Virus record (IMG/VR): IMGVR_UViG_3300046028_008994
DNA length: 64,000 bases
From: a virus
Reading direction: 5' to 3' (one strand)
Part shown: one piece after another, positions 1 to 64,000 of the stretch
Numbering within the stretch: the stretch's first letter is position 1
Layout of the letters: every line of letters begins with the position of its first letter
Made by a program: the position numbers and the translations under genes
Notes under the pieces: generated by a model
Seen by the model: the letters and a program-made list of their open reading frames with translations, nothing else
What the model was told of the DNA's origin: nothing
Database searches by the model: none

Positions 1-149
1 TACCATTTAATATAACATGGCAATTAACTGGAGATGAACAACAAGTAGCTAGAGTAAATAAAAATATGGTAGAATTAGCTATAAAAAACCTAAAACTACC
101 TAAATTCAATCTTTACATAAAAGAAGATTACACTAAGTATTATCAATAA
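1..149 (+). CDS. 3' end of a hypothetical protein (partial)
   Basis: Open frame PFNITWQLTG...YTKYYQ ending TAA at 147-149. Confidence 0.6.
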   Translation, partial: PFNITWQLTGDEQQVARVNKNMVELAIKNLKLPKFNLYIKEDYTKYYQ

Positions 150-173
150 TCTTATAATATTTATAACCATATT

Positions 174-2492
174 ATGATTAGATTTACAACAATATTAAAA
201 GAATATAGTGATGCAATAATAAAAAAAGTTACGGACCGTTGGATAGGTGAAGATTCTAATGTTACTCCTGATTTAGCATTAAAGTTAATTAATACTTTTG
301 ACCAAAAAAAGGACTCACTATCTAGTAGATTACCAATACTTGTATTACCTGATGAATTAAAGCAAAGTAAGAAATACTTAGATATTACTCAATATTCATA
401 TGCTGATATAGTTAGATTACTTAAATCTATACCAGAAAACCCAGAGCAAATTAAAAAAGCAGCAGTAGCAAAGTTTGTATCAAAAGAAAACATTGATAAA
501 GAAACAGCTCAAAGTTATACTGCTCGTTTTATGAATAAAAGAGGAAAATTAAAACAAGGTATAACTAATGGTATTGAAGATAATGAGGGAAATAAATTAT
601 TTTCAAAAGAAGAAGTTATTAATTTTATCCCTAAACGTTTATTAGATAATAATTTATATTTTGATCCTAACAATTGGAGGTGGGATGATTTTGAACAGAT
701 TATGGATGCCTTATTCCCATCAGAAAGACAATCAACAGGAGAAGAAAACACAGCAACAACAGATGCTGATAAAATATATGATAAAGATGGAATTGAAATA
801 TACAAGGGTGATGATAAACATAAATGTATATCTTACAATCCTTCAGATCCTAAAACTAAATTAAAAAAATATTCTCATTGTGTAGCGCAACCAATAGGGA
901 GCAACATGTACGATAATTATAGATTCAAAGATATAACACCTACTTTTTATTTTTTATTTGATCGTAATAAACCATCAACAGGAATTAAACCTAGGTTTGA
1001 TGATAAATGGCATGTTTTGGTAATTCAAGTACTAATTAATGAACAAGGATATATTGTAACAAATGCTAATAATGATGGAGATAAATTTGCTAAAACATGG
1101 GAAGATATATCTAATATAGTCCCAGCAGATACATGGGATAAAATTAAAGGATTAAAAGACTATTTTAAACCAATAAAATTATCCCCAGAAGAAAGAGGAA
1201 GAAAACTAAATACTGGTAAGAATTTAAATGTAGATGAATTTAAAGAATTATCCCAAGATGAAAAAGAATTATATGTACAAGGTAAAGGATCTGAAGACAA
1301 ACTTACAGATGATATCTTAAATATATTACCAAATTATAAAATCAATTATGGTGGTATAACAAAAACATTAGCAAATCTAGCTATTGATAGTGGACAAAAA
1401 TACAAATATTCACAACTAAAAGATAATGAAGCCTTAGCAAAACGATATGCTATCTTCAGATTTAGACATACTAATTATGGTAATACTCCAATTCCACTTC
1501 CTTTTATTAAATATTTAGATGAACCAGCAAAAGAAAAATATTTAGAAACATTTGATGCATATTTAACATATGAATATATTGAAAAATATTTTGGACCAAA
1601 AGTAACAGAAAAATATGTAAATAATCAATTAGAAAAATTAGAGTATTTACCACCATCAGCAATCAAATACGTAAACGATCCTAAAAAACGCCAATTATTA
1701 GAAGCATATTCTAAATTATTTTCAAAGTGGGAATTAGATAGTGACACAAATATAAGTGATGAACAACTAGAAAATTTAAAAACTGCACCTGAACAAAAAA
1801 TAACTCCAAAACCCATAACTGAAAAAGAATGGAAAGGAATGCCGGATAATGATAGATCAAATATTATAAAAGTAGCAAAACAAATTAATGGTAAAGAACA
1901 ATACTTAACCTTATTATACGCTTTACCTTATGTTATACAAGATAAAACAAATTCATATGTCTTGTTACCTAAAACATCAGATACAAATGGAAATTGGGTA
2001 TTAGCAGATATTAAAGGTAATGTAGTTAAAGATAATATTAGTGGTAATGATAGCGTATTAGATGGTGAACCACTTGATTTTAATAATGGTTATATGAATA
2101 TGGACTCATTTAAACGTATATATAATATAAGTGATTTAAAAATAAAATCATCAAATAATGTAAGCGAAGAATTTCGCCGTTTACAACAATTAGCAGGTAT
2201 TATTACAGAGATGCCTGTAATAAGTAATCCTGTTAGTAAAAAAATCTATGGTATTGAAAAAAATTATTCACCATATGATTTTGGTCCTTTCACTGAGGAC
2301 GAAGCTAAAGCTAAGGCTATAGAATATGCTAATGAAGATCCTGGAAACACATATCAACCTAGATTATATAATGCTATGCGTGATGAATTACCTGCTATAG
2401 AAAGAATGGATATGCCTCGTATAGATAAAAATGGCAATTTAGAAGATGTTAATAATACACCTTTTTCACAAGGTGATTTAGATGATTACTAA
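174..2492 (+). CDS. Large hypothetical protein, candidate internal virion protein with leader MIRFTTILKE
   Basis: 772 aa ORF; ATATTTATA upstream; leader shared with 45088 and 55228; internal RLQQLAGIITEMP motif. Confidence 0.5.
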   Translation: MIRFTTILKEYSDAIIKKVTDRWIGEDSNVTPDLALKLINTFDQKKDSLSSRLPILVLPDELKQSKKYLDITQYSYADIVRLLKSIPENPEQIKKAAVAKFVSKENIDKETAQSYTARFMNKRGKLKQGITNGIEDNEGNKLFSKEEVINFIPKRLLDNNLYFDPNNWRWDDFEQIMDALFPSERQSTGEENTATTDADKIYDKDGIEIYKGDDKHKCISYNPSDPKTKLKKYSHCVAQPIGSNMYDNYRFKDITPTFYFLFDRNKPSTGIKPRFDDKWHVLVIQVLINEQGYIVTNANNDGDKFAKTWEDISNIVPADTWDKIKGLKDYFKPIKLSPEERGRKLNTGKNLNVDEFKELSQDEKELYVQGKGSEDKLTDDILNILPNYKINYGGITKTLANLAIDSGQKYKYSQLKDNEALAKRYAIFRFRHTNYGNTPIPLPFIKYLDEPAKEKYLETFDAYLTYEYIEKYFGPKVTEKYVNNQLEKLEYLPPSAIKYVNDPKKRQLLEAYSKLFSKWELDSDTNISDEQLENLKTAPEQKITPKPITEKEWKGMPDNDRSNIIKVAKQINGKEQYLTLLYALPYVIQDKTNSYVLLPKTSDTNGNWVLADIKGNVVKDNISGNDSVLDGEPLDFNNGYMNMDSFKRIYNISDLKIKSSNNVSEEFRRLQQLAGIITEMPVISNPVSKKIYGIEKNYSPYDFGPFTEDEAKAKAIEYANEDPGNTYQPRLYNAMRDELPAIERMDMPRIDKNGNLEDVNNTPFSQGDLDDY

Positions 2493-2514
2493 AATTTATA
2501 AAATTTAATATATT

Positions 2515-2548
2515 AAGGCTTGGGAAACCAAGCCTTTTTTTGTATGTT
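2515..2548 (+). promoter_or_regulatory. Terminator-like hairpin overlapping TTGG-N19-TATGTT promoter
   Basis: AAGGCTTGG-GAAA-CCAAGCCTT, T-run, TATGTT at 2543. Confidence 0.75.
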
Positions 2549-2562
2549 TATATCAAAAGGTT

Positions 2563-3843
2563 ATGTTTTGGTTATTAGAAAATGAAGAGCAATTAGGATA
2601 TTTTATTCAAAATCCTATAAAAGAAGCATTTGTTGAAATAATTCCTTTTAACGATAATATCCACCCTGCCATTAACGACATATCTTTAGTATATATAAAA
2701 CCGTTTAATAACACTAAAGCTTATATGTTATGCGTTGACCATAGTGAAACATTTAGCATTAATAAGACAACTATATACGCGTTTATACACAAAATAGATA
2801 AAGTATGGGTACGTGATAAAAAGTCGGCACTATACTATTTTCCATTTAAAAACATATGCTGCCTGTCCCCACTTAATCCTACGTATATACAAAGCGACAC
2901 ACAAGCACACATACATTTTCAAAATACGGATTACCCAAAACTTAATAGAATAATACCTGTTTCTAAGCATTATGAAAAATGTGAACATATTTATGAGCAA
3001 GTAAAAAAAGTTTTATCTCAACCGTTACCCGAATATTATTCATTTTATAACGAAAAAGTAATACTAGCGTTTTTTGGAATTGAGAGAAACGGAATACAAA
3101 TAAACAAAGACAAATTCAATGAAAGTTATCACCCGACTAAAGATTTTTATTCTATATACGACAATAGAATTTACACGCAATACAACTTATCTACCACTAC
3201 TCGTAGACCAAGTAATTCCTTTAATGGTATTAATTTTGCCGCATTAAATAAAGATAGCGGAGTAAGATCCTCATTCATTCCAAACAATAAGTTTGTGGAA
3301 ATTGATATTTCTGCTTACCACCCACATCTAGCGGCTAGGTTAATTGGTTATGATTTTCAAGGTTTAGACGTACATAGTGCATTTGCTGAAATGTACGGGG
3401 TAAGTTATGAGGAATCCAAGCAAATTACGTTTAGACAACTATATGGCGGTATTTACAAACAATACGAGCATTTAGAGTATTTTCAAATGGTGAAAGCGTT
3501 TATTAACAAAGCGTGGAACGAATTTGAAACAAATGGTAAATATAAAGTACCGATTTCAGGTTATATATTTGAAACGGAGAGGTTAGAAAACATGAATCCG
3601 CAGAAATTGTTTAACTATATTTTACAGAATGTAGAATCAGCGGTTAACACTTATATTCTAATGGATATTCATAAATTGTTAAGAGGTAAACAAACTAAAA
3701 TAGTACTATATACTTATGATTCGTTTTTATTTGATATAGGAGATGAGGGGATTGAAGATGAATTGAGAGAAATATTTAAAAAATATAAATTACAAATAAA
3801 AACCAAATATGGGACAGATTATGACTTTGAGCAGACCAGATGA
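2563..3843 (+). CDS. Short family A DNA polymerase-like protein
   Basis: TTRRPSN, motif A IDISAYHP, motif B KQITFRQLYG, motif C YTYDSF; only 426 aa. Confidence 0.7.
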   Translation: MFWLLENEEQLGYFIQNPIKEAFVEIIPFNDNIHPAINDISLVYIKPFNNTKAYMLCVDHSETFSINKTTIYAFIHKIDKVWVRDKKSALYYFPFKNICCLSPLNPTYIQSDTQAHIHFQNTDYPKLNRIIPVSKHYEKCEHIYEQVKKVLSQPLPEYYSFYNEKVILAFFGIERNGIQINKDKFNESYHPTKDFYSIYDNRIYTQYNLSTTTRRPSNSFNGINFAALNKDSGVRSSFIPNNKFVEIDISAYHPHLAARLIGYDFQGLDVHSAFAEMYGVSYEESKQITFRQLYGGIYKQYEHLEYFQMVKAFINKAWNEFETNGKYKVPISGYIFETERLENMNPQKLFNYILQNVESAVNTYILMDIHKLLRGKQTKIVLYTYDSFLFDIGDEGIEDELREIFKKYKLQIKTKYGTDYDFEQTR

Positions 3844-4285
3844 TATGTATAACGTAGATAGTCGATATGACTTTGATACTTATATAGATTCCAACATGTT
3901 AAATAATAAATTGTTTGCGACCTTTACTGGACCTAATGAATTAGATAAACTAATTGTTAGTTTGTCTTCGACGTATACAATTATGTATAATAAAATGTTT
4001 GTACTTTATGTTAAAAGTACTGACGAATATGTTGTAACATATAATATTGAGCAAACTAATACTGATGGTATTCCTCAAAATACTATTTTAGTTCATCGTA
4101 AAAAAGAATCCAATACTTTATATACAATAAATGCTTTAAATGATTTAATTAAAAAATTAAATGGTGGGGTTGTTGATCCTAGTTTTAGAGTAAATTGGCA
4201 GCATTATAAAAATTGTATTTTATTAACAAATCATAACGAGTTAAAACAACTTAATACAAAAGTTTATAAGATTATTGATCTTTAA
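3809..4285 (+). CDS. Hypothetical protein (start uncertain)
   Basis: ORF with VHRKKESNTLYTINALN between polA-like gene and SSB region. Confidence 0.6.
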   Translation: MGQIMTLSRPDDMYNVDSRYDFDTYIDSNMLNNKLFATFTGPNELDKLIVSLSSTYTIMYNKMFVLYVKSTDEYVVTYNIEQTNTDGIPQNTILVHRKKESNTLYTINALNDLIKKLNGGVVDPSFRVNWQHYKNCILLTNHNELKQLNTKVYKIIDL

Positions 4286-4300
4286 CATATGTATAATCAC

Positions 4301-4750
4301 ATGAAGCCAGCAGATAACTTTGACCTAAGACAATTTATTACCGAAGGTCGTTTATTAAAAGAAAACATAAACGAAGGTGATTTAAAAATGTATTATGATA
4401 TTCTTATGGATATTGGAGGTGAAGATTTAGCAGGTGAATATGAAGATTTAGCTAAAAAAGCTAAACAATACAAATCATTTGCTGAATTTGTAAAAAATGA
4501 TCTTGAAGTATTAAACCAAGATGATTCAGAACAAGTGGATGATATAAAAACAGATTTTGTATCAGCTAAAATTAGAAAAATGTCACCAGAAGAATTTACT
4601 ATGTTTGTTAAAAATATAGGAGATTATGATTTATGGAATAATGCTCCTAATGAAATTGATCCTTTTAATAATGTTGGTCAAAGAATGGATGTATTGTCTA
4701 ATGAAGATATTGAAAGTATCAATAAATATTTTGATGCTTTAGTAAAATAA
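4301..4750 (+). CDS. Acidic hypothetical protein with leader MKPADNFDLRQFITE
   Basis: ATATGTATA at 4287, ATG 4301; leader similar to 21279 and 24314. Confidence 0.6.
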   Translation: MKPADNFDLRQFITEGRLLKENINEGDLKMYYDILMDIGGEDLAGEYEDLAKKAKQYKSFAEFVKNDLEVLNQDDSEQVDDIKTDFVSAKIRKMSPEEFTMFVKNIGDYDLWNNAPNEIDPFNNVGQRMDVLSNEDIESINKYFDALVK

Positions 4751-4783
4751 AAGGTTATTAATTCCTTATAAAAATTACACTAT

Positions 4784-4815
4784 AGTTTGGTGTCTCAAAC
4801 TTAAGTTCTTATATT
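4784..4815 (+). promoter_or_regulatory. TTGG-N19-TATATT promoter in a short hairpin
   Basis: AGTTTG-N6-CAAACT; TATATT at 4810. Confidence 0.65.
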
Positions 4816-4840
4816 TCCCACATTAAACAAATATAGATTT

Positions 4841-5692
4841 ATGAATATAGATGCAATTAAACAACGACTGAATGCTTTACAGTCTAATCAGAACACAAGC
4901 AAGAAAGAAAAAATCGATTACACAAAAGTTTACTGGAAACCAAAACAAGAAGGAAAGTACCAAATTCGTATTGTTCCTTCAAAGAACAGCCCAACAAACC
5001 CTTTTCAAGAGGTTTTTGTTCACTATGGAATCTCTAAATTTCCGATTTACGCTCTAACCAACTGGGGTGAAAAAGACCCAATCGTAGAATTCGCAACAAA
5101 ATTGCGCACTACAAATGACAAAGAAAATTGGGTATTAGCTAAAAAACTAGACCCTAAAATGAGAATTTTCGCACCAGTAGTTGTGCGTGGTGAAGAAGAA
5201 CAAGGCGTTAGACTTTGGGAATTCGGAAAAGAAATCTACATGCAGTTATTAGGAATTGCTGAAGATGAAGATTATGGTGATTACACAGACATCAACGAAG
5301 GCAGAGACTTTACAGTCGATGTAGTTAAAGGTGATGTAGGTGGACGTCAAGGTCTAAAATCATCAATTAGAATTAAACCTAAAACATCTCCTGTAAGTAA
5401 AGATGCAGCTCAAATTCAAACATTTTTAACTGAACAACCTTCTATTTTAGAGATTCAACGTAAAATGGATTATGAGACTTTGAAAAACACCTTACAAACA
5501 TGGTTAACACCAGAAGAAAATGAAGAAGAAATTATCGCTGAAGAAGAAGTAGAAGAAGTAGAAACTGCACCAGTAGCACCAGCTAAAAATTATGCTACAA
5601 AACAACCAGTAGCTTCTAAAGCAACATCAAAAGCAGAAAAATTTGATTCATTATTCGATGATGAAGATAGTTCAGACGATCTTCCATTCTAA
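4841..5692 (+). CDS. Single-stranded DNA-binding protein (gp32-like)
   Basis: YWKP..G...IRIVP, LWEFGK, GRDF motifs; acidic tail DDLPF; next to recombinase. Confidence 0.8.
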   Translation: MNIDAIKQRLNALQSNQNTSKKEKIDYTKVYWKPKQEGKYQIRIVPSKNSPTNPFQEVFVHYGISKFPIYALTNWGEKDPIVEFATKLRTTNDKENWVLAKKLDPKMRIFAPVVVRGEEEQGVRLWEFGKEIYMQLLGIAEDEDYGDYTDINEGRDFTVDVVKGDVGGRQGLKSSIRIKPKTSPVSKDAAQIQTFLTEQPSILEIQRKMDYETLKNTLQTWLTPEENEEEIIAEEEVEEVETAPVAPAKNYATKQPVASKATSKAEKFDSLFDDEDSSDDLPF

Positions 5693-5709
5693 TTAAAATT
5701 AAAAAAGTT

Positions 5710-6807
5710 ATGGCAAAAGTAAAAAGAAGCGAATCGCTAACGGCCGCCGTCTCCCAAGAGATTAAAGCCAATTTCAATCTTGATTCATTCAAGGAGAAAA
5801 AAATGCTTAACGGCAACGTTAAGTTTAAAGAACAACGATGGGTTCCTTTTTCCACTGCCTTACAAGAAGCTTTATCAATTCCCGGTATTCCCTTAGGCCA
5901 TATTTCAATGGTTAGAGGTAAAAGTAATACTGGTAAATCAACAACAGCAATCGAAGTAGCGGTAAACGCCCAGAAAATGGGCGTTTTACCGGTGCTTATT
6001 ATTACTGAGATGAAGCATGATTGGAAGCATTGGAAAACAATGGGATTCGAGATGGAAGACGTTGTTGACGAATCAACCGGAGAGATTGTAGATCACAACG
6101 GTTTCTTTATTTATCGTGATAGAAGTACATTGAATTCAATTGAAGATATTGCTGCTTTTATTATTGATCTAATCAACGAACAAAAGAAAGGTAATTTACC
6201 TTACGATTTATTATTTATTTGGGATTCAGTAGGATCAATTCCTTGCCAAATGAGTTTAGATCAAGGTAAAAACAATCCAATGTGGAACGCAGGTGCAATA
6301 GCAACACAATTTGGTAATTTTATTAACCAACAAATTGTAATGTCTAGAAAAGAAACCTACCAATACACAAATTCATTGTTCATTGTAAACAAAACAGGTG
6401 TTGCACCAGCAGAAGGTCCTATGGCTCGTCCAAAAATGACTAACAAAGGTGGTGACACGTTCTATTATGATGCTTCATTAGTATTAACATTTGGTAATAT
6501 CACAAACGCTGGTACATCTAAATTAAATGCTACTAAAGATAAGAAAAAAGTTGAATTTGCTTTACGTACTAAAATTGCTTGTGATAAAAACCACATTAAT
6601 GGTATTACAACAACAGGTACTATTGTAAGTACAGTTCATGGTTTTATCAAAGATGATACTAATATTATTAATAAGTATAAAAAAGAACACGCTAATGAGT
6701 GGATTAGTATACTTGGTGAAGGCGAATATGGGATTACTGAAGATAATAGTGAATGGGAAGAAAAAGCCGATATCACTGAATTATTAGAAAACCTAGAAGC
6801 CGAATAA
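5710..6807 (+). CDS. uvsX: RecA/UvsX-like recombinase
   Basis: Walker A GKSNTGKS, Walker B FIWDSVG, KGG..FYYDAS. Confidence 0.85.
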   Translation: MAKVKRSESLTAAVSQEIKANFNLDSFKEKKMLNGNVKFKEQRWVPFSTALQEALSIPGIPLGHISMVRGKSNTGKSTTAIEVAVNAQKMGVLPVLIITEMKHDWKHWKTMGFEMEDVVDESTGEIVDHNGFFIYRDRSTLNSIEDIAAFIIDLINEQKKGNLPYDLLFIWDSVGSIPCQMSLDQGKNNPMWNAGAIATQFGNFINQQIVMSRKETYQYTNSLFIVNKTGVAPAEGPMARPKMTNKGGDTFYYDASLVLTFGNITNAGTSKLNATKDKKKVEFALRTKIACDKNHINGITTTGTIVSTVHGFIKDDTNIINKYKKEHANEWISILGEGEYGITEDNSEWEEKADITELLENLEAE

Positions 6808-6808
6808 T

Positions 6809-7855
6809 ATGAATAAGAACGAGTTATTAAAATTACTAAACGACACTCCTGAACCTGAACAATCAGTAGAAACTAATCCTTATGAAAGAGTATTATTAAT
6901 AGATGGTTTAAATCTATTTTTTAGAAATTTTGCAATGATGAATTTTACTAACCAAGCAGGTGTTCATGTTGGTGGTTTGGGTGGTTTTATTCGTTCATTG
7001 AATTCCTTAATTGGTACAATTAAACCAACGTCTGTGTACGTTGTATTTGATGGGGTAGGTTCTTCCGTAAATCGGAAGAACTTATTACCTGAATACAAAT
7101 CAGGACGTAATTTAGTTAGAATTACAAATTGGGATTCATTTGAATCGCTAGAAGAAGAACACGATGCTAAAATAGACCAAATAGTAAGATTAATACATTA
7201 TTTAAAATGTTTACCTGTTAAAACTATAAGTCTAGATAAGGTAGAAGCCGATGATGTTATCGCCTATTTAAGCAATATAATGTCTAATAAGTATAATTCT
7301 CAGGTTTTCATAGTATCTAATGATAAAGATTTTATTCAACTTATAACGGATAAAATTACAGTATATAGACCTACAGAAAAAGATTTTTATACTAAAAATT
7401 TAGTTAAACAGAGCTTTGGAGTCTTAACAGAAAATTTTATATTATATAAAACATTGTTAGGAGATAAATCAGATAAAGTAGAAGGTATAAAAGGATTAGG
7501 TGAAAAAGGACTATTAAAAAAGTTTCCTGAATTAGCAGAACGTCCTTGTACATTACAAGACATCTATGATATTTCATGTGCTAAGTTTAAAGAACATATT
7601 GTTTATGCGAGGGTTGTTGATGAAATTGACAAATTAGAAAATAATTATGTAATTATGGACTTACACAATCCACTAATGGATGATATAGAAAAAGATTATA
7701 TTAACGAGGTTGTGATTGAACCGTTGTCACCACTAAAAGTTAACGATTTTATGCGTCTTTATAATGAAGATGGATTAAGTCATATGATTAAAAACACAGA
7801 ATATGTACTTAACACTACATATCAAACACTAAACGGTTTCGCTAAAAAGATATGA
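6809..7855 (+). CDS. 5'-3' exonuclease / flap endonuclease (T4 RNase H, PolI N-terminal type)
   Basis: LLIDGLN, EADD, SNDKDF, GDKSD..GIKGLG. Confidence 0.9.
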   Translation: MNKNELLKLLNDTPEPEQSVETNPYERVLLIDGLNLFFRNFAMMNFTNQAGVHVGGLGGFIRSLNSLIGTIKPTSVYVVFDGVGSSVNRKNLLPEYKSGRNLVRITNWDSFESLEEEHDAKIDQIVRLIHYLKCLPVKTISLDKVEADDVIAYLSNIMSNKYNSQVFIVSNDKDFIQLITDKITVYRPTEKDFYTKNLVKQSFGVLTENFILYKTLLGDKSDKVEGIKGLGEKGLLKKFPELAERPCTLQDIYDISCAKFKEHIVYARVVDEIDKLENNYVIMDLHNPLMDDIEKDYINEVVIEPLSPLKVNDFMRLYNEDGLSHMIKNTEYVLNTTYQTLNGFAKKI

Positions 7856-7892
7856 CCCTTAATTCATTCCATAATATTTATTATAAAATAAT

Positions 7893-8543
7893 ATGGTAAT
7901 ATATTTAACTAAAAATTTAATTAATGGAAAACAATATATAGGTAAAGATATTAATAATAATCCTAACTATTTAGGGAGTGGTACTTATATAAAAAAAGCT
8001 ATTATAAAATATGGTAAAAATAACTTCGAAAAAATCATATTGGAAAAGTGTAATTCAAAAGAAGAGTTATGGAAAAGAGAAGAATGGTGGTTAAATTTTT
8101 ATCAAGCAGAAACTAACCCATTATTTTACAATAAAACAAATAAAGCATTTGGAAACTCAGGACAAACAGAACATGGAAAATTAAAAATAGCTGAATATCA
8201 AAAAGGTAAAGTTCGTTCTGAAGAAACAAAAAAACGTATGTCTGAAAATAGAAAAGGACATAAAATGTATAATGATGAATGGAAAGAAAAAATTAGTCAA
8301 TCTTTAATTGGTAAAACACGAACTAAAGAATGGAAAGACAAACAAAGTGAAATTTTAAAAGGAAATAAAAACAGAAGAAAAAAAGTTATGCAATACGACA
8401 AACAGAAAAATTTTATTAAAGAGTGGGATTCTGTTTTAGAAGCAGCTATCTTTTTAAATAAAAAAACAGGAGCAGCTATTACAGAAGTATGTAGCGGAAA
8501 AAGAAAATCTATATATGGTTATATTTGGGAATATAAAAAATAG
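7893..8543 (+). mobile_element. Free-standing GIY-YIG homing endonuclease with NUMOD3/NUMOD1 tail
   Basis: VIYLTKNLINGKQYIG, YLGSG, SEETKKRMSE, C-terminal YIWEYK. Confidence 0.85.
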
Positions 8544-8553
8544 ATTGTATATT
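8525..8553 (+). promoter_or_regulatory. TTGG-N19-TATATT promoter for the helicase; TTGG lies in the endonuclease Trp codon
   Basis: TTG 8525, TATATT 8548. Confidence 0.65.
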
Positions 8554-8582
8554 AAAGTATTAACAATTAAATTATAAAAGTT

Positions 8583-9965
8583 TTGACATTAGGATCACTA
8601 GACAAATATGGGATGGGTTTTCAAACCAAAGTACTATCATCCTTACTTACACATAAAGCATTTTTACTAAATATACAAGATGTATTAAGTGATGAATATT
8701 TTACAAATCAAGCACATAAATGGATTATTAAAGAAATATTAAAATATTTCAATAAATATCACACATGTCCTACTATGGATGTTTTAAAAGTAGAGCTTAA
8801 GAAAATCGATAATGAAGTTTTACAACTATCAATTAAAGAACAATTAAGAGAAGCTTACAAAGCATCAGATGATGATTTAAAATATGTTGAAGAAGAATTT
8901 TCAAATTTCTGTAAAAATCAACAATTAAAAAAAGCATTATTAACAAGTGTAGATTTTCTAAATGCAGGTGACTATGATTCAATTAGATCATTAATTGACA
9001 ACGCTTTAAAATCAGGTCAAGACAAAAATGTAGGCCATGAATACAATAAAGATGTTGAATCACGTTATAGAGAAGATCATAGAACAATAGTACCTACACC
9101 ATGGCCCGAAATTAATGATTTATTACAGGGTGGATTAGGTAATGGTGATTTTGGATTATTATTTGGTAATCCAGGTGGTGGTAAATCATGGTCATTAATA
9201 GCTCTTGGTGGTTATGCTGCTAGTTTAGGATATAACGTGTTACATTATACACTAGAATTAGGTTCTGATTATGTAGGTCGTAGATATGATGCATTCTTTA
9301 CAAAAATTTCAGTACAAGATATTACTAAACATAAAATTAAAGTAGAAGAAGCAATATCAAATTTAACAGGTCAAATAATAATAGCAGAATATTCACCAGG
9401 TAAAGCATCAGTCTCTACAATAGAAGCGCATATTAAAAAATGCATGGATCAAGATTTCAAACCAGATCTTATTATTATAGATTATGTTGATCTATTGAGA
9501 TCTAAAAAGAATAATCGTGAACGAAAAGATGAAATTGATGATATTTATGTAAGCACTAAAGGACTTGCTAGAGAATTAAACTTACCAATTTGGAGTGTAT
9601 CTCAAGTAAATAGAGCGGGAGCAAAAGATAATATTATTGAAGGAGATAAAGCAGCAGGATCATATGATAAAATGATGATTGTTGACGTAGCTATATCTTT
9701 ATCAAGAAAAAAAGAAGACAAAGTAAATGGAACAGGAAGATTTCACATTATGAAAAATAGATATGGAATAGACGGATTATCGTACTATTTAAAAGCTAAT
9801 ACATCTACTGGCCACTTTGAAATTTTATCTCAAATGGATGAAGATGATGAAAATAATCAAAATACTCCACCCCCTCAACAAAATAAACAATTCGGGAATA
9901 GTATTAGCCCTGTAGACAAGTCAATTATTCAACAAAGGTTTTTCGAATTATCAAACACAAATTAA
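8583..9965 (+). CDS. Replicative DnaB/gp41-like helicase (TTG start)
   Basis: GNPGGGKS, TLEL, IIIDYVDLL, SQVNR, KNRYG. Confidence 0.9.
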   Translation: MTLGSLDKYGMGFQTKVLSSLLTHKAFLLNIQDVLSDEYFTNQAHKWIIKEILKYFNKYHTCPTMDVLKVELKKIDNEVLQLSIKEQLREAYKASDDDLKYVEEEFSNFCKNQQLKKALLTSVDFLNAGDYDSIRSLIDNALKSGQDKNVGHEYNKDVESRYREDHRTIVPTPWPEINDLLQGGLGNGDFGLLFGNPGGGKSWSLIALGGYAASLGYNVLHYTLELGSDYVGRRYDAFFTKISVQDITKHKIKVEEAISNLTGQIIIAEYSPGKASVSTIEAHIKKCMDQDFKPDLIIIDYVDLLRSKKNNRERKDEIDDIYVSTKGLARELNLPIWSVSQVNRAGAKDNIIEGDKAAGSYDKMMIVDVAISLSRKKEDKVNGTGRFHIMKNRYGIDGLSYYLKANTSTGHFEILSQMDEDDENNQNTPPPQQNKQFGNSISPVDKSIIQQRFFELSNTN

Positions 9966-9990
9966 AAAAAAAAATTATTAAAAAAAGAAA

Positions 9991-11847
9991 ATGTTAACAA
10001 CAGAATCCCAAATTCTATCTGAGATCACAACTCACCTCAAGTATGCTAAATTCAATCCTGAATTACAGCGAAGAGAAACATGGCACGAGTTAGTTACTCG
10101 TAACAAAAACATGCATATTAAAAAATATCCTCAATTAACTGAGGAAATTGAAAATGCGTATCAATATGTTTATGACAGAAAAGTATTACCATCAATGCGT
10201 TCAATGCAGTTTGCTGGTAAACCAATTGAAATAAACAATGCAAGAATATTTAATTGTTCTTATTTACCAATAGATGATTACAGAGCATTCTCTGAAATTA
10301 TGTTTCTATTATTATCAGGTTGTGGAGTAGGCTATTCAGTACAAACACACCACGTAGAAAATTTACCTGAAATTAGAAAACCATTAAAATCAAAACGTTA
10401 TTTAGTTGGTGATTCAATAGAGGGGTGGGCTGATGCGGTTCGTATGTTAACTAAAGCATATTTTGGACAAACATCAACCGCTCCTTTATTTGATTTTAGA
10501 GACATCAGAGCAAAAGGTGCATCATTAATCACTGTAGGTGGTAAAGCCCCAGGTCCTGAACCATTAAAAATTGCTTTAATTCATATGCAAGCGATTTTAG
10601 ATCGTAAAAAAGATGGTGAAAAATTAACATCTGTAGAATGTCATGATATCATTTGTCACTTAGCTGATGCTGTATTAAGTGGTGGAATTAGAAGAGCAGC
10701 TTTAATTGCTTTATTTGATTTAGATGATGAAGAAATGTTAACTTGTAAATTCGGACCATGGTGGGAAACAAATCCACAAAGAGGTAGAGCTAATAATTCT
10801 GCTGTATTATTAAGAAATAAAATCGATAAAGAAACATTCTTAAGCTTATGGGGTAAAATTGAAGCGTCTAACAGTGGTGAACCTGGTTTCTTATTTACAA
10901 ACGATAAAGATTCTGGAACTAACCCATGTGCTGAAATTAGTTTAAAACCAAATCAATTCTGTAATTTATGTGAAATTAATGCTTCAGACATTGAAACACA
11001 AGAAGAATATAATGAAAGAGCTAAAGCAGCAGCATTTATCGGTACATTACAAGCAAGCTATACTGATTTTCATTACTTAAGAGATGTTTGGAGAAAAACA
11101 ACTGAAAAAGAAGCATTATTAGGTATTGGAATGACAGGTATTGCTTCAGGAGCTGTATTAAAATTAGATATGAAACAAGCAGCTAAAATTGCTGTTGAAG
11201 AAAATGCAAGAGTAGCAGAAATATTAGATATTAATAAAGCAGCTCGTGTAACTACAGTTAAACCATCAGGTACTACATCATTAGTATTAGGTACTTCAAG
11301 TGGTATCCATGCTTGGCATGATGATTTCTATATGAGAAGAATTCGTTTAGGTAAAAATGAAGCATTGTATTCTTATTTAAGTATGTATCATCCTGAAATG
11401 TTAGAAGATGATTTCTTTAAACCAACCTTACAATCAATTGTTTCTGTACCACAACGTGCTCCACAAGGCGCTATAACACGTAAAGAATCAGCTATGGATT
11501 TATTAGAGCGTATTAAAACAATCAATAAAAATTGGATTAAACCAGGTCATAGAAAAGGCTCTAACATGCATAACGTATCTGCTACAGTTACTATTAAACA
11601 AGATGAATGGGATTCAGTAGGTGAATGGTTATATGAAAATAAAGAATACTTTACAGCATTATCGTTCTTACCTGAAGACCTTGGTACTTATGTACAAGCT
11701 CCTTTTGAAACAATTACAGAAGAACAATTTAATGAAGCTGTAAAATCATTACATCAAGTTGATTTATCAAAAGTAATTGAGATAGATGATAATACAGCAT
11801 TGATGGACCAAGCGGCATGTGCTGGTGGTGCCTGTGAAATAATTTAA
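9991..11847 (+). CDS. nrdJ: Class II (adenosylcobalamin) ribonucleotide reductase
   Basis: PSMR, IFNC, GGIRRAA, TNPCAEI, CNL, VKPSGT, C-terminal ACAGGAC; no R2 gene adjacent. Confidence 0.85.
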   Translation: MLTTESQILSEITTHLKYAKFNPELQRRETWHELVTRNKNMHIKKYPQLTEEIENAYQYVYDRKVLPSMRSMQFAGKPIEINNARIFNCSYLPIDDYRAFSEIMFLLLSGCGVGYSVQTHHVENLPEIRKPLKSKRYLVGDSIEGWADAVRMLTKAYFGQTSTAPLFDFRDIRAKGASLITVGGKAPGPEPLKIALIHMQAILDRKKDGEKLTSVECHDIICHLADAVLSGGIRRAALIALFDLDDEEMLTCKFGPWWETNPQRGRANNSAVLLRNKIDKETFLSLWGKIEASNSGEPGFLFTNDKDSGTNPCAEISLKPNQFCNLCEINASDIETQEEYNERAKAAAFIGTLQASYTDFHYLRDVWRKTTEKEALLGIGMTGIASGAVLKLDMKQAAKIAVEENARVAEILDINKAARVTTVKPSGTTSLVLGTSSGIHAWHDDFYMRRIRLGKNEALYSYLSMYHPEMLEDDFFKPTLQSIVSVPQRAPQGAITRKESAMDLLERIKTINKNWIKPGHRKGSNMHNVSATVTIKQDEWDSVGEWLYENKEYFTALSFLPEDLGTYVQAPFETITEEQFNEAVKSLHQVDLSKVIEIDDNTALMDQAACAGGACEII

Positions 11848-11858
11848 TATTTTAAAAT

Positions 11859-12836
11859 ATGTTGCGAAAAATAAAAGAAAGAATATTCCCGTTTATAATA
11901 GCATTATCTGCTTTATCAGTTAGTGCTTCAGCAGCTTATTACAGTGTCACTGGTCTCAGCATGTTATTTGCTGGGGCTAGTGTAGCTGTTTTAATAATGG
12001 CTTCATCTTTAGAAATTTCTAAATTAGTAATTGTTTCTTTGTTATATCAATATTGGGATAAACTTAATAGTTTATTAAGAAGTTATTTAACCTTAGCTGC
12101 TACTATATTAATATTAATTACCTCTGCAGGTATATATGGGTTTTTATCTGGAGCTTATCAAACAACAGCAAATCAATCATCAATAGTTGATCAAAAGATT
12201 CAAACTCTAGAAACTAAAAAGGGTTTGTATGAGGATACTAGAAATAATATTCTAAAAGAAAAACAATCAATTGCAGAATTAAAAGGTACTTTATCTTCTT
12301 CAACTACAACTCAATCAACTGATAGAAAAGGTAATTTAGTAATAAAATCAAATAAAGCAAATATTGAGCAATTACAAACAGCTAATCAATCAGATGAAAG
12401 ATTAACTACTAAATTAGATATCACTAATGATTCTATATTTGCCTTAGAAAATAAAATATTAGAGGTAAAAACTACATCTAAAGCAGCTAATGAATTAGGT
12501 CCTTTAAAATATTTAAGTAATCTTACAGGACAATCTATGGATAAGATTATTAATTGGTTTTTATTAGTTATTATATTTGTATTTGATCCTTTAGCCATCA
12601 GTTTAGTAATTGCTGCTAATTTTGCATTTGCGAGATTAAAACCAAAACCTCCACCAGAAGTTATTCCTGAGCCTTCTCAACCAATCTATCAACCTCCAAC
12701 ACAACCTGATAATACAAATGTTTTTTTAGATAAAATAAGTAATATAACAGAAAGTAATATGGATTTTATAAATAAGCAGGAACATTTAAAAAATGAAATA
12801 GAACGATTTAAAGAAGAAACAAAAACATATTTTTAA
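11859..12836 (+). CDS. Membrane protein with coiled-coil loop
   Basis: Three N-terminal hydrophobic helices, coiled coil, FVFDPLA transmembrane segment. Confidence 0.6.
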   Translation: MLRKIKERIFPFIIALSALSVSASAAYYSVTGLSMLFAGASVAVLIMASSLEISKLVIVSLLYQYWDKLNSLLRSYLTLAATILILITSAGIYGFLSGAYQTTANQSSIVDQKIQTLETKKGLYEDTRNNILKEKQSIAELKGTLSSSTTTQSTDRKGNLVIKSNKANIEQLQTANQSDERLTTKLDITNDSIFALENKILEVKTTSKAANELGPLKYLSNLTGQSMDKIINWFLLVIIFVFDPLAISLVIAANFAFARLKPKPPPEVIPEPSQPIYQPPTQPDNTNVFLDKISNITESNMDFINKQEHLKNEIERFKEETKTYF

Positions 12837-12880
12837 AATCTATATTAATTTCTTATATAAAATTATTAAATTTTTAAATT

Positions 12881-12913
12881 AAGCTTGGAAAACCAAGCTT
12901 TCTTTTGTATATT
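12881..12913 (+). promoter_or_regulatory. Terminator-like hairpin plus promoter
   Basis: AAGCTTGG-AAAA-CCAAGCTT, TATATT at 12908, ATG 6 nt later. Confidence 0.75.
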
Positions 12914-12919
12914 TAAATC

Positions 12920-13711
12920 ATGAAAATTAGTCACGAAGTTCCTTTATGTTTATTAGAGGATAGTTTATGGTTCAATGATTATCAATATTGTTTACCACAT
13001 TTATTAGATCAAAGCGAAGAATATAAAAATTTCTTTATTAGAGCTAAGCAAAATAATGTGTATATAATAATGGATAATTCACTTCACGAATTAGGTCATG
13101 CTTATGATAGTGAACGCTTATTATACTGGATTAACGAGTTAAAACCCAATGAATTTATTATTCCTGATGTATGGCAAGATATGAAAGGTTCAATCAACAA
13201 TGCTAGAGAATGGTCTAAAATTGACTTACCTGAGGAAGTTACTAAAGTAGCTGTAGTTCAAGCAATGAATTTAAGTGAAGCAATGACTTGCTATCAATAT
13301 TATAGAGATTTAGGTTATACAAAAATAGCATTTTCTTATGGTGCTTCTTATTATAGTGAATTAAATAATCATCCTAATCCAGATTTAGCTAAAGCTTTAG
13401 GTCGTATTTATATGATTAATCATTTATATAAAATTAAATTAATTAAAGACGATCACAGAGTACATTTATTAGGATGTCAGGTACCACAAGAATTTAGCTG
13501 GTATAATAATATGTCTTTTATTGAAACAATAGATACTTCTAATCCTATTATGGCAACATTAGATAATATAGAATATCATTCAACAGGTTTACAAACTAAA
13601 CCAAAAGCAAACATGAATAATAATTTTTATATTAACCCAGATGAAATTGACTATGAATTATTAAACCACAACATTTCCACATTTAAAGATTTAACAAATA
13701 CAATATATTAA
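12920..13711 (+). CDS. TGT/DpdA-like transglycosylase (TIM barrel), candidate DNA 7-deazaguanine inserter
   Basis: IIMDNS, IIPDVW, VHLLG, IDTS motifs; first gene of the queC/D/E-folE cluster. Confidence 0.6.
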   Translation: MKISHEVPLCLLEDSLWFNDYQYCLPHLLDQSEEYKNFFIRAKQNNVYIIMDNSLHELGHAYDSERLLYWINELKPNEFIIPDVWQDMKGSINNAREWSKIDLPEEVTKVAVVQAMNLSEAMTCYQYYRDLGYTKIAFSYGASYYSELNNHPNPDLAKALGRIYMINHLYKIKLIKDDHRVHLLGCQVPQEFSWYNNMSFIETIDTSNPIMATLDNIEYHSTGLQTKPKANMNNNFYINPDEIDYELLNHNISTFKDLTNTIY

Positions 13712-13712
13712 T

Positions 13713-13943
13713 ATGCAAGAACAATATCAATCACTTTTCGATTATCTAGGAAAACCAGCAGGTACAGATTTAGGTAAACAAGTTTTTACTGAATCTAAAA
13801 AACAAGGTATAAAAACAATAATAAGAGAAGTTAAAACAAAAAATTATGAAGGAAAAGTAATGGTTTATCCTACATCTTTTTTAGAAAATTACTTTAATCC
13901 TCAACCAACTCAACCAAATATTTTTGATGATCTTCTATTTTAA
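13713..13943 (+). CDS. Hypothetical protein
   Basis: 76 aa ORF in operon spacing. Confidence 0.6.
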   Translation: MQEQYQSLFDYLGKPAGTDLGKQVFTESKKQGIKTIIREVKTKNYEGKVMVYPTSFLENYFNPQPTQPNIFDDLLF

Positions 13944-13979
13944 TTTGGAAAACAATAAAAATTTTAATATATTATAAAT

Positions 13980-14882
13980 ATGAATAAAAAATATGCTGTA
14001 CTCTCCTTAAGTGGAGGAATGGATTCAAGCACATTATTAATTAAACTCCTATCAGAAAACTATCAAGTAGTTGCACTCTCTTTTGATTATGGACAAAAAC
14101 ATAAAGTAGAATTAGAAAGAGCTACTGAATTGGTAAAATATATTAATAGTAGGAGCATTGGTACTAAAGGAGGATATGGAGGGTATGAATTAGTCAAACA
14201 TCAAATAATTACATTAGATGGTTTAGCACAATTACTTAATTCTTCATTAGTTGAAGGTGGTGCTGAAGTACCTGAAGGACATTACGCTGAAGAAAATATG
14301 AAGGATACTGTAGTACCTAATCGTAATAAAATATTTTCAAGTATTATTCAAGCAGTAGCTTTATCTATTTCTAATAAAAAAGAGGCGGAATGTGTTATTG
14401 CTTTAGGAGTACATAGTGGTGATCATTCTATTTATCCTGATTGCACAGAAGCATTTAGAAATGCGGATGAATATGCTTTTAAAATAGGAAATTGGGACTC
14501 AGAATTAGTAAATTATTACACACCATATATGGAAGGTAATAAATTTACAATCTTAGAAGATGGAGTTAAATGTTGTGATGAATTAGGTTTAGATTTTGAT
14601 GAAGTATATAAACGTACTAATACAAGTTATAAACCAATTAAATTAATAAAATCAGAAAAAAGATTTAAAGGAACAGAAGACGAAATAAATGTATTCTTTG
14701 AAGTATGGTACAGTGACTACAAATCAGCATCTTCAGTTGAACGTGTAGAAGCATTTATGAAATTAGGTCGTCCTGATCCTTGTGAATATGCTGACGAAAA
14801 TGGTCCTGTAGCTTGGGAACACGTAGTCTCTTACGTATGTTCAGTGCTAGAAAATCATGAGAAAGAAACGTCAAATAACTGA
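13980..14882 (+). CDS. queC: 7-cyano-7-deazaguanine synthase
   Basis: SGGMDS, FDYGQKH, VVPNRN, YPDC. Confidence 0.9.
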   Translation: MNKKYAVLSLSGGMDSSTLLIKLLSENYQVVALSFDYGQKHKVELERATELVKYINSRSIGTKGGYGGYELVKHQIITLDGLAQLLNSSLVEGGAEVPEGHYAEENMKDTVVPNRNKIFSSIIQAVALSISNKKEAECVIALGVHSGDHSIYPDCTEAFRNADEYAFKIGNWDSELVNYYTPYMEGNKFTILEDGVKCCDELGLDFDEVYKRTNTSYKPIKLIKSEKRFKGTEDEINVFFEVWYSDYKSASSVERVEAFMKLGRPDPCEYADENGPVAWEHVVSYVCSVLENHEKETSNN

Positions 14883-15060
14883 TAGACCAATGTATGCTAT
14901 TATAAATAAAAACGGTGAAGTATTTGCTGGATTATTAAGTGGTTATCCACAATGGTCTTCTGATTGGGATAATGTTAAACTATTATTTCGAGAAAATACT
15001 GCTTTTATTTATAATACCAACCCAACAGAATACGAATTAATAAATGAAAGTGAATTATAA
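14857..15060 (+). CDS. Hypothetical protein
   Basis: 67 aa ORF overlapping neighbours. Confidence 0.5.
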   Translation: MRKKRQITDRPMYAIINKNGEVFAGLLSGYPQWSSDWDNVKLLFRENTAFIYNTNPTEYELINESEL

Positions 15061-15283
15061 ACAGCCCAAATTCGATCCACAAACTGGAGAAATTAACCCT
15101 TATATGATAGATTTAGAATTAAAAACAAACAAACAACCAGATCCAAGAAAACACCAGCTAGTAAGCTTTATCAAATCAGGCATCAGAATCTCAGGCTACA
15201 TTTGTTTGCCTTTTGATTTAACAATTGCTTGCCTTATCTTGGTTTTCTCAGAATTAGTTGGTATATTAGAAGAATTAGTATAA
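15044..15283 (+). CDS. Small membrane protein
   Basis: Hydrophobic C-terminal half. Confidence 0.55.
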   Translation: MKVNYKQPKFDPQTGEINPYMIDLELKTNKQPDPRKHQLVSFIKSGIRISGYICLPFDLTIACLILVFSELVGILEELV

Positions 15284-15287
15284 CATA

Positions 15288-15331
15288 GTGTGCTCCTTGA
15301 TTTTTAACATATTTATAATCATGGAGCACAC
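15288..15331 (+). promoter_or_regulatory. Start-codon-sequestering hairpin with ATATTTATA motif in the loop
   Basis: GTGTGCTCC (15288-96) is the reverse complement of GGAGCACAC (15323-31); ATG at 15321. Confidence 0.75.
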
Positions 15332-15902
15332 CAAAATATATTATTTACATTATGGAGATAATATTCCTTTTTATGTAGGGAAAACTAGAAATGAATATCA
15401 TAGATTATTTAACCATAAAAAAACGTTTGGTAAAAACACTGTGATGGAAATAATAGATGAAGTTTTAAATTGGAGAAAATGGGAAGTGTATTATATTGAA
15501 GAATTTAAAAAACAAGGATATATTCTTCAAAATAAAAATAAAGGTGGAGGTGGCTCTGAAAAATGGGAAGATAAATCAATCCAAAAACTAAAATCTCACC
15601 CTACAAGAGGTAAAAATATAAGTGAATCTCATAAAGGAAAACAAAAATCACATAAAGGAAAAAAATTTAAAGAAGAACATAAACAAAAAATAAAAGCAAC
15701 AAGAGATTTTCTCAAAAATAGGCCTAATACTTGGATTAATACTCCTGTATTACAATATGATTTAGAAGGAAATTTTATTAAAGAGTGGTCATCTCAATTA
15801 GAGGCTACTAAATATTTAAATAAAACAGGAGATGGAATAGGAGCTTGTTGTAGAGGAAGACAAAAAAAAGCTTACAATTACATTTGGAAATTTAAAAAAT
15901 AA
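15321..15902 (+). mobile_element. GIY-YIG-type homing endonuclease with NUMOD1 tail
   Basis: KIYYL..PFYVGKT, LQNKNKGGGG, PVLQYDLEGNFIKEW..YIWKF. Confidence 0.8.
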
Positions 15903-15918
15903 ATTATATATTACAAAC

Positions 15919-16164
15919 ATGAAAAAAATATTTTTATTTACAGCAGAGTGGTGTCCTGGCTGTAAAACATTAGAACCAACAATGGATAGAGTTAGAGATG
16001 CAGGAGTAACTGTTGAAAAAATTAACATTGATTATGAATCAGATAGAGCTAGAGCAGCTAATGTTATGAGTATTCCAACAGTAGTATTAGCTGAAAACGG
16101 TCAAGAAATCAAACGCTTCGTAGGAGCTAAAACATACGAACAAGTATTAGAATTTATTAAATAA
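15919..16164 (+). CDS. Thioredoxin
   Basis: WCPGC and SIPT motifs. Confidence 0.9.
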   Translation: MKKIFLFTAEWCPGCKTLEPTMDRVRDAGVTVEKINIDYESDRARAANVMSIPTVVLAENGQEIKRFVGAKTYEQVLEFIK

Positions 16165-16631
16165 TGGGAAAATTTCAATCAACAAAATTATTTGACGGAT
16201 TCAGTTGTGTATTTCGTCAATGGAAAGCAGAAGGTACTCATTGCCAATTTTTACATGGTTATGGAGTATCATTTAGAGTATGGTTCGAAGGTGAATTAGA
16301 CGAACGTAATTGGGTATGGGATTTTGGAGGTATGAAACGTGCTAAAGGTACTATTGATGGTAAAAATCCTAAAGCATGGATGGATCATATGTTTGACCAT
16401 ACTGTTATAGCATCAATAGATGATCCTTACTTGGATAAATTTAAACAAATGGAAGTAGATGGTATAATCCAATTAAGAATAATTCCAGCAACAGGAGCAG
16501 AACAATTTGCAAAGTACATTTATGAAAAACTAAACACTTTTATTCAAGAAGAAACAAAAGGTAGAGTGAAAATAACAAAAGTAGAATTTATGGAGCATAG
16601 TAAAAATACAGCAATTTATACAGAAATATGA
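16164..16631 (+). CDS. queD: 6-carboxytetrahydropterin synthase
   Basis: HCQFLHGY, DFG, FDH, E near C-terminus. Confidence 0.85.
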   Translation: MGKFQSTKLFDGFSCVFRQWKAEGTHCQFLHGYGVSFRVWFEGELDERNWVWDFGGMKRAKGTIDGKNPKAWMDHMFDHTVIASIDDPYLDKFKQMEVDGIIQLRIIPATGAEQFAKYIYEKLNTFIQEETKGRVKITKVEFMEHSKNTAIYTEI

Positions 16632-17410
16632 GTTTAGGAAGAATAACAGATTACGATAAAAAATTACCAATAGTAGAATTATACTATTGTGTACAAAGTG
16701 AAGGTTCAAGAGCAGGCTTTCCAACAGTAGCCGTTAGAACAACAGGCTGTACTCACAGATGTTGGTTTGGTGAAGGTGGTTGGTGTGATTCATGGTATAC
16801 AAGCATTCATCCTGAAAAAGGTGGATTTACATTTAATGATATTGTTAAAATGTATGATAATAGACCTGATATTACTGAAATGATGTTAACAGGTGGTTCT
16901 CCAACAATGCATCCTGATTTAGTTAATGAATTAACACATTTTGCTAATGAAAGAGGTATTGTAATTACAATTGAAACTGAAGGTTCACATTTTCTAGAAA
17001 CAGATTTTCCAATTGGCTTAATTTCATTATCACCTAAATTTACTAATAGTGTTCCTAAATTAGGAGTATTAACACCAAAAGGAGCTGTAGTAGATCAAAA
17101 GATGATTGATCAACATAATAAATTACGTTTAAATAAAGACGCAATGTGTAAAACAATTGATTATCATACTAATTACCATTTTAAACCAGTGTGTAATCCT
17201 GTAGAAATGCCTGAAATTTGGGAAGAAATTGAAGCATTTAGAGTAGAGATGAATATTCCTAAAAACAAAACATGGATTATGCCTCCAGGTGATAATAGAC
17301 AAGAGTTAATAAGAGTATATCCAATGGTATTTGATTTTTGTGCTGAACATGGATATAATTTTACAGGTAGAGAACATATTATTGCCTTTGATACTCGTCG
17401 TGGAGTTTGA
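16628..17410 (+). CDS. queE: 7-carboxy-7-deazaguanine synthase (radical SAM)
   Basis: QSEG, GCTHRC...WCD, TGG.P, IETEG, SPK. Confidence 0.85.
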   Translation: MSLGRITDYDKKLPIVELYYCVQSEGSRAGFPTVAVRTTGCTHRCWFGEGGWCDSWYTSIHPEKGGFTFNDIVKMYDNRPDITEMMLTGGSPTMHPDLVNELTHFANERGIVITIETEGSHFLETDFPIGLISLSPKFTNSVPKLGVLTPKGAVVDQKMIDQHNKLRLNKDAMCKTIDYHTNYHFKPVCNPVEMPEIWEEIEAFRVEMNIPKNKTWIMPPGDNRQELIRVYPMVFDFCAEHGYNFTGREHIIAFDTRRGV

Positions 17411-17455
17411 TTATAATACATAAAGAAGAGTCTATTTTCATATATTTATTAATAT

Positions 17456-18094
17456 ATGAGTAGATATAAACAAATATGTAATGAATGTAAAATACATTAT
17501 AAATCAAATGGATCAGGGAGTAAATATTGTTCTCCTGATTGTAGGCAAATAGCAAGAGCTAAAGATAGACAATTTACTTCCTGTTCCTGTTGTTTTAAAG
17601 ATGTTAGATATTTTCCTAACAGTGAACATAAAAATAAGAAAAATATTTTTTGTTCTAATAAATGTCAAGGAGAATGGATGAAAATTAATTCACAAAATCT
17701 TCAATTGGTTGAAAGAGCTAATAAGATGAGAGAAAGTTGGAATGAAAATGCTTGGAAAAAAGGAATTGAAACTAGAATAAAAAAAGGAAATATCATTGAT
17801 TGGGATAAAGCAGGATGGAAACAATATTGGAAAAGATGTGATTGGTTAACTAGAAAAATTAGAAAACAAATGTTAGAAAATTGGGATGGTTATGATTATA
17901 TTAGTAAAGAATATATTAAAGATAATTTAATTTTACATTATAGTCATGGTGATTATCCTACATTAGACCATATTAAACCCCGATCACAGTGTTTTAAAGA
18001 AGGTTTATCTCCATATGAAGCTACTAAACCAGAAAATTTAGCATGGACTACAAGAAAAAACAATAGTAAAAAATCACAGAAAAAATTAAAATAG
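17456..18094 (+). mobile_element. HNH endonuclease with N-terminal Cys-rich zinc repeats
   Basis: YCSPDC, FCSNKC, TLDHIKP, NLAWTT..N. Confidence 0.7.
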
Positions 18095-18097
18095 AAA

Positions 18098-18496
18098 ATG
18101 GTATTATTAACAACACATCCTGTTAAAAAATTAGATTTAGGTACTCATGGTAATCTATTTGGTGGTAAGTTACTCTCACTATTAGATTCAGCTGTAGCAG
18201 CTTATGCAATGGAGACATGCCATAGTAAAAATATGGTTACTGTTTCTATTGATAAATGTGAGTTTAAAAAACCTGCAAAAGAAGGTAATTTAGTAAAAAT
18301 ATATGCTGAATTAACTAAAATAGGAACTACATCAGCTCAATTTAATGTTGAGGCTAGAAATTATAATGTATTTACTGAAGAAGAAACTTGTATATTATCT
18401 ACTCATATGACTTTTGTTAGAATTGATGACGAAGGCGGACCAATTCCAATTTCAGAAACAGTTAGAAGAAAATTTAATTCTCCAGTTACAAAATAA
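18098..18496 (+). CDS. Acyl-CoA thioesterase (HotDog fold)
   Basis: HGNLFGG.LLS.LD, VTVSID, TFVRID. Confidence 0.85.
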   Translation: MVLLTTHPVKKLDLGTHGNLFGGKLLSLLDSAVAAYAMETCHSKNMVTVSIDKCEFKKPAKEGNLVKIYAELTKIGTTSAQFNVEARNYNVFTEEETCILSTHMTFVRIDDEGGPIPISETVRRKFNSPVTK

Positions 18497-18508
18497 TATT
18501 TATAATAT

Positions 18509-18748
18509 ATGAAAATAACGTATTTTTACCATAAAGGATGTCGTCAATGTAAAGACTTAGCTCCTATCATAAATGAATTTCAAGCTCCTCTTAACATTAA
18601 TTTGGTAGACACATATACTGATAGTATGTTAATGGAAGAAAATACAATTAACTGGGTTCCTACTCTTGTGATTGAAGATAAAAACGGAAAACACAAATTT
18701 GAAGGACCAGCTGAAGTTAAAGAAGTTTTGAGAAAATTAGTTTTATGA
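18509..18748 (+). CDS. Thioredoxin/glutaredoxin-like protein
   Basis: CRQC, WVPT; ATATTTATA upstream. Confidence 0.75.
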   Translation: MKITYFYHKGCRQCKDLAPIINEFQAPLNINLVDTYTDSMLMEENTINWVPTLVIEDKNGKHKFEGPAEVKEVLRKLVL

Positions 18749-19248
18749 TAGTAGAATTCACAGAAAAAGAAATACAAGACAAAATTAAACAAATTGCTGA
18801 TTTTATTAATCAGAAACAACATAATAAACCTCCTGTGTTTATATGTGTATTAAACGGTGCTTTTATGTTTTTTACGGATTTAGTGAAACAAATAGGTAAA
18901 TGCGAAATAGACTTTATACGTGCGAAATCTTACGAAGGTACTACACAAAGTGAGATAAAAATTACTAAATCTTGTGAATTAGAACTAATAGATAGAGATG
19001 TTTATTTAGTAGATGATATCTATGATTCGGGAAATACAGTAAAAGCATTAATAAAACATTTATCAAACGAAAAAGCAAATTCAATAACACCAATTACATT
19101 ATTTAAAAAGTGGCATTCAAATCATCCTGAATTAATATATGGTTTTGAATTAACAGATGAACATTGGTTAATAGGTTATGGTTTAGATGCAAGTGATGGT
19201 ACTCAAAGAAACCTTACTTATATTAAAGGTATCCAACCAGGAGATTAA
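18745..19248 (+). CDS. hpt: Hypoxanthine-guanine phosphoribosyltransferase
   Basis: VLNGAFMF, AKSY, LVDDIYDSGNT, GYGLD. Confidence 0.85.
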   Translation: MIVEFTEKEIQDKIKQIADFINQKQHNKPPVFICVLNGAFMFFTDLVKQIGKCEIDFIRAKSYEGTTQSEIKITKSCELELIDRDVYLVDDIYDSGNTVKALIKHLSNEKANSITPITLFKKWHSNHPELIYGFELTDEHWLIGYGLDASDGTQRNLTYIKGIQPGD

Positions 19249-19260
19249 TATTTATATTAA

Positions 19261-20091
19261 ATGAATTCAACACACGTATTTAAAAGAAAAATAGCAGAAA
19301 TAAAAGATGAATATCCTTTATTAGAAAATCATGGAGATTTATGGGCTTTAGGAATGTATGATAGTATTTGTGAAGAACAGATTTTAAAAGAATTTATTTC
19401 ACAAACAATTGAAGCTGATAAAACTTCTAAAGAACTTGATAAACGTTTTCCAGCTTTAGATATTTCAATAAATATAGAATCACCAAAAGTATTTAGTATA
19501 AATCTACCTAAATCAGCTTTTAAATATTGGGGGGAAATATCTAAATTTCTTGATACTTTTGGTTGGTATCCATCTTATATAGCATTAGTTACAGAGGATT
19601 TTTTTGGTGGTTTTTTAAAAGATAAAGGAAAATATAGCAATGAATCTATGAATACCATGATGAAATCAGCTGATGATGAGGATGCTATTCAAATATCAAT
19701 AGAAGCCAAATATGATACAGAACAACAACCAGAAAAATATTATTATCATTTAGTTCCCGATATTTATCTAGATAAAGTAGAATTAAAAGGTTTGACACCA
19801 AAAACCAAAAGTAAAATAGCAACTCATCCAGAACGAGTATATTTACTAAATCCAGATAATGAAGATGAATTTGAAAAAATAGCTAATATGCTGTATGATA
19901 AAACTCCATCAAAAGAAACAAAATCAAAAATTAAAAATTATCATCTGTTAAGAATTAATGCTGATGCTATAAAAGATAAAGTTAAATTTTATAACGATCC
20001 TAATTTTCGAATTGGAAATGGAGCTGTTTGGACATATCAAAATATAGCTCCTAAATACATAGAAAAAATAGAAACTATTCCTATTGGATAG
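19261..20091 (+). CDS. Hypothetical protein with C-terminal ADP-ribosyltransferase-like (Tpt1/KptA-type) domain
   Basis: YYH..(x13)..GLTP...RVYL...LLRIN...F.ND...VWT..NI.P..I pattern. Confidence 0.45.
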   Translation: MNSTHVFKRKIAEIKDEYPLLENHGDLWALGMYDSICEEQILKEFISQTIEADKTSKELDKRFPALDISINIESPKVFSINLPKSAFKYWGEISKFLDTFGWYPSYIALVTEDFFGGFLKDKGKYSNESMNTMMKSADDEDAIQISIEAKYDTEQQPEKYYYHLVPDIYLDKVELKGLTPKTKSKIATHPERVYLLNPDNEDEFEKIANMLYDKTPSKETKSKIKNYHLLRINADAIKDKVKFYNDPNFRIGNGAVWTYQNIAPKYIEKIETIPIG

Positions 20092-20132
20092 TTTGGTAAA
20101 ATAAAAAACAATTTATATATTATAATAAAGTT

Positions 20133-20810
20133 ATGTCAGATAAGAAAAAATTCGATTTAGAATGTGTTACGCCCGGTTTTGCCAATGGCTTAGCACCAGG
20201 TGCACCATTCACCGAATCTCAAAAATGGGAAATGGTAGTAGAGGCTGAAGAAGCATATGGTAAATTTCTAGATGCATTAAAATGTGATTGGAGAAATGAC
20301 CCAAATTCATCAAACACACCACACAGAGTAGCAAAAGCATATGTTTTTGATTTATGGAAAGGTAGATACGAGGATATGAGTGGAATAACTTCATTTCCAT
20401 CAGATGGTTATGATGGTATTGTAATCGAACGTAACATTCCATTAACAAGTATGTGTTCACATCACCACCAAACAATTGGAGGTGTAGTTCATGTTGGTTA
20501 TATTGTTGGTGAAAATGGTAGTGTAATCGGTTTATCAAAATTAAATCGTATTGTAGAACATTTTGGGCGCAGAGGTGCTATTCAAGAACAATTAACATCA
20601 GCAATTCATCAAGCAGTAGATAAAGTTTGTGAAAACAACAGAGGTGTTATTGTAACAGTAGTAGCAACACACAATTGTGTAAAATGTAGAGGTGTTAAAC
20701 ATCAAGGTGCATCAATGGTTACAACTAAAGCATCAGGAGTGTTTATGGATAATGCTAATCAAGCACGTACAGAGTATTTTGATAGTTTAAAAATTAATGG
20801 AAGTTTATAA
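20133..20810 (+). CDS. folE: GTP cyclohydrolase I
   Basis: TPHRVAK, SMCSHH, GLSKLNR, IQE, H.C..CRG. Confidence 0.92.
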   Translation: MSDKKKFDLECVTPGFANGLAPGAPFTESQKWEMVVEAEEAYGKFLDALKCDWRNDPNSSNTPHRVAKAYVFDLWKGRYEDMSGITSFPSDGYDGIVIERNIPLTSMCSHHHQTIGGVVHVGYIVGENGSVIGLSKLNRIVEHFGRRGAIQEQLTSAIHQAVDKVCENNRGVIVTVVATHNCVKCRGVKHQGASMVTTKASGVFMDNANQARTEYFDSLKINGSL

Positions 20811-20811
20811 T

Positions 20812-21264
20812 ATGGTAACAATTTACGCACACAAAAATCATCCAGATGCTGTTATACCTGAAGTAGCTTATGGTAAAACATCAGCTTGTTTCGATATTAC
20901 TTGTACTGAAACAACAATAATTCCACCAAACGGTAAAGCAGTAGTACCTAATGGTTTAAATTTAGTAATAGAAGATAATTATAAATATTGGATGCAAATT
21001 CAATTAAGATCATCTAAAGGATTTAAACATGATTTAATTCCTCATTACGGAACTGTTGATCCTGGTTATACAGGTGATTTAGGTATTAAAATATACAATG
21101 TTGGTTCAACACCAGTAACTATTGAAAAAGGGGAAAGATATGCTCAAATAGCTGTTATCCCAATCCCAGAATATGAGATTATAGAATTAGATGATACTGA
21201 ATTTGAATCTGTAAAATCTCGTCAAGGTAGAGGAGATAAAGGATTTGGTTCTTCTGGTAAATAA
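20812..21264 (+). CDS. dut: Trimeric dUTPase (start at 20812 or 20797)
   Basis: RSS, GTVDPGYTG, RYAQ, RGDKGFGSSG. Confidence 0.9.
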   Translation: MVTIYAHKNHPDAVIPEVAYGKTSACFDITCTETTIIPPNGKAVVPNGLNLVIEDNYKYWMQIQLRSSKGFKHDLIPHYGTVDPGYTGDLGIKIYNVGSTPVTIEKGERYAQIAVIPIPEYEIIELDDTEFESVKSRQGRGDKGFGSSGK

Positions 21265-21278
21265 TAATATTTATAATC

Positions 21279-21569
21279 ATGAAAAAAGCAGATAACTTCA
21301 ACCCTGGGAAGTGGTTAGTAGAAAACAAATTAACTAATCAATCACAGTTGAATGAAATGCCTATAATAATGGATCCTAATAGAAAAGTAGATTTAAATTC
21401 AATAGAACTTGATGGTGTTGATCCATCTGATTATCCTGATTTTTCTGATGCTTATGTAATATATGCTCAATACACAGATGGGACCCCACTAACAGAAGAT
21501 GAATTAGATGAATTTAATGATAAACATTATGATATAGCTCAGGAATTAGCTTTAGAAAGATTTTACTAG
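21279..21569 (+). CDS. Acidic small protein with leader MKKADNFNPGKWLVE
   Basis: ATATTTATA-ATC-ATG; body DYPDFSDAY. Confidence 0.6.
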   Translation: MKKADNFNPGKWLVENKLTNQSQLNEMPIIMDPNRKVDLNSIELDGVDPSDYPDFSDAYVIYAQYTDGTPLTEDELDEFNDKHYDIAQELALERFY

Positions 21570-21596
21570 AAAATAAAATTAAAATTTTATAACATT

Positions 21597-21630
21597 AAGG
21601 CTTGGGAAACCAAGCCTTTTTTTGTATATT
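21597..21630 (+). promoter_or_regulatory. Terminator-like hairpin plus promoter for polB
   Basis: AAGGCTTGG-GAAA-CCAAGCCTT, T-run, TATATT at 21625. Confidence 0.75.
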
Positions 21631-21638
21631 AACAGAGA

Positions 21639-24299
21639 ATGTATCAATCAATTTATTATGATAAAGACGAAAAACAATATTATCTAAGAGATGATAGTTG
21701 GGAAGGCTTTAAGGAATTCCAATATTGGCCTACTTATTATCAAAAAGATTATGAAGGTGAATTTGAAACATTAGAAGGTGAACGAGTATCTGCTGTTAAT
21801 CGTATTAAAGATTGGAAAGATACAAGTTATTTTGAAAAAGATGTTGATAGAACCACACGTTTATTAGTAGACCAATATTATGAATCAGACGAAACACCAA
21901 AATTCCACAATATTGTTTATTTAGATATAGAGTGTGAAATATTAGGTGCATTAACCGAAGAAAGTATTAAACAAGCATTAGCTAAAATAACAGCACTTGC
22001 TTTATATGATAATAATTCTAAAAAATACTATTGTTTAATATTAGATGAAACAGGTACTATGGAAGAAGTACATGATGATACTAAAGAGGTAATACCTTAC
22101 ACTTCCGAATCTGATTTATTACATGGTTTTTTAAATAAATGGTATCAATTAGATCCTACAATTGTTACAGGATGGAATAGTATGTTTTTTGATATACCTT
22201 ATTTGTATTATAGAATAAGTAAAGTATTAGGTACAGATATAGCTAAAACATTATCTCCAATCAATAAAATAAAAATAACACCATATTCAGAACAACCAGT
22301 AAGTATTGGAGGGGTTGCGCATTTAGATTATATGCTTTTATTTAAAAAGTTTATTACTAAACAAGAACCAACTTATCGATTAGGTGATATTGGTACTAAG
22401 TATGTTAAATTAGGTAAAATTGAATATGATGGTTCATTAGATAATTTATTTAGAGAAGATGTAAATAAGTTTATTGAATATAATGTTCGAGACGTTGAAA
22501 TTATTGTTGAATTAGAGAAAAAATTAAAATTTATTGAATTAACAATTACAATTTGTCATTTGTGTCATACTGATTACGAACAGATTTACTTATCAACAAT
22601 GTTAAATGAGGGAGCAATTTTAACATATTTAAAACGTAAAGGAATTGTTTCACCTAATAAACCTACAACAATGAATCCTGCTTTAAGGGATTTAAGTGTT
22701 AAAAAAGCAAAATGGGAATATGAGCAAGGTAATATTACTAAAGAGGAATTAGAAGAAATTATATTCTTAGCAGAATATGCAGGTGGTTATTTAAAAGATC
22801 CTATTCCTGGTTTATATGAGTGGGTTATTGACTTAGACTTTACCTCGTTATATCCTTCAATCATTCGTTCACTTAATATGGGTATTGAAACTCTAGTAGG
22901 TCGTGTTGTAAATGGAGGTAAATTTGATAATCAATGGTCTTTAAAGGAATTAAAACAAATGGATCCTAATAAAGTAGTTGTTATTGAAAAAATTAAAAAG
23001 AATAGAACAATTGCTACTTCACAAATTACAGTAGGCGGATTAATTAGTATTATTGAAAGTAATGATTTAATAATTTCTGCTCCTGGTGTTATATTCCGTA
23101 AAGATAAATCTAGTATTGTTTGTGAAATTTTATCTGATTGGTTTGCTAAACGTCAAGAATATAAAGATTTGATGAAACAAGCATACAAATCAGGTAATAA
23201 AGAGTTAGGTGATTTTTATAATAGTAGACAACATGCTTACAAGATTAAATTAAATGACGTTTATGGTGTATTTGCTATTAACGGATGGAGATACACAGAT
23301 GGTAATAAGTTTATATCTAAAGCTATTACACTAACAGGTCAACGATTAACACAAGAATCAATTAAATTTGTAAATATTTGGTTAAATGAACAATTAGGTA
23401 CAGAAGATAAAGATTACATTGTAACATCAGATACTGACTCGTTGTTTATTCAAGTTAAAGATTTAATATTATTCCGTAAACCAGAATTAGCCACTGCAGA
23501 TCAAGAAACAATTGTACAAGAGGTATTAAAAGTTGCTACTGAAATACAATCATTAGCAAATAATTATTTAAATACTTTAGTACAAGAGTTATTTAACATT
23601 AAATTTCCTGACGAACCACATTATTTTGAATTAAAACAAGAGGTTGTATTAGATAGAGGTTATTTTGCAGGTAAAAGAAGATACGCAATGCATATTGTTA
23701 ATAAAGAAGGTGTAACAGTAGATGAACTAGATGTTAAAGGATTAGATTTGATGAAATCAAATTTCCCTCCTATATTTAGAAAATTTGGTGAACATATTAT
23801 TAATGAAATTATGTTTGGTAGAGAAAAAACTGATATTGATAAACAAATTCTAGATTTTAGAACATCAATAAGAACAGTTGATTGGAGAACAATATTAAAA
23901 CCAACAGGTTTAAAGAAGATGAAAGAATATATTGCATCACCTCCTATGACTGGTGATATATTTTCAAGATTAGGTAACAAATGTCCAATTAATACAAAAG
24001 CTGCTATTTATTATAATGATATTTTACGATTTAAAAAGTTAGATAAAAAATATCCAACATTTCAAATTGGTGATAAAATGTTTATAGCTTACTTAAAAGA
24101 CAACCCATACCGAGTTGATGTTGTAGGATTTAATGGGTATAATGATCCACCTGAAATAATGGAATTTGTTGAAAAATATATAGATAGAGACGGTTTATTT
24201 GATTCAGTTATGAAAAATAAATTAGAATCATTATATTCAGATTTAGGATGGGGTGCTGTAGTATTAAATCAAAATATTAACAAATTCTTTAAGTTTTAG
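21639..24299 (+). CDS. Family B DNA polymerase (gp43-like)
   Basis: ExoI DIE, FDIPY, YN..D, DFTSLYPS, K..LN..YG, SDTDS, KGL. Confidence 0.95.
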   Translation: MYQSIYYDKDEKQYYLRDDSWEGFKEFQYWPTYYQKDYEGEFETLEGERVSAVNRIKDWKDTSYFEKDVDRTTRLLVDQYYESDETPKFHNIVYLDIECEILGALTEESIKQALAKITALALYDNNSKKYYCLILDETGTMEEVHDDTKEVIPYTSESDLLHGFLNKWYQLDPTIVTGWNSMFFDIPYLYYRISKVLGTDIAKTLSPINKIKITPYSEQPVSIGGVAHLDYMLLFKKFITKQEPTYRLGDIGTKYVKLGKIEYDGSLDNLFREDVNKFIEYNVRDVEIIVELEKKLKFIELTITICHLCHTDYEQIYLSTMLNEGAILTYLKRKGIVSPNKPTTMNPALRDLSVKKAKWEYEQGNITKEELEEIIFLAEYAGGYLKDPIPGLYEWVIDLDFTSLYPSIIRSLNMGIETLVGRVVNGGKFDNQWSLKELKQMDPNKVVVIEKIKKNRTIATSQITVGGLISIIESNDLIISAPGVIFRKDKSSIVCEILSDWFAKRQEYKDLMKQAYKSGNKELGDFYNSRQHAYKIKLNDVYGVFAINGWRYTDGNKFISKAITLTGQRLTQESIKFVNIWLNEQLGTEDKDYIVTSDTDSLFIQVKDLILFRKPELATADQETIVQEVLKVATEIQSLANNYLNTLVQELFNIKFPDEPHYFELKQEVVLDRGYFAGKRRYAMHIVNKEGVTVDELDVKGLDLMKSNFPPIFRKFGEHIINEIMFGREKTDIDKQILDFRTSIRTVDWRTILKPTGLKKMKEYIASPPMTGDIFSRLGNKCPINTKAAIYYNDILRFKKLDKKYPTFQIGDKMFIAYLKDNPYRVDVVGFNGYNDPPEIMEFVEKYIDRDGLFDSVMKNKLESLYSDLGWGAVVLNQNINKFFKF

Positions 24300-24313
24300 T
24301 AATATTTATAATT

Positions 24314-24835
24314 ATGAAAGATAATTTTGATGTTCATAAATGGAATAATCAACGAAAACTAACAGAAGCTAATATTTTTGAAATAAAAATAAATAATCCT
24401 TTATCATTAGTAAGATCAAATTTTGACTATGATGGAACTTTTCTATATTTTACCACACAAGAGGGAGGTAAACTATTAAAAAAATTATTACCAATGCCAT
24501 CACCATCTATTTTATCAATTTACTATAAAAAAATACTACCAGAAAATCCTGAGTATCCTAATGTTGTTCAAGAAGCAAAAAAAGCACTTAATGTTATATT
24601 ATTATCTTCCTTAAAAGATAATCCTAATATGACTTTTCGTTTATCAACAATTAAAGAAGACTCTTTATCAAATGGTATGGTTGTTGTTTTAGATATGGAT
24701 AAAGAAAATAATAATGAAGAAAAAAATATTATAATGAGAACTATTAATGACGCTTTAAGTTCATCTGTTGATGATGTTTTAGAAGATATAGTAAATGGAA
24801 ATGAGGCAGGAGATTATGAAGAATATGATGAATAA
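24314..24835 (+). CDS. Hypothetical protein with leader MKDNFDVHKW
   Basis: ATATTTATA-ATT-ATG; leader similar to 4301 and 21279. Confidence 0.6.
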   Translation: MKDNFDVHKWNNQRKLTEANIFEIKINNPLSLVRSNFDYDGTFLYFTTQEGGKLLKKLLPMPSPSILSIYYKKILPENPEYPNVVQEAKKALNVILLSSLKDNPNMTFRLSTIKEDSLSNGMVVVLDMDKENNNEEKNIIMRTINDALSSSVDDVLEDIVNGNEAGDYEEYDE

Positions 24836-24857
24836 TATAATTAATAGATTTTAAATT

Positions 24858-24891
24858 AAGGCTTGGATAACTAAGCCTTTTTTTGTATATT
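24858..24891 (+). promoter_or_regulatory. Terminator-like hairpin plus promoter
   Basis: AAGGCTTGG-ATAA-CTAAGCCTT, TATATT at 24886. Confidence 0.75.
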
Positions 24892-24906
24892 TATAATAAA
24901 TAAGTT

Positions 24907-25647
24907 ATGATTAATAAGTTAGATCTTACGGCTATTATTTCCAAGTATTATTTAAACGGCCTAGTTGAAGCCGTTAAATGGGAAATTCAAGATAACAACC
25001 TTTCAATTAAATTCACTGCACCTGACCGTTCAATGTTAGGTATAGTTAAGCACAGTAATTTTGAAATCGAAGATTCTGTGTTCGGTGTTAATAATACAAC
25101 ACAATTAAACAAACTACTAGGTATTACTAATGGTTATTTAGATCTTAAATATATTAAATACAATAATAAGATTACCAAATTAGTAGTATCAGATAATCAA
25201 TTTACTTTAAATTATGCTGTTGCTGATATACAAATTATCCCAAAAGCAGGAGAATATATCGGAGATGATAGTTACAACATCATGGCTGATTTAGATAATG
25301 AAAGTATTAATGCTATTGTTAAAGCTAAATCAGCTTTAGCAGATAGTGATACAGTTGTATTTAAACCTCACACAGGTGCTGATGGAGATTTACAAATGGA
25401 AATGGAATTTGGTGGAAATATAGAACATTCTAATAAAGTATCGTTTTATATACCAAATATCAAAACAAAAGACTTACCTACAAACTTTAAAGCACATTAC
25501 AATTCAGATTTAATAAAAGAAATAATGTATTGTAATAAAGATGTAGCTACAGGTAAAATGGTTATAAATTTAGATGGGATTATGAGTTTAGTATTTGAAA
25601 GTAATAATCTTAAAAGTGAATATTTTCTAGTTGCAAAAGAAGTATAA
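24907..25647 (+). CDS. DNA polymerase sliding clamp (gp45/PCNA-like)
   Basis: 246 aa, two-domain size, C-terminal G.M.L.F....SEYFLV; position between polB and clamp loader. Confidence 0.65.
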   Translation: MINKLDLTAIISKYYLNGLVEAVKWEIQDNNLSIKFTAPDRSMLGIVKHSNFEIEDSVFGVNNTTQLNKLLGITNGYLDLKYIKYNNKITKLVVSDNQFTLNYAVADIQIIPKAGEYIGDDSYNIMADLDNESINAIVKAKSALADSDTVVFKPHTGADGDLQMEMEFGGNIEHSNKVSFYIPNIKTKDLPTNFKAHYNSDLIKEIMYCNKDVATGKMVINLDGIMSLVFESNNLKSEYFLVAKEV

Positions 25648-25702
25648 GAAAATTTGGATATTATAAAAAATCATCGTATATTTAGTGTAATTAAATTTAG
25701 TT

Positions 25703-26026
25703 ATGACAGAAATAAAAGAACCATCAACCTCCAACACAACAATTATTAGAGATCCTAAAATTGAACCATTTTACATAAGTAAAGATGCTTATTGTTATAC
25801 TATCTTTAAAACGGTTACTCCTGATATAAGATACACAGAAAATAACCAACCAGGTAAAGAATATTCAAAATCATTAGGACATTATAGTAGCTTTGCAAGT
25901 TGTTTAAAAGCTTTAGCAAAAGAAAAAGTAAATGACAATCAAAATTATAGTTCTATACAAGAATATATTGATAAATTTAAAAAATTAGAAACATCAATTA
26001 AAGAATTATTAAACGTAGTAGATTAA
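25703..26026 (+). CDS. Hypothetical protein
   Basis: 107 aa ORF after promoter at 25654. Confidence 0.6.
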   Translation: MTEIKEPSTSNTTIIRDPKIEPFYISKDAYCYTIFKTVTPDIRYTENNQPGKEYSKSLGHYSSFASCLKALAKEKVNDNQNYSSIQEYIDKFKKLETSIKELLNVVD

Positions 26027-26034
26027 ATAAAAAT

Positions 26035-26343
26035 ATGAAATTAGAAGCATTATACAACGCAGTTATCGTTAAGCCATTTGAGGCTGAGGAAACAACTCAC
26101 GGAAACATTATAGTTCCCGATTTAGGAAATGAAAAAAACAAACTAGGAAAAGTAGTAGCAGTAGGAGATGGATATTATTCAGTTACTGGTGCTTGGTTAG
26201 ACACAATTTTAGAAGTAGGAAATATTGTTGTATTACCAACTATGGGATTTACTAAATTAGAACACGAAGGTGAAGAATATTGGATTGGACCTGAAAATCA
26301 AGTATTAGCTCGTCTCAACAATGAAACAGAAGAAAAAATATAA
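26035..26343 (+). CDS. groES: Co-chaperonin GroES
   Basis: GNIIVPD, GKVVAVGDG; precedes GroEL. Confidence 0.9.
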   Translation: MKLEALYNAVIVKPFEAEETTHGNIIVPDLGNEKNKLGKVVAVGDGYYSVTGAWLDTILEVGNIVVLPTMGFTKLEHEGEEYWIGPENQVLARLNNETEEKI

Positions 26344-26348
26344 AAATC

Positions 26349-27959
26349 ATGAGTAAAATTATAGAATTTGGCCCAGAAGCCCGTAAAAAACTATCAGCTG
26401 GTATAGATAAACTAGCAAACGCAGTAACATCAACGTTAGGACCTAATGGTCGTAACGTAGTTATTGCTAATCAAGGTATTCCACAAAGTACAAAAGATGG
26501 TGTTACTGTAGCAAAATCAATCACATTAGAAGATCCAATTGAAGAATTAGGTGTTCAATTACTAAAACAAGCAGCTATTAAAACAGCTGATAATGCTGGT
26601 GATGGTACAACTACATCTACATTATTAGCCCAAGAAATGGTTAAACAAGGTTTACTTCATTTAAATAATGGAGCTAATGCTGTAGAAATTAAACGTAGTA
26701 TTGATAAAACAGTTAAAGAATTAGTTAACTTTATTCGTACAGATATTAAAGAAGATATTTCATCTGAAGACCAACTTAAACAAGTTGCTACAATTTCAGC
26801 AAATAATGATCCTGAAGTAGGTGAATTAATAGCTACTGCAATGCAGAAAGTTGGTCGTGAAGGAGTAGTGTTTATTGAAGAATCTAAAAACGGTGAAACT
26901 TATCTTGAAACAGTAGAAGGAATGCAGTTTGATAGAGGTTACAAATCACCTTATTTTGTTACTGATAATAACACTATGAGTACTACTATTAGTGATGCAT
27001 TGATTTTAATAGCTGATAAAAAATTCACACAAGTTAAAGAATTATTACCAATTTTAGAAGCAGTATCAACACAAAATAAATCATTATTAATTATTGCTGA
27101 AGATATTGAAGGTGAAGCATTAGCTACTTTGATTGTAAATAAAGCAAGAGGAATTTTAAAAGTAGTTGCTGTTAAAGCTCCTGATTTTGGTGATAGAAGA
27201 AAATTAATCCTTGAAGATATTGCTATTATGACTGGTGGTCAAGTATTCAGTACTGAAAAAGGAATGAAACTTGATAAATTTAATTGGGAATGGTTTGGTG
27301 AAGCTAGAGTAGTAACAGTAGGTAAAGATACTACAACATTAGTTGATGGTAAAGGTGAAGCAGAAAAAATCGAAGCTCGTATCACAGAACTACAATCACA
27401 AATTGAAAAGTCAGTATCTCCATATGAAAAAGAAAAATTGCAAGAACGTTTAGCTAAATTTGTGGGTGGAGTAGCAATTGTTCACGTAGGTGGTTTTACT
27501 GAATCTGAAATGAAAGAGAAAAAAGACCGTGTTGATGATGCTTTACAAGCAACAAAAGCCGCTTTAGAAGAAGGTATTGTTCCAGGTGGTGGTGCTGTAT
27601 TATTACACGCTCGTACTAGCATCAATATTAGTGATATTGGTTCACAAATTGTTTATAATGCTTGTGCTGCACCATTTAAGAAAATTTTATCAAATGCTGG
27701 TTATGAGCAAGAAGATATTTATAATGCTGTTAATTCAGTAACAGGTGGTGATTATTGGTTTGGTTGGGATTTAAAATCAGAAGATTTCGTAAATATGAAA
27801 GATGCAGGTATTATTGATCCAGCTAAAGTAACTAGAACAGCACTTGAAAATGCAGCATCAGTTGCAGGTACTATTTTATTAACAGAAGCAGTAGTTGTTG
27901 ATAAACCTGAAGACAATAAAAATGATGACGGATTAGGAAATATGATGGGAATGATGTAA
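26349..27959 (+). CDS. groEL: Chaperonin GroEL
   Basis: TLGPNGRN, TKDGVTVA, AGDGTTT, GMQFDRGY, GIVPGGG, GM tail. Confidence 0.97.
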   Translation: MSKIIEFGPEARKKLSAGIDKLANAVTSTLGPNGRNVVIANQGIPQSTKDGVTVAKSITLEDPIEELGVQLLKQAAIKTADNAGDGTTTSTLLAQEMVKQGLLHLNNGANAVEIKRSIDKTVKELVNFIRTDIKEDISSEDQLKQVATISANNDPEVGELIATAMQKVGREGVVFIEESKNGETYLETVEGMQFDRGYKSPYFVTDNNTMSTTISDALILIADKKFTQVKELLPILEAVSTQNKSLLIIAEDIEGEALATLIVNKARGILKVVAVKAPDFGDRRKLILEDIAIMTGGQVFSTEKGMKLDKFNWEWFGEARVVTVGKDTTTLVDGKGEAEKIEARITELQSQIEKSVSPYEKEKLQERLAKFVGGVAIVHVGGFTESEMKEKKDRVDDALQATKAALEEGIVPGGGAVLLHARTSINISDIGSQIVYNACAAPFKKILSNAGYEQEDIYNAVNSVTGGDYWFGWDLKSEDFVNMKDAGIIDPAKVTRTALENAASVAGTILLTEAVVVDKPEDNKNDDGLGNMMGMM

Positions 27960-27970
27960 ATTTAAAGAAA

Positions 27971-28159
27971 ATGAGAGACGCAGTAAGTTTAATAGGAAAA
28001 TCACTTCAACTTAAAGAAGTAAAATACACCATTAGTAGTGTAAATTTTGTACCCGGAACTAATAAATTGTATATTGGACTAGCTAAGTCTGATGGTGTAA
28101 TGGTAAATTATTCATATTTAGACTTATTGCCGTTTCTTATTGAACAAATTAAGTTATGA
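27971..28159 (+). CDS. Hypothetical protein
   Basis: 62 aa ORF, ATGA-coupled to the next gene. Confidence 0.55.
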   Translation: MRDAVSLIGKSLQLKEVKYTISSVNFVPGTNKLYIGLAKSDGVMVNYSYLDLLPFLIEQIKL

Positions 28160-28407
28160 TAAAAGAAGTTAATAAACTAATAGCAGAACGAGTACCACCA
28201 GGTGATCAATGGACCCTAGTATATGATACTAAAGCTATTATCTATAATTCTATTGCACATACTTTAGAAGCACATTATTGGTTAGCAGATGTTAAACCTA
28301 AAGCATTTAGACTTGAACCAGCAAAAGGTTTATTATTTGCTATTGTAGATGAAGATATAGAAGAAACTATTGAACAACCTAAAACATTTAACATTTATGG
28401 CGAATAA
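28156..28407 (+). CDS. Hypothetical protein
   Basis: 83 aa ORF. Confidence 0.55.
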   Translation: MIKEVNKLIAERVPPGDQWTLVYDTKAIIYNSIAHTLEAHYWLADVKPKAFRLEPAKGLLFAIVDEDIEETIEQPKTFNIYGE

Positions 28408-29332
28408 AGAACATACAATTTTAGTTGAGAAATATAGACCTAAAACATTAGATACTTATCTTTGTGATGATACATTAAGAGATAAATTTCAAACATTTCT
28501 TACTGAACAAGATATTCCACATTTAGGATTCTTTGGATTACAAGGTAGTGGTAAATCAACACTAGCAAAAATATTAGTAAATAATATTAATTGTGATTAT
28601 ATCTATCTAAATGCTACCGAAAACAGAGGTATGGATGATATTAAAGAAAAAGTAGGTTCATTTGCTTCTGCTGCTAGTTTTAAACCATTAAAAATTGTTA
28701 TTTTAGATGAAGCAACTCATATTCTACAAGCATCACAAGTATTGTTGTTAAATATGATAGAAACGTATAGTTTAACGACAAGATTTATTTTGACAGGAAA
28801 TTATCCTGAACGTTTAATTCCACCTCTAAGAAGTAGATTACAAGAATTTAAATTAACTCCTCCATCTAAAAAAGTAGTTGCTAAACATGTAGTTAATATT
28901 TTAGAAACTGAAGATATTGAATTTGAAATAGAAGATTTAGCAAAAATTATTCATAGTTCATATCCTGATTTTAGAAAAATCATCAATACTTGCCAAAAAC
29001 ATATTGTTGATAATGTATTAACATTACCAGGAACATTAAGTAGTAATAATGATTTTAACAAACAAATAATAGATGAATTGAAAAAACCGTCTAGTAAAAC
29101 GTTTAATGCTATTAGACAGATTATCGCAGATAATAATATTTCCTCGTTTGATGACGTGTATAAATACTTATATGACAACGATAATCACTATGCTGTAGGA
29201 TGTGAAGGACAAATAGCAATTATTTTAAACGAGTGTATTTATCAATCAAACTTTAAAGTAGACTTAGAAATAAATTTTATGTCTTGTATCTCTCGTATTA
29301 TTGAAACATTAAAAACAAATAAAATTTTATAA
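28397..29332 (+). CDS. Clamp loader ATPase subunit (gp44/RFC)
   Basis: VEKYRP, GLQGSGKST, ILDEA, FILTGNY, RSR; likely start MANKEH. Confidence 0.9.
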   Translation: MANKEHTILVEKYRPKTLDTYLCDDTLRDKFQTFLTEQDIPHLGFFGLQGSGKSTLAKILVNNINCDYIYLNATENRGMDDIKEKVGSFASAASFKPLKIVILDEATHILQASQVLLLNMIETYSLTTRFILTGNYPERLIPPLRSRLQEFKLTPPSKKVVAKHVVNILETEDIEFEIEDLAKIIHSSYPDFRKIINTCQKHIVDNVLTLPGTLSSNNDFNKQIIDELKKPSSKTFNAIRQIIADNNISSFDDVYKYLYDNDNHYAVGCEGQIAIILNECIYQSNFKVDLEINFMSCISRIIETLKTNKIL

Positions 29333-29337
29333 ACAAA

Positions 29338-29586
29338 ATGAGCAAACAACAACCACAATTAAACACAAACATTGATATCAAAAGCACAACTGCTATCAAA
29401 TCACCAGATGGTAATCAAGTATTCGCTGAAGGTGTAATTTTACGTAAAGTATCTAGATTTATAACAGGTACATCAGAAGACGGAATAATTCCAGTACCAG
29501 TATTTTATGATATAAAAACGGGTAAAGTATTAGTAGAATTATTACCTAAAGAATTGAGAGCAGAGTTCGAAGATGACAATATTTGA
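29338..29586 (+). CDS. Hypothetical protein
   Basis: 82 aa ORF. Confidence 0.55.
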   Translation: MSKQQPQLNTNIDIKSTTAIKSPDGNQVFAEGVILRKVSRFITGTSEDGIIPVPVFYDIKTGKVLVELLPKELRAEFEDDNI

Positions 29587-29983
29587 TTTTTTTAAACAAG
29601 TAACTACCGATAAAAAACCTTGGTCATCTTTTACCGAAGATGAGCAAAAGGCATTTAATCCTTATATGCTACATAAAATAGTATCTATGACCGAGGCTTA
29701 TATCGAAGTTGCTAATTTAGGACAATCATTACCTTATACTGAAAAAGAAAAAATATATAAATTTTATTGTGAATTTTTACCTAAAAAATCTATATATTCA
29801 AAATATATTAAAGGTACTAAAACAAAAGTAAATGAAGATTTATTACAATATATTTCTAAGTATTATGAATGTTCATTTAGAGAAGCTGAAGAATATTTAA
29901 CTCTATTAAGTAAAGAAGATACAGTAAATATTTTGAGCAGATATGGTATTGAAGATAAAGAAATTAAAAAACTAATTAAATGA
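29573..29983 (+). CDS. Clamp loader small subunit (gp62-like)
   Basis: IFDF, FNPYM, ISKYYECS..EAEEYL..L; near gp44-like gene. Confidence 0.7.
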   Translation: MTIFDFFKQVTTDKKPWSSFTEDEQKAFNPYMLHKIVSMTEAYIEVANLGQSLPYTEKEKIYKFYCEFLPKKSIYSKYIKGTKTKVNEDLLQYISKYYECSFREAEEYLTLLSKEDTVNILSRYGIEDKEIKKLIK

Positions 29984-30198
29984 AAGAAGCAGTAAATAAT
30001 CCAGCACACTACGGTGGAGCAGACAATCCTTATGAAGCAATCAAAGTTATTGATGCTTGGGATTTAAATTTTAATTTAGGAAATACAGTTAAATATATTG
30101 CTCGTTGTGGTAAAAAAGATGATGAAATACAAGAGCTTGAGAAAGCAGCTTGGTATTTAAATAACGAGATTAAAAAAAGAAAATCTCGTAATGGATGA
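29980..30198 (+). CDS. DUF3310-like protein
   Basis: VNNPAHY, LGNTVKY..R.GKK, KAAWYL. Confidence 0.8.
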   Translation: MKEAVNNPAHYGGADNPYEAIKVIDAWDLNFNLGNTVKYIARCGKKDDEIQELEKAAWYLNNEIKKRKSRNG

Positions 30199-31204
30199 GG
30201 CATTAAGAGCTTATTATGGTTTTAGTACAGGAATAAAAGAAAAAAAACCAAAAGCTAAAAAACTACCTTCTATTGTAAAGGAAATAAAAAAATATACTTT
30301 ACAAACAATGGATTATTCTAAACAAAAATCCATTTCATATAGTCAAATGTCTATGTTTACACATTGTCCACACAAATGGGCATTACAATACAAAGACGGA
30401 CATTATACATCAGAGTCGTCTATAAACATGACTTTTGGTACTGCATTACACGAAGCGCTTCAACATTATATTACCACTATATACGATAAAAGTGGCGCAG
30501 AAGCCGATAGAATTGAGTTAAATGAATACTTTGAAGAACGTTTAAGAGAAACATATAAAAAAGATGTTAAATCAAATAATAACGTTCATTTTTCAAATTC
30601 ATTTGAATTAGCTGAATTTTATGAAGATGGAATTAAGATTCTTGAATATATTAAAAAAAACAGAAATACACTTTTTAATAAAAAAGGTTGGTATTTAATT
30701 GGTTGTGAAGTTCCTATTTTAACAAACCCAAATCAAGAATATCCTAACATTTTATTTAAAGGATATTTAGATGTTGTTTTATATAATGAATTAACAGGTA
30801 AATTTTTAATATTAGATATAAAAACAAGTAAAACAGGTTGGAATGATGATTCTAAAAAAGATGAAACTAAACAATTTCAATTAATACTTTATAAGTACTT
30901 TTTTTCAAAACAATTTAACGTTTCAATAGATAATATAGATATTAAATTTTTTATTGTAAAACGAAAAATAAACGAAGATGCTGAATTTGCAGCAGCTAAA
31001 AGAAGAGTACAAGAATTCATTCCTGCAAACGGAAAAGTAAAAGTAAATAAAGCAACACAAGCTATGGATAAATTTATTAGTACTTGTTTTGAACAAAATG
31101 GTACTTACAAACAAATAAGTCATGAACCTATTCCTAGTCTATGGAATTGTCGATTTTGCCCATTTTCAGGTAAAAATGACTTGTGTTCAAAGGGATTAAA
31201 ATAA
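30191..31204 (+). CDS. PD-(D/E)XK nuclease (Cas4/RecB-like)
   Basis: SYSQ..F..CP, FGTALH, GYLD, DIKT, QL..Y, CRFCPF..C. Confidence 0.85.
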   Translation: MDEALRAYYGFSTGIKEKKPKAKKLPSIVKEIKKYTLQTMDYSKQKSISYSQMSMFTHCPHKWALQYKDGHYTSESSINMTFGTALHEALQHYITTIYDKSGAEADRIELNEYFEERLRETYKKDVKSNNNVHFSNSFELAEFYEDGIKILEYIKKNRNTLFNKKGWYLIGCEVPILTNPNQEYPNILFKGYLDVVLYNELTGKFLILDIKTSKTGWNDDSKKDETKQFQLILYKYFFSKQFNVSIDNIDIKFFIVKRKINEDAEFAAAKRRVQEFIPANGKVKVNKATQAMDKFISTCFEQNGTYKQISHEPIPSLWNCRFCPFSGKNDLCSKGLK

Positions 31205-31270
31205 TCTCATATATATTTATATTTTTTATGTTTTGTCATATATTTATATATAACAAAATAAATAAAATTT

Positions 31271-31462
31271 ATGAGTAAAAAAGACATGACACTAACCTCT
31301 GTGAAAATTCAGAGTGATTTGTTTGAACTCTTCAAGATAGAATGTGTTCGAATGAAATTTTCATTACAAAAATTAAACGATAGAGCAGTTCATTTATATT
31401 TGACCGATCCTGAGTTTAGAAAAATGATTCATTCTCATAGTAATTTAGATACTACTGAGTAA
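31271..31462 (+). CDS. Small ribbon-helix-helix-like protein
   Basis: LTSVKI..DLFE.FK pattern. Confidence 0.5.
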   Translation: MSKKDMTLTSVKIQSDLFELFKIECVRMKFSLQKLNDRAVHLYLTDPEFRKMIHSHSNLDTTE

Positions 31463-31512
31463 TTGAATTTGGTTATTAAAAAGAAAAGTTATATATTACC
31501 AATACACAAGTT

Positions 31513-32946
31513 ATGATAAAAGAAAAATTCGGTTATTTAAAACCTGACGAAAGAAAGAAAATACTCCTAATATGCGATGATATTCGTGTACATTCAGGAG
31601 TAGCAACAGTTACAAGAGAAATAGTATTTCACACAGCTCAACATTTTAATTGGGTAAATTTAGGAGGAGCAATTAACCATCCTGAAGCCGGTAAACGTTT
31701 AGATTTATCTCAATCAATAAACGAGGCTACAGGTTTAACAGATTCTTCTGTATTTATGTATCCTGTAAATGATTATGGAACTCCAGATTTATTACGACAT
31801 ATAATAAAGATTGAAAAACCAGATGCTATAATGCTAGTTACTGATCCACGTTATTTTATATGGTTGTTTAGTATGGAAAATGAAATTAGAAAACATATTC
31901 CAATTACTTATTTGAATATCTGGGATGATTATCCAGCACCTTTATATAACAAACCATTTTATGAGGCTTGTGATTTATTAATGGGTATTTCAAAACAAAC
32001 AGTTAACATTAACAAATTAGTTTTAGAAGAAAAAGCATCAGATAAAATCATTAAATATGTACCTCATGGTTTAAATCATGAAATATTCAAACCTTTAGAT
32101 AAAAATGATCCTGCTTTAATTGAATTTAAGAAAAGAATACTTAAAGGCAAAGAATATGATTTTGTGTTATTTTTTAACTCTAGAAATATTAGACGCAAAC
32201 AAATCCCAGATACTATTTTAGCATACAGACATTTTATAGATAAATTAACTGCTGAACAAGCTAAAAAATGTGCTTTTGTATTACATACTGAAAGAGTAAG
32301 TGAACATGGTACTGATTTAGATGCTGTTATTGAATTATTAGCTAATGGTGAAGAATACAATATTATCTTTACAGATGATAGATTTGACCCACACCAAATG
32401 AATTTGCTTTATAATTGTACAGATGCTCAAATTTTATTAACTTCAAATGAAGGTTGGGGATTAAGTTTAACTGAAGCATTATTGACAGGTAAACCAATTA
32501 TTGCTAACGTAACAGGTGGAATGCAAGACCAAATGAGATTTGAATTTGAAGATGGAACGTGGATTGATTTCACCCCAGATTTTCCTTCAAACCATAATGG
32601 AACTTACAAAAAACATGGTAAATGGGCATACCCAGTATACCCAACCAATAAATCATTGGTAGGTTCACCAGTAACACCGTATATATGGGATGATAGATGT
32701 ACAGCCGAGGACGCTGCTGAACAAATTATGAACGTTTATACAGACGAAAATCGTGTTGAAAACGGTTTAGCAGGTAGAGAATGGGCATTAAGCGATGAAG
32801 CCGGATTTACAGGTGAAAAACAAGGTATTAGAGTAATAAATGCATTTGATGAATTATTTTCAACTTGGGAACCAAGAGAAAAATTCGAATTTATTAATAC
32901 CAATGAAGTTAAGGATAGAAAAATAAACCATAAATTATTATACTAA
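31513..32946 (+). CDS. Glycosyltransferase, GT-B/GT4-like
   Basis: SGVA, VPHG, RN.RRK, EGWGLSLTEA. Confidence 0.85.
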   Translation: MIKEKFGYLKPDERKKILLICDDIRVHSGVATVTREIVFHTAQHFNWVNLGGAINHPEAGKRLDLSQSINEATGLTDSSVFMYPVNDYGTPDLLRHIIKIEKPDAIMLVTDPRYFIWLFSMENEIRKHIPITYLNIWDDYPAPLYNKPFYEACDLLMGISKQTVNINKLVLEEKASDKIIKYVPHGLNHEIFKPLDKNDPALIEFKKRILKGKEYDFVLFFNSRNIRRKQIPDTILAYRHFIDKLTAEQAKKCAFVLHTERVSEHGTDLDAVIELLANGEEYNIIFTDDRFDPHQMNLLYNCTDAQILLTSNEGWGLSLTEALLTGKPIIANVTGGMQDQMRFEFEDGTWIDFTPDFPSNHNGTYKKHGKWAYPVYPTNKSLVGSPVTPYIWDDRCTAEDAAEQIMNVYTDENRVENGLAGREWALSDEAGFTGEKQGIRVINAFDELFSTWEPREKFEFINTNEVKDRKINHKLLY

Positions 32947-32950
32947 AAAA

Positions 32951-34240
32951 ATGAACAAACCGTTATTTATAATTAGTTCTGCATTTGATACTTACAGTGG
33001 GTATGGTGCTAGAAGTCGTGATCTGATCAAAGCAATTATTGAAACAGACAAATATGAGGTAAAACTATTATCTCAACGTTGGGGAAATACACCATTTGGT
33101 TTTTGTGAAGACAATTCTGAATGGGAATTTTTAAGTAAATTAGTATTACCTAATAATCAATTACCTAAACAACCAGAAATTTGGATGCAAATTAGTGTTC
33201 CAAATGAATTCCAACCAGTAGGAAAATACAATATTGGTTGTACAGCAGGTATTGAAACAACAATATGTCCTCCTGATTTTGTAGAAGGTATAAATAGAAT
33301 GGATCTAACATTAGTATCTTCAGAACATGCTAAAAAAGTATTCCAAGATTCTAAATATGAAAAAAGAAATCAACAAACTAATCAATTAGAAGGAGTCGTT
33401 GAGTTAAATAAACCAATGGAGGTTTTATTTGAAGGTGCTAATTTAGATGTTTATAAAGCAATTGATACACCTTGTTCTTTAGATATTAACATAAAAGAAA
33501 GTTTTGCTTACTTATTTGTAGGACATTGGATGCAAGGAGATCTTGGAGAAGATAGAAAAAACGTAGGTTTTTTAATTAAAGCATTTTATGAAACATTTAA
33601 AAACAAATCAAATAAACCAGCACTTATTTTAAAAACATCTCAAGTAGGTTCTTCATATGTTGATAGAGAAGAAATTTTGAAAAAAATTAAAATGATTAAA
33701 AAAACAGTTAATTCTACAAACCTACCAAACATTTATTTATTACATGGTGAATTCACTGATGTTGAAATGAATGAAATATATAATCATTCTAAAATAAAAG
33801 CTATGATTAATTTAACTAAAGGTGAAGGATTTGGAAGACCATTACTTGAATTTACTTTAAGCAAAAAACCATTAATTACAACAGGTTGGTCAGGACATTT
33901 AGATTTTTTAAATCCTGAATTTACTACTTTAATTGGAGGTAATTTAGCTAATGTTCACCCAAGTGCTGCTAATCAATTTATATTAAAAGAAGCACAATGG
34001 TTTTCACCAGATCCAGGTCAAATAGGTTTTTATTTAAAAGATGTATTTGAAAATTATAAAAACTATACTGATGGAGCTAAACGTCAATCACACTATAGTA
34101 AAACTAACTTTAGTTGGGATAAAATGAAAGAAAAAACAGATGAATTATTTACTAAATATATTCCTGAATTTCCAAAACAAATAGAATTAAAATTACCTCA
34201 ATTAAAAAAAATTGAATTACCAAAATTACAAAAAATATAA
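32951..34240 (+). CDS. Glycosyltransferase, GT-B/GT4-like
   Basis: SGYG..SR, DRKN, GEGFGRPLLE. Confidence 0.85.
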   Translation: MNKPLFIISSAFDTYSGYGARSRDLIKAIIETDKYEVKLLSQRWGNTPFGFCEDNSEWEFLSKLVLPNNQLPKQPEIWMQISVPNEFQPVGKYNIGCTAGIETTICPPDFVEGINRMDLTLVSSEHAKKVFQDSKYEKRNQQTNQLEGVVELNKPMEVLFEGANLDVYKAIDTPCSLDINIKESFAYLFVGHWMQGDLGEDRKNVGFLIKAFYETFKNKSNKPALILKTSQVGSSYVDREEILKKIKMIKKTVNSTNLPNIYLLHGEFTDVEMNEIYNHSKIKAMINLTKGEGFGRPLLEFTLSKKPLITTGWSGHLDFLNPEFTTLIGGNLANVHPSAANQFILKEAQWFSPDPGQIGFYLKDVFENYKNYTDGAKRQSHYSKTNFSWDKMKEKTDELFTKYIPEFPKQIELKLPQLKKIELPKLQKI

Positions 34241-34704
34241 TGAATAACGAACAAATGATAATATGCCCTAAATCAAAGGGCGATGCCTGTATGGTAACAG
34301 AAGCGACCCCAGGCATCAAAACATACTTTAGTTTTTCATGTGGTTTTCAAACAAATTCTTTAATGAAAGAAGGAGAAGATTTTTATGAAGAACAAATATC
34401 AATACTACCTGAATTATACAAAGATTTAACATGGAAAGATCCTGAAACCGAATTGATGTGGATTCCAAGCATGGTAAATGAACCTACTAAAGGTATGATT
34501 TTTGCTAATGGTCCTTCTAAAGATAGTTGGGGATGGTCAGCTGTAAAAGCAGTACCAGTAACAGAAGCAGAAGCTGAAAAATACCCAATTCCAGGTAAAA
34601 AAGGTGAGTATTATAAATTGAGAATGGATATGACAACTATGAAAAATTTTTCTGAAAGAGAATACATAGATGCTTTATCTTATGTTGGCTTACTACCGGA
34701 ATAA
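34240..34704 (+). CDS. Hypothetical protein
   Basis: 154 aa, N-terminal Cys residues. Confidence 0.6.
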   Translation: MNNEQMIICPKSKGDACMVTEATPGIKTYFSFSCGFQTNSLMKEGEDFYEEQISILPELYKDLTWKDPETELMWIPSMVNEPTKGMIFANGPSKDSWGWSAVKAVPVTEAEAEKYPIPGKKGEYYKLRMDMTTMKNFSEREYIDALSYVGLLPE

Positions 34705-34719
34705 TCGTATATTGGCAGT

Positions 34720-35370
34720 ATGAAAATTAGTTATGCAATTACTGTCTGTAACGAACTAGAAGAAATAAAACAACTATTACCTTTTCTAATCGAAAATAAA
34801 AGAAAAGAAGATGAAATAGTTGTTTTTTTCGACTCAGTTAATGGTTCTCAAGAAGTAGAACAATATTTAAGAAGTATTGAACCTGGTTTGACCTATACCC
34901 CAATTGAAAATTATACTTTTAGATGGTATGGTTATGATTTTTATGGTGATTTTTCTAATATGAAAAATGAACTTACTGAATTTTGTAAAGGTGATTATAT
35001 ATTCAATATAGATGCTGATGAAATGATTTCTAAAGATTTTATTGAGGTATTACCTTTAATCATTGAAAATAATCCTGAAGTAGAATTTTATTGGGTCCCA
35101 AGAGAAAATTACGTAACAGGAATAACTCAAGAACATATTCAAAAATGGGGTTGGAAATTAGATAATTACAACAGAATAAATTACCCAGATTATCAAGGTC
35201 GTATTTACAAAAATGAACCTAATAGAATTATGTGGGTAAATAAGGTTCATGAAAGAATTGTAGGATATAAACATTATTCAACATTACCTGATAACCAGGC
35301 TTTTTCAATAAACCATACAAAAACAATAGAAAAACAAGAAAAACAAAACGAGTTTTATAATACAATATGA
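34720..35370 (+). CDS. Glycosyltransferase family 2
   Basis: ISYAITVCNE, IDADE, PDYQ.R, VHE. Confidence 0.85.
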   Translation: MKISYAITVCNELEEIKQLLPFLIENKRKEDEIVVFFDSVNGSQEVEQYLRSIEPGLTYTPIENYTFRWYGYDFYGDFSNMKNELTEFCKGDYIFNIDADEMISKDFIEVLPLIIENNPEVEFYWVPRENYVTGITQEHIQKWGWKLDNYNRINYPDYQGRIYKNEPNRIMWVNKVHERIVGYKHYSTLPDNQAFSINHTKTIEKQEKQNEFYNTI

Positions 35371-36179
35371 AAATAAAAACATCCCATTTTGATAAAAAAT
35401 TATTTGAAGATAAACTTCAACATTTATCCCATTTAGATTTTTCGTTATTCGTAGAAACTCCTCCACAATCACAAGATGAATTATCAAACATAAACATTAT
35501 TTCATTCCAAGAACCTAATGAGTATTTTGGTTTACATGATTGGACTATCCAAAATAAAAATTTATTTGATGTTATACTAACACAAAGTGATAAAGTATTA
35601 AATAATTGTGACAATGCTACTTTCCAACCGTTTGGACATACTTGGTTACAACCAGATCAATATAATAAAGAACATGATAAAAATTTTCAATTATCTCACT
35701 TATGTGGTAAATTATTAAAAACATATGGTCATTCTTTAAGACATGAAACTTTAGCAAGACAAAATGAATTTAATATTCCTCTTAAATTTTATGATGTTTA
35801 TGGAGATAGAAATAACATTGAAGATGCTCGTTTAGGTAAAGAATTTATATTTGGAGATTCACAATTTGGAGTAGTAATTGAAAATACTTCACGTAGAGGA
35901 TATTTTACTGAAAAAATATTAGATTGTTTTTTACTTAAAACTATTCCAATTTATTGGGGTTGTTCGAATATTGGGGATTTTTTTGATATAGACGGTATTA
36001 TTACGTTTAATAACGTAGATGATTTAATATATATATCTAATAATTTAACAGAAGATTATTATGAATCTAAAAAAGAAATTATAAATAAAAATTGGGAATT
36101 AGCTTTAAAGTTTGTACATTACGAACAAAATATAATAAATAAAATAGAAGAAATTTTTAAACACAACAATATAATATGA
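35367..36179 (+). CDS. GT10 fucosyltransferase-like protein
   Basis: IENT...YFTEKILD......IPIYWG motif. Confidence 0.75.
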   Translation: MKIKTSHFDKKLFEDKLQHLSHLDFSLFVETPPQSQDELSNINIISFQEPNEYFGLHDWTIQNKNLFDVILTQSDKVLNNCDNATFQPFGHTWLQPDQYNKEHDKNFQLSHLCGKLLKTYGHSLRHETLARQNEFNIPLKFYDVYGDRNNIEDARLGKEFIFGDSQFGVVIENTSRRGYFTEKILDCFLLKTIPIYWGCSNIGDFFDIDGIITFNNVDDLIYISNNLTEDYYESKKEIINKNWELALKFVHYEQNIINKIEEIFKHNNII

Positions 36180-37318
36180 AAAAAATATGGTACGCCCCCT
36201 ATAAGTTTGAATCTTATGGAGAAGAAGAAATTAAAGCAGTAGAAGAATCATTACGTTCAGGGTGGTTAGGTGGACAAGGTCCTAAATCTGTTGAATTTGA
36301 AGAAAAAATTGCTAAACGTTTCGGAAAAAAATATGGAGTGTTTGTAAACTCAGGATCATCAGCTTGTTTATTAGCATTAGCTTGTTTACAATTACCAAAA
36401 GGAACCAAAGTTATTACACCAGCTTGTACATTTTCAACAACATTAGCTCCTATGATTCAATTAGGACTTAACCCAGTATTTGTAGATGTAGGATTAAACG
36501 ATTACGTAGCTGACATCGATCAAATAATAGAAGCTATTACACCTGAAGTTAAAGTAATTATGTTACCTAATTTAATTGGTAACAAACCAGATTGGAAAAA
36601 ACTAAAAAATGATATAAAATTTTTAGGTAGAAAAGATATTATATTAATTGAAGATTCGGCAGATACTATTACTAATACTCCTGAGTCAGATATTGCTACT
36701 ACAAGTTTTTATGCTTCTCATGTTATTACTGCTGGTGGTACAGGAGGTATGGTGATGTTTAATGATAAAAAATTAGTAAATGTTTGTCTTCAATTTAGAG
36801 ATTGGGGTCGTTTAGGTGGAGATTCTGAAATAATGTCTGATCGTTTTAATCATATGGTTGATGATATTCCTTATGATCATAAATTTTTATATAGTGTTTT
36901 AGGATACAATTTTAAATCATCAGAAATGAATGCTGCTTTTGGTTTAGTTCAATTAAAACGATTTGAGAATTTTGAACAAATTAGAAGAAAAAATGTCGAG
37001 CGTTATATTGAAAATCTTAAAGATGTAAAAGAAATTTTATTACCTGATGATTCTATCCACCCTAATTGGTTAGCTATTCCTTTACAAACAGAAAAAAGAT
37101 ATGAGTTACTTAATTTTTTAGAAGATAATAATATTCAAACTAGAGTAACATTTGCTGGTAATGTAACTCGCCATCCTGCCTATAGAGAATATTTACAAGA
37201 TTTTACAAACTCTGATATTATTATGAAAAATGGATTTTTATTAGGAGCACATCATGGAATGACTGTTGGTGATGTGGATTATGTATGTGATAAAATTAAA
37301 GAATTTTTTAATAAATGA
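36176..37318 (+). CDS. PLP/PMP-dependent NDP-4-keto-6-deoxyhexose 3-dehydratase (DdhC/RfbH/ColD type, DegT family)
   Basis: VNSGSSA, IEDSAD, SFYASHVIT (His at the Schiff-base Lys position), GYN. Confidence 0.75.
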   Translation: MKKIWYAPYKFESYGEEEIKAVEESLRSGWLGGQGPKSVEFEEKIAKRFGKKYGVFVNSGSSACLLALACLQLPKGTKVITPACTFSTTLAPMIQLGLNPVFVDVGLNDYVADIDQIIEAITPEVKVIMLPNLIGNKPDWKKLKNDIKFLGRKDIILIEDSADTITNTPESDIATTSFYASHVITAGGTGGMVMFNDKKLVNVCLQFRDWGRLGGDSEIMSDRFNHMVDDIPYDHKFLYSVLGYNFKSSEMNAAFGLVQLKRFENFEQIRRKNVERYIENLKDVKEILLPDDSIHPNWLAIPLQTEKRYELLNFLEDNNIQTRVTFAGNVTRHPAYREYLQDFTNSDIIMKNGFLLGAHHGMTVGDVDYVCDKIKEFFNK

Positions 37319-37932
37319 TAGATTTAAAAAAACAAATAGTCAAAATTGCTTTTAAGCACAAATTAAGTCACTTAGGAAGTTACCTTTCTAGTGTTGATAT
37401 AATAGATGAAATATATTCTAAAATGAATAAAGATGATATATTCATCCTATCCTCAGGACATGCTTCATTAGCGATGTATGTTTGTATAGAAAAATATTTT
37501 GGTATTGATGCTGAAATGTTATTTTTAAAACATGGAGGTCACCCTCATAGAGATGAAGAAAATAAGATTCATTGTTCAACAGGTAGTTTAGGTTTAGGTT
37601 TACCTATAGCATTAGGTAGAGCATTAGCTAATCCAAATAGAAAAGTATGGGTATTAATTAGTGATGGTGAGGCAGCTGAAGGAAGTATTTGGGAATCACT
37701 TAAAACAATTCAAGAATTAAATATTAACAATATTGAGGTATTTGTTAATATAAATGGATTGTGTGCTTATAAAGAAGTAGATATTGATTACATGTCAATA
37801 AGACTTAAATCATTTTTACCTCGAATTGAATTAAGATACACTACAGTAGAACAATATCCTTTTTTAAAGGGATTAAATGCTCACTACCATGTAATGTCAG
37901 AAGAAAATTATAATCAAGTTATAAACATATGA
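37315..37932 (+). CDS. Transketolase N-terminal (ThDP-binding) subunit
   Basis: SHLGS, SSGHA, STGSLG.G, SDGE..EG..WE. Confidence 0.85.
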   Translation: MIDLKKQIVKIAFKHKLSHLGSYLSSVDIIDEIYSKMNKDDIFILSSGHASLAMYVCIEKYFGIDAEMLFLKHGGHPHRDEENKIHCSTGSLGLGLPIALGRALANPNRKVWVLISDGEAAEGSIWESLKTIQELNINNIEVFVNINGLCAYKEVDIDYMSIRLKSFLPRIELRYTTVEQYPFLKGLNAHYHVMSEENYNQVINI

Positions 37933-38405
37933 GAAAAGAATTCGCACAACTATTACATACCGAAATGATTAATAATCCTGATATTTATTTAATCACAGGT
38001 GATCTAGGATATGGATTATGGGATAAAATCAAAAATGATTATCCTAATAGATTTTACAATGTTGGATCTTCAGAAATGGCTATGATGGGAGCAGCTATTG
38101 GTTTAGCTATGGATGGAAAAATTCCATATGTTTACTCAATTACACCATTTGCCATCTACAGACCATTTGAAATGATTAGAAATTATCTTGATCACGAAAA
38201 TATCCCAGTAAATATTGTTGGAGGAGGTAGAGATAGAGATTATAGTTATTTAGGATTTTCACACTGGTCACACGATGATAGAAGAATAATGGGTGTTTTT
38301 GATAATGTAAAATCATTTTGGCCTGAAGATGAAGATGAATTGCTAAATAGTTTTCAATTTTCACTTACAAAACAATCACCTACTTATATAAATCTTAAAC
38401 GATGA
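37929..38405 (+). CDS. Transketolase pyrimidine-binding subunit (short)
   Basis: GDLG, RFYNVG.SE, RPFE.IR, G.SH. Confidence 0.85.
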   Translation: MRKEFAQLLHTEMINNPDIYLITGDLGYGLWDKIKNDYPNRFYNVGSSEMAMMGAAIGLAMDGKIPYVYSITPFAIYRPFEMIRNYLDHENIPVNIVGGGRDRDYSYLGFSHWSHDDRRIMGVFDNVKSFWPEDEDELLNSFQFSLTKQSPTYINLKR

Positions 38406-39181
38406 ATGTATTAATAACAGGTGGAAATGGTTATGTTGCTAAAAGTCTTTATAATGCTTTAAAAGAAAAATATAATATAACTTTAATTACAAGAAAAAAT
38501 TTTGATTTAACAGATTCATTTGAAACTCTTAAATTTTTTTCTAATAAATATTTTGATATTGTAATCCATACTGCGGCTGTTGGTGGTAGTAGACTCAAAC
38601 CAGAAAACTCGTCTACTATGGATCAAAATCTTCAAATGTATTATAATTTATTATCATGTAAAAACAAATACAATAAATTTATATATTTTGGTTCAGGAGC
38701 AGAAATATATAACCCTGAATCACCATATGGTTTAAGTAAAAGAGTAATTGCTAAATCAACATCAGAAATTGAAAATTTTTATAATATAAGAATATTTGGT
38801 GTGTTTGATGAAAATGAATTAGATACTAGATTTATAAAAACATGTATTAGAAAATATATTAATAAAGAACCAATGTTGGTACAAGATAAAAAAATGTCCT
38901 TCTTCTATATGCAAGATTTAATTACATTAGTAGATCATCATATTCAAACCCCCTCAAGTTCTTTATTAAAAGAAAGTAATTGTGCTTATCTTAACTCAAC
39001 TTCATTAATAGATATAGCTAATATTATAAATGAACTAGATGATTATAAAGTTCCAATTTATATAGATACACAAGTAGGAAAAGATTATGAATCAAAATAT
39101 AATGCTCCGTATTTACTAAAATATATTGGATTAAATCAAGGAATTATAAAAACATATAATAAATTAAAAAATGAATATTAA
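38402..39181 (+). CDS. NAD-dependent epimerase/reductase
   Basis: TGGNGY, YGLSK. Confidence 0.85.
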   Translation: MNVLITGGNGYVAKSLYNALKEKYNITLITRKNFDLTDSFETLKFFSNKYFDIVIHTAAVGGSRLKPENSSTMDQNLQMYYNLLSCKNKYNKFIYFGSGAEIYNPESPYGLSKRVIAKSTSEIENFYNIRIFGVFDENELDTRFIKTCIRKYINKEPMLVQDKKMSFFYMQDLITLVDHHIQTPSSSLLKESNCAYLNSTSLIDIANIINELDDYKVPIYIDTQVGKDYESKYNAPYLLKYIGLNQGIIKTYNKLKNEY

Positions 39182-40112
39182 AATAACGCTCCATATAATG
39201 CCATGGGATATAGATTGTGCATTATTAGTTTTTGATAAATTAAAACAATCTTCTTATTTTATTAGTAATGAAGATAAAATTTATATTGATTCTTTTTTAA
39301 ATTTATCTCACGACATTATTGATTGGGATAATTCTTCATTTCCAAAAGAATATTTTATAAAAAAATATCAAATATTAGATGATCTAGTTAAAAATGTTTT
39401 TATCCATAAACCATTTATATATGACAAAGAAGGAATTTATGGTCATTTAGATTCCCAAAAAACCATAATTGAACCATTTATTGATTATTACATAGGATTA
39501 TGTCCTGATGTTGAATTTCAAGAACATCTTCTTTATTATTTAATAGAATCAGCAAAACAAATAAAAAATGAATATTTTGTTTTAACTCCTCAAATTTTTA
39601 AGAGTTGGGATTCAAGTTGGGATATTTTAGTAAATGATAAATTTCAAGACATCCCTTACAATCAATGTTATAATATTGATATTCATAAAATAAGACATGA
39701 CTGTTTAGAATTAGACACTCCTACACTTAAACTTTCTCCTGGTTTTAAATTTGCTGGTTGGCTTGATTTGTATAGTAAAAATTTTTATGAAAAATTAATA
39801 CCTACTTTAGATGAATGGAAAGGATATGGTCCTTGGGATTTATATGCTATGAATGTATGTAATATTGCAAAATCTAAAGGAGTAGATGTTGAACAATATA
39901 TTTTAGAAAACCAAGTAATATGGTTTAAAGATGTAGGTTGTTGGCAAAATGAAGAAGAACATGCGGGTCATGGAAAAATAAGATTAATTTATAAAGATTT
40001 TTTAACAATAAAACTTGGAAGACAAGAACAAAGATCGTATATTGATACAAATATTATTCATTATTTAAACCAATGGATAGAATATGCTAAAAATAATAAT
40101 ATAATTAAATAA
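39171..40112 (+). CDS. Putative GT-A glycosyltransferase
   Basis: CPDVEF, GYGPWD; cluster context. Confidence 0.45.
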   Translation: MNIKITLHIMPWDIDCALLVFDKLKQSSYFISNEDKIYIDSFLNLSHDIIDWDNSSFPKEYFIKKYQILDDLVKNVFIHKPFIYDKEGIYGHLDSQKTIIEPFIDYYIGLCPDVEFQEHLLYYLIESAKQIKNEYFVLTPQIFKSWDSSWDILVNDKFQDIPYNQCYNIDIHKIRHDCLELDTPTLKLSPGFKFAGWLDLYSKNFYEKLIPTLDEWKGYGPWDLYAMNVCNIAKSKGVDVEQYILENQVIWFKDVGCWQNEEEHAGHGKIRLIYKDFLTIKLGRQEQRSYIDTNIIHYLNQWIEYAKNNNIIK

Positions 40113-40115
40113 AAA

Positions 40116-40814
40116 ATGATAAAAACAATAACAACTTATGAAGATCTAGTTCAAGATCTTATTGACAACAAAATTACAATGGTTAGACCAGATGAATTTA
40201 AAACTATATTTAAACATTATCCTAAAATACAACAAGTAGAAGGAGATGTAGTAGAATGTGGTGTTTGGAGAGGAGGTTTTTCAATATTTCTTAGTTATAT
40301 ATTCCAGGATAAAAACATTTGGGTTTGTGATTCATATGAAGGTTTTCAACCACCTGAAATAGCTAAACATCAATATGATAAAGAAAGACATACTCATCTT
40401 GTTACTCACAACGCTGTAGGTCCATTAGCTATTAGTCTTGAAGAAGTTCAATTACATTTTAAAACATATGGTTTAGGTGAAGAAGAAAGAATTAAATTCT
40501 TAAAAGGATTTGTTAAAGATACTTTACCAACATCAGGAATTGAAAAAGTTTCATTATTAAGAATAGACGTAGATGCTTATTCTGCTACATTAGAAACATT
40601 AGAGGAATTATATGATAAAGTACAACCTGGAGGATATATAATATTTGATGATTCTTGTTTATATGAAACTTTAGATGCTATTAAAACATTTTTTAAACAA
40701 AGAAATATAGAAGAATATATTTTACACCCTGTTACTGATGAAAAATTATCATTAAATGCTCAACACACAAATGATGATTCAGGTTTTCCCGCAGGTTGTT
40801 ATATTATAAAATAA
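40116..40814 (+). CDS. TylF/MycF-family O-methyltransferase
   Basis: GDVVECGVWRG, DSYEG, KG...TLP, LRID.D.Y, GGYIIFDD. Confidence 0.85.
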   Translation: MIKTITTYEDLVQDLIDNKITMVRPDEFKTIFKHYPKIQQVEGDVVECGVWRGGFSIFLSYIFQDKNIWVCDSYEGFQPPEIAKHQYDKERHTHLVTHNAVGPLAISLEEVQLHFKTYGLGEEERIKFLKGFVKDTLPTSGIEKVSLLRIDVDAYSATLETLEELYDKVQPGGYIIFDDSCLYETLDAIKTFFKQRNIEEYILHPVTDEKLSLNAQHTNDDSGFPAGCYIIK

Positions 40815-40821
40815 ATAAAAT

Positions 40822-41553
40822 ATGAAAAAAACATTAACTCAAATTGCAAATGCAGTTGTTTCCCAAAATGGGGAATCAAATGGGATTGATAAAGGAACAA
40901 TTAAGAATTCATGTCATGGGTTTACAAAAGCATATGATAATATATTAACTCCTTTAAGAGAAAAACCTATTCTTATGTTAGAAATAGGAGTATCGGGAGG
41001 GGGTTCCCTTAAAATGTGGGAAGAATATTTCACAGATGTTACAATTATTGCTCTAGACATTGTTGATGAGACTCATCTATCAAATAATAAAACTTTTGTT
41101 TATCAATTAGATCAATCTAATGAAACTCAATTACAGAATTTTGTAAATCAATGTAACGAAAATGGATATGAATTTGATTTTATTATTGATGATGGAAGTC
41201 ATCATATGAGAGACCAACAATTAACATTAGCTTATTTATTTCCATTACTAAAACCTCAAGGAATATACATTATAGAAGATCTTCATACATCTTTACTTCC
41301 TAATGGTTACCCAATATATGGAAAACTTATAGAAATTCACCCAAACAGACATAATACTACATTAAATTATCTTTCTCATGGTATAGATAGCATTTATATT
41401 ACGGCAGAACAAAATAAATATTTAAATGAAAATATTGATTATATCAATATACATAATATATTTAATCCTATTATAGATACATGGCATGAATCTTTAGGTG
41501 TAGGAAAACCATATAAAGGAAGAAGCATAACATCATTCATATTTAAAAAATAA
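40822..41553 (+). CDS. Class I SAM methyltransferase (sugar O-methyltransferase-like)
   Basis: LEIGV..GGSL, DQS, IIDDGSH, YIIEDL. Confidence 0.8.
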   Translation: MKKTLTQIANAVVSQNGESNGIDKGTIKNSCHGFTKAYDNILTPLREKPILMLEIGVSGGGSLKMWEEYFTDVTIIALDIVDETHLSNNKTFVYQLDQSNETQLQNFVNQCNENGYEFDFIIDDGSHHMRDQQLTLAYLFPLLKPQGIYIIEDLHTSLLPNGYPIYGKLIEIHPNRHNTTLNYLSHGIDSIYITAEQNKYLNENIDYINIHNIFNPIIDTWHESLGVGKPYKGRSITSFIFKK

Positions 41554-41556
41554 AAA

Positions 41557-42138
41557 ATGAAAATAATTCAAATCGGGGCTAATAATGGAAAAGATAACGT
41601 TTTTGATTTCATTAAAGAAAATCAAAAATCACTAGAGTTAGCAATATTGATAGAACCTATACCTTTTATTATCAATGAATTAAAAGATCAGTATAAAGAT
41701 ATAAATAATATTGTAGTAGAAAATATAGCTATAACTAATGAAGAAAATCTTGAACAAATGACTCTATATTATTTAGGAGATAGTAATTATGAAGTAAGTT
41801 CATTTAGTAAACATCATGTAATAACCCATAAACCTCCAGGTTCATCATTTCCATTAGAATCATTAGAAGTTTCTTGTTTAACTATTAATAAGATTATGAA
41901 TAAATATGATTTAGAAATAATAGATTATTTATTTATAGATACTGAAGGATTAGATGTTCATATAATAGCTAGTATTGATTTTACAAAGTATAAAATTAAA
42001 AATATTATATTTGAAGCTGTTCATACTGATGGTGCATTTAGTAAAGGTGAAAATTTTAATAAAATATGTAATTATTTAAATCAATTAGGATATAATTTAT
42101 CAAATATAGACCAATTAAACATAAAAGCTAGTTTATGA
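41557..42138 (+). CDS. FkbM-family methyltransferase
   Basis: QIGANNG, IEP, IDTEG.D, FE. Confidence 0.8.
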   Translation: MKIIQIGANNGKDNVFDFIKENQKSLELAILIEPIPFIINELKDQYKDINNIVVENIAITNEENLEQMTLYYLGDSNYEVSSFSKHHVITHKPPGSSFPLESLEVSCLTINKIMNKYDLEIIDYLFIDTEGLDVHIIASIDFTKYKIKNIIFEAVHTDGAFSKGENFNKICNYLNQLGYNLSNIDQLNIKASL

Positions 42139-42815
42139 AAATAATATATAGAATATCAGACGCAGGTTACAATAAAGTAAAACCTGACTATATTAACAAT
42201 GAAAATTGTTTAAGGAATTTCGTTCATGTGTTTGGTAATCAAAATTTAGAAATTATAGCAGATAACTGTAGTGAAGAAACACTACGTATGATTACTAAAT
42301 ATGTACATCCAAATAAAATACAAAATGTATCTATTGGACATGGAGCAGGAACATTTAATCTAGCTTTAGATAAAGCATTAGAATATGATGATGAAACAAT
42401 AGTTTATTTTGTAGAGAATGATTACCTTCATAGAGAAAAATCACCAGAAGTTTTAGTTGAAGGATTACAATTAGGATATGATTATGTTTCTTTGTATGAT
42501 CATCCTGATAAGTATATTAACGGAGCAAATCCATTTGTAGAAGATGGTGGGGAGGTAACAAGACTAATGCTAACAAATTCTTGTCATTGGAAGTTAACAA
42601 ACTCTACAACTATGACATTTGCTGCTAGAGTAAGTACTTTAAAACAAGATGAAGCAATCCTAAGAGATTTTACATCAGGAACACACCCCAACGACTTTCC
42701 AATGTTCTTAGCTTTAAGAGAAAAGCAACATGGATTAGTAACACCAGTACCAGGATACTCTACACACGGAGAAACAGCTTGGTTAACACCTTTAACAGAT
42801 TGGAGTAAGATATGA
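42135..42815 (+). CDS. Putative GT-A glycosyltransferase
   Basis: YFVENDYLH, LYDHPD, STTMTF. Confidence 0.65.
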   Translation: MKIIYRISDAGYNKVKPDYINNENCLRNFVHVFGNQNLEIIADNCSEETLRMITKYVHPNKIQNVSIGHGAGTFNLALDKALEYDDETIVYFVENDYLHREKSPEVLVEGLQLGYDYVSLYDHPDKYINGANPFVEDGGEVTRLMLTNSCHWKLTNSTTMTFAARVSTLKQDEAILRDFTSGTHPNDFPMFLALREKQHGLVTPVPGYSTHGETAWLTPLTDWSKI

Positions 42816-43564
42816 TAAGCGTAATTATACCAACATATAAGTCACCAGAGGCTTTGGATCTATGCTTACGTTCAGCAATTAAGGGTCAACAAAACGAAAA
42901 TCAAATCATAGTGGTTATAGATGGCTTCTATGATATTAATAAAGAGGTACTGGAAAAGTATGCTAATGATATTGAAATATTAGTTTTAGAAGAAAACGCA
43001 GGATTGTGTAGAGGTACTAATTTAGGAGTTTACAATGCTGAGTATGATAAAATTCTTATTGTAAACGATGATAATGTATTTCCAATAGACTGGGACGTTC
43101 AACTTGAAAAAGTATATAATCCTCATTTTGTTATATCACCTAATCAAATAGAACCAAACCCAAGTATGTTTAGACAATTTCATATTAGAGATTGTGGTCG
43201 TGATCCTAAAACATTTAGTTTAGAAAATTTTAATTTATATGAAGAACCATTAAGAGGAAATCCAGATGATATGACCGGTTCTACATTACCTATATTAATG
43301 TCTAAAAAGATGTTTTTAAGTGTTGGTGGTTGGGATGAAAATTATCAAGACGGAATGGTAGCTGATTGGGATTTCTTTTTAAAATGCCAACTTATAGGAT
43401 TAAAAATGATGAGAACATATAATTGTCATTTTTATCACTTTGCCTCTGTTTCTGTAAATGGAGAAAAAAGAAGACAAGCCGAATTAAATGGATATGAATA
43501 TTCTAAATACAAGTGGGGTGATTATATAAAACACAATCCTGAAGATAATTTGAAATATATTTAA
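42812..43564 (+). CDS. Glycosyltransferase family 2
   Basis: ISVIIPTY, VNDD, GGWDE, DWDF. Confidence 0.85.
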   Translation: MISVIIPTYKSPEALDLCLRSAIKGQQNENQIIVVIDGFYDINKEVLEKYANDIEILVLEENAGLCRGTNLGVYNAEYDKILIVNDDNVFPIDWDVQLEKVYNPHFVISPNQIEPNPSMFRQFHIRDCGRDPKTFSLENFNLYEEPLRGNPDDMTGSTLPILMSKKMFLSVGGWDENYQDGMVADWDFFLKCQLIGLKMMRTYNCHFYHFASVSVNGEKRRQAELNGYEYSKYKWGDYIKHNPEDNLKYI

Positions 43565-43601
43565 ATTTGGAAACTTAAAAAATAAATTGTATGTTTACCT
43601 T

Positions 43602-43760
43602 ATGATATTTGGATTTTATAATAGAACAGATGAAACACAGGAGATTATTAATCGTACTGTATCCACATCAAGATTAAATGCTGCTAAACATTTCGCAGAA
43701 CGCAAACAACTTCCACTAAAAGAATTTTTAAAAATATTTGCTGTTAAATGTTTAATATAA
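43602..43760 (+). CDS. Small hypothetical protein (52 aa, not in ORF track)
   Basis: MIFGFYNR...KCLI; promoter TATGTT 6 nt upstream. Confidence 0.6.
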   Translation: MIFGFYNRTDETQEIINRTVSTSRLNAAKHFAERKQLPLKEFLKIFAVKCLI

Positions 43761-44152
43761 GTAGCTTCGGAAAAAATTTAATCATTAAAGATAAAAATAA
43801 AATAATTACTAGCGATAAACAAACGTTTATTGATTTAGTTGACACTTTTAGTATGGCCCACCAACGTTCTTTGTCAGTTGAAAAAGAACATGGTTTAAAA
43901 TTAGAAAAATATGATGGATTATTTTTTGTAATAATTGAAAATTTATTTTTTACCCATTATGGTGAATGGCAGGGTGAATTAATTTTATGGTATGTGTATG
44001 ATAGAACAGATGAAGATGGTAATTTATATCCTATGATGCTTTTTGATGAAGAAACAGGAGATGAAACTGAAGTAGTGATTGAAAATGCTAGTGAATTATA
44101 TTCATTTATCCAAAAAATTGCTAAAAAAATAAAAAATAAAAAGAAAAAATAA
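43748..44152 (+). CDS. Hypothetical protein
   Basis: 134 aa ORF. Confidence 0.6.
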   Translation: MFNISSFGKNLIIKDKNKIITSDKQTFIDLVDTFSMAHQRSLSVEKEHGLKLEKYDGLFFVIIENLFFTHYGEWQGELILWYVYDRTDEDGNLYPMMLFDEETGDETEVVIENASELYSFIQKIAKKIKNKKKK

Positions 44153-44164
44153 ATATTTACGGTT

Positions 44165-44422
44165 ATGACAAAATGTATTCACTGTGGAGAAGAAATCCAC
44201 CCAAAACGATTAGAAATCCTTCCTTCAGCTAAAACATGTGTATCATGTTCTACTACAGAAAAAAAAGGAGGATTAACAATAATGAAAGGTACTGGTGACC
44301 ATACTTGGATTGAAACAATCCCTATGGAACAAGAAGACTATCAAAAAATACTTAAAGCAGAAAATAAAACATTTAATACATCATTTGATAATCTAGAACC
44401 AGAATTTAGTTCTGAGGTTTAA
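44165..44422 (+). CDS. TraR/DksA-type C4 zinc-finger protein
   Basis: CIHCGEEI.PKRLEILP....CVSC. Confidence 0.75.
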   Translation: MTKCIHCGEEIHPKRLEILPSAKTCVSCSTTEKKGGLTIMKGTGDHTWIETIPMEQEDYQKILKAENKTFNTSFDNLEPEFSSEV

Positions 44423-44425
44423 TTT

Positions 44426-45076
44426 ATGCCCAAAGCAAAACCATTAAAAAAAGAAGAAATCATAGCGGCAATGGCTAAAACCAAATCCGTTCGTTCTGCT
44501 TGCCGTTACTTAAATTGTTCATACCAACACTTAAAAAAATGGATGAAATTTTATGAAGGTGAAGATGGTAAATCTTTGTTTGAACAACATAAAAATCCTG
44601 CAGGTAAAGGTATTCCTAAGTTTACTAATAATTCACCATGGAAACGAAAAGAACCTGCTATATTAGATATTGTTGAAGGTAGAGTAGATCCATCTCATTT
44701 AAACCCTCAAAAAGTTAAATATAAACTTATAGAAGCGGGTTATTTAAAAGAGGAATGTAGTACGTGTGGTTTTCATGAACGACGCGTTATAGACTATAAA
44801 ATGCCGTTAATTATGCATTTTAAGAATGGTAACAAACAACATTACACTCTTAATAATCTTCAAATGCTTTGTTATAATTGTTATTTTCTTTATGTAAATA
44901 GTATTTTTACTGAAAAAGAAATCGAAAACATGGAAGATCATGTTCCGCGTAATGGAAGTAAAGATATCCCTGAAAAATTACAAATTGATGAATATACTCA
45001 GAAAAGATTAGATGAATTAGGAATATTTGGTAAAGACGATACAGAAGATCCTTATAATTTAGTATCTTACAAATAA
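44426..45076 (+). CDS. HTH plus degenerate HNH/zinc domain protein
   Basis: SVRSACRYLNCSY HTH; CSTCG...HFKNGN...NLQMLCYNCY. Confidence 0.6.
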   Translation: MPKAKPLKKEEIIAAMAKTKSVRSACRYLNCSYQHLKKWMKFYEGEDGKSLFEQHKNPAGKGIPKFTNNSPWKRKEPAILDIVEGRVDPSHLNPQKVKYKLIEAGYLKEECSTCGFHERRVIDYKMPLIMHFKNGNKQHYTLNNLQMLCYNCYFLYVNSIFTEKEIENMEDHVPRNGSKDIPEKLQIDEYTQKRLDELGIFGKDDTEDPYNLVSYK

Positions 45077-45087
45077 TATTTATAAGT

Positions 45088-45522
45088 ATGATTAAATTTT
45101 TAAATATATTAGAGGAATCAATTGATATTTACTCTTTAGATAAATTAAATTCTTTTGCTAATATTACAATATATACTGAAAATGCTGATGAATTTAGGGT
45201 TAGTTTTTCTCCTAAAAATTCTCCTAATAAATATCAATTATCTATTTATAAAATAGATGAATATTATGAAGTACAATTTGGAATAATAGAAAAAGGAATA
45301 ATTAAAACTAGTGTTTTAGTAAATGATAATTTTACTTTATCTGTATTATCTATAGTTTTTAGTTTATTAAGATATTATATTGATGAATATTCTGTTTTTG
45401 CTTTTGAGTTTGAGGCATATGATATACGACCTAAATTATATAATTTATATCTTGATAAAAATTTTACAGATTATGATAAATATAAAATGGGTCCTAATGA
45501 ATTTAGATTTATTAAAAAATGA
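45088..45522 (+). CDS. Hypothetical protein with leader MIKFLNILEE
   Basis: ATATTTATA-AGT-ATG. Confidence 0.55.
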   Translation: MIKFLNILEESIDIYSLDKLNSFANITIYTENADEFRVSFSPKNSPNKYQLSIYKIDEYYEVQFGIIEKGIIKTSVLVNDNFTLSVLSIVFSLLRYYIDEYSVFAFEFEAYDIRPKLYNLYLDKNFTDYDKYKMGPNEFRFIKK

Positions 45523-45800
45523 AAATAGAAGAATATTTAAGTAAGTTTAATAATAAAAAATATGATTTATCTTTAAAAGAATTCTTTTTAACAGAAGAAG
45601 CTTTAAATAAAGGTATAACTGTTGAAGAAGAAATAAAATATCAAGAATCAACATTTGATGGTTTTCTTCTTGATATAGATTTTACTATAATTATGTTTTT
45701 AATAGATATAGAAGATAAATTTAATGTAGTTATTAATGATTATGAGGTAGAAAATATTAAATCTATTAATGATCTAATTAAAAAATATTTATCAATATGA
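45519..45800 (+). CDS. Acyl carrier protein-like protein lacking the DSL serine
   Basis: IDIEDKFNVVINDYEVENIKSINDL resembles ACP helices II-IV. Confidence 0.5.
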   Translation: MKIEEYLSKFNNKKYDLSLKEFFLTEEALNKGITVEEEIKYQESTFDGFLLDIDFTIIMFLIDIEDKFNVVINDYEVENIKSINDLIKKYLSI

Positions 45801-45952
45801 AAAACAAAAAACATGATAAAATAGTTAAAGATTATGATATACAAAAGTCTAAACATTTAGATAATTTAGCTACAAAAATGTTAAAAAACCAAGAAAAAGC
45901 AGATCAATTAAAATCCAAAACAATAAACACAAATTTTTTAAACTTATTTTAA
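45797..45952 (+). CDS. Small basic hypothetical protein (51 aa)
   Basis: MKNKKHDK...FLNLF, ATGA-coupled. Confidence 0.55.
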   Translation: MKNKKHDKIVKDYDIQKSKHLDNLATKMLKNQEKADQLKSKTINTNFLNLF

Positions 45953-45953
45953 T

Positions 45954-46253
45954 ATGGCAGTACCCGAAATAAATGTAGATAGCACAGAAGAGTTCCAAGA
46001 ACTTATTAATAACAAAGACTTTAGAATATCAAAACATATTGTTGAAGGAATTTTAGCAAATCTAAATACTAAGAAAAAACATGTTCATGTTTTATCTGTA
46101 ATTTGTGAAGATGAAGATGAAATTTTTGATATAACAGTTGAACGTAAACATTTTGCAGAAACATTAGATGAAAATCTAAAATATTATGTTGAAAATGAAG
46201 AATATGAAGGTTGTCAAAAAATAATTGAAGCGATTAAATTATTAAAAGATTAG
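45954..46253 (+). CDS. Hypothetical protein with UVR-like C-terminal helix
   Basis: YVENEEYEGCQKI. Confidence 0.55.
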   Translation: MAVPEINVDSTEEFQELINNKDFRISKHIVEGILANLNTKKKHVHVLSVICEDEDEIFDITVERKHFAETLDENLKYYVENEEYEGCQKIIEAIKLLKD

Positions 46254-46266
46254 TATATGTATAAAC

Positions 46267-46419
46267 ATGGCTGGAAAAATCAAAAAACAAACATCAACAA
46301 CTTCATTACATAAAGTAAAACCTAAAAAAAGTAGAAAAGGTATTCATGCTAAAACAAAAACAAGTAAAAGCAAAAATGCTACAAATTATACTAAAAAGTA
46401 TAGAGGACAAGGAAGATAA
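46267..46419 (+). CDS. Very basic 50 aa protein ending KKYRGQGR
   Basis: ATATGTATA-AAC-ATG; Lys-rich, no acidic residues. Confidence 0.65.
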   Translation: MAGKIKKQTSTTSLHKVKPKKSRKGIHAKTKTSKSKNATNYTKKYRGQGR

Positions 46420-46439
46420 ACAATAAATATATATAAGTT

Positions 46440-46568
46440 ATGAGTAAAACAAGCTATCAACAAAGATTAGAAACATTAAAAATTTGGATTGAAGATAAAA
46501 AAATCAAATCCAAAGTAAAGAAAAAACAATCAAAATGGATTAAAGATTTATCTGAAGATAATGACTGA
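46440..46568 (+). CDS. Small hypothetical protein (42 aa)
   Basis: AAGTT-ATG start context; MSKTSYQQRL... Confidence 0.5.
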   Translation: MSKTSYQQRLETLKIWIEDKKIKSKVKKKQSKWIKDLSEDND

Positions 46569-46731
46569 TCTTCCAAACATTACAGATGAATTTTTTTCAA
46601 CAATCCCTGACGAGTTATTAATTAAAATGGCTCTTTATGATTGGGGATCATTAAAAAAAGTTTGCATGGCTCTTACTTTAGATATTCATTTAATTGAAGA
46701 ATACGAAAGAAAAAAGAGACTTAAAAATTAA
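46561..46731 (+). CDS. Small hypothetical protein (56 aa)
   Basis: MTDLPNIT...RLKN; ends just before hairpin. Confidence 0.55.
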   Translation: MTDLPNITDEFFSTIPDELLIKMALYDWGSLKKVCMALTLDIHLIEEYERKKRLKN

Positions 46732-46735
46732 AAGA

Positions 46736-46769
46736 AAGGCTTGGGAAACCAGGCCTTCTTTTGTATGTT
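46736..46769 (+). promoter_or_regulatory. Terminator-like hairpin plus promoter
   Basis: AAGGCTTGG-GAAA-CCAGGCCTT, TATGTT at 46764, ATG at 46776. Confidence 0.75.
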
Positions 46770-46775
46770 CACATC

Positions 46776-47000
46776 ATGATTAGAGATAAAGAAGATAGAA
46801 CATACCCTGAAGTAATAGAAATTGATCTTACAGGACCTGAAGGTAATGCTTTTTCATTATTAGCTGTAGCTAAAGATTTAGCTCATATTAATAAATTTGA
46901 TTGGGATAATATTTTCACTGAAATGACTAAAAGCGATTATGAAAATTTAATTCAAGTAATGGATAATTATTTTGGGGATCAAATAATATTACAAAGATAA
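46776..47000 (+). CDS. Hypothetical phage protein
   Basis: IDLTGPEGNAF..L...M...DYE.L...FG pattern. Confidence 0.65.
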   Translation: MIRDKEDRTYPEVIEIDLTGPEGNAFSLLAVAKDLAHINKFDWDNIFTEMTKSDYENLIQVMDNYFGDQIILQR

Positions 47001-47284
47001 TGCAAAAAGGAAAAACAACAGAAGAAGTAAAAACAAAATTTACTCGTGAATTTATTGATGATGATGGTATTAAATCAATATGGAAATATGATTTGAATGT
47101 TACAACTAGTGGTCCTATTAGTACAGAACAAATATTTCCTAAAAATATGGAAATAATTGTAGAAGAAGAAGTAATATTAAATGAATCTTTGCCTATGTCT
47201 AAAAGAAAATTTTGGAGTGAGGCAACTCAAAAATGGGTAGGATATACTAGAGGACTTGCACTAGGTTTAGTACCTGGTAAATAA
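47000..47284 (+). CDS. Hypothetical protein
   Basis: 94 aa ORF. Confidence 0.55.
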   Translation: MQKGKTTEEVKTKFTREFIDDDGIKSIWKYDLNVTTSGPISTEQIFPKNMEIIVEEEVILNESLPMSKRKFWSEATQKWVGYTRGLALGLVPGK

Positions 47285-47333
47285 TCTACTTAAAAACAGG
47301 TGTATTACTTATTTTTTATAATATGTATTATTG

Positions 47334-48089
47334 ATGAAAACAAATATATATTATCTATGTAGAGAAGATAAAGTTCCATTTTATGTAGGAAAAGCTAATA
47401 ACTTAAAAATTAGAGAAAACCAACATAAATTAAAATTAGGGAAAAACATTATTTTAGAAGCAATAGATGAAATACCAACAAATGAATGGAAATTTTGGGA
47501 AAAACATTATATTTCTTTATTTAAAAGTTGGGGTTTTATTTTAGTAAATAAAAATGAAGGTGGTGGAGGAGAATTATATAGATCCGAAGAAACTAAACAA
47601 AAATTAAGAAAACCTAACCCAAAAGCAGGTAGAAGAGGTCCATTAAATCAAGAAATAAAAAATAAAATAAGTAAATCAAAAACAGGAAAACATCATACTG
47701 AAGAAACAAAATTAAAAATATCAAACTCAAATAAAGGAAAATTGGTTTCACAGGAAACATTAGATAAAAAAAGAAAGGCAATGGTTGGTAAAAAATTTAC
47801 TGAGGAAACTAAATTAAAGATGAGTATGTCTTCAAAAGGTAAAACTAAATCTCTACTTCATAAAGAAAAAATAAAAATACATCTTGATAATATTAAAGAT
47901 AAAATAAGAAAAGCAAAGAGTAAACCTGTTTTACAATATGATTTAGAAGATAATTTTATTAAAGAATGGAATAGTATGACTGAAGTAAGTAATACTCTAA
48001 AAGAAATAAAAACATCAGGGATAAGTCGTTGTATATGTGGTAATCAAAATTATTATAAAGGATTTATATGGAAAATAAAAATAATTTAA
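47334..48089 (+). mobile_element. GIY-YIG-type homing endonuclease with NUMOD3 repeats and NUMOD1
   Basis: IYYL...PFYVGK, NKNEGGGG, repeated EETK.K.S, PVLQYDL..FIKEW. Confidence 0.8.
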
Positions 48090-48208
48090 ATGGGTTAAGT
48101 ATAGGTCATGTAAAACAAATTATTAGACGTTCAATGATAACTAAAACTAAACCCAGCAAAAAAGAATATGATAGAAAAAGAGAGAAGAAAAAATTTTTGG
48201 AATCTTAA
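48068..48208 (+). CDS. Small basic protein (46 aa) starting inside the endonuclease's last codons
   Basis: MENKNNLNGLSIGHVKQIIRRSMITKTKPSKKEYDRKREKKKFLES. Confidence 0.5.
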   Translation: MENKNNLNGLSIGHVKQIIRRSMITKTKPSKKEYDRKREKKKFLES

Positions 48209-48244
48209 GATGTTTTTTGTATGTTTACAATATAATAAAGGTTA

Positions 48245-48603
48245 TGATAAAATCAATAAATACAAAAGAAGAAAGATGTTTTATTAACATTGAATCTCAG
48301 TACAGAGGATCAACAACAGTATGGTTTGTTGATGATTTATTTGACGTTAGAAAACGATTAGCAACTTACAAAGATGGTAAATGGACTTATTCATCTCCTA
48401 ACAGAATGAATGATCTAATCAGTTTAATGAAACACAATACCCAATTAAAAAGAGCATTACAAGAAAGTTTAAATCACATGGTTAATGAGGAAGAATTATC
48501 TGGGATAGTAGATTGGAGATGTTTTAAACGCAAAGTAAAACTAAAAGCAATTAGAATTACAAGAAAGTTAAAGAAATTTATTAAAAACAATATAGAATTT
48601 TAA
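48245..48603 (+). CDS. Hypothetical protein (likely start at GGTT-ATG near 48245)
   Basis: ORF 48217-48603; promoter at 48197-48225. Confidence 0.55.
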
Positions 48604-48606
48604 GTT

Positions 48607-48840
48607 ATGAGAAAAAAAATTGACAAATCCATTACTCCTGTTTGGAACAAAGCAAAACAATTAATTGCAGAAGGTAAATTAGAAGAAGCAGATGATGCTT
48701 TAATGACAATAATTTGGAGAGTAGCAGATTATACAATGAATGGACACAACGATGATTATAAAATCGAAGGTGTTAAAAAAGGTGTTTGGTACGAACGTGC
48801 TTGGACTGCTATTGAAGTTAATGGTTTATTACCTGCATAA
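48607..48840 (+). CDS. Hypothetical protein
   Basis: 77 aa ORF. Confidence 0.6.
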   Translation: MRKKIDKSITPVWNKAKQLIAEGKLEEADDALMTIIWRVADYTMNGHNDDYKIEGVKKGVWYERAWTAIEVNGLLPA

Positions 48841-48841
48841 T

Positions 48842-49147
48842 ATGGGAGAAAAAAGAGGATCAACAGAAAAATTAGTATACGATTTTCCAACAGAAAAAAA
48901 TTGTCAAGTTTTACTAAATGATAGATGGTGTAGAGTTACACCACGTGAATTTAGAAGTTGGGGAAACAAACGTCGTATTATCTTTTATAAAGATGGTAAA
49001 GAAGATATTCAAGAGTATATTGGACCTGTGTATTATTGGAACACTAATAAAAAATGTAAAGAACTTACATCAGATAAAGTTCAGTTTATTTCATCAATGC
49101 CTTTTGTGTCATTATTAAGACCTCATGAAAGACATTTAGCAGATTAG
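48842..49147 (+). CDS. Hypothetical protein (likely start MGEKRG)
   Basis: W.RVTPREFRSW motif. Confidence 0.55.
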   Translation: MGEKRGSTEKLVYDFPTEKNCQVLLNDRWCRVTPREFRSWGNKRRIIFYKDGKEDIQEYIGPVYYWNTNKKCKELTSDKVQFISSMPFVSLLRPHERHLAD

Positions 49148-49192
49148 GAAAATAAGCTTGGAAATTAAAAAACAATTTTGTATGTTCACATT

Positions 49193-49351
49193 ATGAAAAT
49201 AGCAATAATAAGTTTAGTTTGTATAATTTTACAAGAAATAAGTTTTAATGGAAGTATTTATTCTTACAAAGCAGTAACAGAAAATGGCGATACAGGAACA
49301 TTATTCTCAAACAAAAAATTAACACAAGGGGATACAATACATTTAAAATGA
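49193..49351 (+). CDS. Small protein with N-terminal hydrophobic segment (52 aa)
   Basis: MKIAIISLVCIILQ...; promoter 6 nt upstream. Confidence 0.55.
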   Translation: MKIAIISLVCIILQEISFNGSIYSYKAVTENGDTGTLFSNKKLTQGDTIHLK

Positions 49352-49548
49352 TAAAAATAGTTGTATTGTTAGTGGTTTGGTTTTTTATATTAACCGGAGC
49401 TATTATAGTATCTAAAATATGTTTATGGGCAATAAAACAACAAGACATAACATATGTTTTAACAGGTGGATTTATAATAACTACAATATGGTTTTTTATA
49501 ACAAGTGAAGTATTACAAATAATTAAAAAAATAAAAATAAAAAAATGA
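49348..49548 (+). CDS. Small two-TM membrane protein
   Basis: Two hydrophobic helices. Confidence 0.6.
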   Translation: MIKIVVLLVVWFFILTGAIIVSKICLWAIKQQDITYVLTGGFIITTIWFFITSEVLQIIKKIKIKK

Positions 49549-49724
49549 TAAAAATGTTAGTATTCATTGCCTTAGTAATCGCTATTGGAAGCGTATTATA
49601 TTTAATAGGTAATAAAGTATCAAAAGTACTTAGTAAAGACGTTTCAGAAAACCTTGAAAACGATATCCAAAAAGGTAAACAAGCAAAAGAAAAAATCAAA
49701 CAATTAAATAAAAAAATCAAATAA
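49545..49724 (+). CDS. Small membrane-anchored protein (59 aa)
   Basis: MIKMLVFIALVIAIGSVLYLIG plus basic tail; precedes the SPFH gene. Confidence 0.6.
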   Translation: MIKMLVFIALVIAIGSVLYLIGNKVSKVLSKDVSENLENDIQKGKQAKEKIKQLNKKIK

Positions 49725-49726
49725 AA

Positions 49727-50953
49727 ATGGAATCAAAACAATTAATCAAAGTATTAGCGTTAGTCCTCGCTATCACGGTGGCTGTAATTATCAATCCGTT
49801 CTCATGGAATGATGCTACTGAAAGAACAGTAATTACCCAAATGAGTGGTAAACAATTTGTAGAATTTAAACCGGGTGTGTTTTATGCAGGTTTCTTTTCT
49901 AAAGAAACAACTTACCCAAATCAAATTTCAGTATCACATATGGATACTGCATTTAATGGTGATTATAGTTTAACAGATAACACATGTGAAATAGGAGTAA
50001 TCAAAGACGTTAGGTTTAATGATGCAACTACAGCAGTTATTTCAGGTATTACTCAGTATATTTTACCTCCAGGTGAAAAAGAAATGATTGAAATACATAA
50101 TGCTCATAGATCACCAGAATCATTTGTACAACGTAGATTAGCACCTTACACAATTGAATGTTTAAAATCAAGCGCTCAGTTAATGAGTTCTGAAGCCCAT
50201 TACAGTGGTGGTAGAGCCCAAATGACACAAGACTATATGGATCAACTTAGAAATGGTTCTTATTTATTAAATATTAGAGAATTAATTTTATATGATTCAT
50301 TAGAAAAATCAAATAAAAGAACATATGCTGTACAAATTCAAGTAAGTAAAGGTGGTGATAAATTAAGAAAATTCAGTTCAATTAAAGAATACTCTGTAAT
50401 TGTAGGTGATGCTCAAATAATTGATGTTGACTATGAGGTAAAAGTTGATGAAATGTTATCTAAGAAAATTGATGCCGCTACTAAAGCAAGTATTTCAAAA
50501 CAAGAATTAATGACTGCTCAACAAAAGCAATTAACAGCTGAAGCTCAAGGTAAACAAACATTGGTTGAGATTGAATATAAACAAAAACAAAATCAAACAA
50601 TTGAGGTAGTAAAAGCACAAACGTTAGTTGAATTAGCTAAACAGGATTTAATCAAACAAGAGATTGCTAGACAAGCCGCTGAAAAAGAAGCTGCTAAAAT
50701 TAAAATATTAGCAGATGCTCAAGCATATGAAAAACAAAGATTACTTCAAGCCGATGGTGCTTTGGAACAAAAGTTAAAAGCATATACAACAGTAATGGGA
50801 TATTGGTCCACAGCGTTTTCAAATCACCAACATCCATTAACACCAACGTTTATGATGGGTAGCGGAAATGGAGGTAATGCAGGAACGAATTTCATGGAAT
50901 TAATGAACATGAAAACAATGAAAGATTTAAATCTAGACTTCAAAACTAAATAA
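49727..50953 (+). CDS. SPFH/Band-7 family membrane protein
   Basis: N-terminal TM, VRFNDA, AE/AQ-rich coiled coil, ADGALEQKL. Confidence 0.75.
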   Translation: MESKQLIKVLALVLAITVAVIINPFSWNDATERTVITQMSGKQFVEFKPGVFYAGFFSKETTYPNQISVSHMDTAFNGDYSLTDNTCEIGVIKDVRFNDATTAVISGITQYILPPGEKEMIEIHNAHRSPESFVQRRLAPYTIECLKSSAQLMSSEAHYSGGRAQMTQDYMDQLRNGSYLLNIRELILYDSLEKSNKRTYAVQIQVSKGGDKLRKFSSIKEYSVIVGDAQIIDVDYEVKVDEMLSKKIDAATKASISKQELMTAQQKQLTAEAQGKQTLVEIEYKQKQNQTIEVVKAQTLVELAKQDLIKQEIARQAAEKEAAKIKILADAQAYEKQRLLQADGALEQKLKAYTTVMGYWSTAFSNHQHPLTPTFMMGSGNGGNAGTNFMELMNMKTMKDLNLDFKTK

Positions 50954-50977
50954 GAAACTTTAAAATATTTTCAAATT

Positions 50978-51011
50978 AAGGCTTGGTTATCCAGGCCTTT
51001 TTTTGTATATT
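50978..51011 (+). promoter_or_regulatory. Terminator-like hairpin plus promoter for the cassette array and thyA
   Basis: AAGGCTTGG-TTAT-CCAGGCCTT, TATATT at 51006. Confidence 0.75.
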
Positions 51012-51019
51012 TACGATAT

Positions 51020-51235
51020 ATGGATAAACAAAGATACACACAATCATTATCTTCAGAAGAATTCGAAGCAGCTTATGTAAAATACGCTTGTAATGAAGTC
51101 ACTCACAACACAATGACTCGAGGTGAATTTGCTAATTTGTTAGAAACAAATAAAGAATTTGCTAAAAGGTTTGTTCCTAATTATTTTGATAATACATTTG
51201 ATTGGTCTTATAATAACGAAACTGAAATAAAATAA
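51020..51235 (+). CDS. Hypothetical protein, distant match to ThyA insertion 1
   Basis: AYVKY...MTRGEFANLLETNKEFAKRF vs AYKNY...TQEEFINKIKTDDKFRHW. Confidence 0.5.
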   Translation: MDKQRYTQSLSSEEFEAAYVKYACNEVTHNTMTRGEFANLLETNKEFAKRFVPNYFDNTFDWSYNNETEIK

Positions 51236-51284
51236 TGTTCCAAACAAATCACAATAACATACAACAATAAAACAATAGAAAGTT

Positions 51285-51497
51285 ATGAAAATTAATAGAC
51301 CAAAAGATGGTGACTATAGATATAAAACTAAGTTTTTATGGTTCCCTAAAAGATTTGATGGCGGGTGGTATTGGTTAGAAATTGTAACCATTAGACAAGT
51401 ATATTTTTATTATGGACTAATCCCAGGATGGTATAATGTGTGTTTGTCAAACCCAGAATCAGGTCTCCCAATAAGTATTGACCCCATTAAAAAATAG
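51285..51497 (+). CDS. Hypothetical protein (cassette)
   Basis: FLWFPK....WYWLE pattern. Confidence 0.6.
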   Translation: MKINRPKDGDYRYKTKFLWFPKRFDGGWYWLEIVTIRQVYFYYGLIPGWYNVCLSNPESGLPISIDPIKK

Positions 51498-51503
51498 AAA
51501 GTT

Positions 51504-51857
51504 ATGAATAAAGAACAACAAGAATTATTGGATGAGGCTTATAAGAATTATTCTAAAAAAATGATGTATCATCCGGTGGAAAATTGGTTAGATGATGGAA
51601 ATGGTGAAAAAACTTACCGACAATTATCACAAGAAGAATTCATCAACAAATGTAAAAACGATACAGAGTTCTCTGGAAGGTGGGGATTAAAGATTGAAGA
51701 ACGAGAATTAGATATGATGGAAAGATGGAAGATAGCCGACCTAACACCTAATATGGAAGAATTTGATTTTGCTAATTATATGTGCGACAAACACAATGTA
51801 CCAACCAAACTAATCACAATAACATACAACGATAAAAAAATAGAAAGTTATGAATGA
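51504..51857 (+). CDS. ThyA-insert-like protein A
   Basis: Paralog of 52046; EAYKNY, QEEFINK, WG, EREL, NVPT blocks match ThyA inserts. Confidence 0.7.
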   Translation: MNKEQQELLDEAYKNYSKKMMYHPVENWLDDGNGEKTYRQLSQEEFINKCKNDTEFSGRWGLKIEERELDMMERWKIADLTPNMEEFDFANYMCDKHNVPTKLITITYNDKKIESYE

Positions 51858-52053
51858 AGAAGAAAAATTTGTAGATTGGATTGAAAGTCTAGTTGGTCGG
51901 GAAATTGTAGATTATAATATTAAACCAAAGTTTGATGATGACGGAAACGTTTTATCCTATGATATTATGGTACAGCCAAAAATGTCATTACAATATTTAG
52001 AGATTCCAATTACGATATCATCAACAGATAAAACAATAGAAAGTTATGAATAA
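51850..52053 (+). CDS. Hypothetical protein (cassette) ending DKTIESYE
   Basis: 67 aa ORF. Confidence 0.55.
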   Translation: MNEEEKFVDWIESLVGREIVDYNIKPKFDDDGNVLSYDIMVQPKMSLQYLEIPITISSTDKTIESYE

Positions 52054-52540
52054 AGAACAACAAGAATTATTGGATGAGGTTTATAAGAATTGGTGTAAAC
52101 AATTTGAAGTTGACCCCAATAATTTTAATGTGGATGAATTAGTTAAAGGACACGGTGACCAGTGTTGGGGTTATCCTATATTAGACCATGTTAAACCAAC
52201 ATCAAAAGAATATAAAAGAGGTCAAATAAACGCTTATTTAGAGGGTAAAGCAGATAGACCTTTCTTTTATTTATCAAAAGAAGAATTCATCAACAAATGT
52301 AAAACTGATATTGTGTTCTCTGAAAAGTGGGGATTAAAGATTGAAGAACGAGAGTTGAGTTTGGAAGAAAGATGTGATGAATATATTAAAATAAATCCAC
52401 AAGAAACAAATGATGGAGTATTGAATTACAAATGGATTGGAGACAATCTATGTACTCATGAAGATTACAATAAATGGAATATCCCAACCAAACTAATCAC
52501 AATCACATACAACGATAAAACAATAGAAAGTTATGAGTAA
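52046..52540 (+). CDS. ThyA-insert-like protein B
   Basis: EEFINKCKTD, WG, RELSLEERC, NIPT blocks match ThyA inserts. Confidence 0.7.
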   Translation: MNKEQQELLDEVYKNWCKQFEVDPNNFNVDELVKGHGDQCWGYPILDHVKPTSKEYKRGQINAYLEGKADRPFFYLSKEEFINKCKTDIVFSEKWGLKIEERELSLEERCDEYIKINPQETNDGVLNYKWIGDNLCTHEDYNKWNIPTKLITITYNDKTIESYE

Positions 52541-52814
52541 AAGAAAAGAAAAAAAAGACCGAATAAAACAAAGATGGGATGCACTTCAAACCGAGATTGA
52601 CAATTTATTTAATTCAATTATGTATGAATCATTTACAGAATGGAAGGGTATTATTGAAATCGAAATCATACAAATCATTAAGAAATATAATGTTGTGGCT
52701 TGGTATGGTAGAGAATTGAAAGTAATTACATCAATACACCCAGTTGATAATGAATACACTTTTGATGTTAGAACAATCAAAGGTAATTGGAGAGTAATGA
52801 AAATTATTAAATAA
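52533..52814 (+). CDS. Hypothetical protein (cassette)
   Basis: 93 aa ORF. Confidence 0.55.
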   Translation: MSKRKEKKDRIKQRWDALQTEIDNLFNSIMYESFTEWKGIIEIEIIQIIKKYNVVAWYGRELKVITSIHPVDNEYTFDVRTIKGNWRVMKIIK

Positions 52815-52833
52815 ATTAAGCTAATAGAAAGTT

Positions 52834-52983
52834 ATGAATGAAATACAATATTTTTTAAAAAAGGCAATAAGTTCTTGTAGAAAAGGTAAATTTTACTACA
52901 GACCTTGGAAACAATTACTAACTATTATTCTACTACAAATTAAATGTAGGATATTAACAGGAAAAACATTAGACAAACTATGA
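52834..52983 (+). CDS. Small hypothetical protein (49 aa), ATGA-coupled to thyA
   Basis: MNEIQYFLKK...TLDKL, starts in the sixth repeat. Confidence 0.5.
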   Translation: MNEIQYFLKKAISSCRKGKFYYRPWKQLLTIILLQIKCRILTGKTLDKL

Positions 52984-54149
52984 ACAATCTAGATAAACAA
53001 TACACAGACCTACTTCAAGACATTCTTGATAATGGTGTACAAAAAGGAGACCGCACAGGAACTGGAACCATTTCAGTATTCGGTAGACAAATTCGTCATA
53101 AAATGAGTGATGGTTTTCCATTACTTACAACTAAGAAGATGCCTTTCAAAACAATTGTAACTGAATTGTTATGGTTTTTAAGAGGTGATACAAACATTAA
53201 GTTCCTTGTGAATAATGGTTGTCATATTTGGGATGGTGATGCATATAAAAATTATTTGAATGTGGTTATGTTTGAAAAACCTGACTATCTACACGAAAAA
53301 CACGGGCATCTTAATATGAGTGTAAAAAAAGAAGGTGATAACTATCTACCATTTACACAAGAAGAATTTATCAATAAAATTAAAACTGATGATAAATTTA
53401 GACATTGGGGTGAGTTAGGTCCGATTTATGGTAAACAATGGAGGCGTTGGACTAAAAAGAAAATGTGGTTATCAACCGATGGCTCATATGAAAACATTTA
53501 TGATGAAGCTGACCAAACGGTTATTGACCAAATAGCTGGATTAATCAACGACCTTAAAACAAATCCAGATTCAAGACGATTGATGGTTAATGCTTGGAAT
53601 GTAGGTGAATTAGATGAAATGGTACTTCCACCTTGTCATTATGGATTTCAACTTTATACAAGAGAGTTGAGTTTTGATGAAAGATGTAAAATACAAATCG
53701 ATAGATTAGATGGGATGTATTCATCAGAAAAAGATTTGTTTATCCATCATTCAATTAATGCGGTAAAACAAATAAAAATGGATAAAAACAATATCCCAAC
53801 CAGAGCAATCTCTTTAATGTGGAATCAACGTTCAGTAGATACTGGGTTAGGATTAGGTTTTAATATAGCTAGTTATGGATTGTTATTAGAGATTTTTGCT
53901 AAAGAAGTAAATATGGTTCCTGATGAGCTTATAGGTAATTTAGGAGATGTACATTTGTATTTGGATCATGTAGAACCTATTAAAGAACAATTAACAAGAG
54001 AACCATTCCAATTACCTAAACTAAAAATTAAACAACATTCTATTGATGAACCAAGTCCTTTAACAAAACCTCAATATTGGCATCCTGATGATTTTGTAGT
54101 TGAAAATTACCAATCTCATCCTACTATTAAACTTCCCTTATCAAATTAA
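52980..54149 (+). CDS. thyA: Thymidylate synthase with three large insertions
   Basis: DRTGTGT, FPLLTTK, ELLWFL, GPIYG.QWR, SRR, LPPCH, QRS.D, FNIASY, HLY. Confidence 0.95.
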   Translation: MNNLDKQYTDLLQDILDNGVQKGDRTGTGTISVFGRQIRHKMSDGFPLLTTKKMPFKTIVTELLWFLRGDTNIKFLVNNGCHIWDGDAYKNYLNVVMFEKPDYLHEKHGHLNMSVKKEGDNYLPFTQEEFINKIKTDDKFRHWGELGPIYGKQWRRWTKKKMWLSTDGSYENIYDEADQTVIDQIAGLINDLKTNPDSRRLMVNAWNVGELDEMVLPPCHYGFQLYTRELSFDERCKIQIDRLDGMYSSEKDLFIHHSINAVKQIKMDKNNIPTRAISLMWNQRSVDTGLGLGFNIASYGLLLEIFAKEVNMVPDELIGNLGDVHLYLDHVEPIKEQLTREPFQLPKLKIKQHSIDEPSPLTKPQYWHPDDFVVENYQSHPTIKLPLSN

Positions 54150-54202
54150 TGTAGAAAATGTATTTTTCATATATTTATAATCAACGGAATGTTGATAGAT
54201 TT

Positions 54203-54982
54203 ATGGAAAATTATTATTTATATTATCATAAAAACCCACTAACTAAAGAGTTATTTTATATTGGGATAGGAACAAATAAAAGAGCATGGGATTTTACCTC
54301 AGGAAGAAATCCTCATTATAAAAATTATATTAAAAAACATGGTGAACCTATAGTGGATATAATTAAAGAAAATCTTACTAAAGAAGAAGCATGTTCTATT
54401 GAAATGGAATATATAGCTAAATATGGAAGAAAAGGAATAGAACCTAAAGGTATATTACTAAACAAAAGTATTGGAGGAGAGATTATTGCTTTAGGAAATA
54501 AATTTACTGAAGAGCAAAAACAAAAAATAGTTCAAGCTAAAACAGGACAAAAATATAATATACCTGAAGGAAGAGCCCATGGTAGTAAAGGTAAACCTAA
54601 ACCTGATGGATTTATGAGTGATGAAATAAAAGAAAAAATTAGCAAAGGAAATAAAGGAAAAAAACATAGTAAAATTCACAGTAATAAAGGAATACCTATC
54701 TCTGAAGATACTAAGCAAAAAATAAGTAAGGCTAATTCTAAACCCAAACCAGAAGGTTTTGGAAATACTATTAAACAAAATAGAAACCATAAATTAATAG
54801 GAGAAAAAAATAGTAAACCTATCATTCAATTAGATACTCAAAATAATATAATTTGTGAATTTAAATCTGTTAAAGAAGCACTTAAATATTTTAAAAAATC
54901 AATAAATAACTCTTGCATAACAGCTTGCCTAAAAGGAAGACAAAAAACAGCTTTTGAGTATGTTTGGAAATACAAAGAATAA
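54203..54982 (+). mobile_element. GIY-YIG-type homing endonuclease with NUMOD3/NUMOD1 (likely start MENYY)
   Basis: YLYYH....FYIGIG..KRA, E.E.I..YGR, LLN...GG, KPIIQLD..YVWKY. Confidence 0.8.
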
Positions 54983-54999
54983 TTCGTATATTAATAACA

Positions 55000-55212
55000 A
55001 TGATTAAATTAAAGTTAATAAATCCCGTAGGTGATATCGTTAAAGATATTGAATTATCAGAATGGACAGATATTGAAAGTTTTAAATCAAGTCATAGATT
55101 TATATTAGAGTCTAGCGATGGTTCAATATTCAATTACTCAGAAAAAGAATGGATGGAATTACCTCCTGATTATCAATCACACCCAACAATTAAAGCACCT
55201 TTATCTAATTAA
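55000..55212 (+). CDS. Hypothetical protein ending in a copy of the ThyA C-terminus
   Basis: ...DYQSHPTIKAPLSN vs ThyA NYQSHPTIKLPLSN. Confidence 0.6.
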   Translation: MIKLKLINPVGDIVKDIELSEWTDIESFKSSHRFILESSDGSIFNYSEKEWMELPPDYQSHPTIKAPLSN

Positions 55213-55227
55213 TTAATATTTATAATC

Positions 55228-55473
55228 ATGATAAAATTAACTGACATTTTGGATGAAATTAAAACAGATATCAATGAAATAAGCGATGTGAAATATGCTT
55301 ATTATATGCTTAAATATGATAATAATGAAAAAACATATATGACTAGTGGTTATCTTAAAGTATTAAGTTTTATAAGTAGTAATAATATAACTGATTACGA
55401 ATTATATGGTAGAAAATTTAATCCTAAAAATCGTTCAAATGAATGGGAATTTATTGAAAAAACTAATGTCTAA
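55228..55473 (+). CDS. Hypothetical protein with leader MIKLTDILDE
   Basis: ATATTTATA-ATC-ATG. Confidence 0.55.
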   Translation: MIKLTDILDEIKTDINEISDVKYAYYMLKYDNNEKTYMTSGYLKVLSFISSNNITDYELYGRKFNPKNRSNEWEFIEKTNV

Positions 55474-55972
55474 AATTCTTTACCTGTCAGATAATGAAGA
55501 TAATACTGTTGATGAAATTATCAAATCAATCTTAGAAATAAATGAGGAAGATCAAGGAACCGCATCACCACTTCCTATACACTTATATGTTAATTCATAT
55601 GGTGGTGAAGTTTATTTGTTTCTCGGTTTAATAGACATTATAAATGCGTCTAAAACGCCAGTTTATACATATGCTTTGGGAGCATCTATGAGTAGTGCTT
55701 TATTAGTCGTATTAGCAGGTCATAAGCGATTTGCATATAAACATTCAACATTTATGTACCATCAAATTAGTACTGGTGAATGGGGTACAACAAAACATCT
55801 AGAAGAAGATTTAGTTGAATCAAAACGTTTACAGAAAATAATTGACAATATTATTTTAACTAAGACTAAAATAACTAAACGACAATTAACAAGTATATAT
55901 AACAATAAAAAAGATTGGTATATGAATTCTGAAGATGCTTTAAAATATCAAATAATAGATACAATTATTTAA
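55466..55972 (+). CDS. clpP: ClpP-like protease subunit (likely start MSKILY)
   Basis: YVNSYGG, SMSSA (Ser), MYHQ (His), DWYM..EDA...IID. Confidence 0.85.
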   Translation: MSKILYLSDNEDNTVDEIIKSILEINEEDQGTASPLPIHLYVNSYGGEVYLFLGLIDIINASKTPVYTYALGASMSSALLVVLAGHKRFAYKHSTFMYHQISTGEWGTTKHLEEDLVESKRLQKIIDNIILTKTKITKRQLTSIYNNKKDWYMNSEDALKYQIIDTII

Positions 55973-56030
55973 AATAAACTTGGATTCCTAAATTCTATTT
56001 CGTATGTTGACATCATTAAATAAAAATAAT

Positions 56031-56225
56031 ATGTCAGAAAATAGTAGTAGCAGTAGTTTTGGTTTAGGAACAATTTTATTCATTATATTCTTAACCTTAA
56101 AATTAGGGGGTTGGGGTGTAGTAGCAACTTGGTCTTGGTGGTGGATATTTAGTCCGTTGTGGATTCCATTATTAATAGTATTAGGAATTGGTATTGTTGC
56201 ACTTATTGTACATATCTTAAAGTAA
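56031..56225 (+). CDS. Small membrane protein
   Basis: LTLKL.G...WSWWWIFSPLWIP. Confidence 0.7.
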   Translation: MSENSSSSSFGLGTILFIIFLTLKLGGWGVVATWSWWWIFSPLWIPLLIVLGIGIVALIVHILK

Positions 56226-56244
56226 AATAAAATAAATAAAGGTT

Positions 56245-56544
56245 ATGGAAGTTATAAAAGAAAAATGTCATCACTGCGGTAAAGAAAAAGAAAACTGTTA
56301 CCATGGATTTATAGCAATGACTATCCCTATTCCTGAAGCAGAAGCTTTAATTGACAAATGGAGTAGAAATAATTGGTGGTCTAATTTAGAAAGAACAGAT
56401 CTTAATGAAGAAGACTACAAAGAATTAGAAAGTCTTGCTACATATGATCAATTATTAAATACAGTTGGAAGAGGAATCCAATGTAATGAATGTGCAATAA
56501 AGGAAGAGGAATTATATAAAAAATATTACCCAAAAAATAAATAA
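56245..56544 (+). CDS. Hypothetical zinc-binding protein
   Basis: CHHC ... CNEC. Confidence 0.55.
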   Translation: MEVIKEKCHHCGKEKENCYHGFIAMTIPIPEAEALIDKWSRNNWWSNLERTDLNEEDYKELESLATYDQLLNTVGRGIQCNECAIKEEELYKKYYPKNK

Positions 56545-56549
56545 AGGTT

Positions 56550-57134
56550 ATGAGAATTTATAAACAAAATGAAGTAGACATGTCTGTAAAAGACATAACA
56601 TTTAATTACAAGGTTAAAAATGTATTAGCAGGATTATTTGTAGCTAGTGTAATGTTAATTGCTTTATCTTCTTTTATTCCAGTTAAACAAAACTTTATAA
56701 TTAAAACAGTTGTAGTTCATGATACTATTAAAGAGTTAGTTGTAATGAAACATGGATTAACAGAAATCACAGTAGATCGAAATGCGAATATTCCTACATT
56801 CTGTAACAATCCAGGAGCGTTAAGACCATCTTCAATTAAAGAGGTAAACAATTTAGCAATTGGTACTATTCAAGCACCATCAGGTGAGTTTTTACATTTT
56901 GCTAATGAGGAACATGGTTATAAAGCTTTGGAAATAGTATTGAAAAAAGTATATTGGAATACTTCAATTAAGGAATGTATTAAAAGGTATGCTCCATCAT
57001 TTGAAAATGATACTGAAGGTTATATTTCTAAAATAGTAAAGAAAATGAATATTAATCCAAACACATTAGTAAAGGATTGTAATATTAAAAAATTAATGAA
57101 AACAATAGCGGAAATAGAAGGATTTAAACAATAA
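56550..57134 (+). CDS. Membrane-anchored lysozyme-like/virion-type protein
   Basis: TM helix then NNPG.LR, F....G..AL, RYAP..ENDT..Y, IA.IEG. Confidence 0.55.
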   Translation: MRIYKQNEVDMSVKDITFNYKVKNVLAGLFVASVMLIALSSFIPVKQNFIIKTVVVHDTIKELVVMKHGLTEITVDRNANIPTFCNNPGALRPSSIKEVNNLAIGTIQAPSGEFLHFANEEHGYKALEIVLKKVYWNTSIKECIKRYAPSFENDTEGYISKIVKKMNINPNTLVKDCNIKKLMKTIAEIEGFKQ

Positions 57135-57652
57135 TGAAAAAATATATAAACATAATTAAAAACCTAATTAGATGGTTCCCAGTAATAGTAAAAGATAGAG
57201 ATTATGATGATTATTTTATCTTTGAAATACTTAAAACAAAACTCAAACACCAAGCCAAATACATTGGAGATAGAGATTGGCATACTCGAGCTAAAAGAGA
57301 TGCTGAAATAATGATGACTTGTGTTCGTTTGATTGAAAAAACTCAAGATGAATTTTATTCTGGAGATTACATGAATTATCATGAATCAAGATTTAATTGG
57401 TTAGATATTGAAGAAAGACCAGATTGTAAAGAATTAAAAATTGAACATATTTCTGAGGACTATGATTCTTATTTTGCAAAACATAAATCAGCTGTTAAAA
57501 GAGTTTTAGCAGATAAAAAATTACAAATATTTAAATTAAATGGTGATGATAAACAAAGATTAGCAATGAATTTAGGTTATTATAATGAAAAAAGAGCCCA
57601 AGATTTATTATTTAAGTTAATAAATAGAAATATTAGAGGATGGTGGGATTAG
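57134..57652 (+). CDS. Hypothetical protein
   Basis: W.P....DRDYD ... GWWD pattern. Confidence 0.6.
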   Translation: MKKYINIIKNLIRWFPVIVKDRDYDDYFIFEILKTKLKHQAKYIGDRDWHTRAKRDAEIMMTCVRLIEKTQDEFYSGDYMNYHESRFNWLDIEERPDCKELKIEHISEDYDSYFAKHKSAVKRVLADKKLQIFKLNGDDKQRLAMNLGYYNEKRAQDLLFKLINRNIRGWWD

Positions 57653-57704
57653 TTTGGAGATTTAAAAATTCGTTCGTATATTCACAATATAAATAAAAAT
57701 AAAA

Positions 57705-59042
57705 ATGAAGTTATCAATTAAAGAAAATAGTACTAATTATGTTTGTACTGTAGTAGAAATTAAAGATTTATTTCCTATTGAAGGAGCAGATAAAATTCAA
57801 AGATGTGTAGTCAATGGAAATGATGTTGTTGTAAGTAAAGATGTAAAATTAGGTGATAAAATGCTTTATTTTGTATCTGGAACTAGATTAAATGAAGATT
57901 ATTGTAAGTACAATAATTTGTTAGATAAAGCAGAATCAAATAATGATACTACTAAAAAAGGATTTATTAGTTATAAACAATTTAGAGTTAAAGCTATTAG
58001 ATTAAAAGGTATTGTTTCTGATGGTATGTTGATGCCTTTAGAAAGTTTAGGTTTTGATGATAATGCTTGGGATAGTGATTTAAAACCAGGAAATGAATTT
58101 ACAGATATTAATGGTATTTCAATTTGTGAAAAATATTTTGTACCTTGTAGAAATTCTAATCCAGGAGGTAAAGCACCAGCTAAAACTCCTAAAATTAGTA
58201 GATTAGTTGAAAATCAATTTTTCTTACATAACGATACAGATAATTTAAGAAAAAATATTCATAAATTAGATGCTAATGACATTATTAGTATTCATTATAA
58301 AAAACACGGTACATCAGCTGTTTTTGGTAATGTTTTAGTTAAAAAGAATCTAAAATGGTTTGAAAAATTAGCTAAAAAATTAGGTGTGAATATTGTTGAT
58401 ACTCACTATGATATTGTTTATTCAAGTAGAAAAGTAGTTAAAAACGAATATTTAAACCCAAATCAAGATGGTGGTTATTATAGTGAAGATATTTGGGGAG
58501 TAGTAGTTAAAGAAATTAGCCATTTAATTCCTAAAAACTGGACTTTGTATGGTGAAATTTTAGGTTATACACCTTCAGGCGCTTACATTCAAGATGGTTT
58601 TGATTATGGTTGCCAAAAAGGAGAACACAAATTTTATGTTTATAAAATATCTGTTGTTAATCCTGATGGTCAAGTTATTTATTTAACTGATAAACAAATC
58701 CAAGAATGGTGTGAAAAAGTAGGTTTATTATTTAAAGATACTTTTATTTATTATGGTAACATAGATAATTTATTTGAAAGTAAAGAATTCCAAGATTGGG
58801 ATGTTTTAGTTAGAGAAGAAATAAGAGATTCATGGAAAGAAACATTATTAGATTATTTAGAATTCAAATATAATGAAAAAGATTGTTATATGTGTGTAAA
58901 TAAAGTTCCTGAAGAAGGTATTATTTTAAGAATAGAAAAATTAGAACACTACGAGGCTTATAAATTAAAATCTAAAAGATTTATTTTAGGTGAATCTGAA
59001 GCTCAGGAAAAAGGACAAGAAAATTTAGAAGACAATCAATAA
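57705..59042 (+). CDS. RNA ligase (Rnl2/DRB0094-like) with N-terminal OB fold
   Basis: IEGADKI, RL.G..SDG, motif I KKHGT, YGE, EGIILR, KLKS. Confidence 0.75.
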   Translation: MKLSIKENSTNYVCTVVEIKDLFPIEGADKIQRCVVNGNDVVVSKDVKLGDKMLYFVSGTRLNEDYCKYNNLLDKAESNNDTTKKGFISYKQFRVKAIRLKGIVSDGMLMPLESLGFDDNAWDSDLKPGNEFTDINGISICEKYFVPCRNSNPGGKAPAKTPKISRLVENQFFLHNDTDNLRKNIHKLDANDIISIHYKKHGTSAVFGNVLVKKNLKWFEKLAKKLGVNIVDTHYDIVYSSRKVVKNEYLNPNQDGGYYSEDIWGVVVKEISHLIPKNWTLYGEILGYTPSGAYIQDGFDYGCQKGEHKFYVYKISVVNPDGQVIYLTDKQIQEWCEKVGLLFKDTFIYYGNIDNLFESKEFQDWDVLVREEIRDSWKETLLDYLEFKYNEKDCYMCVNKVPEEGIILRIEKLEHYEAYKLKSKRFILGESEAQEKGQENLEDNQ

Positions 59043-59065
59043 AAAAACAATTAAATAAAATAAAA

Positions 59066-59311
59066 ATGAGAGAAGAATTAAACCCAGAACCAGTTATGGA
59101 AAAAATGTCAGAAGAGTACAAACCATCAAAAGCAGAAGCACTTAGAGAATATGAAATTAGTATTCGTTTTTTAAGTAGAGGATGTGTTGTAAGAGTAGGA
59201 TGTAAAGAAATTGCTTTTGAAGATGTTAATAAAGCAATGTCTCAACTTAATGAGTATGTAACAGGAGATACATATGAAGTTCAAAAACAATGGCGTAAAA
59301 TTTTAGGTTAA
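59066..59311 (+). CDS. Hypothetical protein
   Basis: G.VVRVGCK..AF pattern. Confidence 0.6.
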   Translation: MREELNPEPVMEKMSEEYKPSKAEALREYEISIRFLSRGCVVRVGCKEIAFEDVNKAMSQLNEYVTGDTYEVQKQWRKILG

Positions 59312-59333
59312 TAACTAAAATAATTTTAAAGAT

Positions 59334-59366
59334 AGGCTTGGTTTTCCAAGCCTTCTTTCGTATATT
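59334..59366 (+). promoter_or_regulatory. Terminator-like hairpin plus promoter
   Basis: AGGCTTGG-TTTT-CCAAGCCT, TATATT at 59361, ATG 6 nt later. Confidence 0.75.
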
Positions 59367-59372
59367 CACAAT

Positions 59373-60458
59373 ATGAAATTAAGTAAATTATATTCAAGAG
59401 CAACAAATGGTAAAATAAATACCTTTGAAATTGAAGTAGAAGGTAATAAATACCGTACAATAACAGGTTACAAAGATATGAAACTTACAACAAGTGAGTG
59501 GACAGTTTGTGATGCAAAATCATATTGTAGTGCTGAGGAACAAGCATTAAAAGAAGCAACAGCGATTCATCGTAAAAAAATAGAAACAGGTTCATTTGAA
59601 GATATTAGCCAAATTGATAATAAAGTATTTTTTGAACCAATGCTCGCTAAAGACTGGAATAAAGAAAAAAGTAAAGTTAAATTTCCTCTTTTCAGTCAGC
59701 CAAAACTCGATGGTATTCGTTGTATTGTTAGAGTAGATGGAATGTGGAGCAGAAATGGTAAACAAATCATTTCAGCACCTCATATTTTTGAAATACTAAA
59801 ACCACTATTTGAAATTAATCCTGATTTAATATTTGATGGAGAGTTATATGCTGATAAATTTGCAAATGATTTTAATGCTATTTGTTCATTAGTTAAGAAA
59901 ACTAAACCAACAGAAGAAGATTTATTAGAATCAGCTAAAGCAATTCAATATCACATTTATGATTTGCCAAGTTATAATGCTGTGTTTACACAACGTTATA
60001 AACATTTACATAAAATGCTAACTAATTATCATTCATCTATAGTTGTAGTTACAACAGATCAAATTGATAATATGAATGATGTTGCTGGTTATTATGAAGA
60101 CTATGTTAATGAAGGTTATGAAGGTCAAATGATTCGTTTAGATGGAAATTATGAGAACAAACGTTCTAAGTATTTACTTAAACATAAATCATTTATTGAT
60201 GAAGAATATACAATTTTAGATGTTGTTGAAGGTATTGGTAATAAAACAGGAATGGTTGGTTCATTTGTATTTGAAAGTAAAACAGGTAAACGATTTAATT
60301 CATCACCTAAATTTAATTGGGAAGAATGTACTAAAATGTGGAATGAAAGAGAAAGTTTAATAGGCAAATCAGCAACAGTTAAGTATTTTAACTTAACACC
60401 AGATGGTGTACCTCGTTTCCCATATGTAATTAAAATAGCAAGAGAAGATTATGAATAA
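59373..60458 (+). CDS. ATP-dependent DNA ligase
   Basis: PMLA, KLDGIR, SRNGK, DGELY, YEG.MIR, KRS..LLK.K, PRFP. Confidence 0.92.
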   Translation: MKLSKLYSRATNGKINTFEIEVEGNKYRTITGYKDMKLTTSEWTVCDAKSYCSAEEQALKEATAIHRKKIETGSFEDISQIDNKVFFEPMLAKDWNKEKSKVKFPLFSQPKLDGIRCIVRVDGMWSRNGKQIISAPHIFEILKPLFEINPDLIFDGELYADKFANDFNAICSLVKKTKPTEEDLLESAKAIQYHIYDLPSYNAVFTQRYKHLHKMLTNYHSSIVVVTTDQIDNMNDVAGYYEDYVNEGYEGQMIRLDGNYENKRSKYLLKHKSFIDEEYTILDVVEGIGNKTGMVGSFVFESKTGKRFNSSPKFNWEECTKMWNERESLIGKSATVKYFNLTPDGVPRFPYVIKIAREDYE

Positions 60459-60873
60459 AAAAATATATTTAGACGACATACGTACACCACATGATCCATC
60501 ATGGGTTGTAGTAAGAAATTATGATGAATTTGTAAATAAAATCACTGAAATTGGTTTAGAAAATATTGAGCTAATTTCATTAGACCATGATTTAGGTGAT
60601 TCAGCAATGAAAGAATGGCATACAAACGTATATCACAACTATACTTTAGATTATAATAACATCACTGAAAAAACAGGAATGGATTGTACTAAATGGTTAG
60701 TTGAACAGTGGTTAAACGGAGCGCCTGTTTGTAAAGTAATGATTCATTCAGCCAATGCTATTGGAAGTGCTAATATGATGGGGTTAATTAATAATTACAA
60801 ACATATTCATAGATCACCACAAGACTGTGTTAGATGGAATATACCACATACAATAGAAACAATAATTGAATAA
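60451..60873 (+). CDS. Cyclic-phosphate-processing receiver-like domain protein
   Basis: IYLDD.R.P, ISLDHDLG, TG.D..KWL, IHSAN..G..NM. Confidence 0.7.
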   Translation: MNKKIYLDDIRTPHDPSWVVVRNYDEFVNKITEIGLENIELISLDHDLGDSAMKEWHTNVYHNYTLDYNNITEKTGMDCTKWLVEQWLNGAPVCKVMIHSANAIGSANMMGLINNYKHIHRSPQDCVRWNIPHTIETIIE

Positions 60874-61060
60874 AATGAGTGATCTTAGAGTTAAAGTAAA
60901 ATATTATGATATTGAAATAGAATATTCAGTACCATTAACAGAACGAGATTATTTAGAAGTTGGCAAAACAACTCAGGCCTCAATAGTTGATTTTGTTAAA
61001 CAAACTACCGAATGTGTAGAACAACTTATAATTACTGGAAGAAAAAGTTTGGAGAACTAA
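60866..61060 (+). CDS. Hypothetical protein
   Basis: 64 aa ORF. Confidence 0.5.
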   Translation: MNKMSDLRVKVKYYDIEIEYSVPLTERDYLEVGKTTQASIVDFVKQTTECVEQLIITGRKSLEN

Positions 61061-61083
61061 AATAAAGATTGTATATTCACAAT

Positions 61084-61743
61084 ATGAAAATAATATTAAA
61101 ACCAGAACAACAATTATTTTTTACTTCAGATACACACTACAGTCATAAAAATATCTGTAGAGCAACTACTGAATGGAAAGATGCTGATGATAAAACTCGT
61201 GATTTTAAATCATTAAATCATATGAACGATACTATTGTTAACAACATTAATAGAATGGTTGGTGAAGATGATATATTATTTCATCTAGGTGATTGGTCAT
61301 TTGGTGGGTTTGAAAAAATACAAGAGTTTAGAGATAGAATTGTTTGTAAAAATATTCACTTGATTTTAGGCAACCATGACGAACATATTGAGCGTAATAA
61401 AGACGATATAAGGTGTTTATTTACATCAGTAAACCACTATATTAATCTAGATATACGTCGACCATCAATAAAAGGTAAAGGACAAATAGACAAATATAGA
61501 TTTATTTGTATGCACTTTCCAATTGCGTCTTGGGATGAAATGAATAATAATGTTATACACTTGCATGGTCATGTACACCTTCCAAAACATCAAAGGATTG
61601 GAAACGGAAGGAGTCTTGATGTAGGTGTAGATGGTAATGGTTTAGAACCAATTTCATTAGATGAAGTAGTATCATTACTCAAAGATCAACCAATAGACAA
61701 ACTTTGCCTTCCTCGTGATCATCATGTTAAAAGATTAATTTAA
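61084..61743 (+). CDS. Calcineurin-like metallophosphoesterase
   Basis: SDTH, LGD, GNHD, HFP, HGHVH, DVGVD. Confidence 0.88.
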   Translation: MKIILKPEQQLFFTSDTHYSHKNICRATTEWKDADDKTRDFKSLNHMNDTIVNNINRMVGEDDILFHLGDWSFGGFEKIQEFRDRIVCKNIHLILGNHDEHIERNKDDIRCLFTSVNHYINLDIRRPSIKGKGQIDKYRFICMHFPIASWDEMNNNVIHLHGHVHLPKHQRIGNGRSLDVGVDGNGLEPISLDEVVSLLKDQPIDKLCLPRDHHVKRLI

Positions 61744-61910
61744 TGAAAAGTCCAATATTAGATAAAGTTTTTAAGGATATGGAAAAAGATCCTTGGCATG
61801 TTAAATTAAAACGTTGGTGGAGAGTAACAATATGGATTTGGGTGTGTATAACTCGTTTTATATGGGACTTAGACTATCAACATAACATATTTAAAAAAAG
61901 AAAAAAATGA
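61743..61910 (+). CDS. Small Trp-rich hypothetical protein (55 aa)
   Basis: Fills the gap with TAATG and ATGA overlaps. Confidence 0.55.
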   Translation: MKSPILDKVFKDMEKDPWHVKLKRWWRVTIWIWVCITRFIWDLDYQHNIFKKRKK

Positions 61911-62659
61911 AATTAATAGCATTAGGAGATACACACGGAAGAGGAATATGGCAACACATAATCCAAAAAGAAAACCCAGACCACATTGTGTTTATAGGGG
62001 ATTATTTTGATTCATTTGATATTCCATACATTGATCAAATGTATAATTTTAAACAAATTATCAATTATAAAAAAACTAACCCTGATAAATGTACATTGTT
62101 AATAGGAAACCACGATGTTCATTATCAAAGATGGGCCATTACAGGTTTTGAAAATTACTCAGGTTTTCAAAGAGCTCATACTCTTGATATTTGTCAAGAG
62201 TTTGAATTGAATGAAGATTTATTTCAAATGGCTTACAAAATGGATAATTTTTTATTTACTCATGCTGGTGTAACTAAAACATGGCTTGAAAATATGGAAA
62301 TTGAAAACGATGAAAACATGGTTGATGTTATTAATGATTACGCTAAATTTAAACCTCAATTATTTGGTTTTGGAATTGTTGGTAGAACAGGTTATGTTGA
62401 TCCTTATGGTGATAATATTTGGCAAAATCCAACTTGGGTAAGGGAAAGATCGTTAATGAAAGATTCTAAAGATTTAGGCTACATTCAAATAGTAGGTCAT
62501 ACTACTAAAAATCAAATAGATATTGAAGGTAAAAGTACTAACTCAAAATATTTTTTCATAGACACATTAGAAACTTCAGGTGAATATTTGATTATTGAAG
62601 ATGGAGAAATAATGTGTAATAGTTGGAAAAAAGATAATTTAAGAAAAAATAAACAATAA
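61907..62659 (+). CDS. Calcineurin-like metallophosphoesterase
   Basis: GDTHG, GDYFD, GNHD, HAG, GHT, IDT. Confidence 0.88.
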   Translation: MKLIALGDTHGRGIWQHIIQKENPDHIVFIGDYFDSFDIPYIDQMYNFKQIINYKKTNPDKCTLLIGNHDVHYQRWAITGFENYSGFQRAHTLDICQEFELNEDLFQMAYKMDNFLFTHAGVTKTWLENMEIENDENMVDVINDYAKFKPQLFGFGIVGRTGYVDPYGDNIWQNPTWVRERSLMKDSKDLGYIQIVGHTTKNQIDIEGKSTNSKYFFIDTLETSGEYLIIEDGEIMCNSWKKDNLRKNKQ

Positions 62660-62686
62660 GAGCCCTGTAAAAGGGCTCAAATTTTG
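62660..62686 (+). terminator. Possible intrinsic terminator
   Basis: GAGCCCT-GTAAA-AGGGCTC right after a stop codon; weak T-tract. Confidence 0.45.
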
Positions 62687-62716
62687 TAATATTTATTATC
62701 GACCAAAACAATAAAT

Positions 62717-63415
62717 ATGATGATAAATATATCTAAAAAATGCTCCAAATGTGGAGATAATAAAGAAATTACTGAATTTTCTAAAGACAAATCAAGAAAA
62801 GATGGTTATGCTAATTATTGTAAATTATGTAAGGGTTCTTTAGATAAAAAAATATATGATGGTATAGATAAACAAGTTATTAAATCTAAAAATAAAAATT
62901 TATATATAAAAAATAAAGATATTAAGAAAAAACAAAACATTATATATTATCATAATAATAAAGAAAAATATCTAATAAAATTGAGAGAATATAATAAAAT
63001 TTATTCTCTTAATAATAAAGAAAAAAGAAATATTTATCAACGTGTTAGGAGAACTAAAATAAAATATCAAACAAGATGGAGAAATTTATTACTAGACACT
63101 CTTAAAAGATTAGGTAAAACTAAAGAATCATCAACCCAAGAATTATTAAATTATTCAGCTTTAGATTTAAAAAATCACTTAGATAATCTAGGGATGGATT
63201 GGAACAATGACCATATAGATCATAAAATTCCTGTTACTTGGTTTAAACCTGAAACACCACCCTATATAGTTAATGATTTAAGAAATTTACAACCATTAAA
63301 TGAAAATGATAATAAATCAAAAGGTAATTTATATATGCATCCTGTTTCTATAGATTTTTTAGAATTAGTTAAACCCCATATTTTAGAAAAATATCAAAAT
63401 AGTTTGGGATTATAA
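62717..63415 (+). mobile_element. HNH-type endonuclease with N-terminal zinc finger
   Basis: CSKC...F..DK...DG....CKLC, HIDHKIP, NLQPL...N.SK. Confidence 0.75.
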
Positions 63416-63441
63416 ATTTTTATTTATATATTCATGCTAAT

Positions 63442-63645
63442 ATGATAACACAATCACAATTAAACTCAATAGGTTATTTCACTTGTAGTAATCAACATGA
63501 ATTTTTTAATGGTTCATTTGATTACTTATTTAACATTAGAACTCAAGATTTATGGAGTGTTAATGATGGAATTGGAGAAAATGAGTTTTTGTGTAAGTGT
63601 ACAGATATAGAAGAATTAGTTAAATTATTAGAATTAAATCCTTAA
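63442..63645 (+). CDS. Hypothetical protein
   Basis: 67 aa ORF after promoter at 63404. Confidence 0.55.
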   Translation: MITQSQLNSIGYFTCSNQHEFFNGSFDYLFNIRTQDLWSVNDGIGENEFLCKCTDIEELVKLLELNP

Positions 63646-64000
63646 TGATATCAGAAAGTAGTATAATAGAAGGTTGTTTGAATGAAAACAAAACATACCA
63701 AAATGAGTTATATAAACGATACTCAAGTAAAATGATGGTAGTGTGTTTGAGATACGCAAAGGATAAAATGGAAGCCGAAGATATTTTGCAAGAAGGTTTC
63801 ATAAAAATTTATGATAATATTTCTAAATTTAGGATGCAAGGTTCTTTCGAGGGTTGGATTAGACGAATTATGGTGAATACTGCTCTTAATAAAATAAAAA
63901 CCACCAAAATGGTGTTTGAAAATATAGATGATATTGGTGATGAATTTATTGAACCGATTATTGAAGATACAACATTGAATGAAAAAGTATTATTAGATAT
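63645..64000 (+). CDS. ECF sigma-70 factor, Bacteroidota type (partial, runs off the window)
   Basis: Own translation: MISESSIIEGC...LYKRYSSKMMVVCLRYAKDKMEAEDILQEGFIKIY..I.KF...GSFEGWIRRIMVNTAL. Confidence 0.88.
   Translation, partial: MISESSIIEGCLNENKTYQNELYKRYSSKMMVVCLRYAKDKMEAEDILQEGFIKIYDNISKFRMQGSFEGWIRRIMVNTALNKIKTTKMVFENIDDIGDEFIEPIIEDTTLNEKVLLD

Follow-up and report, generated by a model that had tools for sequence, protein, structure and literature searches.

The window considered here, a stretch of 64,000 nucleotides from a viral genome (IMG/VR record IMGVR_UViG_3300046028_008994), raises the question of why six open reading frames (ORFs) that encode unrelated proteins should resemble one another in their first residues. 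The initial annotation had taken these leaders for packaging tags of at least two classes, which would deliver variable effectors. All six ORFs and their leaders were confirmed (starts at 174, 4301, 21279, 24314, 45088, and 55228), and the shared stretch is restricted to the N-terminal 10–26 residues; once the leaders are removed, the cargos have no mutual BLASTP similarity. Every leader ends in (L/I)-x-E, and every ORF begins 2–7 nt 3' of ATAT(T/G)TATAA. Judging from their sequences, these leaders are probably clip-off prohead-targeting tags, which would extend the principle of the capsid targeting sequence (CTS) of phage T4 to several classes, and there is a good chance that the six ORFs are part of a larger group of putative late genes, at least 19 across the genome, each with a removable N-terminal tag that targets its product to the prohead.

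The source phage is an uncultured T4-like lake phage of the T4 superfamily, with a genome of 171.7 kb and 29% G+C, whose nearest cultured relative is Flavobacterium phage immuto and whose host is probably a member of the Bacteroidota. The immuto phages (one phage, three isolates, four records) are the sole cultured members of the lineage in a collection of 50,697 phage records, and the rest of the lineage consists of hundreds of uncultured contigs from lake and marine samples. No match between the window and cultured phages was found by megablast, and PolB is less than 30% identical to the cyanomyophage matches listed, with no T-even match of the list scoring higher. A gp21-like prohead protease, on which the initial annotation had made its reading depend, is encoded in this genome (Peptidase_S77, 100.5 bits against a cut-off of 27, with a further match to phrog_207 at 3.8e-57), in a head module whose order (TerL, portal, protease, scaffold, MCP) is syntenic with that of T4. 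The MCP propeptide also aligns with the propeptide of T4 gp23, with QLVTE|T at the equivalent cut. The S77 protease is encoded by every tag-carrying record that is at least 90% complete, a co-occurrence that provides no independent evidence, because all of the tag-bearing records are relatives.

All of the features of the six cassettes lie on the forward (+) strand. Cassette 1 (174–2492) encodes a 772-aa protein of two modules, headed by the class A tag MIRFTTILKE (174–203), and the late-type motif ATATTTATAA is found 7 nt 5' of it (157–166). An internal class C tag, EEFRRLQQLAGIITE, occupies residues 665–679 of this protein (2166–2210) and is followed by MPVISNP, while at 2515–2550 a terminator-like hairpin (AAGGCTTGG-GAAA-CCAAGCCTT plus a T run; z = -3.0) is merged with the early-promoter-like TTTTGTATGTTTA. 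Cassette 2 (4301–4750, 149 aa), flanked by a 158-aa ORF and a gp32-like SSB gene, lies 4 nt 3' of a variant of the motif, ATATGTATAA (4287–4296), and carries a divergent class B1 tag, MKPADNFDLRQFITEGRLLKENINE (4301–4375), which has the fourth-best PSSM score in the proteome. Cassette 3 (21279–21569, 96 aa), flanked by the dUTPase and PolB genes, has ATATTTATAA 2 nt upstream (21267–21276), a class B1 tag ending in QLNE (21279–21356), and a cargo domain with the motif DGVDxxDYPDFSDAY; a terminator-like hairpin (21597–21618; z = -5.4, 0/200 shuffles) stands 3' of it, followed by TTTTTGTATATTAA.

Cassette 4 (24314–24835, 173 aa), which is placed between PolB and a 246-aa ORF, begins 2 nt 3' of ATATTTATAA (24302–24311) with the class B2 tag MKDNFDVHKWNNQRKLTEANIFE (24314–24382) and the junction IKINNP, and is followed by a terminator-like hairpin with the early-promoter-like TTTTGTATATTTA (24858–24893; z = -2.6). 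Cassette 5 (45088–45522, 144 aa) follows an HNH endonuclease gene, has ATATTTATAA 2 nt upstream (45076–45085) and the class A tag MIKFLNILEE (45088–45117), and shares an ATGA overlap with the next ORF (45519). Finally, cassette 6 (55228–55473, 81 aa) follows a homing endonuclease gene, with ATATTTATAA again 2 nt upstream (55216–55225) and the class A tag MIKLTDILDE (55228–55257), and its stop codon lies within the beginning of a ClpP-family gene (start at 55466). Given these overlaps and the lack of a terminator in cassettes 5 and 6, the proposal that the cassettes are single inserts does not hold for these two. Four of the cassettes had been thought to end in hairpins, of which those after 174, 21279, and 24314 are robust (a 9-bp GGCTTGG stem plus a U run), while the one after 4301 (4784–4801; z = -0.7) is like its shuffles.

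The late-type 10-mer has an expectation of 3.0 copies in the window but is present 12 times, a count reached by none of 100 shuffles, and it lies no more than 35 nt upstream of all six leader genes, against 3 of the 99 other ORFs of the window (Fisher p = 5e-8); the motif is also associated with the tagged genes across the whole genome (Fisher p = 5e-7), although its absence from 8 of the 19 weighs against a common late control. It is found within 40 nt of 33 ORF starts genome-wide, including that of the portal gene, and also precedes the large unannotated ORFs at genome positions 28629–47226, which are putative tail or baseplate genes. From this motif, common to the portal and other late-region genes, we infer that the cassettes would be expressed late. 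An early-promoter-like word is present in 8 copies in the window, where 0.5 are expected, and the combination of a terminator hairpin and an early-type promoter behind cassettes 1, 3, and 4 may allow a late gene to be tolerated inside an early transcription unit.

The tag classes were defined by patterns and logos, given that a low-threshold all-against-all alignment of the N-termini was too noisy to provide them. The source genome has at least 19 tagged ORFs and at least four classes of tag (A, B1, B2, and C), in which the class A tag has 10 residues and the B1 and B2 tags have 23–26. Of the two leader classes originally recognized, class A stands, and class B splits into B1 (the FL.ENKL type, at 4301 and 21279) and B2 (DNFDVHKW, at 24314). 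When the genome was translated in all six frames, seven matches to the class A pattern I[KRS][FL]..I[LI].E were found directly after the first Met, along with one spurious match. The nearest relative, G012, also has class A tags, on mostly different cargos, and its slot downstream of PolB, i.e., the position of cassette 4, is filled by a class A cassette with another cargo. The tag of the 24314 protein, for which only three homologs were found, shares 79% identity with the tag of one homolog, against 52% for the two proteins overall, and tags of the same type head unrelated proteins of 243–456 aa in L088–L091. Tagged genes also occur as tandem arrays, and in several relatives a tagged gene lies directly 3' of the prohead protease gene.

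The conservation of the tag ends sharply at the proposed cleavage site. In the class B1 logo, built from 81 unique IMG/VR proteins, the columns hold at least 1.58 bits up to L(+15)-x-E(+17) and the information falls below 0.8 bits from +18, and the first hydrophobic-x-E ends 9–10 residues after ENK in 93% of the class B1 proteins against 17% of the controls. In two cases the conserved stretch overruns (L/I)xE by a few residues (QLNE|MPIIMDP and NIFE|IKINNP), and in classes B2 and C conservation extends beyond the proposed cut (E|IKINNP, E|MPIIxNP); therefore, in these two classes the cut may have a different position or the tag may extend further.

The class C tag is a copy of the C-terminal tail motif of the scaffold. 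The scaffold of the source phage ends in ...LNRWQILAGIKKI*, and ten distinct scaffold sequences, including this one, end in ...[VI][IL]xE-(16 aa)-RMQKLAGIIK*. Class C, with the internal tag of the 772-aa protein among its members, thus has the same sequence as a scaffold tail that is predicted to bind the capsid. In phage 80alpha, the scaffold tail ending in RIIK is a helix-and-hook that binds the N-arm of the capsid protein and is copied by CpmB (PMC5644958). A corresponding origin of class B from an internal scaffold helix (NLLNAKLLYVNK) was considered and dropped as unsupported, the scaffolds scoring at background level in the PSSM scan.

The six cargos are acidic (pI 4.0–6.4), unlike the basic internal proteins of T4, two of which, IPII and IPIII, were computed and have a pI of 9.3–9.5; in the narrow sense, they are not "small basic DNA-associated proteins" like T4 IPI–III, and their acidity would suit core parts that are expelled from the head no less than injected proteins bound to the DNA. 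Searches of the six proteins against Pfam and PHROGs returned sub-threshold matches only, with no recognisable domain or fold. For the cassette 3 protein, no match was found in cultured phages by tblastn, and its cargo domain has 315 relatives in IMG/VR, which are untagged, embedded in larger proteins, or placed behind B, A', or C-like tags, and in relatives the tagged form is found directly 3' of the prohead protease gene. This domain behaves like a component of the head module. Given the acidic cargos without recognisable domains and this head-like behaviour, the injected effector role, possibly in anti-defence, that the initial annotation had envisaged found no support.

The related-locus search returned no relatives for the 45088 protein or the 772-aa protein, and 385 homologs of the latter were collected by phmmer. 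Its first module (residues ~11–660), the internal tag, and the second module (~688–772) follow one another, and the tags mark the module boundaries. An AF2 model of the protein (pLDDT 80.8) predicts that residues 1–8 are disordered and that module 1 is folded (pLDDT ~90). Elsewhere, module 2 is found behind B, C, or A'-like tags, untagged, or fused via a class C tag. A fold search (PDB sequence search, ESM Atlas, Foldseek against the PDB, VIA-align wide) gave generic helical repeats at a best Z of 5.7, and no function is therefore assignable to this protein; BLASTP found no similarity to T4 Alt, and Pfam searches of nine homologs returned nothing relevant.

The proposed pathway would begin with the motif 2–7 nt upstream of each ORF, by which the gene would be expressed while the proheads assemble; if the motif is a promoter, the spacing of 2 nt would imply transcripts almost devoid of a leader, a demand that weighs against this reading. 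On the model of the T4 CTS and of the tail shared by the 80alpha scaffold and CpmB, the tag would then dock its protein on the assembling scaffold core or on the inside of the shell, and the gp21-type S77 protease would cut after the (L/I/V)-x-E read at the end of the tag, and probably at the internal tags as well, splitting multi-module proteins such as the 772-aa protein. The freed cargo may either remain in the head and exit with the DNA, or be expelled in the manner of scaffold fragments. The notion of modular capsid-loading tags of several classes, removed at (L/I)xE, came through every in silico test that was run, with support from the presence of S77, the motif common to the structural genes, and the end of conservation at L-x-E, as well as from the occurrence of the same cargo behind different tags, the protease-gene neighbours in relatives, and the copy of the scaffold tail.

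The tagged proteins may instead be accessory components of the prohead core or scaffold, which are broken down or leave the head during maturation, as T4 gp67 and gp68 do, with the tags acting as co-assembly helices and nothing being delivered, a reading that we hold to be unlikely, if worth serious consideration. This alternative keeps the targeting and cleavage steps of the main explanation and denies the cargo or effector role. The acidity of the cargos, a property of the middle region of the scaffold too, is consistent with it, as are the location of the 21279 cargo domain in relatives, where it has the protease gene on one side and the scaffold gene on the other, the match of long proteins with this domain to a PHROG annotated as "virion structural protein", and the scaffold-like tails in which several module-1 homologs end. 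On the other hand, cargo turnover between close relatives is rapid, a core with more than 19 different parts would be out of the ordinary, and neither a globular module of 660 residues, predicted to be well folded, nor the annotation of a tagged immuto protein as an enzyme would be expected of scaffolding. It is improbable that the peptides address a different hub, for example as degrons or adaptor-binding peptides for a phage ClpP-family protease, which would provide for the timed destruction of late proteins and scaffold with no capsid loading. The ClpP-family gene at the end of cassette 6 (PF00574, 90 bits), which is probably co-transcribed with it, and a terminal peptide common to the scaffold C-terminus and to protein N-termini would suit such a degron-like logic, but the gp21-type (L/I)xE site at the tag boundary, the grouping, in many relatives, of tagged genes next to the genes for the S77 protease and the head, the internal tags between modules, and the removal of the scaffold by gp21 in T4-type phages (PMC9958956) argue against it.

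The shared 5' ends might also be a property of the nucleic acid, i.e., a cassette of promoter and initiation region that serves leaderless late mRNAs and has spread through recombination, in which the peptide has no function. In four of the six cassettes, the distance between the motif and the ATG is 2 nt; repeated regulatory elements like those known as PeSL (PMC2839356) delimit the cassettes, and two cassettes adjoin homing endonuclease genes. This reading is nevertheless very improbable, given that the conserved leader residues use different synonymous codons, and selection therefore acts on the peptide, that the motif is missing from 8 of the 19 tagged ORFs, that the peptides are also found at sites without initiation, namely within long ORFs and at the C-termini of scaffolds, and that the class B peptide is kept across hundreds of contigs despite different upstream DNA. 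As for a chance resemblance among Lys/Ile/Leu/Glu-rich N-termini in a genome of 29% G+C, random N-terminal pairs do often score moderately in alignment, and a hydrophobic-x-E is expected in about one quarter of 25-residue stretches. This reading is rejected, with a probability close to nil, by the restriction of the class A pattern to the position after the start Met, by the counts in G012 (7 class A tags on the forward strand, against none on the reverse strand or in a control with the pattern reversed), by a class B logo invariant at 9 positions among 81 proteins, and by the junction motif, with 5 occurrences against 0.16 in shuffles.

The preferred reading, of cleavable prohead-targeting tags, has its nearest model in T4, where the CTS of IPI–III and the propeptides of Alt and gp24 are removed by gp21 (Mullaney & Black 1996, reviewed in PMC9026906, PMC3012670, and PMC5694885). 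Both systems place a short N-terminal peptide with a hydrophobic-x-Glu end on unrelated proteins that vary between relatives, in the presence of a gp21-family protease, and the class A tag MIKLTDILDE is alike in length and pattern to T4 Alt MELITELFDE, gp24 MAKINELLRE, and IPII/IPIII MKTYQEFIAE, although 10 residues allow no statistics. The source phage, which is only distantly related to T4, differs in having at least four tag classes rather than one, with classes B and C lacking a T4 counterpart, and at least 19 tagged genes instead of about five, which are dispersed as putative late cassettes within the replication region; in addition, one class copies the scaffold tail, and internal tags join the modules of multi-module proteins.

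A scaffold C-terminal peptide is likewise reused by another protein in 80alpha and the SaPI1 CpmB (PMC5644958), where it gives access to the procapsid and the tail also ends in IIK, whereas the copy in the source phage, a predicted capsid binder, is N-terminal or internal, is followed by a protease site, and serves the phage itself rather than a satellite. The PeSL (promoter-early stem-loop) cassettes of the T4-type phages RB49 and phi1 (PMC2839356) resemble the predicted elements of the window, in that a repeated stem-loop terminator and early-type promoter flank small variable genes and could mediate their shuffling; unlike in PeSL, the unit here follows genes with a late-type motif of their own. 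The inner-body and ejection proteins of phiKZ, 201phi2-1, and SPN3US carry long cleaved propeptides (PMC5694885, PMC10052503), and these phages have in common with the scheme proposed here the processing of many head-internal proteins after Glu by a gp21-related protease. Their paralogs have conserved N-termini and their propeptides have multiple cleavage sites, but these propeptides are mostly longer than 100 residues, use an (S/A/G)-x-E motif, and do not form a small interchangeable tag set. Phage P1, in the way proposed here, brings a protein that is not structural into its head by means of an N-terminal signal, but it has no tag family shared across many cargos, and the tag sequences are dissimilar. 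In encapsulins, short terminal cargo-loading peptides dock diverse cargo inside an HK97-fold shell, although these are usually C-terminal and uncleaved, and the shell is a bacterial nanocompartment, not a virion.

The principle is thus already known from the T4 CTS, and the new elements with respect to T4 are the several tag classes and the greater number of tagged genes; in our literature search, no description of multi-class tags and no virion proteomics for the immuto phages were found. With more doubt than confidence, the aquatic T4-like phages of Bacteroidota may be suggested to have a programmable form of head loading, in which interchangeable address peptides ending in a protease site, at least one of them copied from the scaffold tail, would bring dozens of rapidly changing proteins into the capsid, to be delivered together with the DNA, polyproteins would be cut at internal tags, and cargo genes could land anywhere as cassettes of late motif, tag, and terminator. 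The cassettes, with their putative promoters and terminators, illustrate a way for late genes to be housed within early regions, and the copy of the scaffold tail suggests both how the tags arise and where they bind. Short tags of this type could load chosen proteins into the heads of Bacteroidota phages, as the T4 CTS does in E. coli. If the loading rules can indeed be read from the sequence, the tags would list candidate virion-internal proteins in metagenomes, and if they work as proposed, the protein payload of this lineage would be far larger and more diverse than that of T4.

Each of the six ORFs was found at the position claimed in the initial annotation, together with its leader and the motif before it (cassettes 1 to 6, starting at window 174, 4301, 21279, 24314, 45088, and 55228), and the proposed unrelatedness of the cargos was borne out, given that no likeness persists among the six once the leaders are removed. 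The late-type motif has 12 copies in the window in the form ATATTTATAA, where 3.0 are expected, and stands upstream of all six leader genes, in comparison with three of the 99 other ORFs (p = 5e-8). Genome-wide, 33 ORFs have its core, ATTTATAA, no more than 40 nt from their start, among them the portal gene and large unannotated ORFs of the late region, and the association of the motif with the tags over the genome has an odds ratio of 15. The motif is not limited to tagged or structural genes, since an untagged thioredoxin-like gene (PF00085, window 18496-18748) has one 3 nt upstream. If the motif is a promoter, its location 2 nt before the ATG would make the transcripts nearly leaderless.

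The hairpins proposed behind four of the cassettes are strong and terminator-like after cassettes 1, 3, and 4, whereas the candidate after 4301 is no better than shuffled sequences. The early-promoter-like word behind the hairpins has eight copies in the window against 0.5 expected, and is thus a general punctuation of the early region. The layout of single inserts, on the other hand, fails for cassettes 5 and 6, which overlap the next ORF; neither has a hairpin. Both cassettes are immediately preceded by HNH or homing endonuclease genes (window 44426-45076 and 54158-54982), and the genome also contains three or more members of a GIY-YIG-like paralog family (..IYYLH..DNIPFYVGK..); window 15288-15902 and 47331-48089 hold further such genes. 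Genes of these kinds may help to mobilise the cassettes that they adjoin. Beside the S77 head protease, there is a second protease gene, of the ClpP family (PF00574, 90 bits, window 55466-55972), which begins 8 nt before the cassette 6 stop, and is therefore probably co-transcribed from the late-type motif of this cassette.

At least 19 tagged ORFs were recognized genome-wide by strict patterns, many of them near the genome ends, adjoining the head genes. Class A is represented by seven ORFs, one of which is at the genome end, and its pattern is found solely immediately behind the first Met, while the related class A' (M..DLR..I.E..-type) has at least four, class B1 four, class B2 one, and class C (EF.R[LM]Q.LAGI) four. 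The conserved leader residues are encoded by differing synonymous codons; for example, the 21279 leader and its paralog at genome 119611 have four synonymous differences across 19 identical residues.

A survey of class B1 in IMG/VR with the pattern [RK][QK]FL[TVS]ENK returned 371 stretches, of which 236 were confirmed, and 80 loci provided 109 ORFs (87 unique sequences), often in tandem arrays of up to four. The motif lies within nine residues of the Met in 81 of the unique sequences, the other six being internal in long ORFs. When the 81 sequences are aligned on the motif, at least 1.58 bits per column are retained through L(+15)-x-E(+17), and fewer than 0.8 from +18, while the first hydrophobic-x-E falls 9-10 residues past ENK in 93% of cases, against 17% at control positions, with the caveat that the query used for ranking the loci, 30 residues long, contained the L-x-E site itself. 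As conservation drops right after L-x-E, the B1 tag ends exactly at a gp21-type site. Among 50,697 phage-collection records, the B1 tag matched four, all from Flavobacterium phage vB_FspM_immuto (immuto). The B2 tag of 24314 also fronts unrelated proteins of 243-456 aa in four contigs, and the tag is 79% identical between 24314 and its sole divergent homolog, in comparison with 52% for the whole protein.

Class A was found only in the studied phage and its nearest relative, G012, where the forward strand carries seven class A ORFs, against none on the reverse strand and none with a reversed-pattern control; four immuto-like genomes have no class A tags. The T4-type PolB (window 21639-24299) is 60% identical in these two phages, and the slot directly 3' of this gene in G012 is filled by a late motif and a 181-aa cargo that is headed by the class A tag MIKLIDILKE and shows no relationship to the 24314 cargo. 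The PolB-downstream slot has thus been kept between the relatives, while both the tag class and the cargo have been exchanged. PolB is missing from the immuto-like genomes G001, G011, G013, and NC_055915, whose head modules are otherwise close, and the DNA polymerase has therefore been swapped between related phages. Its identity with the Microcystis phage polymerase listed is 33%, and falls below 30% for the listed cyanomyophage matches, above which no T-even phage scores among the matches listed.

The window spans bases 53853-117852 of the source genome, a complete record of 171,684 bp with direct terminal repeats, 29% G+C, and almost every gene on one strand, and is devoted to replication and nucleotide metabolism (PolB, GroEL, ribonucleotide reductase, gp32-like SSB, dUTPase, thymidylate synthase, and queuosine-precursor genes). 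The QueC (PF06508), PTPS/QueD-like, radical-SAM QueE-like, and GTP cyclohydrolase genes, for 7-deazaguanine precursors (window 13980-17410 and 20133-20810), are consistent with the 7-deazaguanine DNA modification studied in a preprint that mentions the immuto phage by name (10.1101/2023.04.13.536721).

The head module comprises TerL, portal, S77 prohead protease, scaffold, and a gp23-type major capsid protein (MCP), and is syntenic with that of immuto, the closest cultured relative, whose scaffold is 55% identical over the matched parts. The gp21-like prohead protease on which the initial annotation depended is thus present (S77, 100 bits), and S77 is encoded wherever tags occur in a record of 90% completeness or more, as well as in five of the larger fragments. 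The MCP propeptide can be aligned with that of gp23, with QLVTE|T at the equivalent place. In three loci of relatives (L065, L066, and L040), the first gene after S77, ahead of the scaffold and MCP, encodes a tagged homolog of the 21279 cargo, and in a fourth (L079), the homolog is within about 1.1 kb of the protease gene; the same slot holds a B2-tagged gene in immuto and two B1-tagged genes in G001. In the studied phage, the protease-scaffold slot (L002, genome 18880-19246) is about 360 bp long, with a terminator-like hairpin and no convincing ORF. A 186-aa head-module protein (L002, genome 16126-16686) has SGFTSGGTGEN near its N-terminus, almost identical to the MCP segment SGFTSGTQGEN just past the predicted maturation cut, and its homologs in L066 and immuto have an A' tag.

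The scaffold of the studied phage ends in ...PILE VNDQLNRWQILAGIKKI*, and nine other distinct scaffold sequences end in ...[VI][IL]xE-(16 residues)-RMQKLAGIIK*. As the scaffold C-termini carry the same motif, the class C tags are copies of the scaffold tail. Immuto also has this scaffold tail, together with B1, B2, and A' tags. The hydrophobic-x-E site lies before the tail in the scaffold and after it in the tags (LAGIKE|, LAGINE|, LAGIITE|), so that in both, a cut there would detach the tail peptide and release the body. More than 597 stretches in IMG/VR contain R[LM]Q[QEK]LAGI, and in eight confirmed loci, the motif heads small proteins organized in arrays, occurring once twice within a single ORF. 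An origin of class B as a copy of a scaffold helix was not supported by a PSSM scan, in which the scaffolds scored at background level.

In the bacteriophage 80alpha, the N-arm of the capsid protein is bound by the final 16-21 residues of the scaffold, which adopt a helix-and-hook shape with RIIK at its end, and the SaPI1 protein CpmB copies this structure to get into the procapsid (PMC5644958). By analogy, the class C tag and scaffold tail may bind the capsid protein and mediate entry into the procapsid.

The tags are also interchangeable. IMG/VR holds 315 relatives of the 21279 cargo domain (DGVDxxDYPDFSDAY), some as stand-alone 66-aa proteins without a tag, others behind B1, A', or C-like tags, and still others inside larger proteins (700-1000 aa) that match a PHROG annotated 'virion structural protein' over their N-terminal part. 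For the 772-aa product of cassette 1, phmmer gave 385 matches among 1.84 billion representatives, which divide it into module 1 (about 5-665) and module 2 (688-772), with the boundary at an internal class C tag (residues 665-679). Module 2 stands alone behind a B1 (P0072), class C (P0109), or A'-like tag (P0085), lacks a tag in P0114 and P0138, and is joined through a class C tag in P0027, as in the 772-aa protein. The homologs of module 1 start with class A tags, and several are chains of modules linked by a repeated [LIV]xE-I[KR][IV]xxP junction. The motif [LIVFM]xE-[IM][KPTR][IVA]xxP is found five times in the proteome, against 0.16 in shuffles (e.g., window 24374-24400, and residue 119 of genome 134807-135505), and homologs of the 772-aa protein repeat it as many as four times; the conserved IK(I/V)xNP or MPIIxNP past the Glu may act as a linker or form the primed side of the protease site. 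In the AF2 model of the 772-aa protein (pLDDT 80.8), residues 1-8 are disordered, module 1 is well folded, and the internal tag includes a short helix. The predicted cuts in this protein fall after residue 10 and after ITE-679. No cargo function was identified from Pfam or PHROGs for the six proteins, nor from structure searches or comparison with T4 Alt for the 772-aa protein. In immuto, one B1 tag fronts a 333-aa protein (L092 1006-2007; NC_055915 117631-118632) for which the record gives the annotation PduO-type cob(I)alamin adenosyltransferase; it would be a possible enzyme cargo.

The general principle is already known from the T4 capsid targeting sequence (CTS), P1 DarB, and giant-phage propeptides. 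According to reviews, ten N-terminal residues of IPIII are enough for loading, processing depends on residues 8 and 10, and internal proteins vary widely among T-even phages, in which the CTS alone is conserved (PMC9026906, PMC3012670, PMC5694885, PMC9958956). A change of the Glu to Asp in T4 prevents cleavage, whereas loading still takes place. The T4 record has MLKEQLIAE in gp22, MAKINELLRE in gp24, ...FLTE|AEIGG in gp23, MKTYQEFIAE in IPII and IPIII, and MELITELFDE in Alt. While the class A tags resemble these T4 peptides in length and residue type, the present system differs from T4 in its several classes, longer and internal tags, scaffold-tail copy, and many more tagged genes. The literature search turned up neither a description of such a multi-class, scaffold-mimicking, and dispersed version nor any proteomic study of immuto virions. 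A minor alternative is that the tags are degrons, in favor of which stands the overlap of a ClpP-family gene with cassette 6. Under the capsid-targeting reading, the proposed injection of the cargos calls for caution, because they are acidic (computed pI 4.0-6.4, in contrast with 9.3-9.5 in IPII and IPIII) and one occupies a head-module position. The cargos may either be kept in the head and injected with the DNA, or be expelled in a manner similar to scaffold fragments.

Follow-up and report, generated by a model that had tools for sequence, protein, structure and literature searches.

The window that we analyzed is a stretch of 64,000 nucleotides, one strand of a large uncultured phage (IMG/VR virus record IMGVR_UViG_3300046028_008994) whose complete genome has 171,684 bp. 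Upstream of thyA, it contains a row of small genes linked by copies of a short direct repeat, hereafter the joint (Table 1). We read this array, as the best explanation of its layout, as a putative single operon of seven small, translationally coupled genes running into thyA, because the lone terminator-like hairpin lies upstream (the only such site in 50700-55400), none was found within the array, and stop/start overlaps continue through to thyA. Two of the small genes belong to a family of thyA-derived mini-genes, called P, and are accompanied by other cassette genes. ORF 52533 had no family match in Pfam or PHROG. The 3' half of ORF 51285, together with its joint, has a counterpart in another phage (L194), which matches 51363-51518 at 94%.

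Table 1. Features of the array, its flanks and the candidate recombinase gene (positions in the window).
Feature	Position	Strand	Remarks
Terminator-like hairpin and T run	50978..50999	+	closes the upstream 408-aa gene; 5' edge of the putative array transcription unit
ORF, 71 aa	51020..51235	+	first gene of the unit; family F17
Orphan P-gene tail	about 51240..51288	+	ends in junction copy 1 (14-mer 51275-51288)
Cassette gene, 70 aa	51285..51497	+	phrog_11031; TAG stop inside junction copy 2
Junction copy 2 (class B)	51494..51507	+	not IESYE; gives ATG of P gene 1
P gene 1, 117 aa	51504..51857	+	thyA-derived mini-gene; ends IESYE
Junction copy 3	51840..51853	+	IESYE end of P gene 1 and ATG of ORF 51850
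Cassette gene, 67 aa	51850..52053	+	diverged P-type tail ending IESYE
Junction copy 4	52036..52049	+	left breakpoint of the block shared with L087
P gene 2, 164 aa	52046..52540	+	
Junction copy 5	52523..52536	+	IESYE end of P gene 2 and ATG of ORF 52533
Cassette gene, 93 aa	52533..52814	+	
Junction copy 6	52824..52837	+	non-coding, 10 nt past the stop of ORF 52533; ATG of ORF 52834
Cassette gene, 49 aa	52834..52983	+	stop overlaps thyA start (ATGA)
thyA, 389-aa thymidylate synthase	52980..54149	+	PF00303, E 1e-93
Free-standing homing-endonuclease-like gene	54158..54982	+	NUMOD3/NUMOD1, phrog_314; directly 3' of thyA
Small ORF	54964..55212	+	ends in a 13-14-residue repeat of the ThyA C-terminus (YQSHPTIKAPLSN)
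UvsX/RecA-like recombinase gene, 365 aa	5710..6807	+	PF00154, 29.9 bits, above cut-off

The joint is the 14-mer ATAGAAAGTTATGA. An exact pattern search of the window recovered six copies within 1.6 kb, all on the + strand, at precisely the positions reported in an earlier note on this DNA, each with the ATG of the next ORF inside it. The true common core of the six joints has 15 nt (AATAGAAAGTTATGA). The TATGA part of the joint carries the start codon of the following gene, the stop of the upstream gene lying 2 nt past this ATG. As the earlier note also stated, the repeat encodes the IESYE C-terminus of three ORFs (51504, 51850, and 52046). The copy at 51494 is read in another frame, ORF 51285 terminating inside it, and the copies at 51275 and 52824 are non-coding. 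Elsewhere in the genome we found no copy, even with one mismatch allowed (6 forward and 0 reverse matches overall; the reversed pattern, used as a control, gave 0). The exact 14-mer was likewise restricted to one cluster in the whole records of each of five relatives, that is, to the array locus in all six phage genomes. Gene starts are merely A-rich genome-wide, GTTATG being present at 16 of 186 starts, and the favoured A-rich start context AAGTTATGA occurs in 19 forward and 0 reverse copies. This common context covers just the 3' 9-10 nt of the 14-mer; GAAAGTTATGA has 7 copies in the genome, 6 of them within the array. The genome-wide count suggested in the earlier note thus placed the full 14-mer in the array only, which ruled it out as a generic start context.

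The joint is shown, by comparison of sequences, to be conserved at the nucleotide level whichever reading frame it carries: 19 arrays gave 71 junctions, of which 28 do not serve as the IESYE tail of an upstream open frame, and most of these 28 are exact. The exact 14-mer ends 26 of the 38 unique P genes, the variants retaining TATGA. Synonymous difference amounts to 0.35 in the tail box of P vs 0.68 in the thyA core, and the P boxes are under protein-level constraint (pN 0.17-0.23 vs pS 0.35-0.50). The joint is a direct repeat of 14-15 nt; no inverted repeat recurred at the joints, and no promoter-like site overlapped any of the six, the nearest (51186-51214) being upstream of the first joint only. 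From the geometry of its start codon and the upstream stops, we infer a role of the 14-mer in translation initiation and in the translational coupling of neighbouring genes. A segment joined at the 14-mer would therefore inherit a start codon, its A-rich ..AAGTTATGA context, and a termination-reinitiation coupling.

The 5' end of the array contains a trace of gene loss. The orphan tail is 94-98% identical over 43-55 nt to the P tails of four relatives (L091, L144, L183, and L191), and it is about 4 nt shorter than intact P tails and out of frame. The tail noticed in the earlier note is thus real but its interpretation as an excision scar did not hold, since excision from joint to joint leaves one clean joint. 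Judging from its sequence, it is the remnant of an internally deleted P gene. In L212, a homologue of ORF 51020 lies directly 5' of an intact P gene; the window would therefore have lost the body of this gene by internal deletion, possibly between AATG microhomologies. ORF 51020 itself is weakly similar to the insert-1 region of P (E 0.019).

P genes are composed of an N box (MNKEQQELLDEAY), hypervariable segment 1, a central box (EEFINKCK...WGLKIEERELS.EER), hypervariable segment 2, and a tail box (NIPTKLITITYNDKTIESYE). The 14-mer corresponds to the final 14 nt of the tail box, the joint being the conserved 3' end of P. ORF 51504 matched ThyA residues 87-144 and 221-288 (E 2e-6 and 2e-4), ORF 52046 gave two matches to ThyA (3e-5 each), and three DNA families (D5, D6, and D8) tie P to thyA at 76-81%. 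P is collinear with ThyA residues ~87-144 and ~221-288 and, as this similarity indicates, is a descendant of thyA. Neither ORF matched PF00303, and P has lost the ThyA N-terminal core, the segment of the catalytic cysteine (PPCH, C219), and the whole C-terminal half. Without the PPCH segment and a complete thymidylate synthase fold, it cannot be a thymidylate synthase. The AF2 model of P gene 1 is confident (pLDDT 88) and that of ThyA moderate (pLDDT 70.5); the order of predicted helices and strands, the only aspect compared, is the same in both. Foldseek with the P model against the PDB returned nothing at E<=0.001 and a wide VIA-align search gave a best Z of 3.7, so we made no fold assignment. 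The family comprises at least 443 clusters (50% identity) at E<=1e-10 and has no Pfam or PHROG name. A tblastn search with the P protein had no match among 50,697 phage records; the nearest cultured thyA sequences are those of Flavobacterium phages (~70% at the nucleotide level).

The earlier note described ThyA-insert genes alternating with unrelated small genes. ORF 51850, called otherwise unrelated there, is not wholly so: a diverged P tail makes up its last ~50 nt (DNA family D1, 67% over 73 nt). The conservation profile of ThyA placed four hypervariable surface insertions in a highly conserved core (residues ~93-127, 158-180, 236-270, and 351-368), and these loops assort independently. 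The loop segments of P genes are up to 96% (amino acids) and 93% (nucleotides) identical to those in the thyA of other phages. In P gene 2, segment 1 has 90% amino-acid identity to its counterpart in the thyA of L089 and segment 2 has 89% identity to that of L088, vs just 10% and 26% to the window's own thyA. We found nothing relevant in the literature on a hypervariable phage thymidylate synthase or on ThyA as a defence trigger.

The same 14-mer was recovered in about 20 divergent IMG/VR phage contigs, clustered in arrays with 2 to 10 joints each. Among the 15 arrays with downstream flank sequence, 13 are followed closely by a gene for thymidylate synthase; two arrays (L148 and L189) adjoin no such gene. 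The phages that keep the 14-mer have thymidylate synthases with only 55-70% of residues in common, and arrays persist in phages with a loop-less enzyme (compact ThyA or ThyX). The content of the locus differs widely among relatives, with breakpoints enriched at the repeat: this comparison had been proposed in the earlier note and it bore out the prediction made there. Eight cassette families (F2, F7, F5, F12, F21, F11, F14, and F15) recur beside different neighbours. In the alignments of F7 and F2, similarity starts at the 14-mer, the upstream flanks being unrelated, and stops at the next 14-mer for F7 and at the start of the next gene for F2. Considering HSPs of >=88% identity and >=100 nt between arrays, 43% of the endpoints fell <=20 nt from a joint vs 13% expected (binomial p 7e-10), although each HSP was counted from both partners and the arrays share ancestry, so that the HSPs are not independent. 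The window and L087, which bears a different type of ThyA, are identical at 343 of 345 positions over 52029-52373 and unrelated on both sides of this block.

Based on these mosaic patterns, we consider it probable that homologous recombination at the joint and at the P boxes duplicates, deletes, inserts, and swaps cassettes. In related phages, genes have apparently been duplicated, lost, and swapped at the junction, which would thus work as a built-in shuffling joint. Exchange would take place over 14-30 nt of exact identity, and over up to ~75 nt (86-91% identity) where the tail of one P gene abuts the start of another, the two further conserved boxes inside P genes serving as additional crossover sites. 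It could occur between replicating copies of one genome or between co-infecting relatives, either by unequal crossover or by excision of a circle followed by re-insertion. By the same exchange from box to box, P genes and the thyA of different phages would trade hypervariable loop segments. Recombination at the junction repeat, the core of the earlier reading, is upheld by the mosaics and breakpoints, with the amendment that the other P boxes would also recombine and that the repeat is not a free-standing site. Many unrelated cassette genes start with MNKE or MSKE, as P does, which would be expected if crossovers fell just inside the joint.

The earlier note had seen no integrase and thought that the phage UvsX could be sufficient. 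We detected neither a tyrosine integrase (no PF00589 match) nor a resolvase in the complete genome, and the UvsX/RecA-like gene of Table 1 is indeed present. Its product, or single-strand annealing, could perform the exchange, possibly stimulated by double-strand breaks from the GIY-YIG endonucleases grouped around the gene for thymidylate synthase. In T4, efficient UvsX-type recombination needs homology longer than 14-30 nt. The real substrates may thus be the longer P-tail/P-start boxes, in which case other constraints, such as translation or protein binding, may keep the 14-mer unchanged.

We weighed this recombination reading against several others. The array could be a tandem gene family diverged in place, with the 14-mer kept by ordinary selection and no cassette exchange. 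The two P genes are indeed paralogues (40% identity), the 14-mer is primarily a P tail, its 3' part is favoured at starts genome-wide, and the boxes are constrained as protein. This explanation nevertheless seems quite unlikely to us, as most of the 28 joints not read as IESYE are still exact, unrelated cassettes between joints recur elsewhere with different neighbours, a block bounded by the joint is shared with a phage that has another ThyA type, and breakpoints are enriched at joints. We find it still less credible, indeed highly improbable, that the mosaics are artefacts of assemblers joining strains at repeats. All the relatives are metagenome-assembled contigs, and the P-tail/P-start boxes reach ~75 nt at 86-91% identity, but the exact repeats cover just 14-30 nt and the final k-mers of usual assemblies are longer. 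Near-identical arrays were moreover assembled independently from different samples (L152/L154 and L097-L100), and direct terminal repeats close the genome to which the window belongs. One shared block with two left and two right flanks requires at least two real genomes that have it in common, whichever contig might be chimeric.

Two further explanations give the 14-mer itself another function. The joint could be at or near the target of a site-specific nuclease, for instance a GIY-YIG homing endonuclease encoded beside the thymidylate synthase gene, whose double-strand breaks at each joint, and not homology by itself, would drive the shuffling. In the window, L046, L091, L144, and L152/L154, GIY-YIG or NUMOD genes lie beside the gene for thymidylate synthase, L059 has one further upstream, and the genome has at least four GIY-YIG Pfam matches; in six other phages (L088, L093, L134, L160, L183, and L109), the flanks examined had no endonuclease gene. 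The 14-mer matches thyA at 11 of 14 positions in nt 53862-53875 (ATAGCTAGTTATGG, codons I-A-S-Y-G of the PFNIASY motif), a region that is the classical homing site of the T4 td intron and I-TevI, and the P tail keeps CAACG 14 nt upstream, like the QRS codons of thyA. Such a match is however weak in AT-rich DNA, and the window's own thyA would carry part of the site. The frame-independent exactness of the 14-mer would suit recognition by a protein. We regard a nuclease target as unlikely, albeit deserving some weight, and it could be the initiating step of recombination at the joint rather than an alternative to it. A little less plausible in our view is an RNA operator, through which a phage protein similar to the translational repressor RegA of T4 would control the array genes jointly, the exactness of the 14-mer reflecting this binding and recombination being a by-product. 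The start codon falls within the element, which is the same at six starts and is kept whatever the upstream frame, and its GUUAUG is presumably also part of the RegA SELEX consensus. Yet the genome has no candidate RegA homologue (PF01818) and we found no candidate RNA-binding protein in the locus with Pfam and PHROG, so a RegA operator was rejected and the idea survives, at low probability, with some other protein. It would leave the variable content and the breakpoints unexplained, and it is compatible with recombination at the joint.

Among known systems, the closest comparison is with the promoter-early stem-loops (PeSLs) of T4-type phages (Arbiol et al., 2010, PMC2839356; Comeau et al., 2014, PMC4122927). 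In both cases, short conserved expression signals separate small genes that are not essential, within a plastic part of a T4-like genome, the repeats coincide with the breakpoints of insertions, deletions, and replacements among relatives, and homologous recombination, here the probable process, would act without a dedicated recombinase, the joined gene gaining an expression signal. The PeSL papers also report cassette mini-circles (PMC2839356, PMC4122927), a product that the earlier note had proposed for the array. PeSLs nevertheless consist of a sigma-70-type promoter and a terminator hairpin, are intergenic, and occur in several regions. The joint has neither promoter nor hairpin, so we excluded it from the PeSLs; it is partly coding, has a 14-15 nt core, occurs only at a single locus next to the thymidylate synthase gene, and would act at the level of translation through its start codon and stop overlap. 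The gp38 adhesins of T4-type phages, which recombine at conserved motifs (Trojet et al., 2011, PMC3157838), also have hypervariable segments between short conserved motifs that are crossover points, and segments reassort independently in P and thyA as well. The purpose of diversification is obvious in gp38, a receptor-binding protein, whereas here the loops are on a housekeeping enzyme and its core-less mini-copies.

The term integron-like, used in the earlier note, can be kept as an analogy of layout only. As in an integron, small cassettes, mostly without a promoter and variable in number and content, follow each other in a single orientation, joined by a repeated site and putatively expressed from one end, but the array has no IntI, no tyrosine or serine recombinase, and no attC-like imperfect inverted repeat. 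Its repeat is direct and overlaps coding sequence and start codons, exchange being probably by homology. We therefore ruled out an integron. The silent copies of Neisseria (pilS/pilE) and Borrelia (vls) provide another parallel: partial copies lie beside a full-length gene, with variable segments between shared boxes, and alleles are common to partial copies and full-length genes, in our case only between different phages. We found no close pair of phages differing by a transfer from array to thyA. Unlike pilS and vls, P genes are intact, apparently translated ORFs with boxes under purifying selection and a confidently predicted fold, and arrays persist beside loop-less enzymes. P may also be compared with long-form ThyA (PF00303 with an insertion in the small domain), with which it shares collinearity and the predicted order of secondary structures, the parts missing from P setting it apart.

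Phage genomes are mosaics, yet the sequences at which they exchange are seldom visible, and at this locus the exchange point would be explicit. The joint combines the end of one gene with the start signal of its successor, and any crossover there would hence yield a correctly expressed gene; it would extend the PeSL idea from transcription to translation signals and offers a tangible substrate on which short-homology recombination in T4-like phages can be tested. The locus also brings to light an unnamed family whose members reproduce the surface loops of a housekeeping enzyme without its core, the loops apparently being swapped as discrete modules between mini-genes and thyA. These arrays make approachable the question of why thymidylate synthase should carry combinatorially variable loops.

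An unlikely answer, offered as speculation, is that the array serves as an arsenal in a conflict over thymidylate synthase. The ThyA loops would be ever-changing targets, and P products would be allele-specific decoys or poison subunits directed at loop-bearing ThyA from rival phages that co-infect the cell, or at a host sensor recognising the loops, the joint letting a phage stack and exchange alleles quickly. P would be the loop domain in free form, with two strands of the ThyA central sheet retained. The largest array is in a phage with ThyX replacing ThyA, and the matches of P loop alleles are with the thyA of other phages, which would both fit such a conflict. No P allele matches the thyA of its own phage, which would also fit but is statistically uninformative at the present sample size: with ~22 comparisons and dozens of alleles, less than one match is expected by chance, and we dropped this observation as functional evidence.

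Another small piece of ThyA lies downstream of thyA, where the C-terminus of ORF 54964 resembles that of the enzyme (86% over 14 aa, E 1e-5). An 89% identical homologue of this ORF adjoins ThyX in L091.

The exact 14-mer ATAGAAAGTTATGA, hereafter the joint, occurs six times in 1.6 kb, always on the + strand (reading of 50800-53600 and pattern search; see the table), as the earlier note had reported, and the six copies share a common core of 15 nt (AATAGAAAGTTATGA). We also recovered the ATG of the next ORF in every copy and the ending IESYE encoded by the repeat in three ORFs, both already described, while the last small ORF of the array overlaps the thyA start via ATGA. In the whole source genome, a 171,684-bp IMG/VR phage with direct terminal repeats of which the window represents positions 53853-117852, the proposed genome-wide count yielded no copy beyond the six, one mismatch being allowed. 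The repeat could nevertheless have been simply a favored initiation context. The starts of the 186 ORFs that are 90 aa or longer were merely A-rich, lacked a Shine-Dalgarno signal and displayed GTTATG in 16 cases; AAGTTATGA had 19 forward and no reverse occurrences, and six of the seven occurrences of GAAAGTTATGA were inside the array. These counts indicate that the favored start context is limited to the repeat's 3' part; we thus rejected this reading for the whole 14-mer, the full element being confined to this locus.

Coordinates of the array features and related loci (window positions unless a contig is indicated)
Feature	Coordinates	Details
Joint	51275	next ATG 51285; non-coding
Joint	51494	next ATG 51504; other reading frame
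Joint	51840	next ATG 51850
Joint	52036	next ATG 52046
Joint	52523	next ATG 52533
Joint	52824	next ATG 52834; non-coding
Orphan tail	51240-51288	94-98% to P tails
thyA	52980-54149
thyA stretch resembling the joint	53862-53875	ATAGCTAGTTATGG; 11/14 match
thyA region of low synonymous difference	53643-53830	codons 223-285
Match to L087	52029-52373	343/345 identical
Match to L046	51636-51855	90.5%; ends two nt past a joint
Match to L194	51363-51518	94%
P ORF 52046, segment 1		thyA of L089, aa identity 0.90
P ORF 52046, segment 2		thyA of L088, aa identity 0.89
P of L148, segment 2		thyA of L056, aa identity 0.96
P of L183, segment 2		thyA of window, aa identity 0.71
Region with compact ThyA (in L152 including the GIY-YIG gene)	L152:4324-5955; L185:12679-13506; L087:1021-1848	276-277 aa
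Region with ThyX (PF02511), preceded by a GIY-YIG gene	L091:5041-6715
UvsX/RecA-like gene	5710-6807
Second RecA-like match, weaker	G000:C1:130472-130852	outside the window; 300-aa frame, 24.9 bits
GIY-YIG gene	47334-48089	~3 kb upstream of array
Sigma-70-like promoter match	51186-51214	TTGATA-17-TATAAT, 11/12
ORFs ending with ThyA C-terminus copy	54964-55212; L091:6503-6715	…HPTIKAPLSN
F7	L144:3554-3718	54 aa
F15	L160, array positions 2523-2648; L093:5631-5768	starts MNKLDK…

Two array genes, ORF 51504 (117 aa) and ORF 52046 (164 aa), are paralogues (40% identity) without Pfam or PHROG family. Each is collinear with the neighboring ThyA over two non-contiguous segments (residues ~87-144 and ~221-288), and short stretches of DNA shared with thyA (families D5, D6, and D8) are 76-81% identical. 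An alignment of 38 unique relatives from 25 loci defined the layout of this mini-gene family, called P: an N box (MNKEQQELLDEAY), hypervariable segment 1, a central box (EEFINKCKTD.EFSEKWGLKIEERELS.EER), hypervariable segment 2, and a tail box (NIPTKLITITYNDKTIESYE). In ThyA, the counterparts of these boxes are the conserved sequences on either side of two of its four hypervariable insertions; P lacks the catalytic core. When 1.84 billion representative proteins were searched with a profile, 622 P clusters were retrieved at E ≤ 1e-3 (443 at E ≤ 1e-10), with lengths of 104-221 aa in all of the best 150 listed; tblastn of 50,697 cultured phage records gave zero matches. The AF2 model of ORF 51504 was confident (pLDDT 88, pTM 0.72) and matched no solved fold in structure searches; its helix/strand order is that of the corresponding segments in a moderate ThyA model. 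Non-synonymous differences in the P boxes (0.17-0.23) were lower than synonymous ones (0.35-0.50), the median whole-gene dN/dS being 0.43, and P genes look like real, constrained proteins.

The joint is the terminal part of the P tail box and ends, in exact form, 26 of the 38 unique P genes; variant ends (TTAGAAAGTTATGA, ATTGAAAGTTATGA, ATAACGAGTTATGA, and others) retain TATGA. Among the joints of 19 arrays, 43 read as an IESYE-type tail and 28 are non-coding or in another frame; since most of the latter are exact, conservation acts at the nucleotide level. Synonymous difference was 0.35 in the P tail box versus 0.68 in the thyA core of the same phages. The conserved joint is often extended (AAAACA-ATAGAAAGTTATGA-(A/G)TAAAGAA), and many unrelated cassette genes therefore have a P-like MNKE/MSKE start, while abutting P genes have up to ~75 nt in common at 86-91% identity (D1, D7). 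The 14-mer may derive from thyA, the I-A-S-Y-G of the PFNIASY motif being encoded by a similar stretch, a weak resemblance that we consider a lead only.

The window ThyA carries its hypervariable insertions at residues ~93-127, 158-180, 236-270, and 351-368. Many of these phages have ThyA cores that are 85-97% identical to one another, yet the four loops assort independently: loop 2 is the sole difference between L058 and L080 (core 0.97), and loop 1 between L035 and L070 (core 0.94). The ThyA proteins (window and thyA genes of L007-L089) are between 298 and 484 aa long. P segments match thyA loops of other phages at 82-93% DNA identity, versus 72-80% for the thyA cores of the same pairs. Among the best 150 P representatives, 28 had a match spanning the loop-1 region at ≥60% identity, and 12 matched loop 2 at this threshold. 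No P segment resembled the thyA of its own phage (≤0.29), which is the chance expectation with this sample and was given no weight as evidence. Synonymous difference was 0.26-0.41 in the thyA boxes flanking loop 2 and residues 181-222, versus 0.68 elsewhere in the core, which would fit either nucleotide-level constraint or frequent exchange.

Using ThyA, P protein, and the 15-mer as queries, we obtained 21 distinct arrays with at least two joints (≤1 mismatch), each containing 2 to 10. In the whole records of five relatives, the exact 14-mer was restricted to a single cluster. Among the arrays with a downstream flank in the contig, a thymidylate synthase gene came next in 13/15 (exceptions, L148 and L189), with an insertion-bearing ThyA in 10 of those 13. 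The largest array, L091, combines at least eight P paralogues with ThyX, and L152, L185, and L087 have a compact, insertion-free ThyA, with an I-TevI-like GIY-YIG gene after it in L152. The thymidylate synthase gene is thus replaceable, P arrays being kept in these four phages.

The comparison of the locus across relatives, suggested in the earlier note, revealed that content varies among all arrays, with breakpoints at the repeat; cassette families F2, F7, F5, F12, F21, F11, F14, and F15 recur across phages with different neighbors. When F7 and F2 were aligned at the nucleotide level together with their flanks, the 14-mer marked the onset of similarity, the upstream flanks being unrelated; for F7 the similarity stops at the next 14-mer, beyond which each of the three phages has a different gene, in one case thyA itself. 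The near-identical stretch common to the window and L087 runs from six nt before a joint to the end of the central box; sequences are unrelated leftward and, rightward, in hypervariable segment 2, and the L087 ThyA has 22% identity to that of the window. For all arrays, 43% of HSP endpoints (≥88% identity, ≥100 nt) were located ≤20 nt from a joint versus 13% expected from coverage (binomial p 7e-10, HSPs being non-independent). The orphan tail had been interpreted as an excision scar, a claim that we abandoned: it is a P remnant of a kind that recombination from joint to joint would not leave behind, so it was produced by internal deletion; an intact P gene follows the ORF 51020 homologue (first gene of the array) in L212.

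The feature is real, and the sequence comparisons support module shuffling at the joint as its core reading. Homologous recombination at the joint and two other boxes is the best-supported mechanism: replicating copies or co-infecting relatives would be the partners, and cassettes would be duplicated, lost, inserted, or replaced, all products remaining translationally coupled, as the stop-start overlap is part of the joint. The mosaic pattern is directly visible, and we infer the enzymology, the coupling, and any role for endonuclease breaks. The earlier suggestion of an integron-like array without integrase, for which UvsX could suffice, stood in part: searches of the genome for a tyrosine integrase, a resolvase, and RegA were negative, and a UvsX/RecA-like gene is present. 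With neither an integrase nor an inverted repeat at the joints, the likeness to integrons is an analogy only, and pilS/vls-type systems are also no more than an analogy. Promoters and hairpins are likewise absent from the joints. At least four free-standing GIY-YIG genes (four Pfam hits) are present in the genome, plus a NUMOD gene after thyA. The PeSLs of T4-type phages have their logic in common with the joint but a different anatomy (PMC2839356, PMC4122927), and the box and hypervariable layout of gp38 adhesins parallels P/thyA (PMC3157838). We regard the array as a new form of known phage module shuffling, tied to a puzzling gene family not described before, the joint and its part in array dynamics being specific to this finding.

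The best sigma-70-like promoter match in the region, a candidate whose relevance depends on the host, falls within the 3'-terminal part of ORF 51020 and shortly precedes the first joint. F7 (also in L160 and L212), mostly hydrophobic and by appearance a small membrane protein, has the cleanest joint-to-joint boundaries. F15, which follows F7 in L160, begins like thyA, and thyA 5'-end fragments therefore also enter array genes. Small ORFs whose ends repeat the ThyA C-terminus, found also in L183 and L019, lie downstream of the thymidylate synthase gene; the L091 homologue of the window ORF is 89% identical and adjoins ThyX. These ORFs suggest either that the gene was replaced through crossovers in the 3' end of thyA or that endonuclease cassettes bring along a spare end of thyA.

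Follow-up and report, generated by a model that had tools for sequence, protein, structure and literature searches.

Variable loop modules shared between a phage thymidylate synthase and a family of small thyA-related genes

A cassette array upstream of a long-form thyA

The window, i.e., the whole 64,000-nt stretch of the IMG/VR record IMGVR_UViG_3300046028_008994 analysed here, belongs to a phage genome of 171,684 nt that is complete, has direct terminal repeats and a G+C content of 29%, and comes from lake-water metagenomes. The complete genome encodes a family-B-type DNA polymerase, an SSB and a UvsX-like recombinase. As the nearest cultured version of its thymidylate synthase (TS) ThyA comes from Flavobacterium Immutovirus phages, with 53–54% identity, the host is likely to be a member of Bacteroidota.

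The array, on the plus strand, opens at 50978..51012 with a terminator-like hairpin and, overlapping it, a promoter-like motif of the Bacteroidota type (TTG, 20 nt, TATATTTA), a consensus match only. The hairpin is the sole terminator-like site in the region, and a comparable hairpin and motif precede other genes at about 12906 and 24884. Next come the 71-aa ORF 51020 (51020..51235), an orphan copy of the mini-gene C-terminal tail after its stop (51236–51292), an unrelated 70-aa cassette gene (51285..51497; phrog_11031, E 6e-10), and m1 (51504..51857; 117 aa), the first of two mini-genes. The latter is composed of an N-terminal anchor (to 51551), a variable slot 1 (about 51552–51629), a middle anchor (about 51630–51710), a variable slot 2 (51711–51794) and a C-terminal anchor (from 51795). 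An unrelated 67-aa cassette gene with a mini-type C-terminal tail (51850..52053) stands between m1 and the second mini-gene, m2 (52046..52540; 164 aa), which has the same layout (slot 1 at about 52094–52276, middle anchor at about 52277–52357, slot 2 at 52358–52477, and C-terminal anchor from 52478). Two more unrelated cassette genes of 93 and 49 aa (52533..52983) are chained by overlaps to the long-form thyA (52980..54149; 389 aa). The 3′ neighbours of thyA are a free-standing homing endonuclease gene with NUMOD3 repeats (54158..54982) and a small ORF (55000..55212) that has a copy of the 14 C-terminal ThyA residues at its end (12/14 identical) and whose counterpart in locus L005 stands behind thyX.

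The junctions of the array carry six exact 14-nt repeats (at 51275, 51494, 51840, 52036, 52523 and 52824, within 51275..52837), against an expectation of 0.01, which rejects chance in AT-rich sequence. Each repeat supplies the start codon of the next gene and, in three cassettes, also codes for the last residues of the gene before. An integron cassette array was rejected, with the tyrosine integrase (PF00589) absent from the complete genome; among the 25 longest inverted repeats listed none lies at a junction. A diversity-generating retroelement was likewise rejected: the reverse transcriptase (PF00078) is absent from the complete genome, the loops are non-homologous and of unequal length, and there are no template and variable repeats differing at adenines.

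The ThyA of the window is a predicted enzyme of the TS family (PF00303, 313.8 bits, E 1e-93; TIGR03284, 299.8 bits against a cut-off of 108), and its predicted model matches the Lactobacillus casei TS with a Z-score of 32. The catalytic cysteine, the arginine pair, the dUMP-specific asparagine, the histidine and the tyrosine are in place, the conserved residues being C219, R199/R200, R284/S285, D287, N295, H325 and Y327. Its variable slots comprise slot 1 (about 53256–53357), slot 1b (about 53448–53522) and slot 2 (53670–53789), and altogether five variable surface sites were recognized in the protein. Some of the related ThyAs possess a third slot, bordered like slot 2, whose alleles come from the shared pool, and the bacterial ThyAs retrieved are short forms. 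Further, the ThyA termini recur on unrelated small ORFs, the start on about 20 and the end on 4.

Ancestry, fold and selection of the mini-genes

The initial annotation described the mini-genes as the borders of two ThyA insertions stripped of the catalytic core. We recovered all the quoted border motifs in m1, m2 and ThyA, in order and in place, along with the accompanying DNA similarity (24/26 matches between 52350–52375 and 53662–53687, and an exact 13-mer at both 52478 and 53790); the loops between these borders are indeed unrelated across the three genes. The similarity is significant: m1 and m2 each score 78 against ThyA, above all 1000 shuffles (best 70 and 62, respectively). Profile–profile comparison of the mini and ThyA families with HHalign (probability 99.1%, E 5.5e-19) placed ThyA residues 145–221 in a single gap and aligned the remaining segments in the same order, namely the small-domain helices and two core β-strands around insertion 2. 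Thus, the catalytic parts (ThyA 145–221) are absent as had been proposed, but homologs of both core strands flanking insertion 2 are retained, which marks the minis as deletion derivatives of ThyA rather than inserts alone. Consistent with the missing catalytic parts, the minis have no TS match in Pfam (including PF00303), PHROG or NCBIfam.

ORF 51020 had been regarded as a more distant copy of insertion 1. Against the ThyA of the window alone this similarity was not significant, with 159/1000 shuffles scoring as well; however, on the family profile the ORF reached 13.3 bits compared to a shuffle maximum of 9.3, making it a distant relative with slot 1 only. Homologs of it occur in loci L037, L044 and L053.

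Relatives of m1 number 4,243 when clustered at 90% and 635 when clustered at 50%, the latter figure possibly including some ThyAs. The family has no match in Pfam, PHROG, NCBIfam or the PDB, was not found in GTDB genomes or among deposited phages, and was not described in the literature searched, most subscription journals lying outside its coverage. An AlphaFold2 model of a mini (pLDDT 87, pTM 0.72) features a three-stranded sheet with helices. In shape searches with this model viral TS come out on top, with 93–95 residues superimposed on predicted viral TS at an rmsd of 5.4 and TM 0.46–0.50; the remaining fold matches are all uncharacterised proteins of uncultured phages. Against the PDB (Foldseek, VIA) the best match had a Z-score of 3.2 with no TS among the matches, and a PDB sequence search was also without a clear match. 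The models lend weak support to the idea that the two loops might adjoin each other within ThyA. A complex prediction for m1 with ThyA scored 0.02 and was counted neither for nor against any reading.

Several lines of evidence point to selection on the minis as proteins. All 287 anchor-to-anchor intervals located at the DNA level are in frame and free of stops; three apparent frame exceptions are anchor pairs spanning two genes and were left out of this count. The scaffold has a dN/dS of 0.31, the 0-fold/4-fold ratios of alleles paired by nucleotide identity range from 0.19 to 0.34, and mini-only positions have an excess of synonymous variants (23/42 versus 46/175, P 0.0007). Together, the intact frames, the dN/dS and this synonymous enrichment reject neutral decay of the minis, which had been named as the outcome that would speak against their significance and was not seen in the relatives. 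At the C-terminal anchor, 4-fold sites are more conserved than 0-fold sites, indicating a partial constraint at the DNA or RNA level, such as a recombination anchor or a translation-start context would impose. Given the purifying selection, the minis are probably translated as a free folded protein; the earlier suggestion that the loop subdomain is also made free is favoured by this selection and by the confident model. The sole hint of expression is a depth-5 metatranscriptome contig holding the mini of a relative, which could be DNA.

Loop exchange between minis and thyA

We then compared loop alleles across 518 mini-like proteins and 253 ThyAs; as these were retrieved with the genes of the window as queries, the fractions below are not unbiased population rates. 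The ThyA allele clusters that also hold minis amount to 32/72 for slot 1 and 42/101 for slot 2 (41–44%), slot-1 and slot-2 alleles never fall into one cluster, and the 1,740 allele links in the real data compare with 0 when the loops are shuffled. The alleles of the window itself illustrate this traffic. The slot-1 allele of m2 is found inside the ThyAs of seven other loci (L003, L004 and L006–L010), and its slot-2 allele inside that of L002 at 88% nucleotide identity; the slot-1 allele of m1 occurs in ThyA P0127, and the slot-2 allele of the ThyA of the window occurs in the minis of L037/L038. In L026, L027 and L052, three assemblies of one lineage, an exact match of 117 nt between a mini and thyA starts and stops at the borders, compared to a median longest mini/thyA match of 11 nt otherwise. 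Since L064 has the identical allele in thyA only and L199 has it in a mini next to a different thyA, a recent transfer between mini and thyA stands even if one of the contigs is chimeric.

Exchange tracts at times overrun the border, with ThyA-type residues following slot 2 in two minis. At the middle anchor, 38/293 minis carry the ThyA-type isoleucine and 2/207 ThyAs the mini-type cysteine; ThyAs P0137 and P0147 bear mini-type flank residues. Such leakage runs mainly from thyA to mini, ThyA also being the more constrained of the two. At its borders thyA has less synonymous diversity than in the rest of the gene (0.28 versus 0.40, P 0.003), and the synonymous codons at these borders are common to minis and thyA. 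Single-crossover chimeras (L169, P0123, P0125 and P0128) and mini/thyA joints in lake contigs fit recombination as well, and were left uncounted as possible assembly joins or thyA genes of other phages. Thus, loops are exchanged between minis and thyA at conserved borders, in a slot-specific manner and in both directions, which agrees with the proposal that loop alleles move between the mini-genes and thyA.

Among minis, slot-1 and slot-2 alleles combine freely. Up to 8 minis occur per locus, with only 1/84 pairs alike in allele, and 1/40 ThyAs share an allele with a mini of their own locus. Slot 1b behaves differently: none of its 85 allele types occurs in minis. The modules also extend beyond the two gene families, with a slot-2 module found in frame inside an RNA ligase and one long slot-2 allele existing as a whole small gene. 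A second anchor-and-insert locus lies in the same genome at about 71047–72230 (ORF 71047), and its cysteine module resembles a cysteine-rich slot-1 allele of ThyA.

With respect to genomic context, minis lie upstream of thyA in 53/60 long-ThyA loci, at a median distance of 445 nt. A TS gene lies within reach in 79 mini loci; in 18 of these it encodes a short Bacillus subtilis-type TS lacking the borders and in 1 ThyX (19/79 in all). One record (G001; 224 kb, 76% complete) has a short TS as the only TS found, beside three minis, and in 8 loci the minis lie far from any TS. Most long ThyAs have no mini nearby and cultured immuto phages are devoid of them, implying that the minis are dispensable.

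Among known systems, the PeSLs of T4-type phages are short repeats through which small genes of hyperplastic regions are gained, lost and replaced by recombination (PMC2839356, PMC4122927). The array of the window behaves like such hyperplastic modular shuffling. However, a PeSL is an intergenic unit of promoter and terminator that mobilises entire genes, whereas here coding anchors move sub-gene modules into an essential enzyme; the six repeats were also rejected as PeSLs themselves, as they sit at gene overlaps without a hairpin, with a hairpin and promoter-like motif seen only at the head of the array. In the T-even adhesin gp38 and tail-fibre proteins, variable peptide segments recombine at short conserved coding borders. 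Those adhesins are virion proteins that bind receptors, and why they are selected to vary is known; here the carriers are a cytoplasmic enzyme and a non-catalytic paralog family. The Neisseria pilS/pilE and Borrelia vls systems feature partial copies beside a full gene, with conserved borders and conversion tracts, both of which recur in the minis and thyA. Unlike the pilS and vls donors, the minis are intact ORFs under protein-level selection, flank leakage goes both ways, and matches within the own genome are rare. Recombination at short conserved borders is a mechanism class already known from PeSLs, adhesins and antigenic variation; the literature searched has no description of it acting on an essential enzyme together with free, non-catalytic paralogs that draw on the same alleles.

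Possible roles of the minis

Our preferred reading, to which we assign a probability of roughly 0.45, is that the minis are a translated display scaffold for host-binding modules drawn from a phage-wide swappable pool. As the alignment shows, the minis arose once from a long-form phage thyA, of which they lack the N-terminal domain, the catalytic middle and the C-terminal half; they would now be a translated family in their own right, with a small scaffold of helices and sheet, as predicted, bearing two cassette slots. The slots and thyA have borders of 20–45 nt in common, at which modules are exchanged both ways by homologous recombination or gene conversion; this would involve the UvsX-like recombinase and take place inside single phages as well as between phages infecting the same cell. 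The minis might then be kept as proteins displaying several different modules per phage, which most likely bind host proteins in takeover or counter-defence; ThyA would be a further carrier of modules from this pool. This display reading is favoured by the slot-specific allele sharing, the 117-nt tract, the two-way flank leakage and the low synonymous diversity at the borders; by the intact frames, protein-level selection, confident fold and different alleles within a locus; by the retention of minis beside a loop-less TS or ThyX in 19/79 loci; and by the slot-2 module in the RNA ligase and a UvsX-like gene in the absence of a reverse transcriptase or tyrosine integrase. Against it we count the constraint on DNA or RNA at the C-terminal anchor, the dispensability of the minis and the weak hint of expression; the frames could also be kept open by translational coupling to thyA, and the selection recorded in the alleles may have accrued while the module resided in ThyA. 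More tentatively, hundreds of small folded modules on a two-slot TS-derived scaffold and on the enzyme might constitute a recombination-based repertoire for combinatorial binding of host proteins, broadly comparable to an antibody scaffold carrying two exchangeable loops.

An explanation without any such function, which we consider unlikely, is that the modules are tolerated, nearly neutral passengers of a highly recombinogenic phage group, the minis spreading as cassettes via their end repeats. Their frames would stay open only because a stop has a polar effect on thyA and a misfolded product carries a cost. The DNA-level constraint on the C-terminal anchor, the reuse of ThyA termini on unrelated small ORFs, the second anchor-and-insert locus with a cysteine module that is also a ThyA loop, and the many relatives without minis are in keeping with this view; the amino-acid constraint at mini-only positions where synonymous change is free, the confident fold, the thousands of clusters without pseudogenes in the sample, and the minis kept far from any TS are not. 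That the minis are decoys had been proposed at the outset; on this reading, a host immune sensor or inhibitor would recognise the surface of phage ThyA, the loops would vary to escape it, and the free minis would soak it up. Decoys are known from other phage counter-defences, the minis reproduce parts of a ThyA surface with five variable sites, and viral TS lead the shape searches. However, a decoy for the phage's own ThyA fits poorly with the rarity of own-locus allele matches and with the persistence of minis beside unrelated thymidylate synthases, be it the short type (G001) or ThyX; a decoy based on the conserved scaffold would leave the variable slots unexplained, and we found no paper on ThyA-sensing defence within the limited literature covered. 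We therefore deem it improbable.

The other original proposal, a donor library storing alleles that convert thyA in the manner of silent pilin and vls cassettes, holds insofar as recombination at the borders does move loops, to which the 117-nt tract, the mini-type flanks of P0137 and P0147 and the presence in minis of 41–44% of the ThyA slot-1 and slot-2 allele types attest. As the main purpose of the minis it is quite improbable: they are intact and selected as proteins, the traffic is two-way with leakage mostly toward the minis, 19/79 loci have no adjoining recipient, and slot 1b, absent from minis, is nevertheless swapped between mini-less immuto isolates. It is more doubtful still that the minis are adaptors or regulators of nucleotide synthesis which bind TS or other enzymes of dNTP supply through the retained strands or the loops. 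This would account for their close linkage upstream of TS genes of any type; the retained strands belong to the sheet that forms the TS dimer interface, and loops of the T4 TS are proposed complex-binding sites. Yet hypervariable, interchangeable loops suit a fixed partner poorly, and the strand residues have diverged from those of ThyA.

Whichever role applies, a known class of mechanism is here applied to an essential metabolic enzyme and a paralog family of thousands, showing TS to be tolerant of wholesale surface-module exchange and suggesting a selective pressure on a core phage enzyme. The small domain of long-form TS is known to be highly variable between organisms (PMC6479881), and slot 1 (insertion 1) of the phage ThyA occupies this position. 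The phage protein shares its fold with the long-form TS of L. casei (1lca/4tms), E. faecalis (3uwl) and S. aureus (4dq1), with slot 1 lying in the small domain; whereas each of these has one fixed domain, the phage slot 1 is a cassette site for which the sample contains about 135 allele types, and, unlike the bacterial enzymes, the phage ThyA has further slots and parts that also exist as free genes. The about 270 natural module types are candidates for host-binding or anti-defence activity. The question can be put to the test in cultured Flavobacterium phages, which possess the same ThyA: that of the vB_FspM_immuto phages (MW353175-7) is the closest cultured version and has the same slots as the ThyA of the window. 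The immuto genome annotation makes no mention of loop swapping, and mini-genes were not found in the complete immuto genomes. Two of the isolates, 98% identical upstream, differ at slot 1b, and the immuto slot-1 allele occurs in a mini of locus L050.

Reuse of ThyA gene ends on other genes

Downstream of the window's thyA (52980–54149, plus strand), a homing endonuclease gene (54158–54982) is followed by a small ORF (55000–55212) that carries the last 14 residues of ThyA at its own end. Among the related phage loci, we found two (L046 and L090) in which the homing endonuclease itself terminates in these 14 residues. At a third, L005, the counterpart of the window's ThyA-tailed ORF is still present behind thyX, which suggests that thyX replaced thyA there. 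The start of ThyA is likewise shared: approximately its first six residues open about 20 small, unrelated ORFs in the vicinity of thyA, and the tail of the mini-genes, the small non-catalytic ORFs derived from ThyA, forms the end of 22 ORFs that are not minis (both in L005, L007, L033, L114, L226 and others). The recombination anchors include gene ends too. In addition, two 59-aa ORFs (L158:7882 and L137:7903) consist of a single module of the slot-2/3 type, i.e., of the variable loop sites 2 and 3, joined to the last residues of ThyA.

Mini variants and modules in unrelated genes

A divergent subfamily of minis (L122:3823, L137:3877, L144:1626, L158:4895 and L243:2) has a different, short Cys-containing linker between slots 1 and 2 and is possibly of independent origin. 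Among the retrieved proteins, P0121, P0122, P0124 and P0126 are minis fused to the C-terminus of ThyA, a PurS-like domain, a glycosyltransferase and a 504-aa protein; some of these fusions may be assembly joins. A slot-2 module also occurs in-frame within an RNA ligase (L053:2651–3259) and is likewise appended, at L049:3298–3915, to an unrelated protein of 205 aa. A second anchor-and-insert locus lies in the same genome past the end of the window (about 71047–72230 in window coordinates), where the cysteine-rich module of ORF 71047 resembles the slot-1 loop of the L210 ThyA. We also observed a weak match (25 residues, 52%, E 0.005) between the slot-1 loop of the second mini (52046–52540) and a zinc-finger/HNH-like ORF at 17456–18094, which is a possible source of the module.

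Array structure and features of ThyA

Cassette content upstream of thyA varies among relatives, and in a contig from run X15 the first junction repeat is joined to the start of thyA (51289 to 52975), skipping the 1,685-nt array. A promoter-like motif standing before several genes is shared by positions 12906, 24884, 25675 and 51004, at three of which a near-identical hairpin encloses it.

Two phages with genomes greater than 630 kb (LR756502 and LR745206; L327 and L328) code for the same long form of ThyA, slots 1 and 2 included, and lack a mini. In L006 (5719–7710), the 663-aa ThyA is interrupted in frame at slot 1b by some 290 aa resembling a homing endonuclease, and a ThyA of comparable length (627 aa) is found in L082/L084 (8153–10036). 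In the window's ThyA, Gly stands where the family has Phe289 and Pro293 (region 53844–53858) and, at residue 141, there is one residue fewer before the small-domain Trp.
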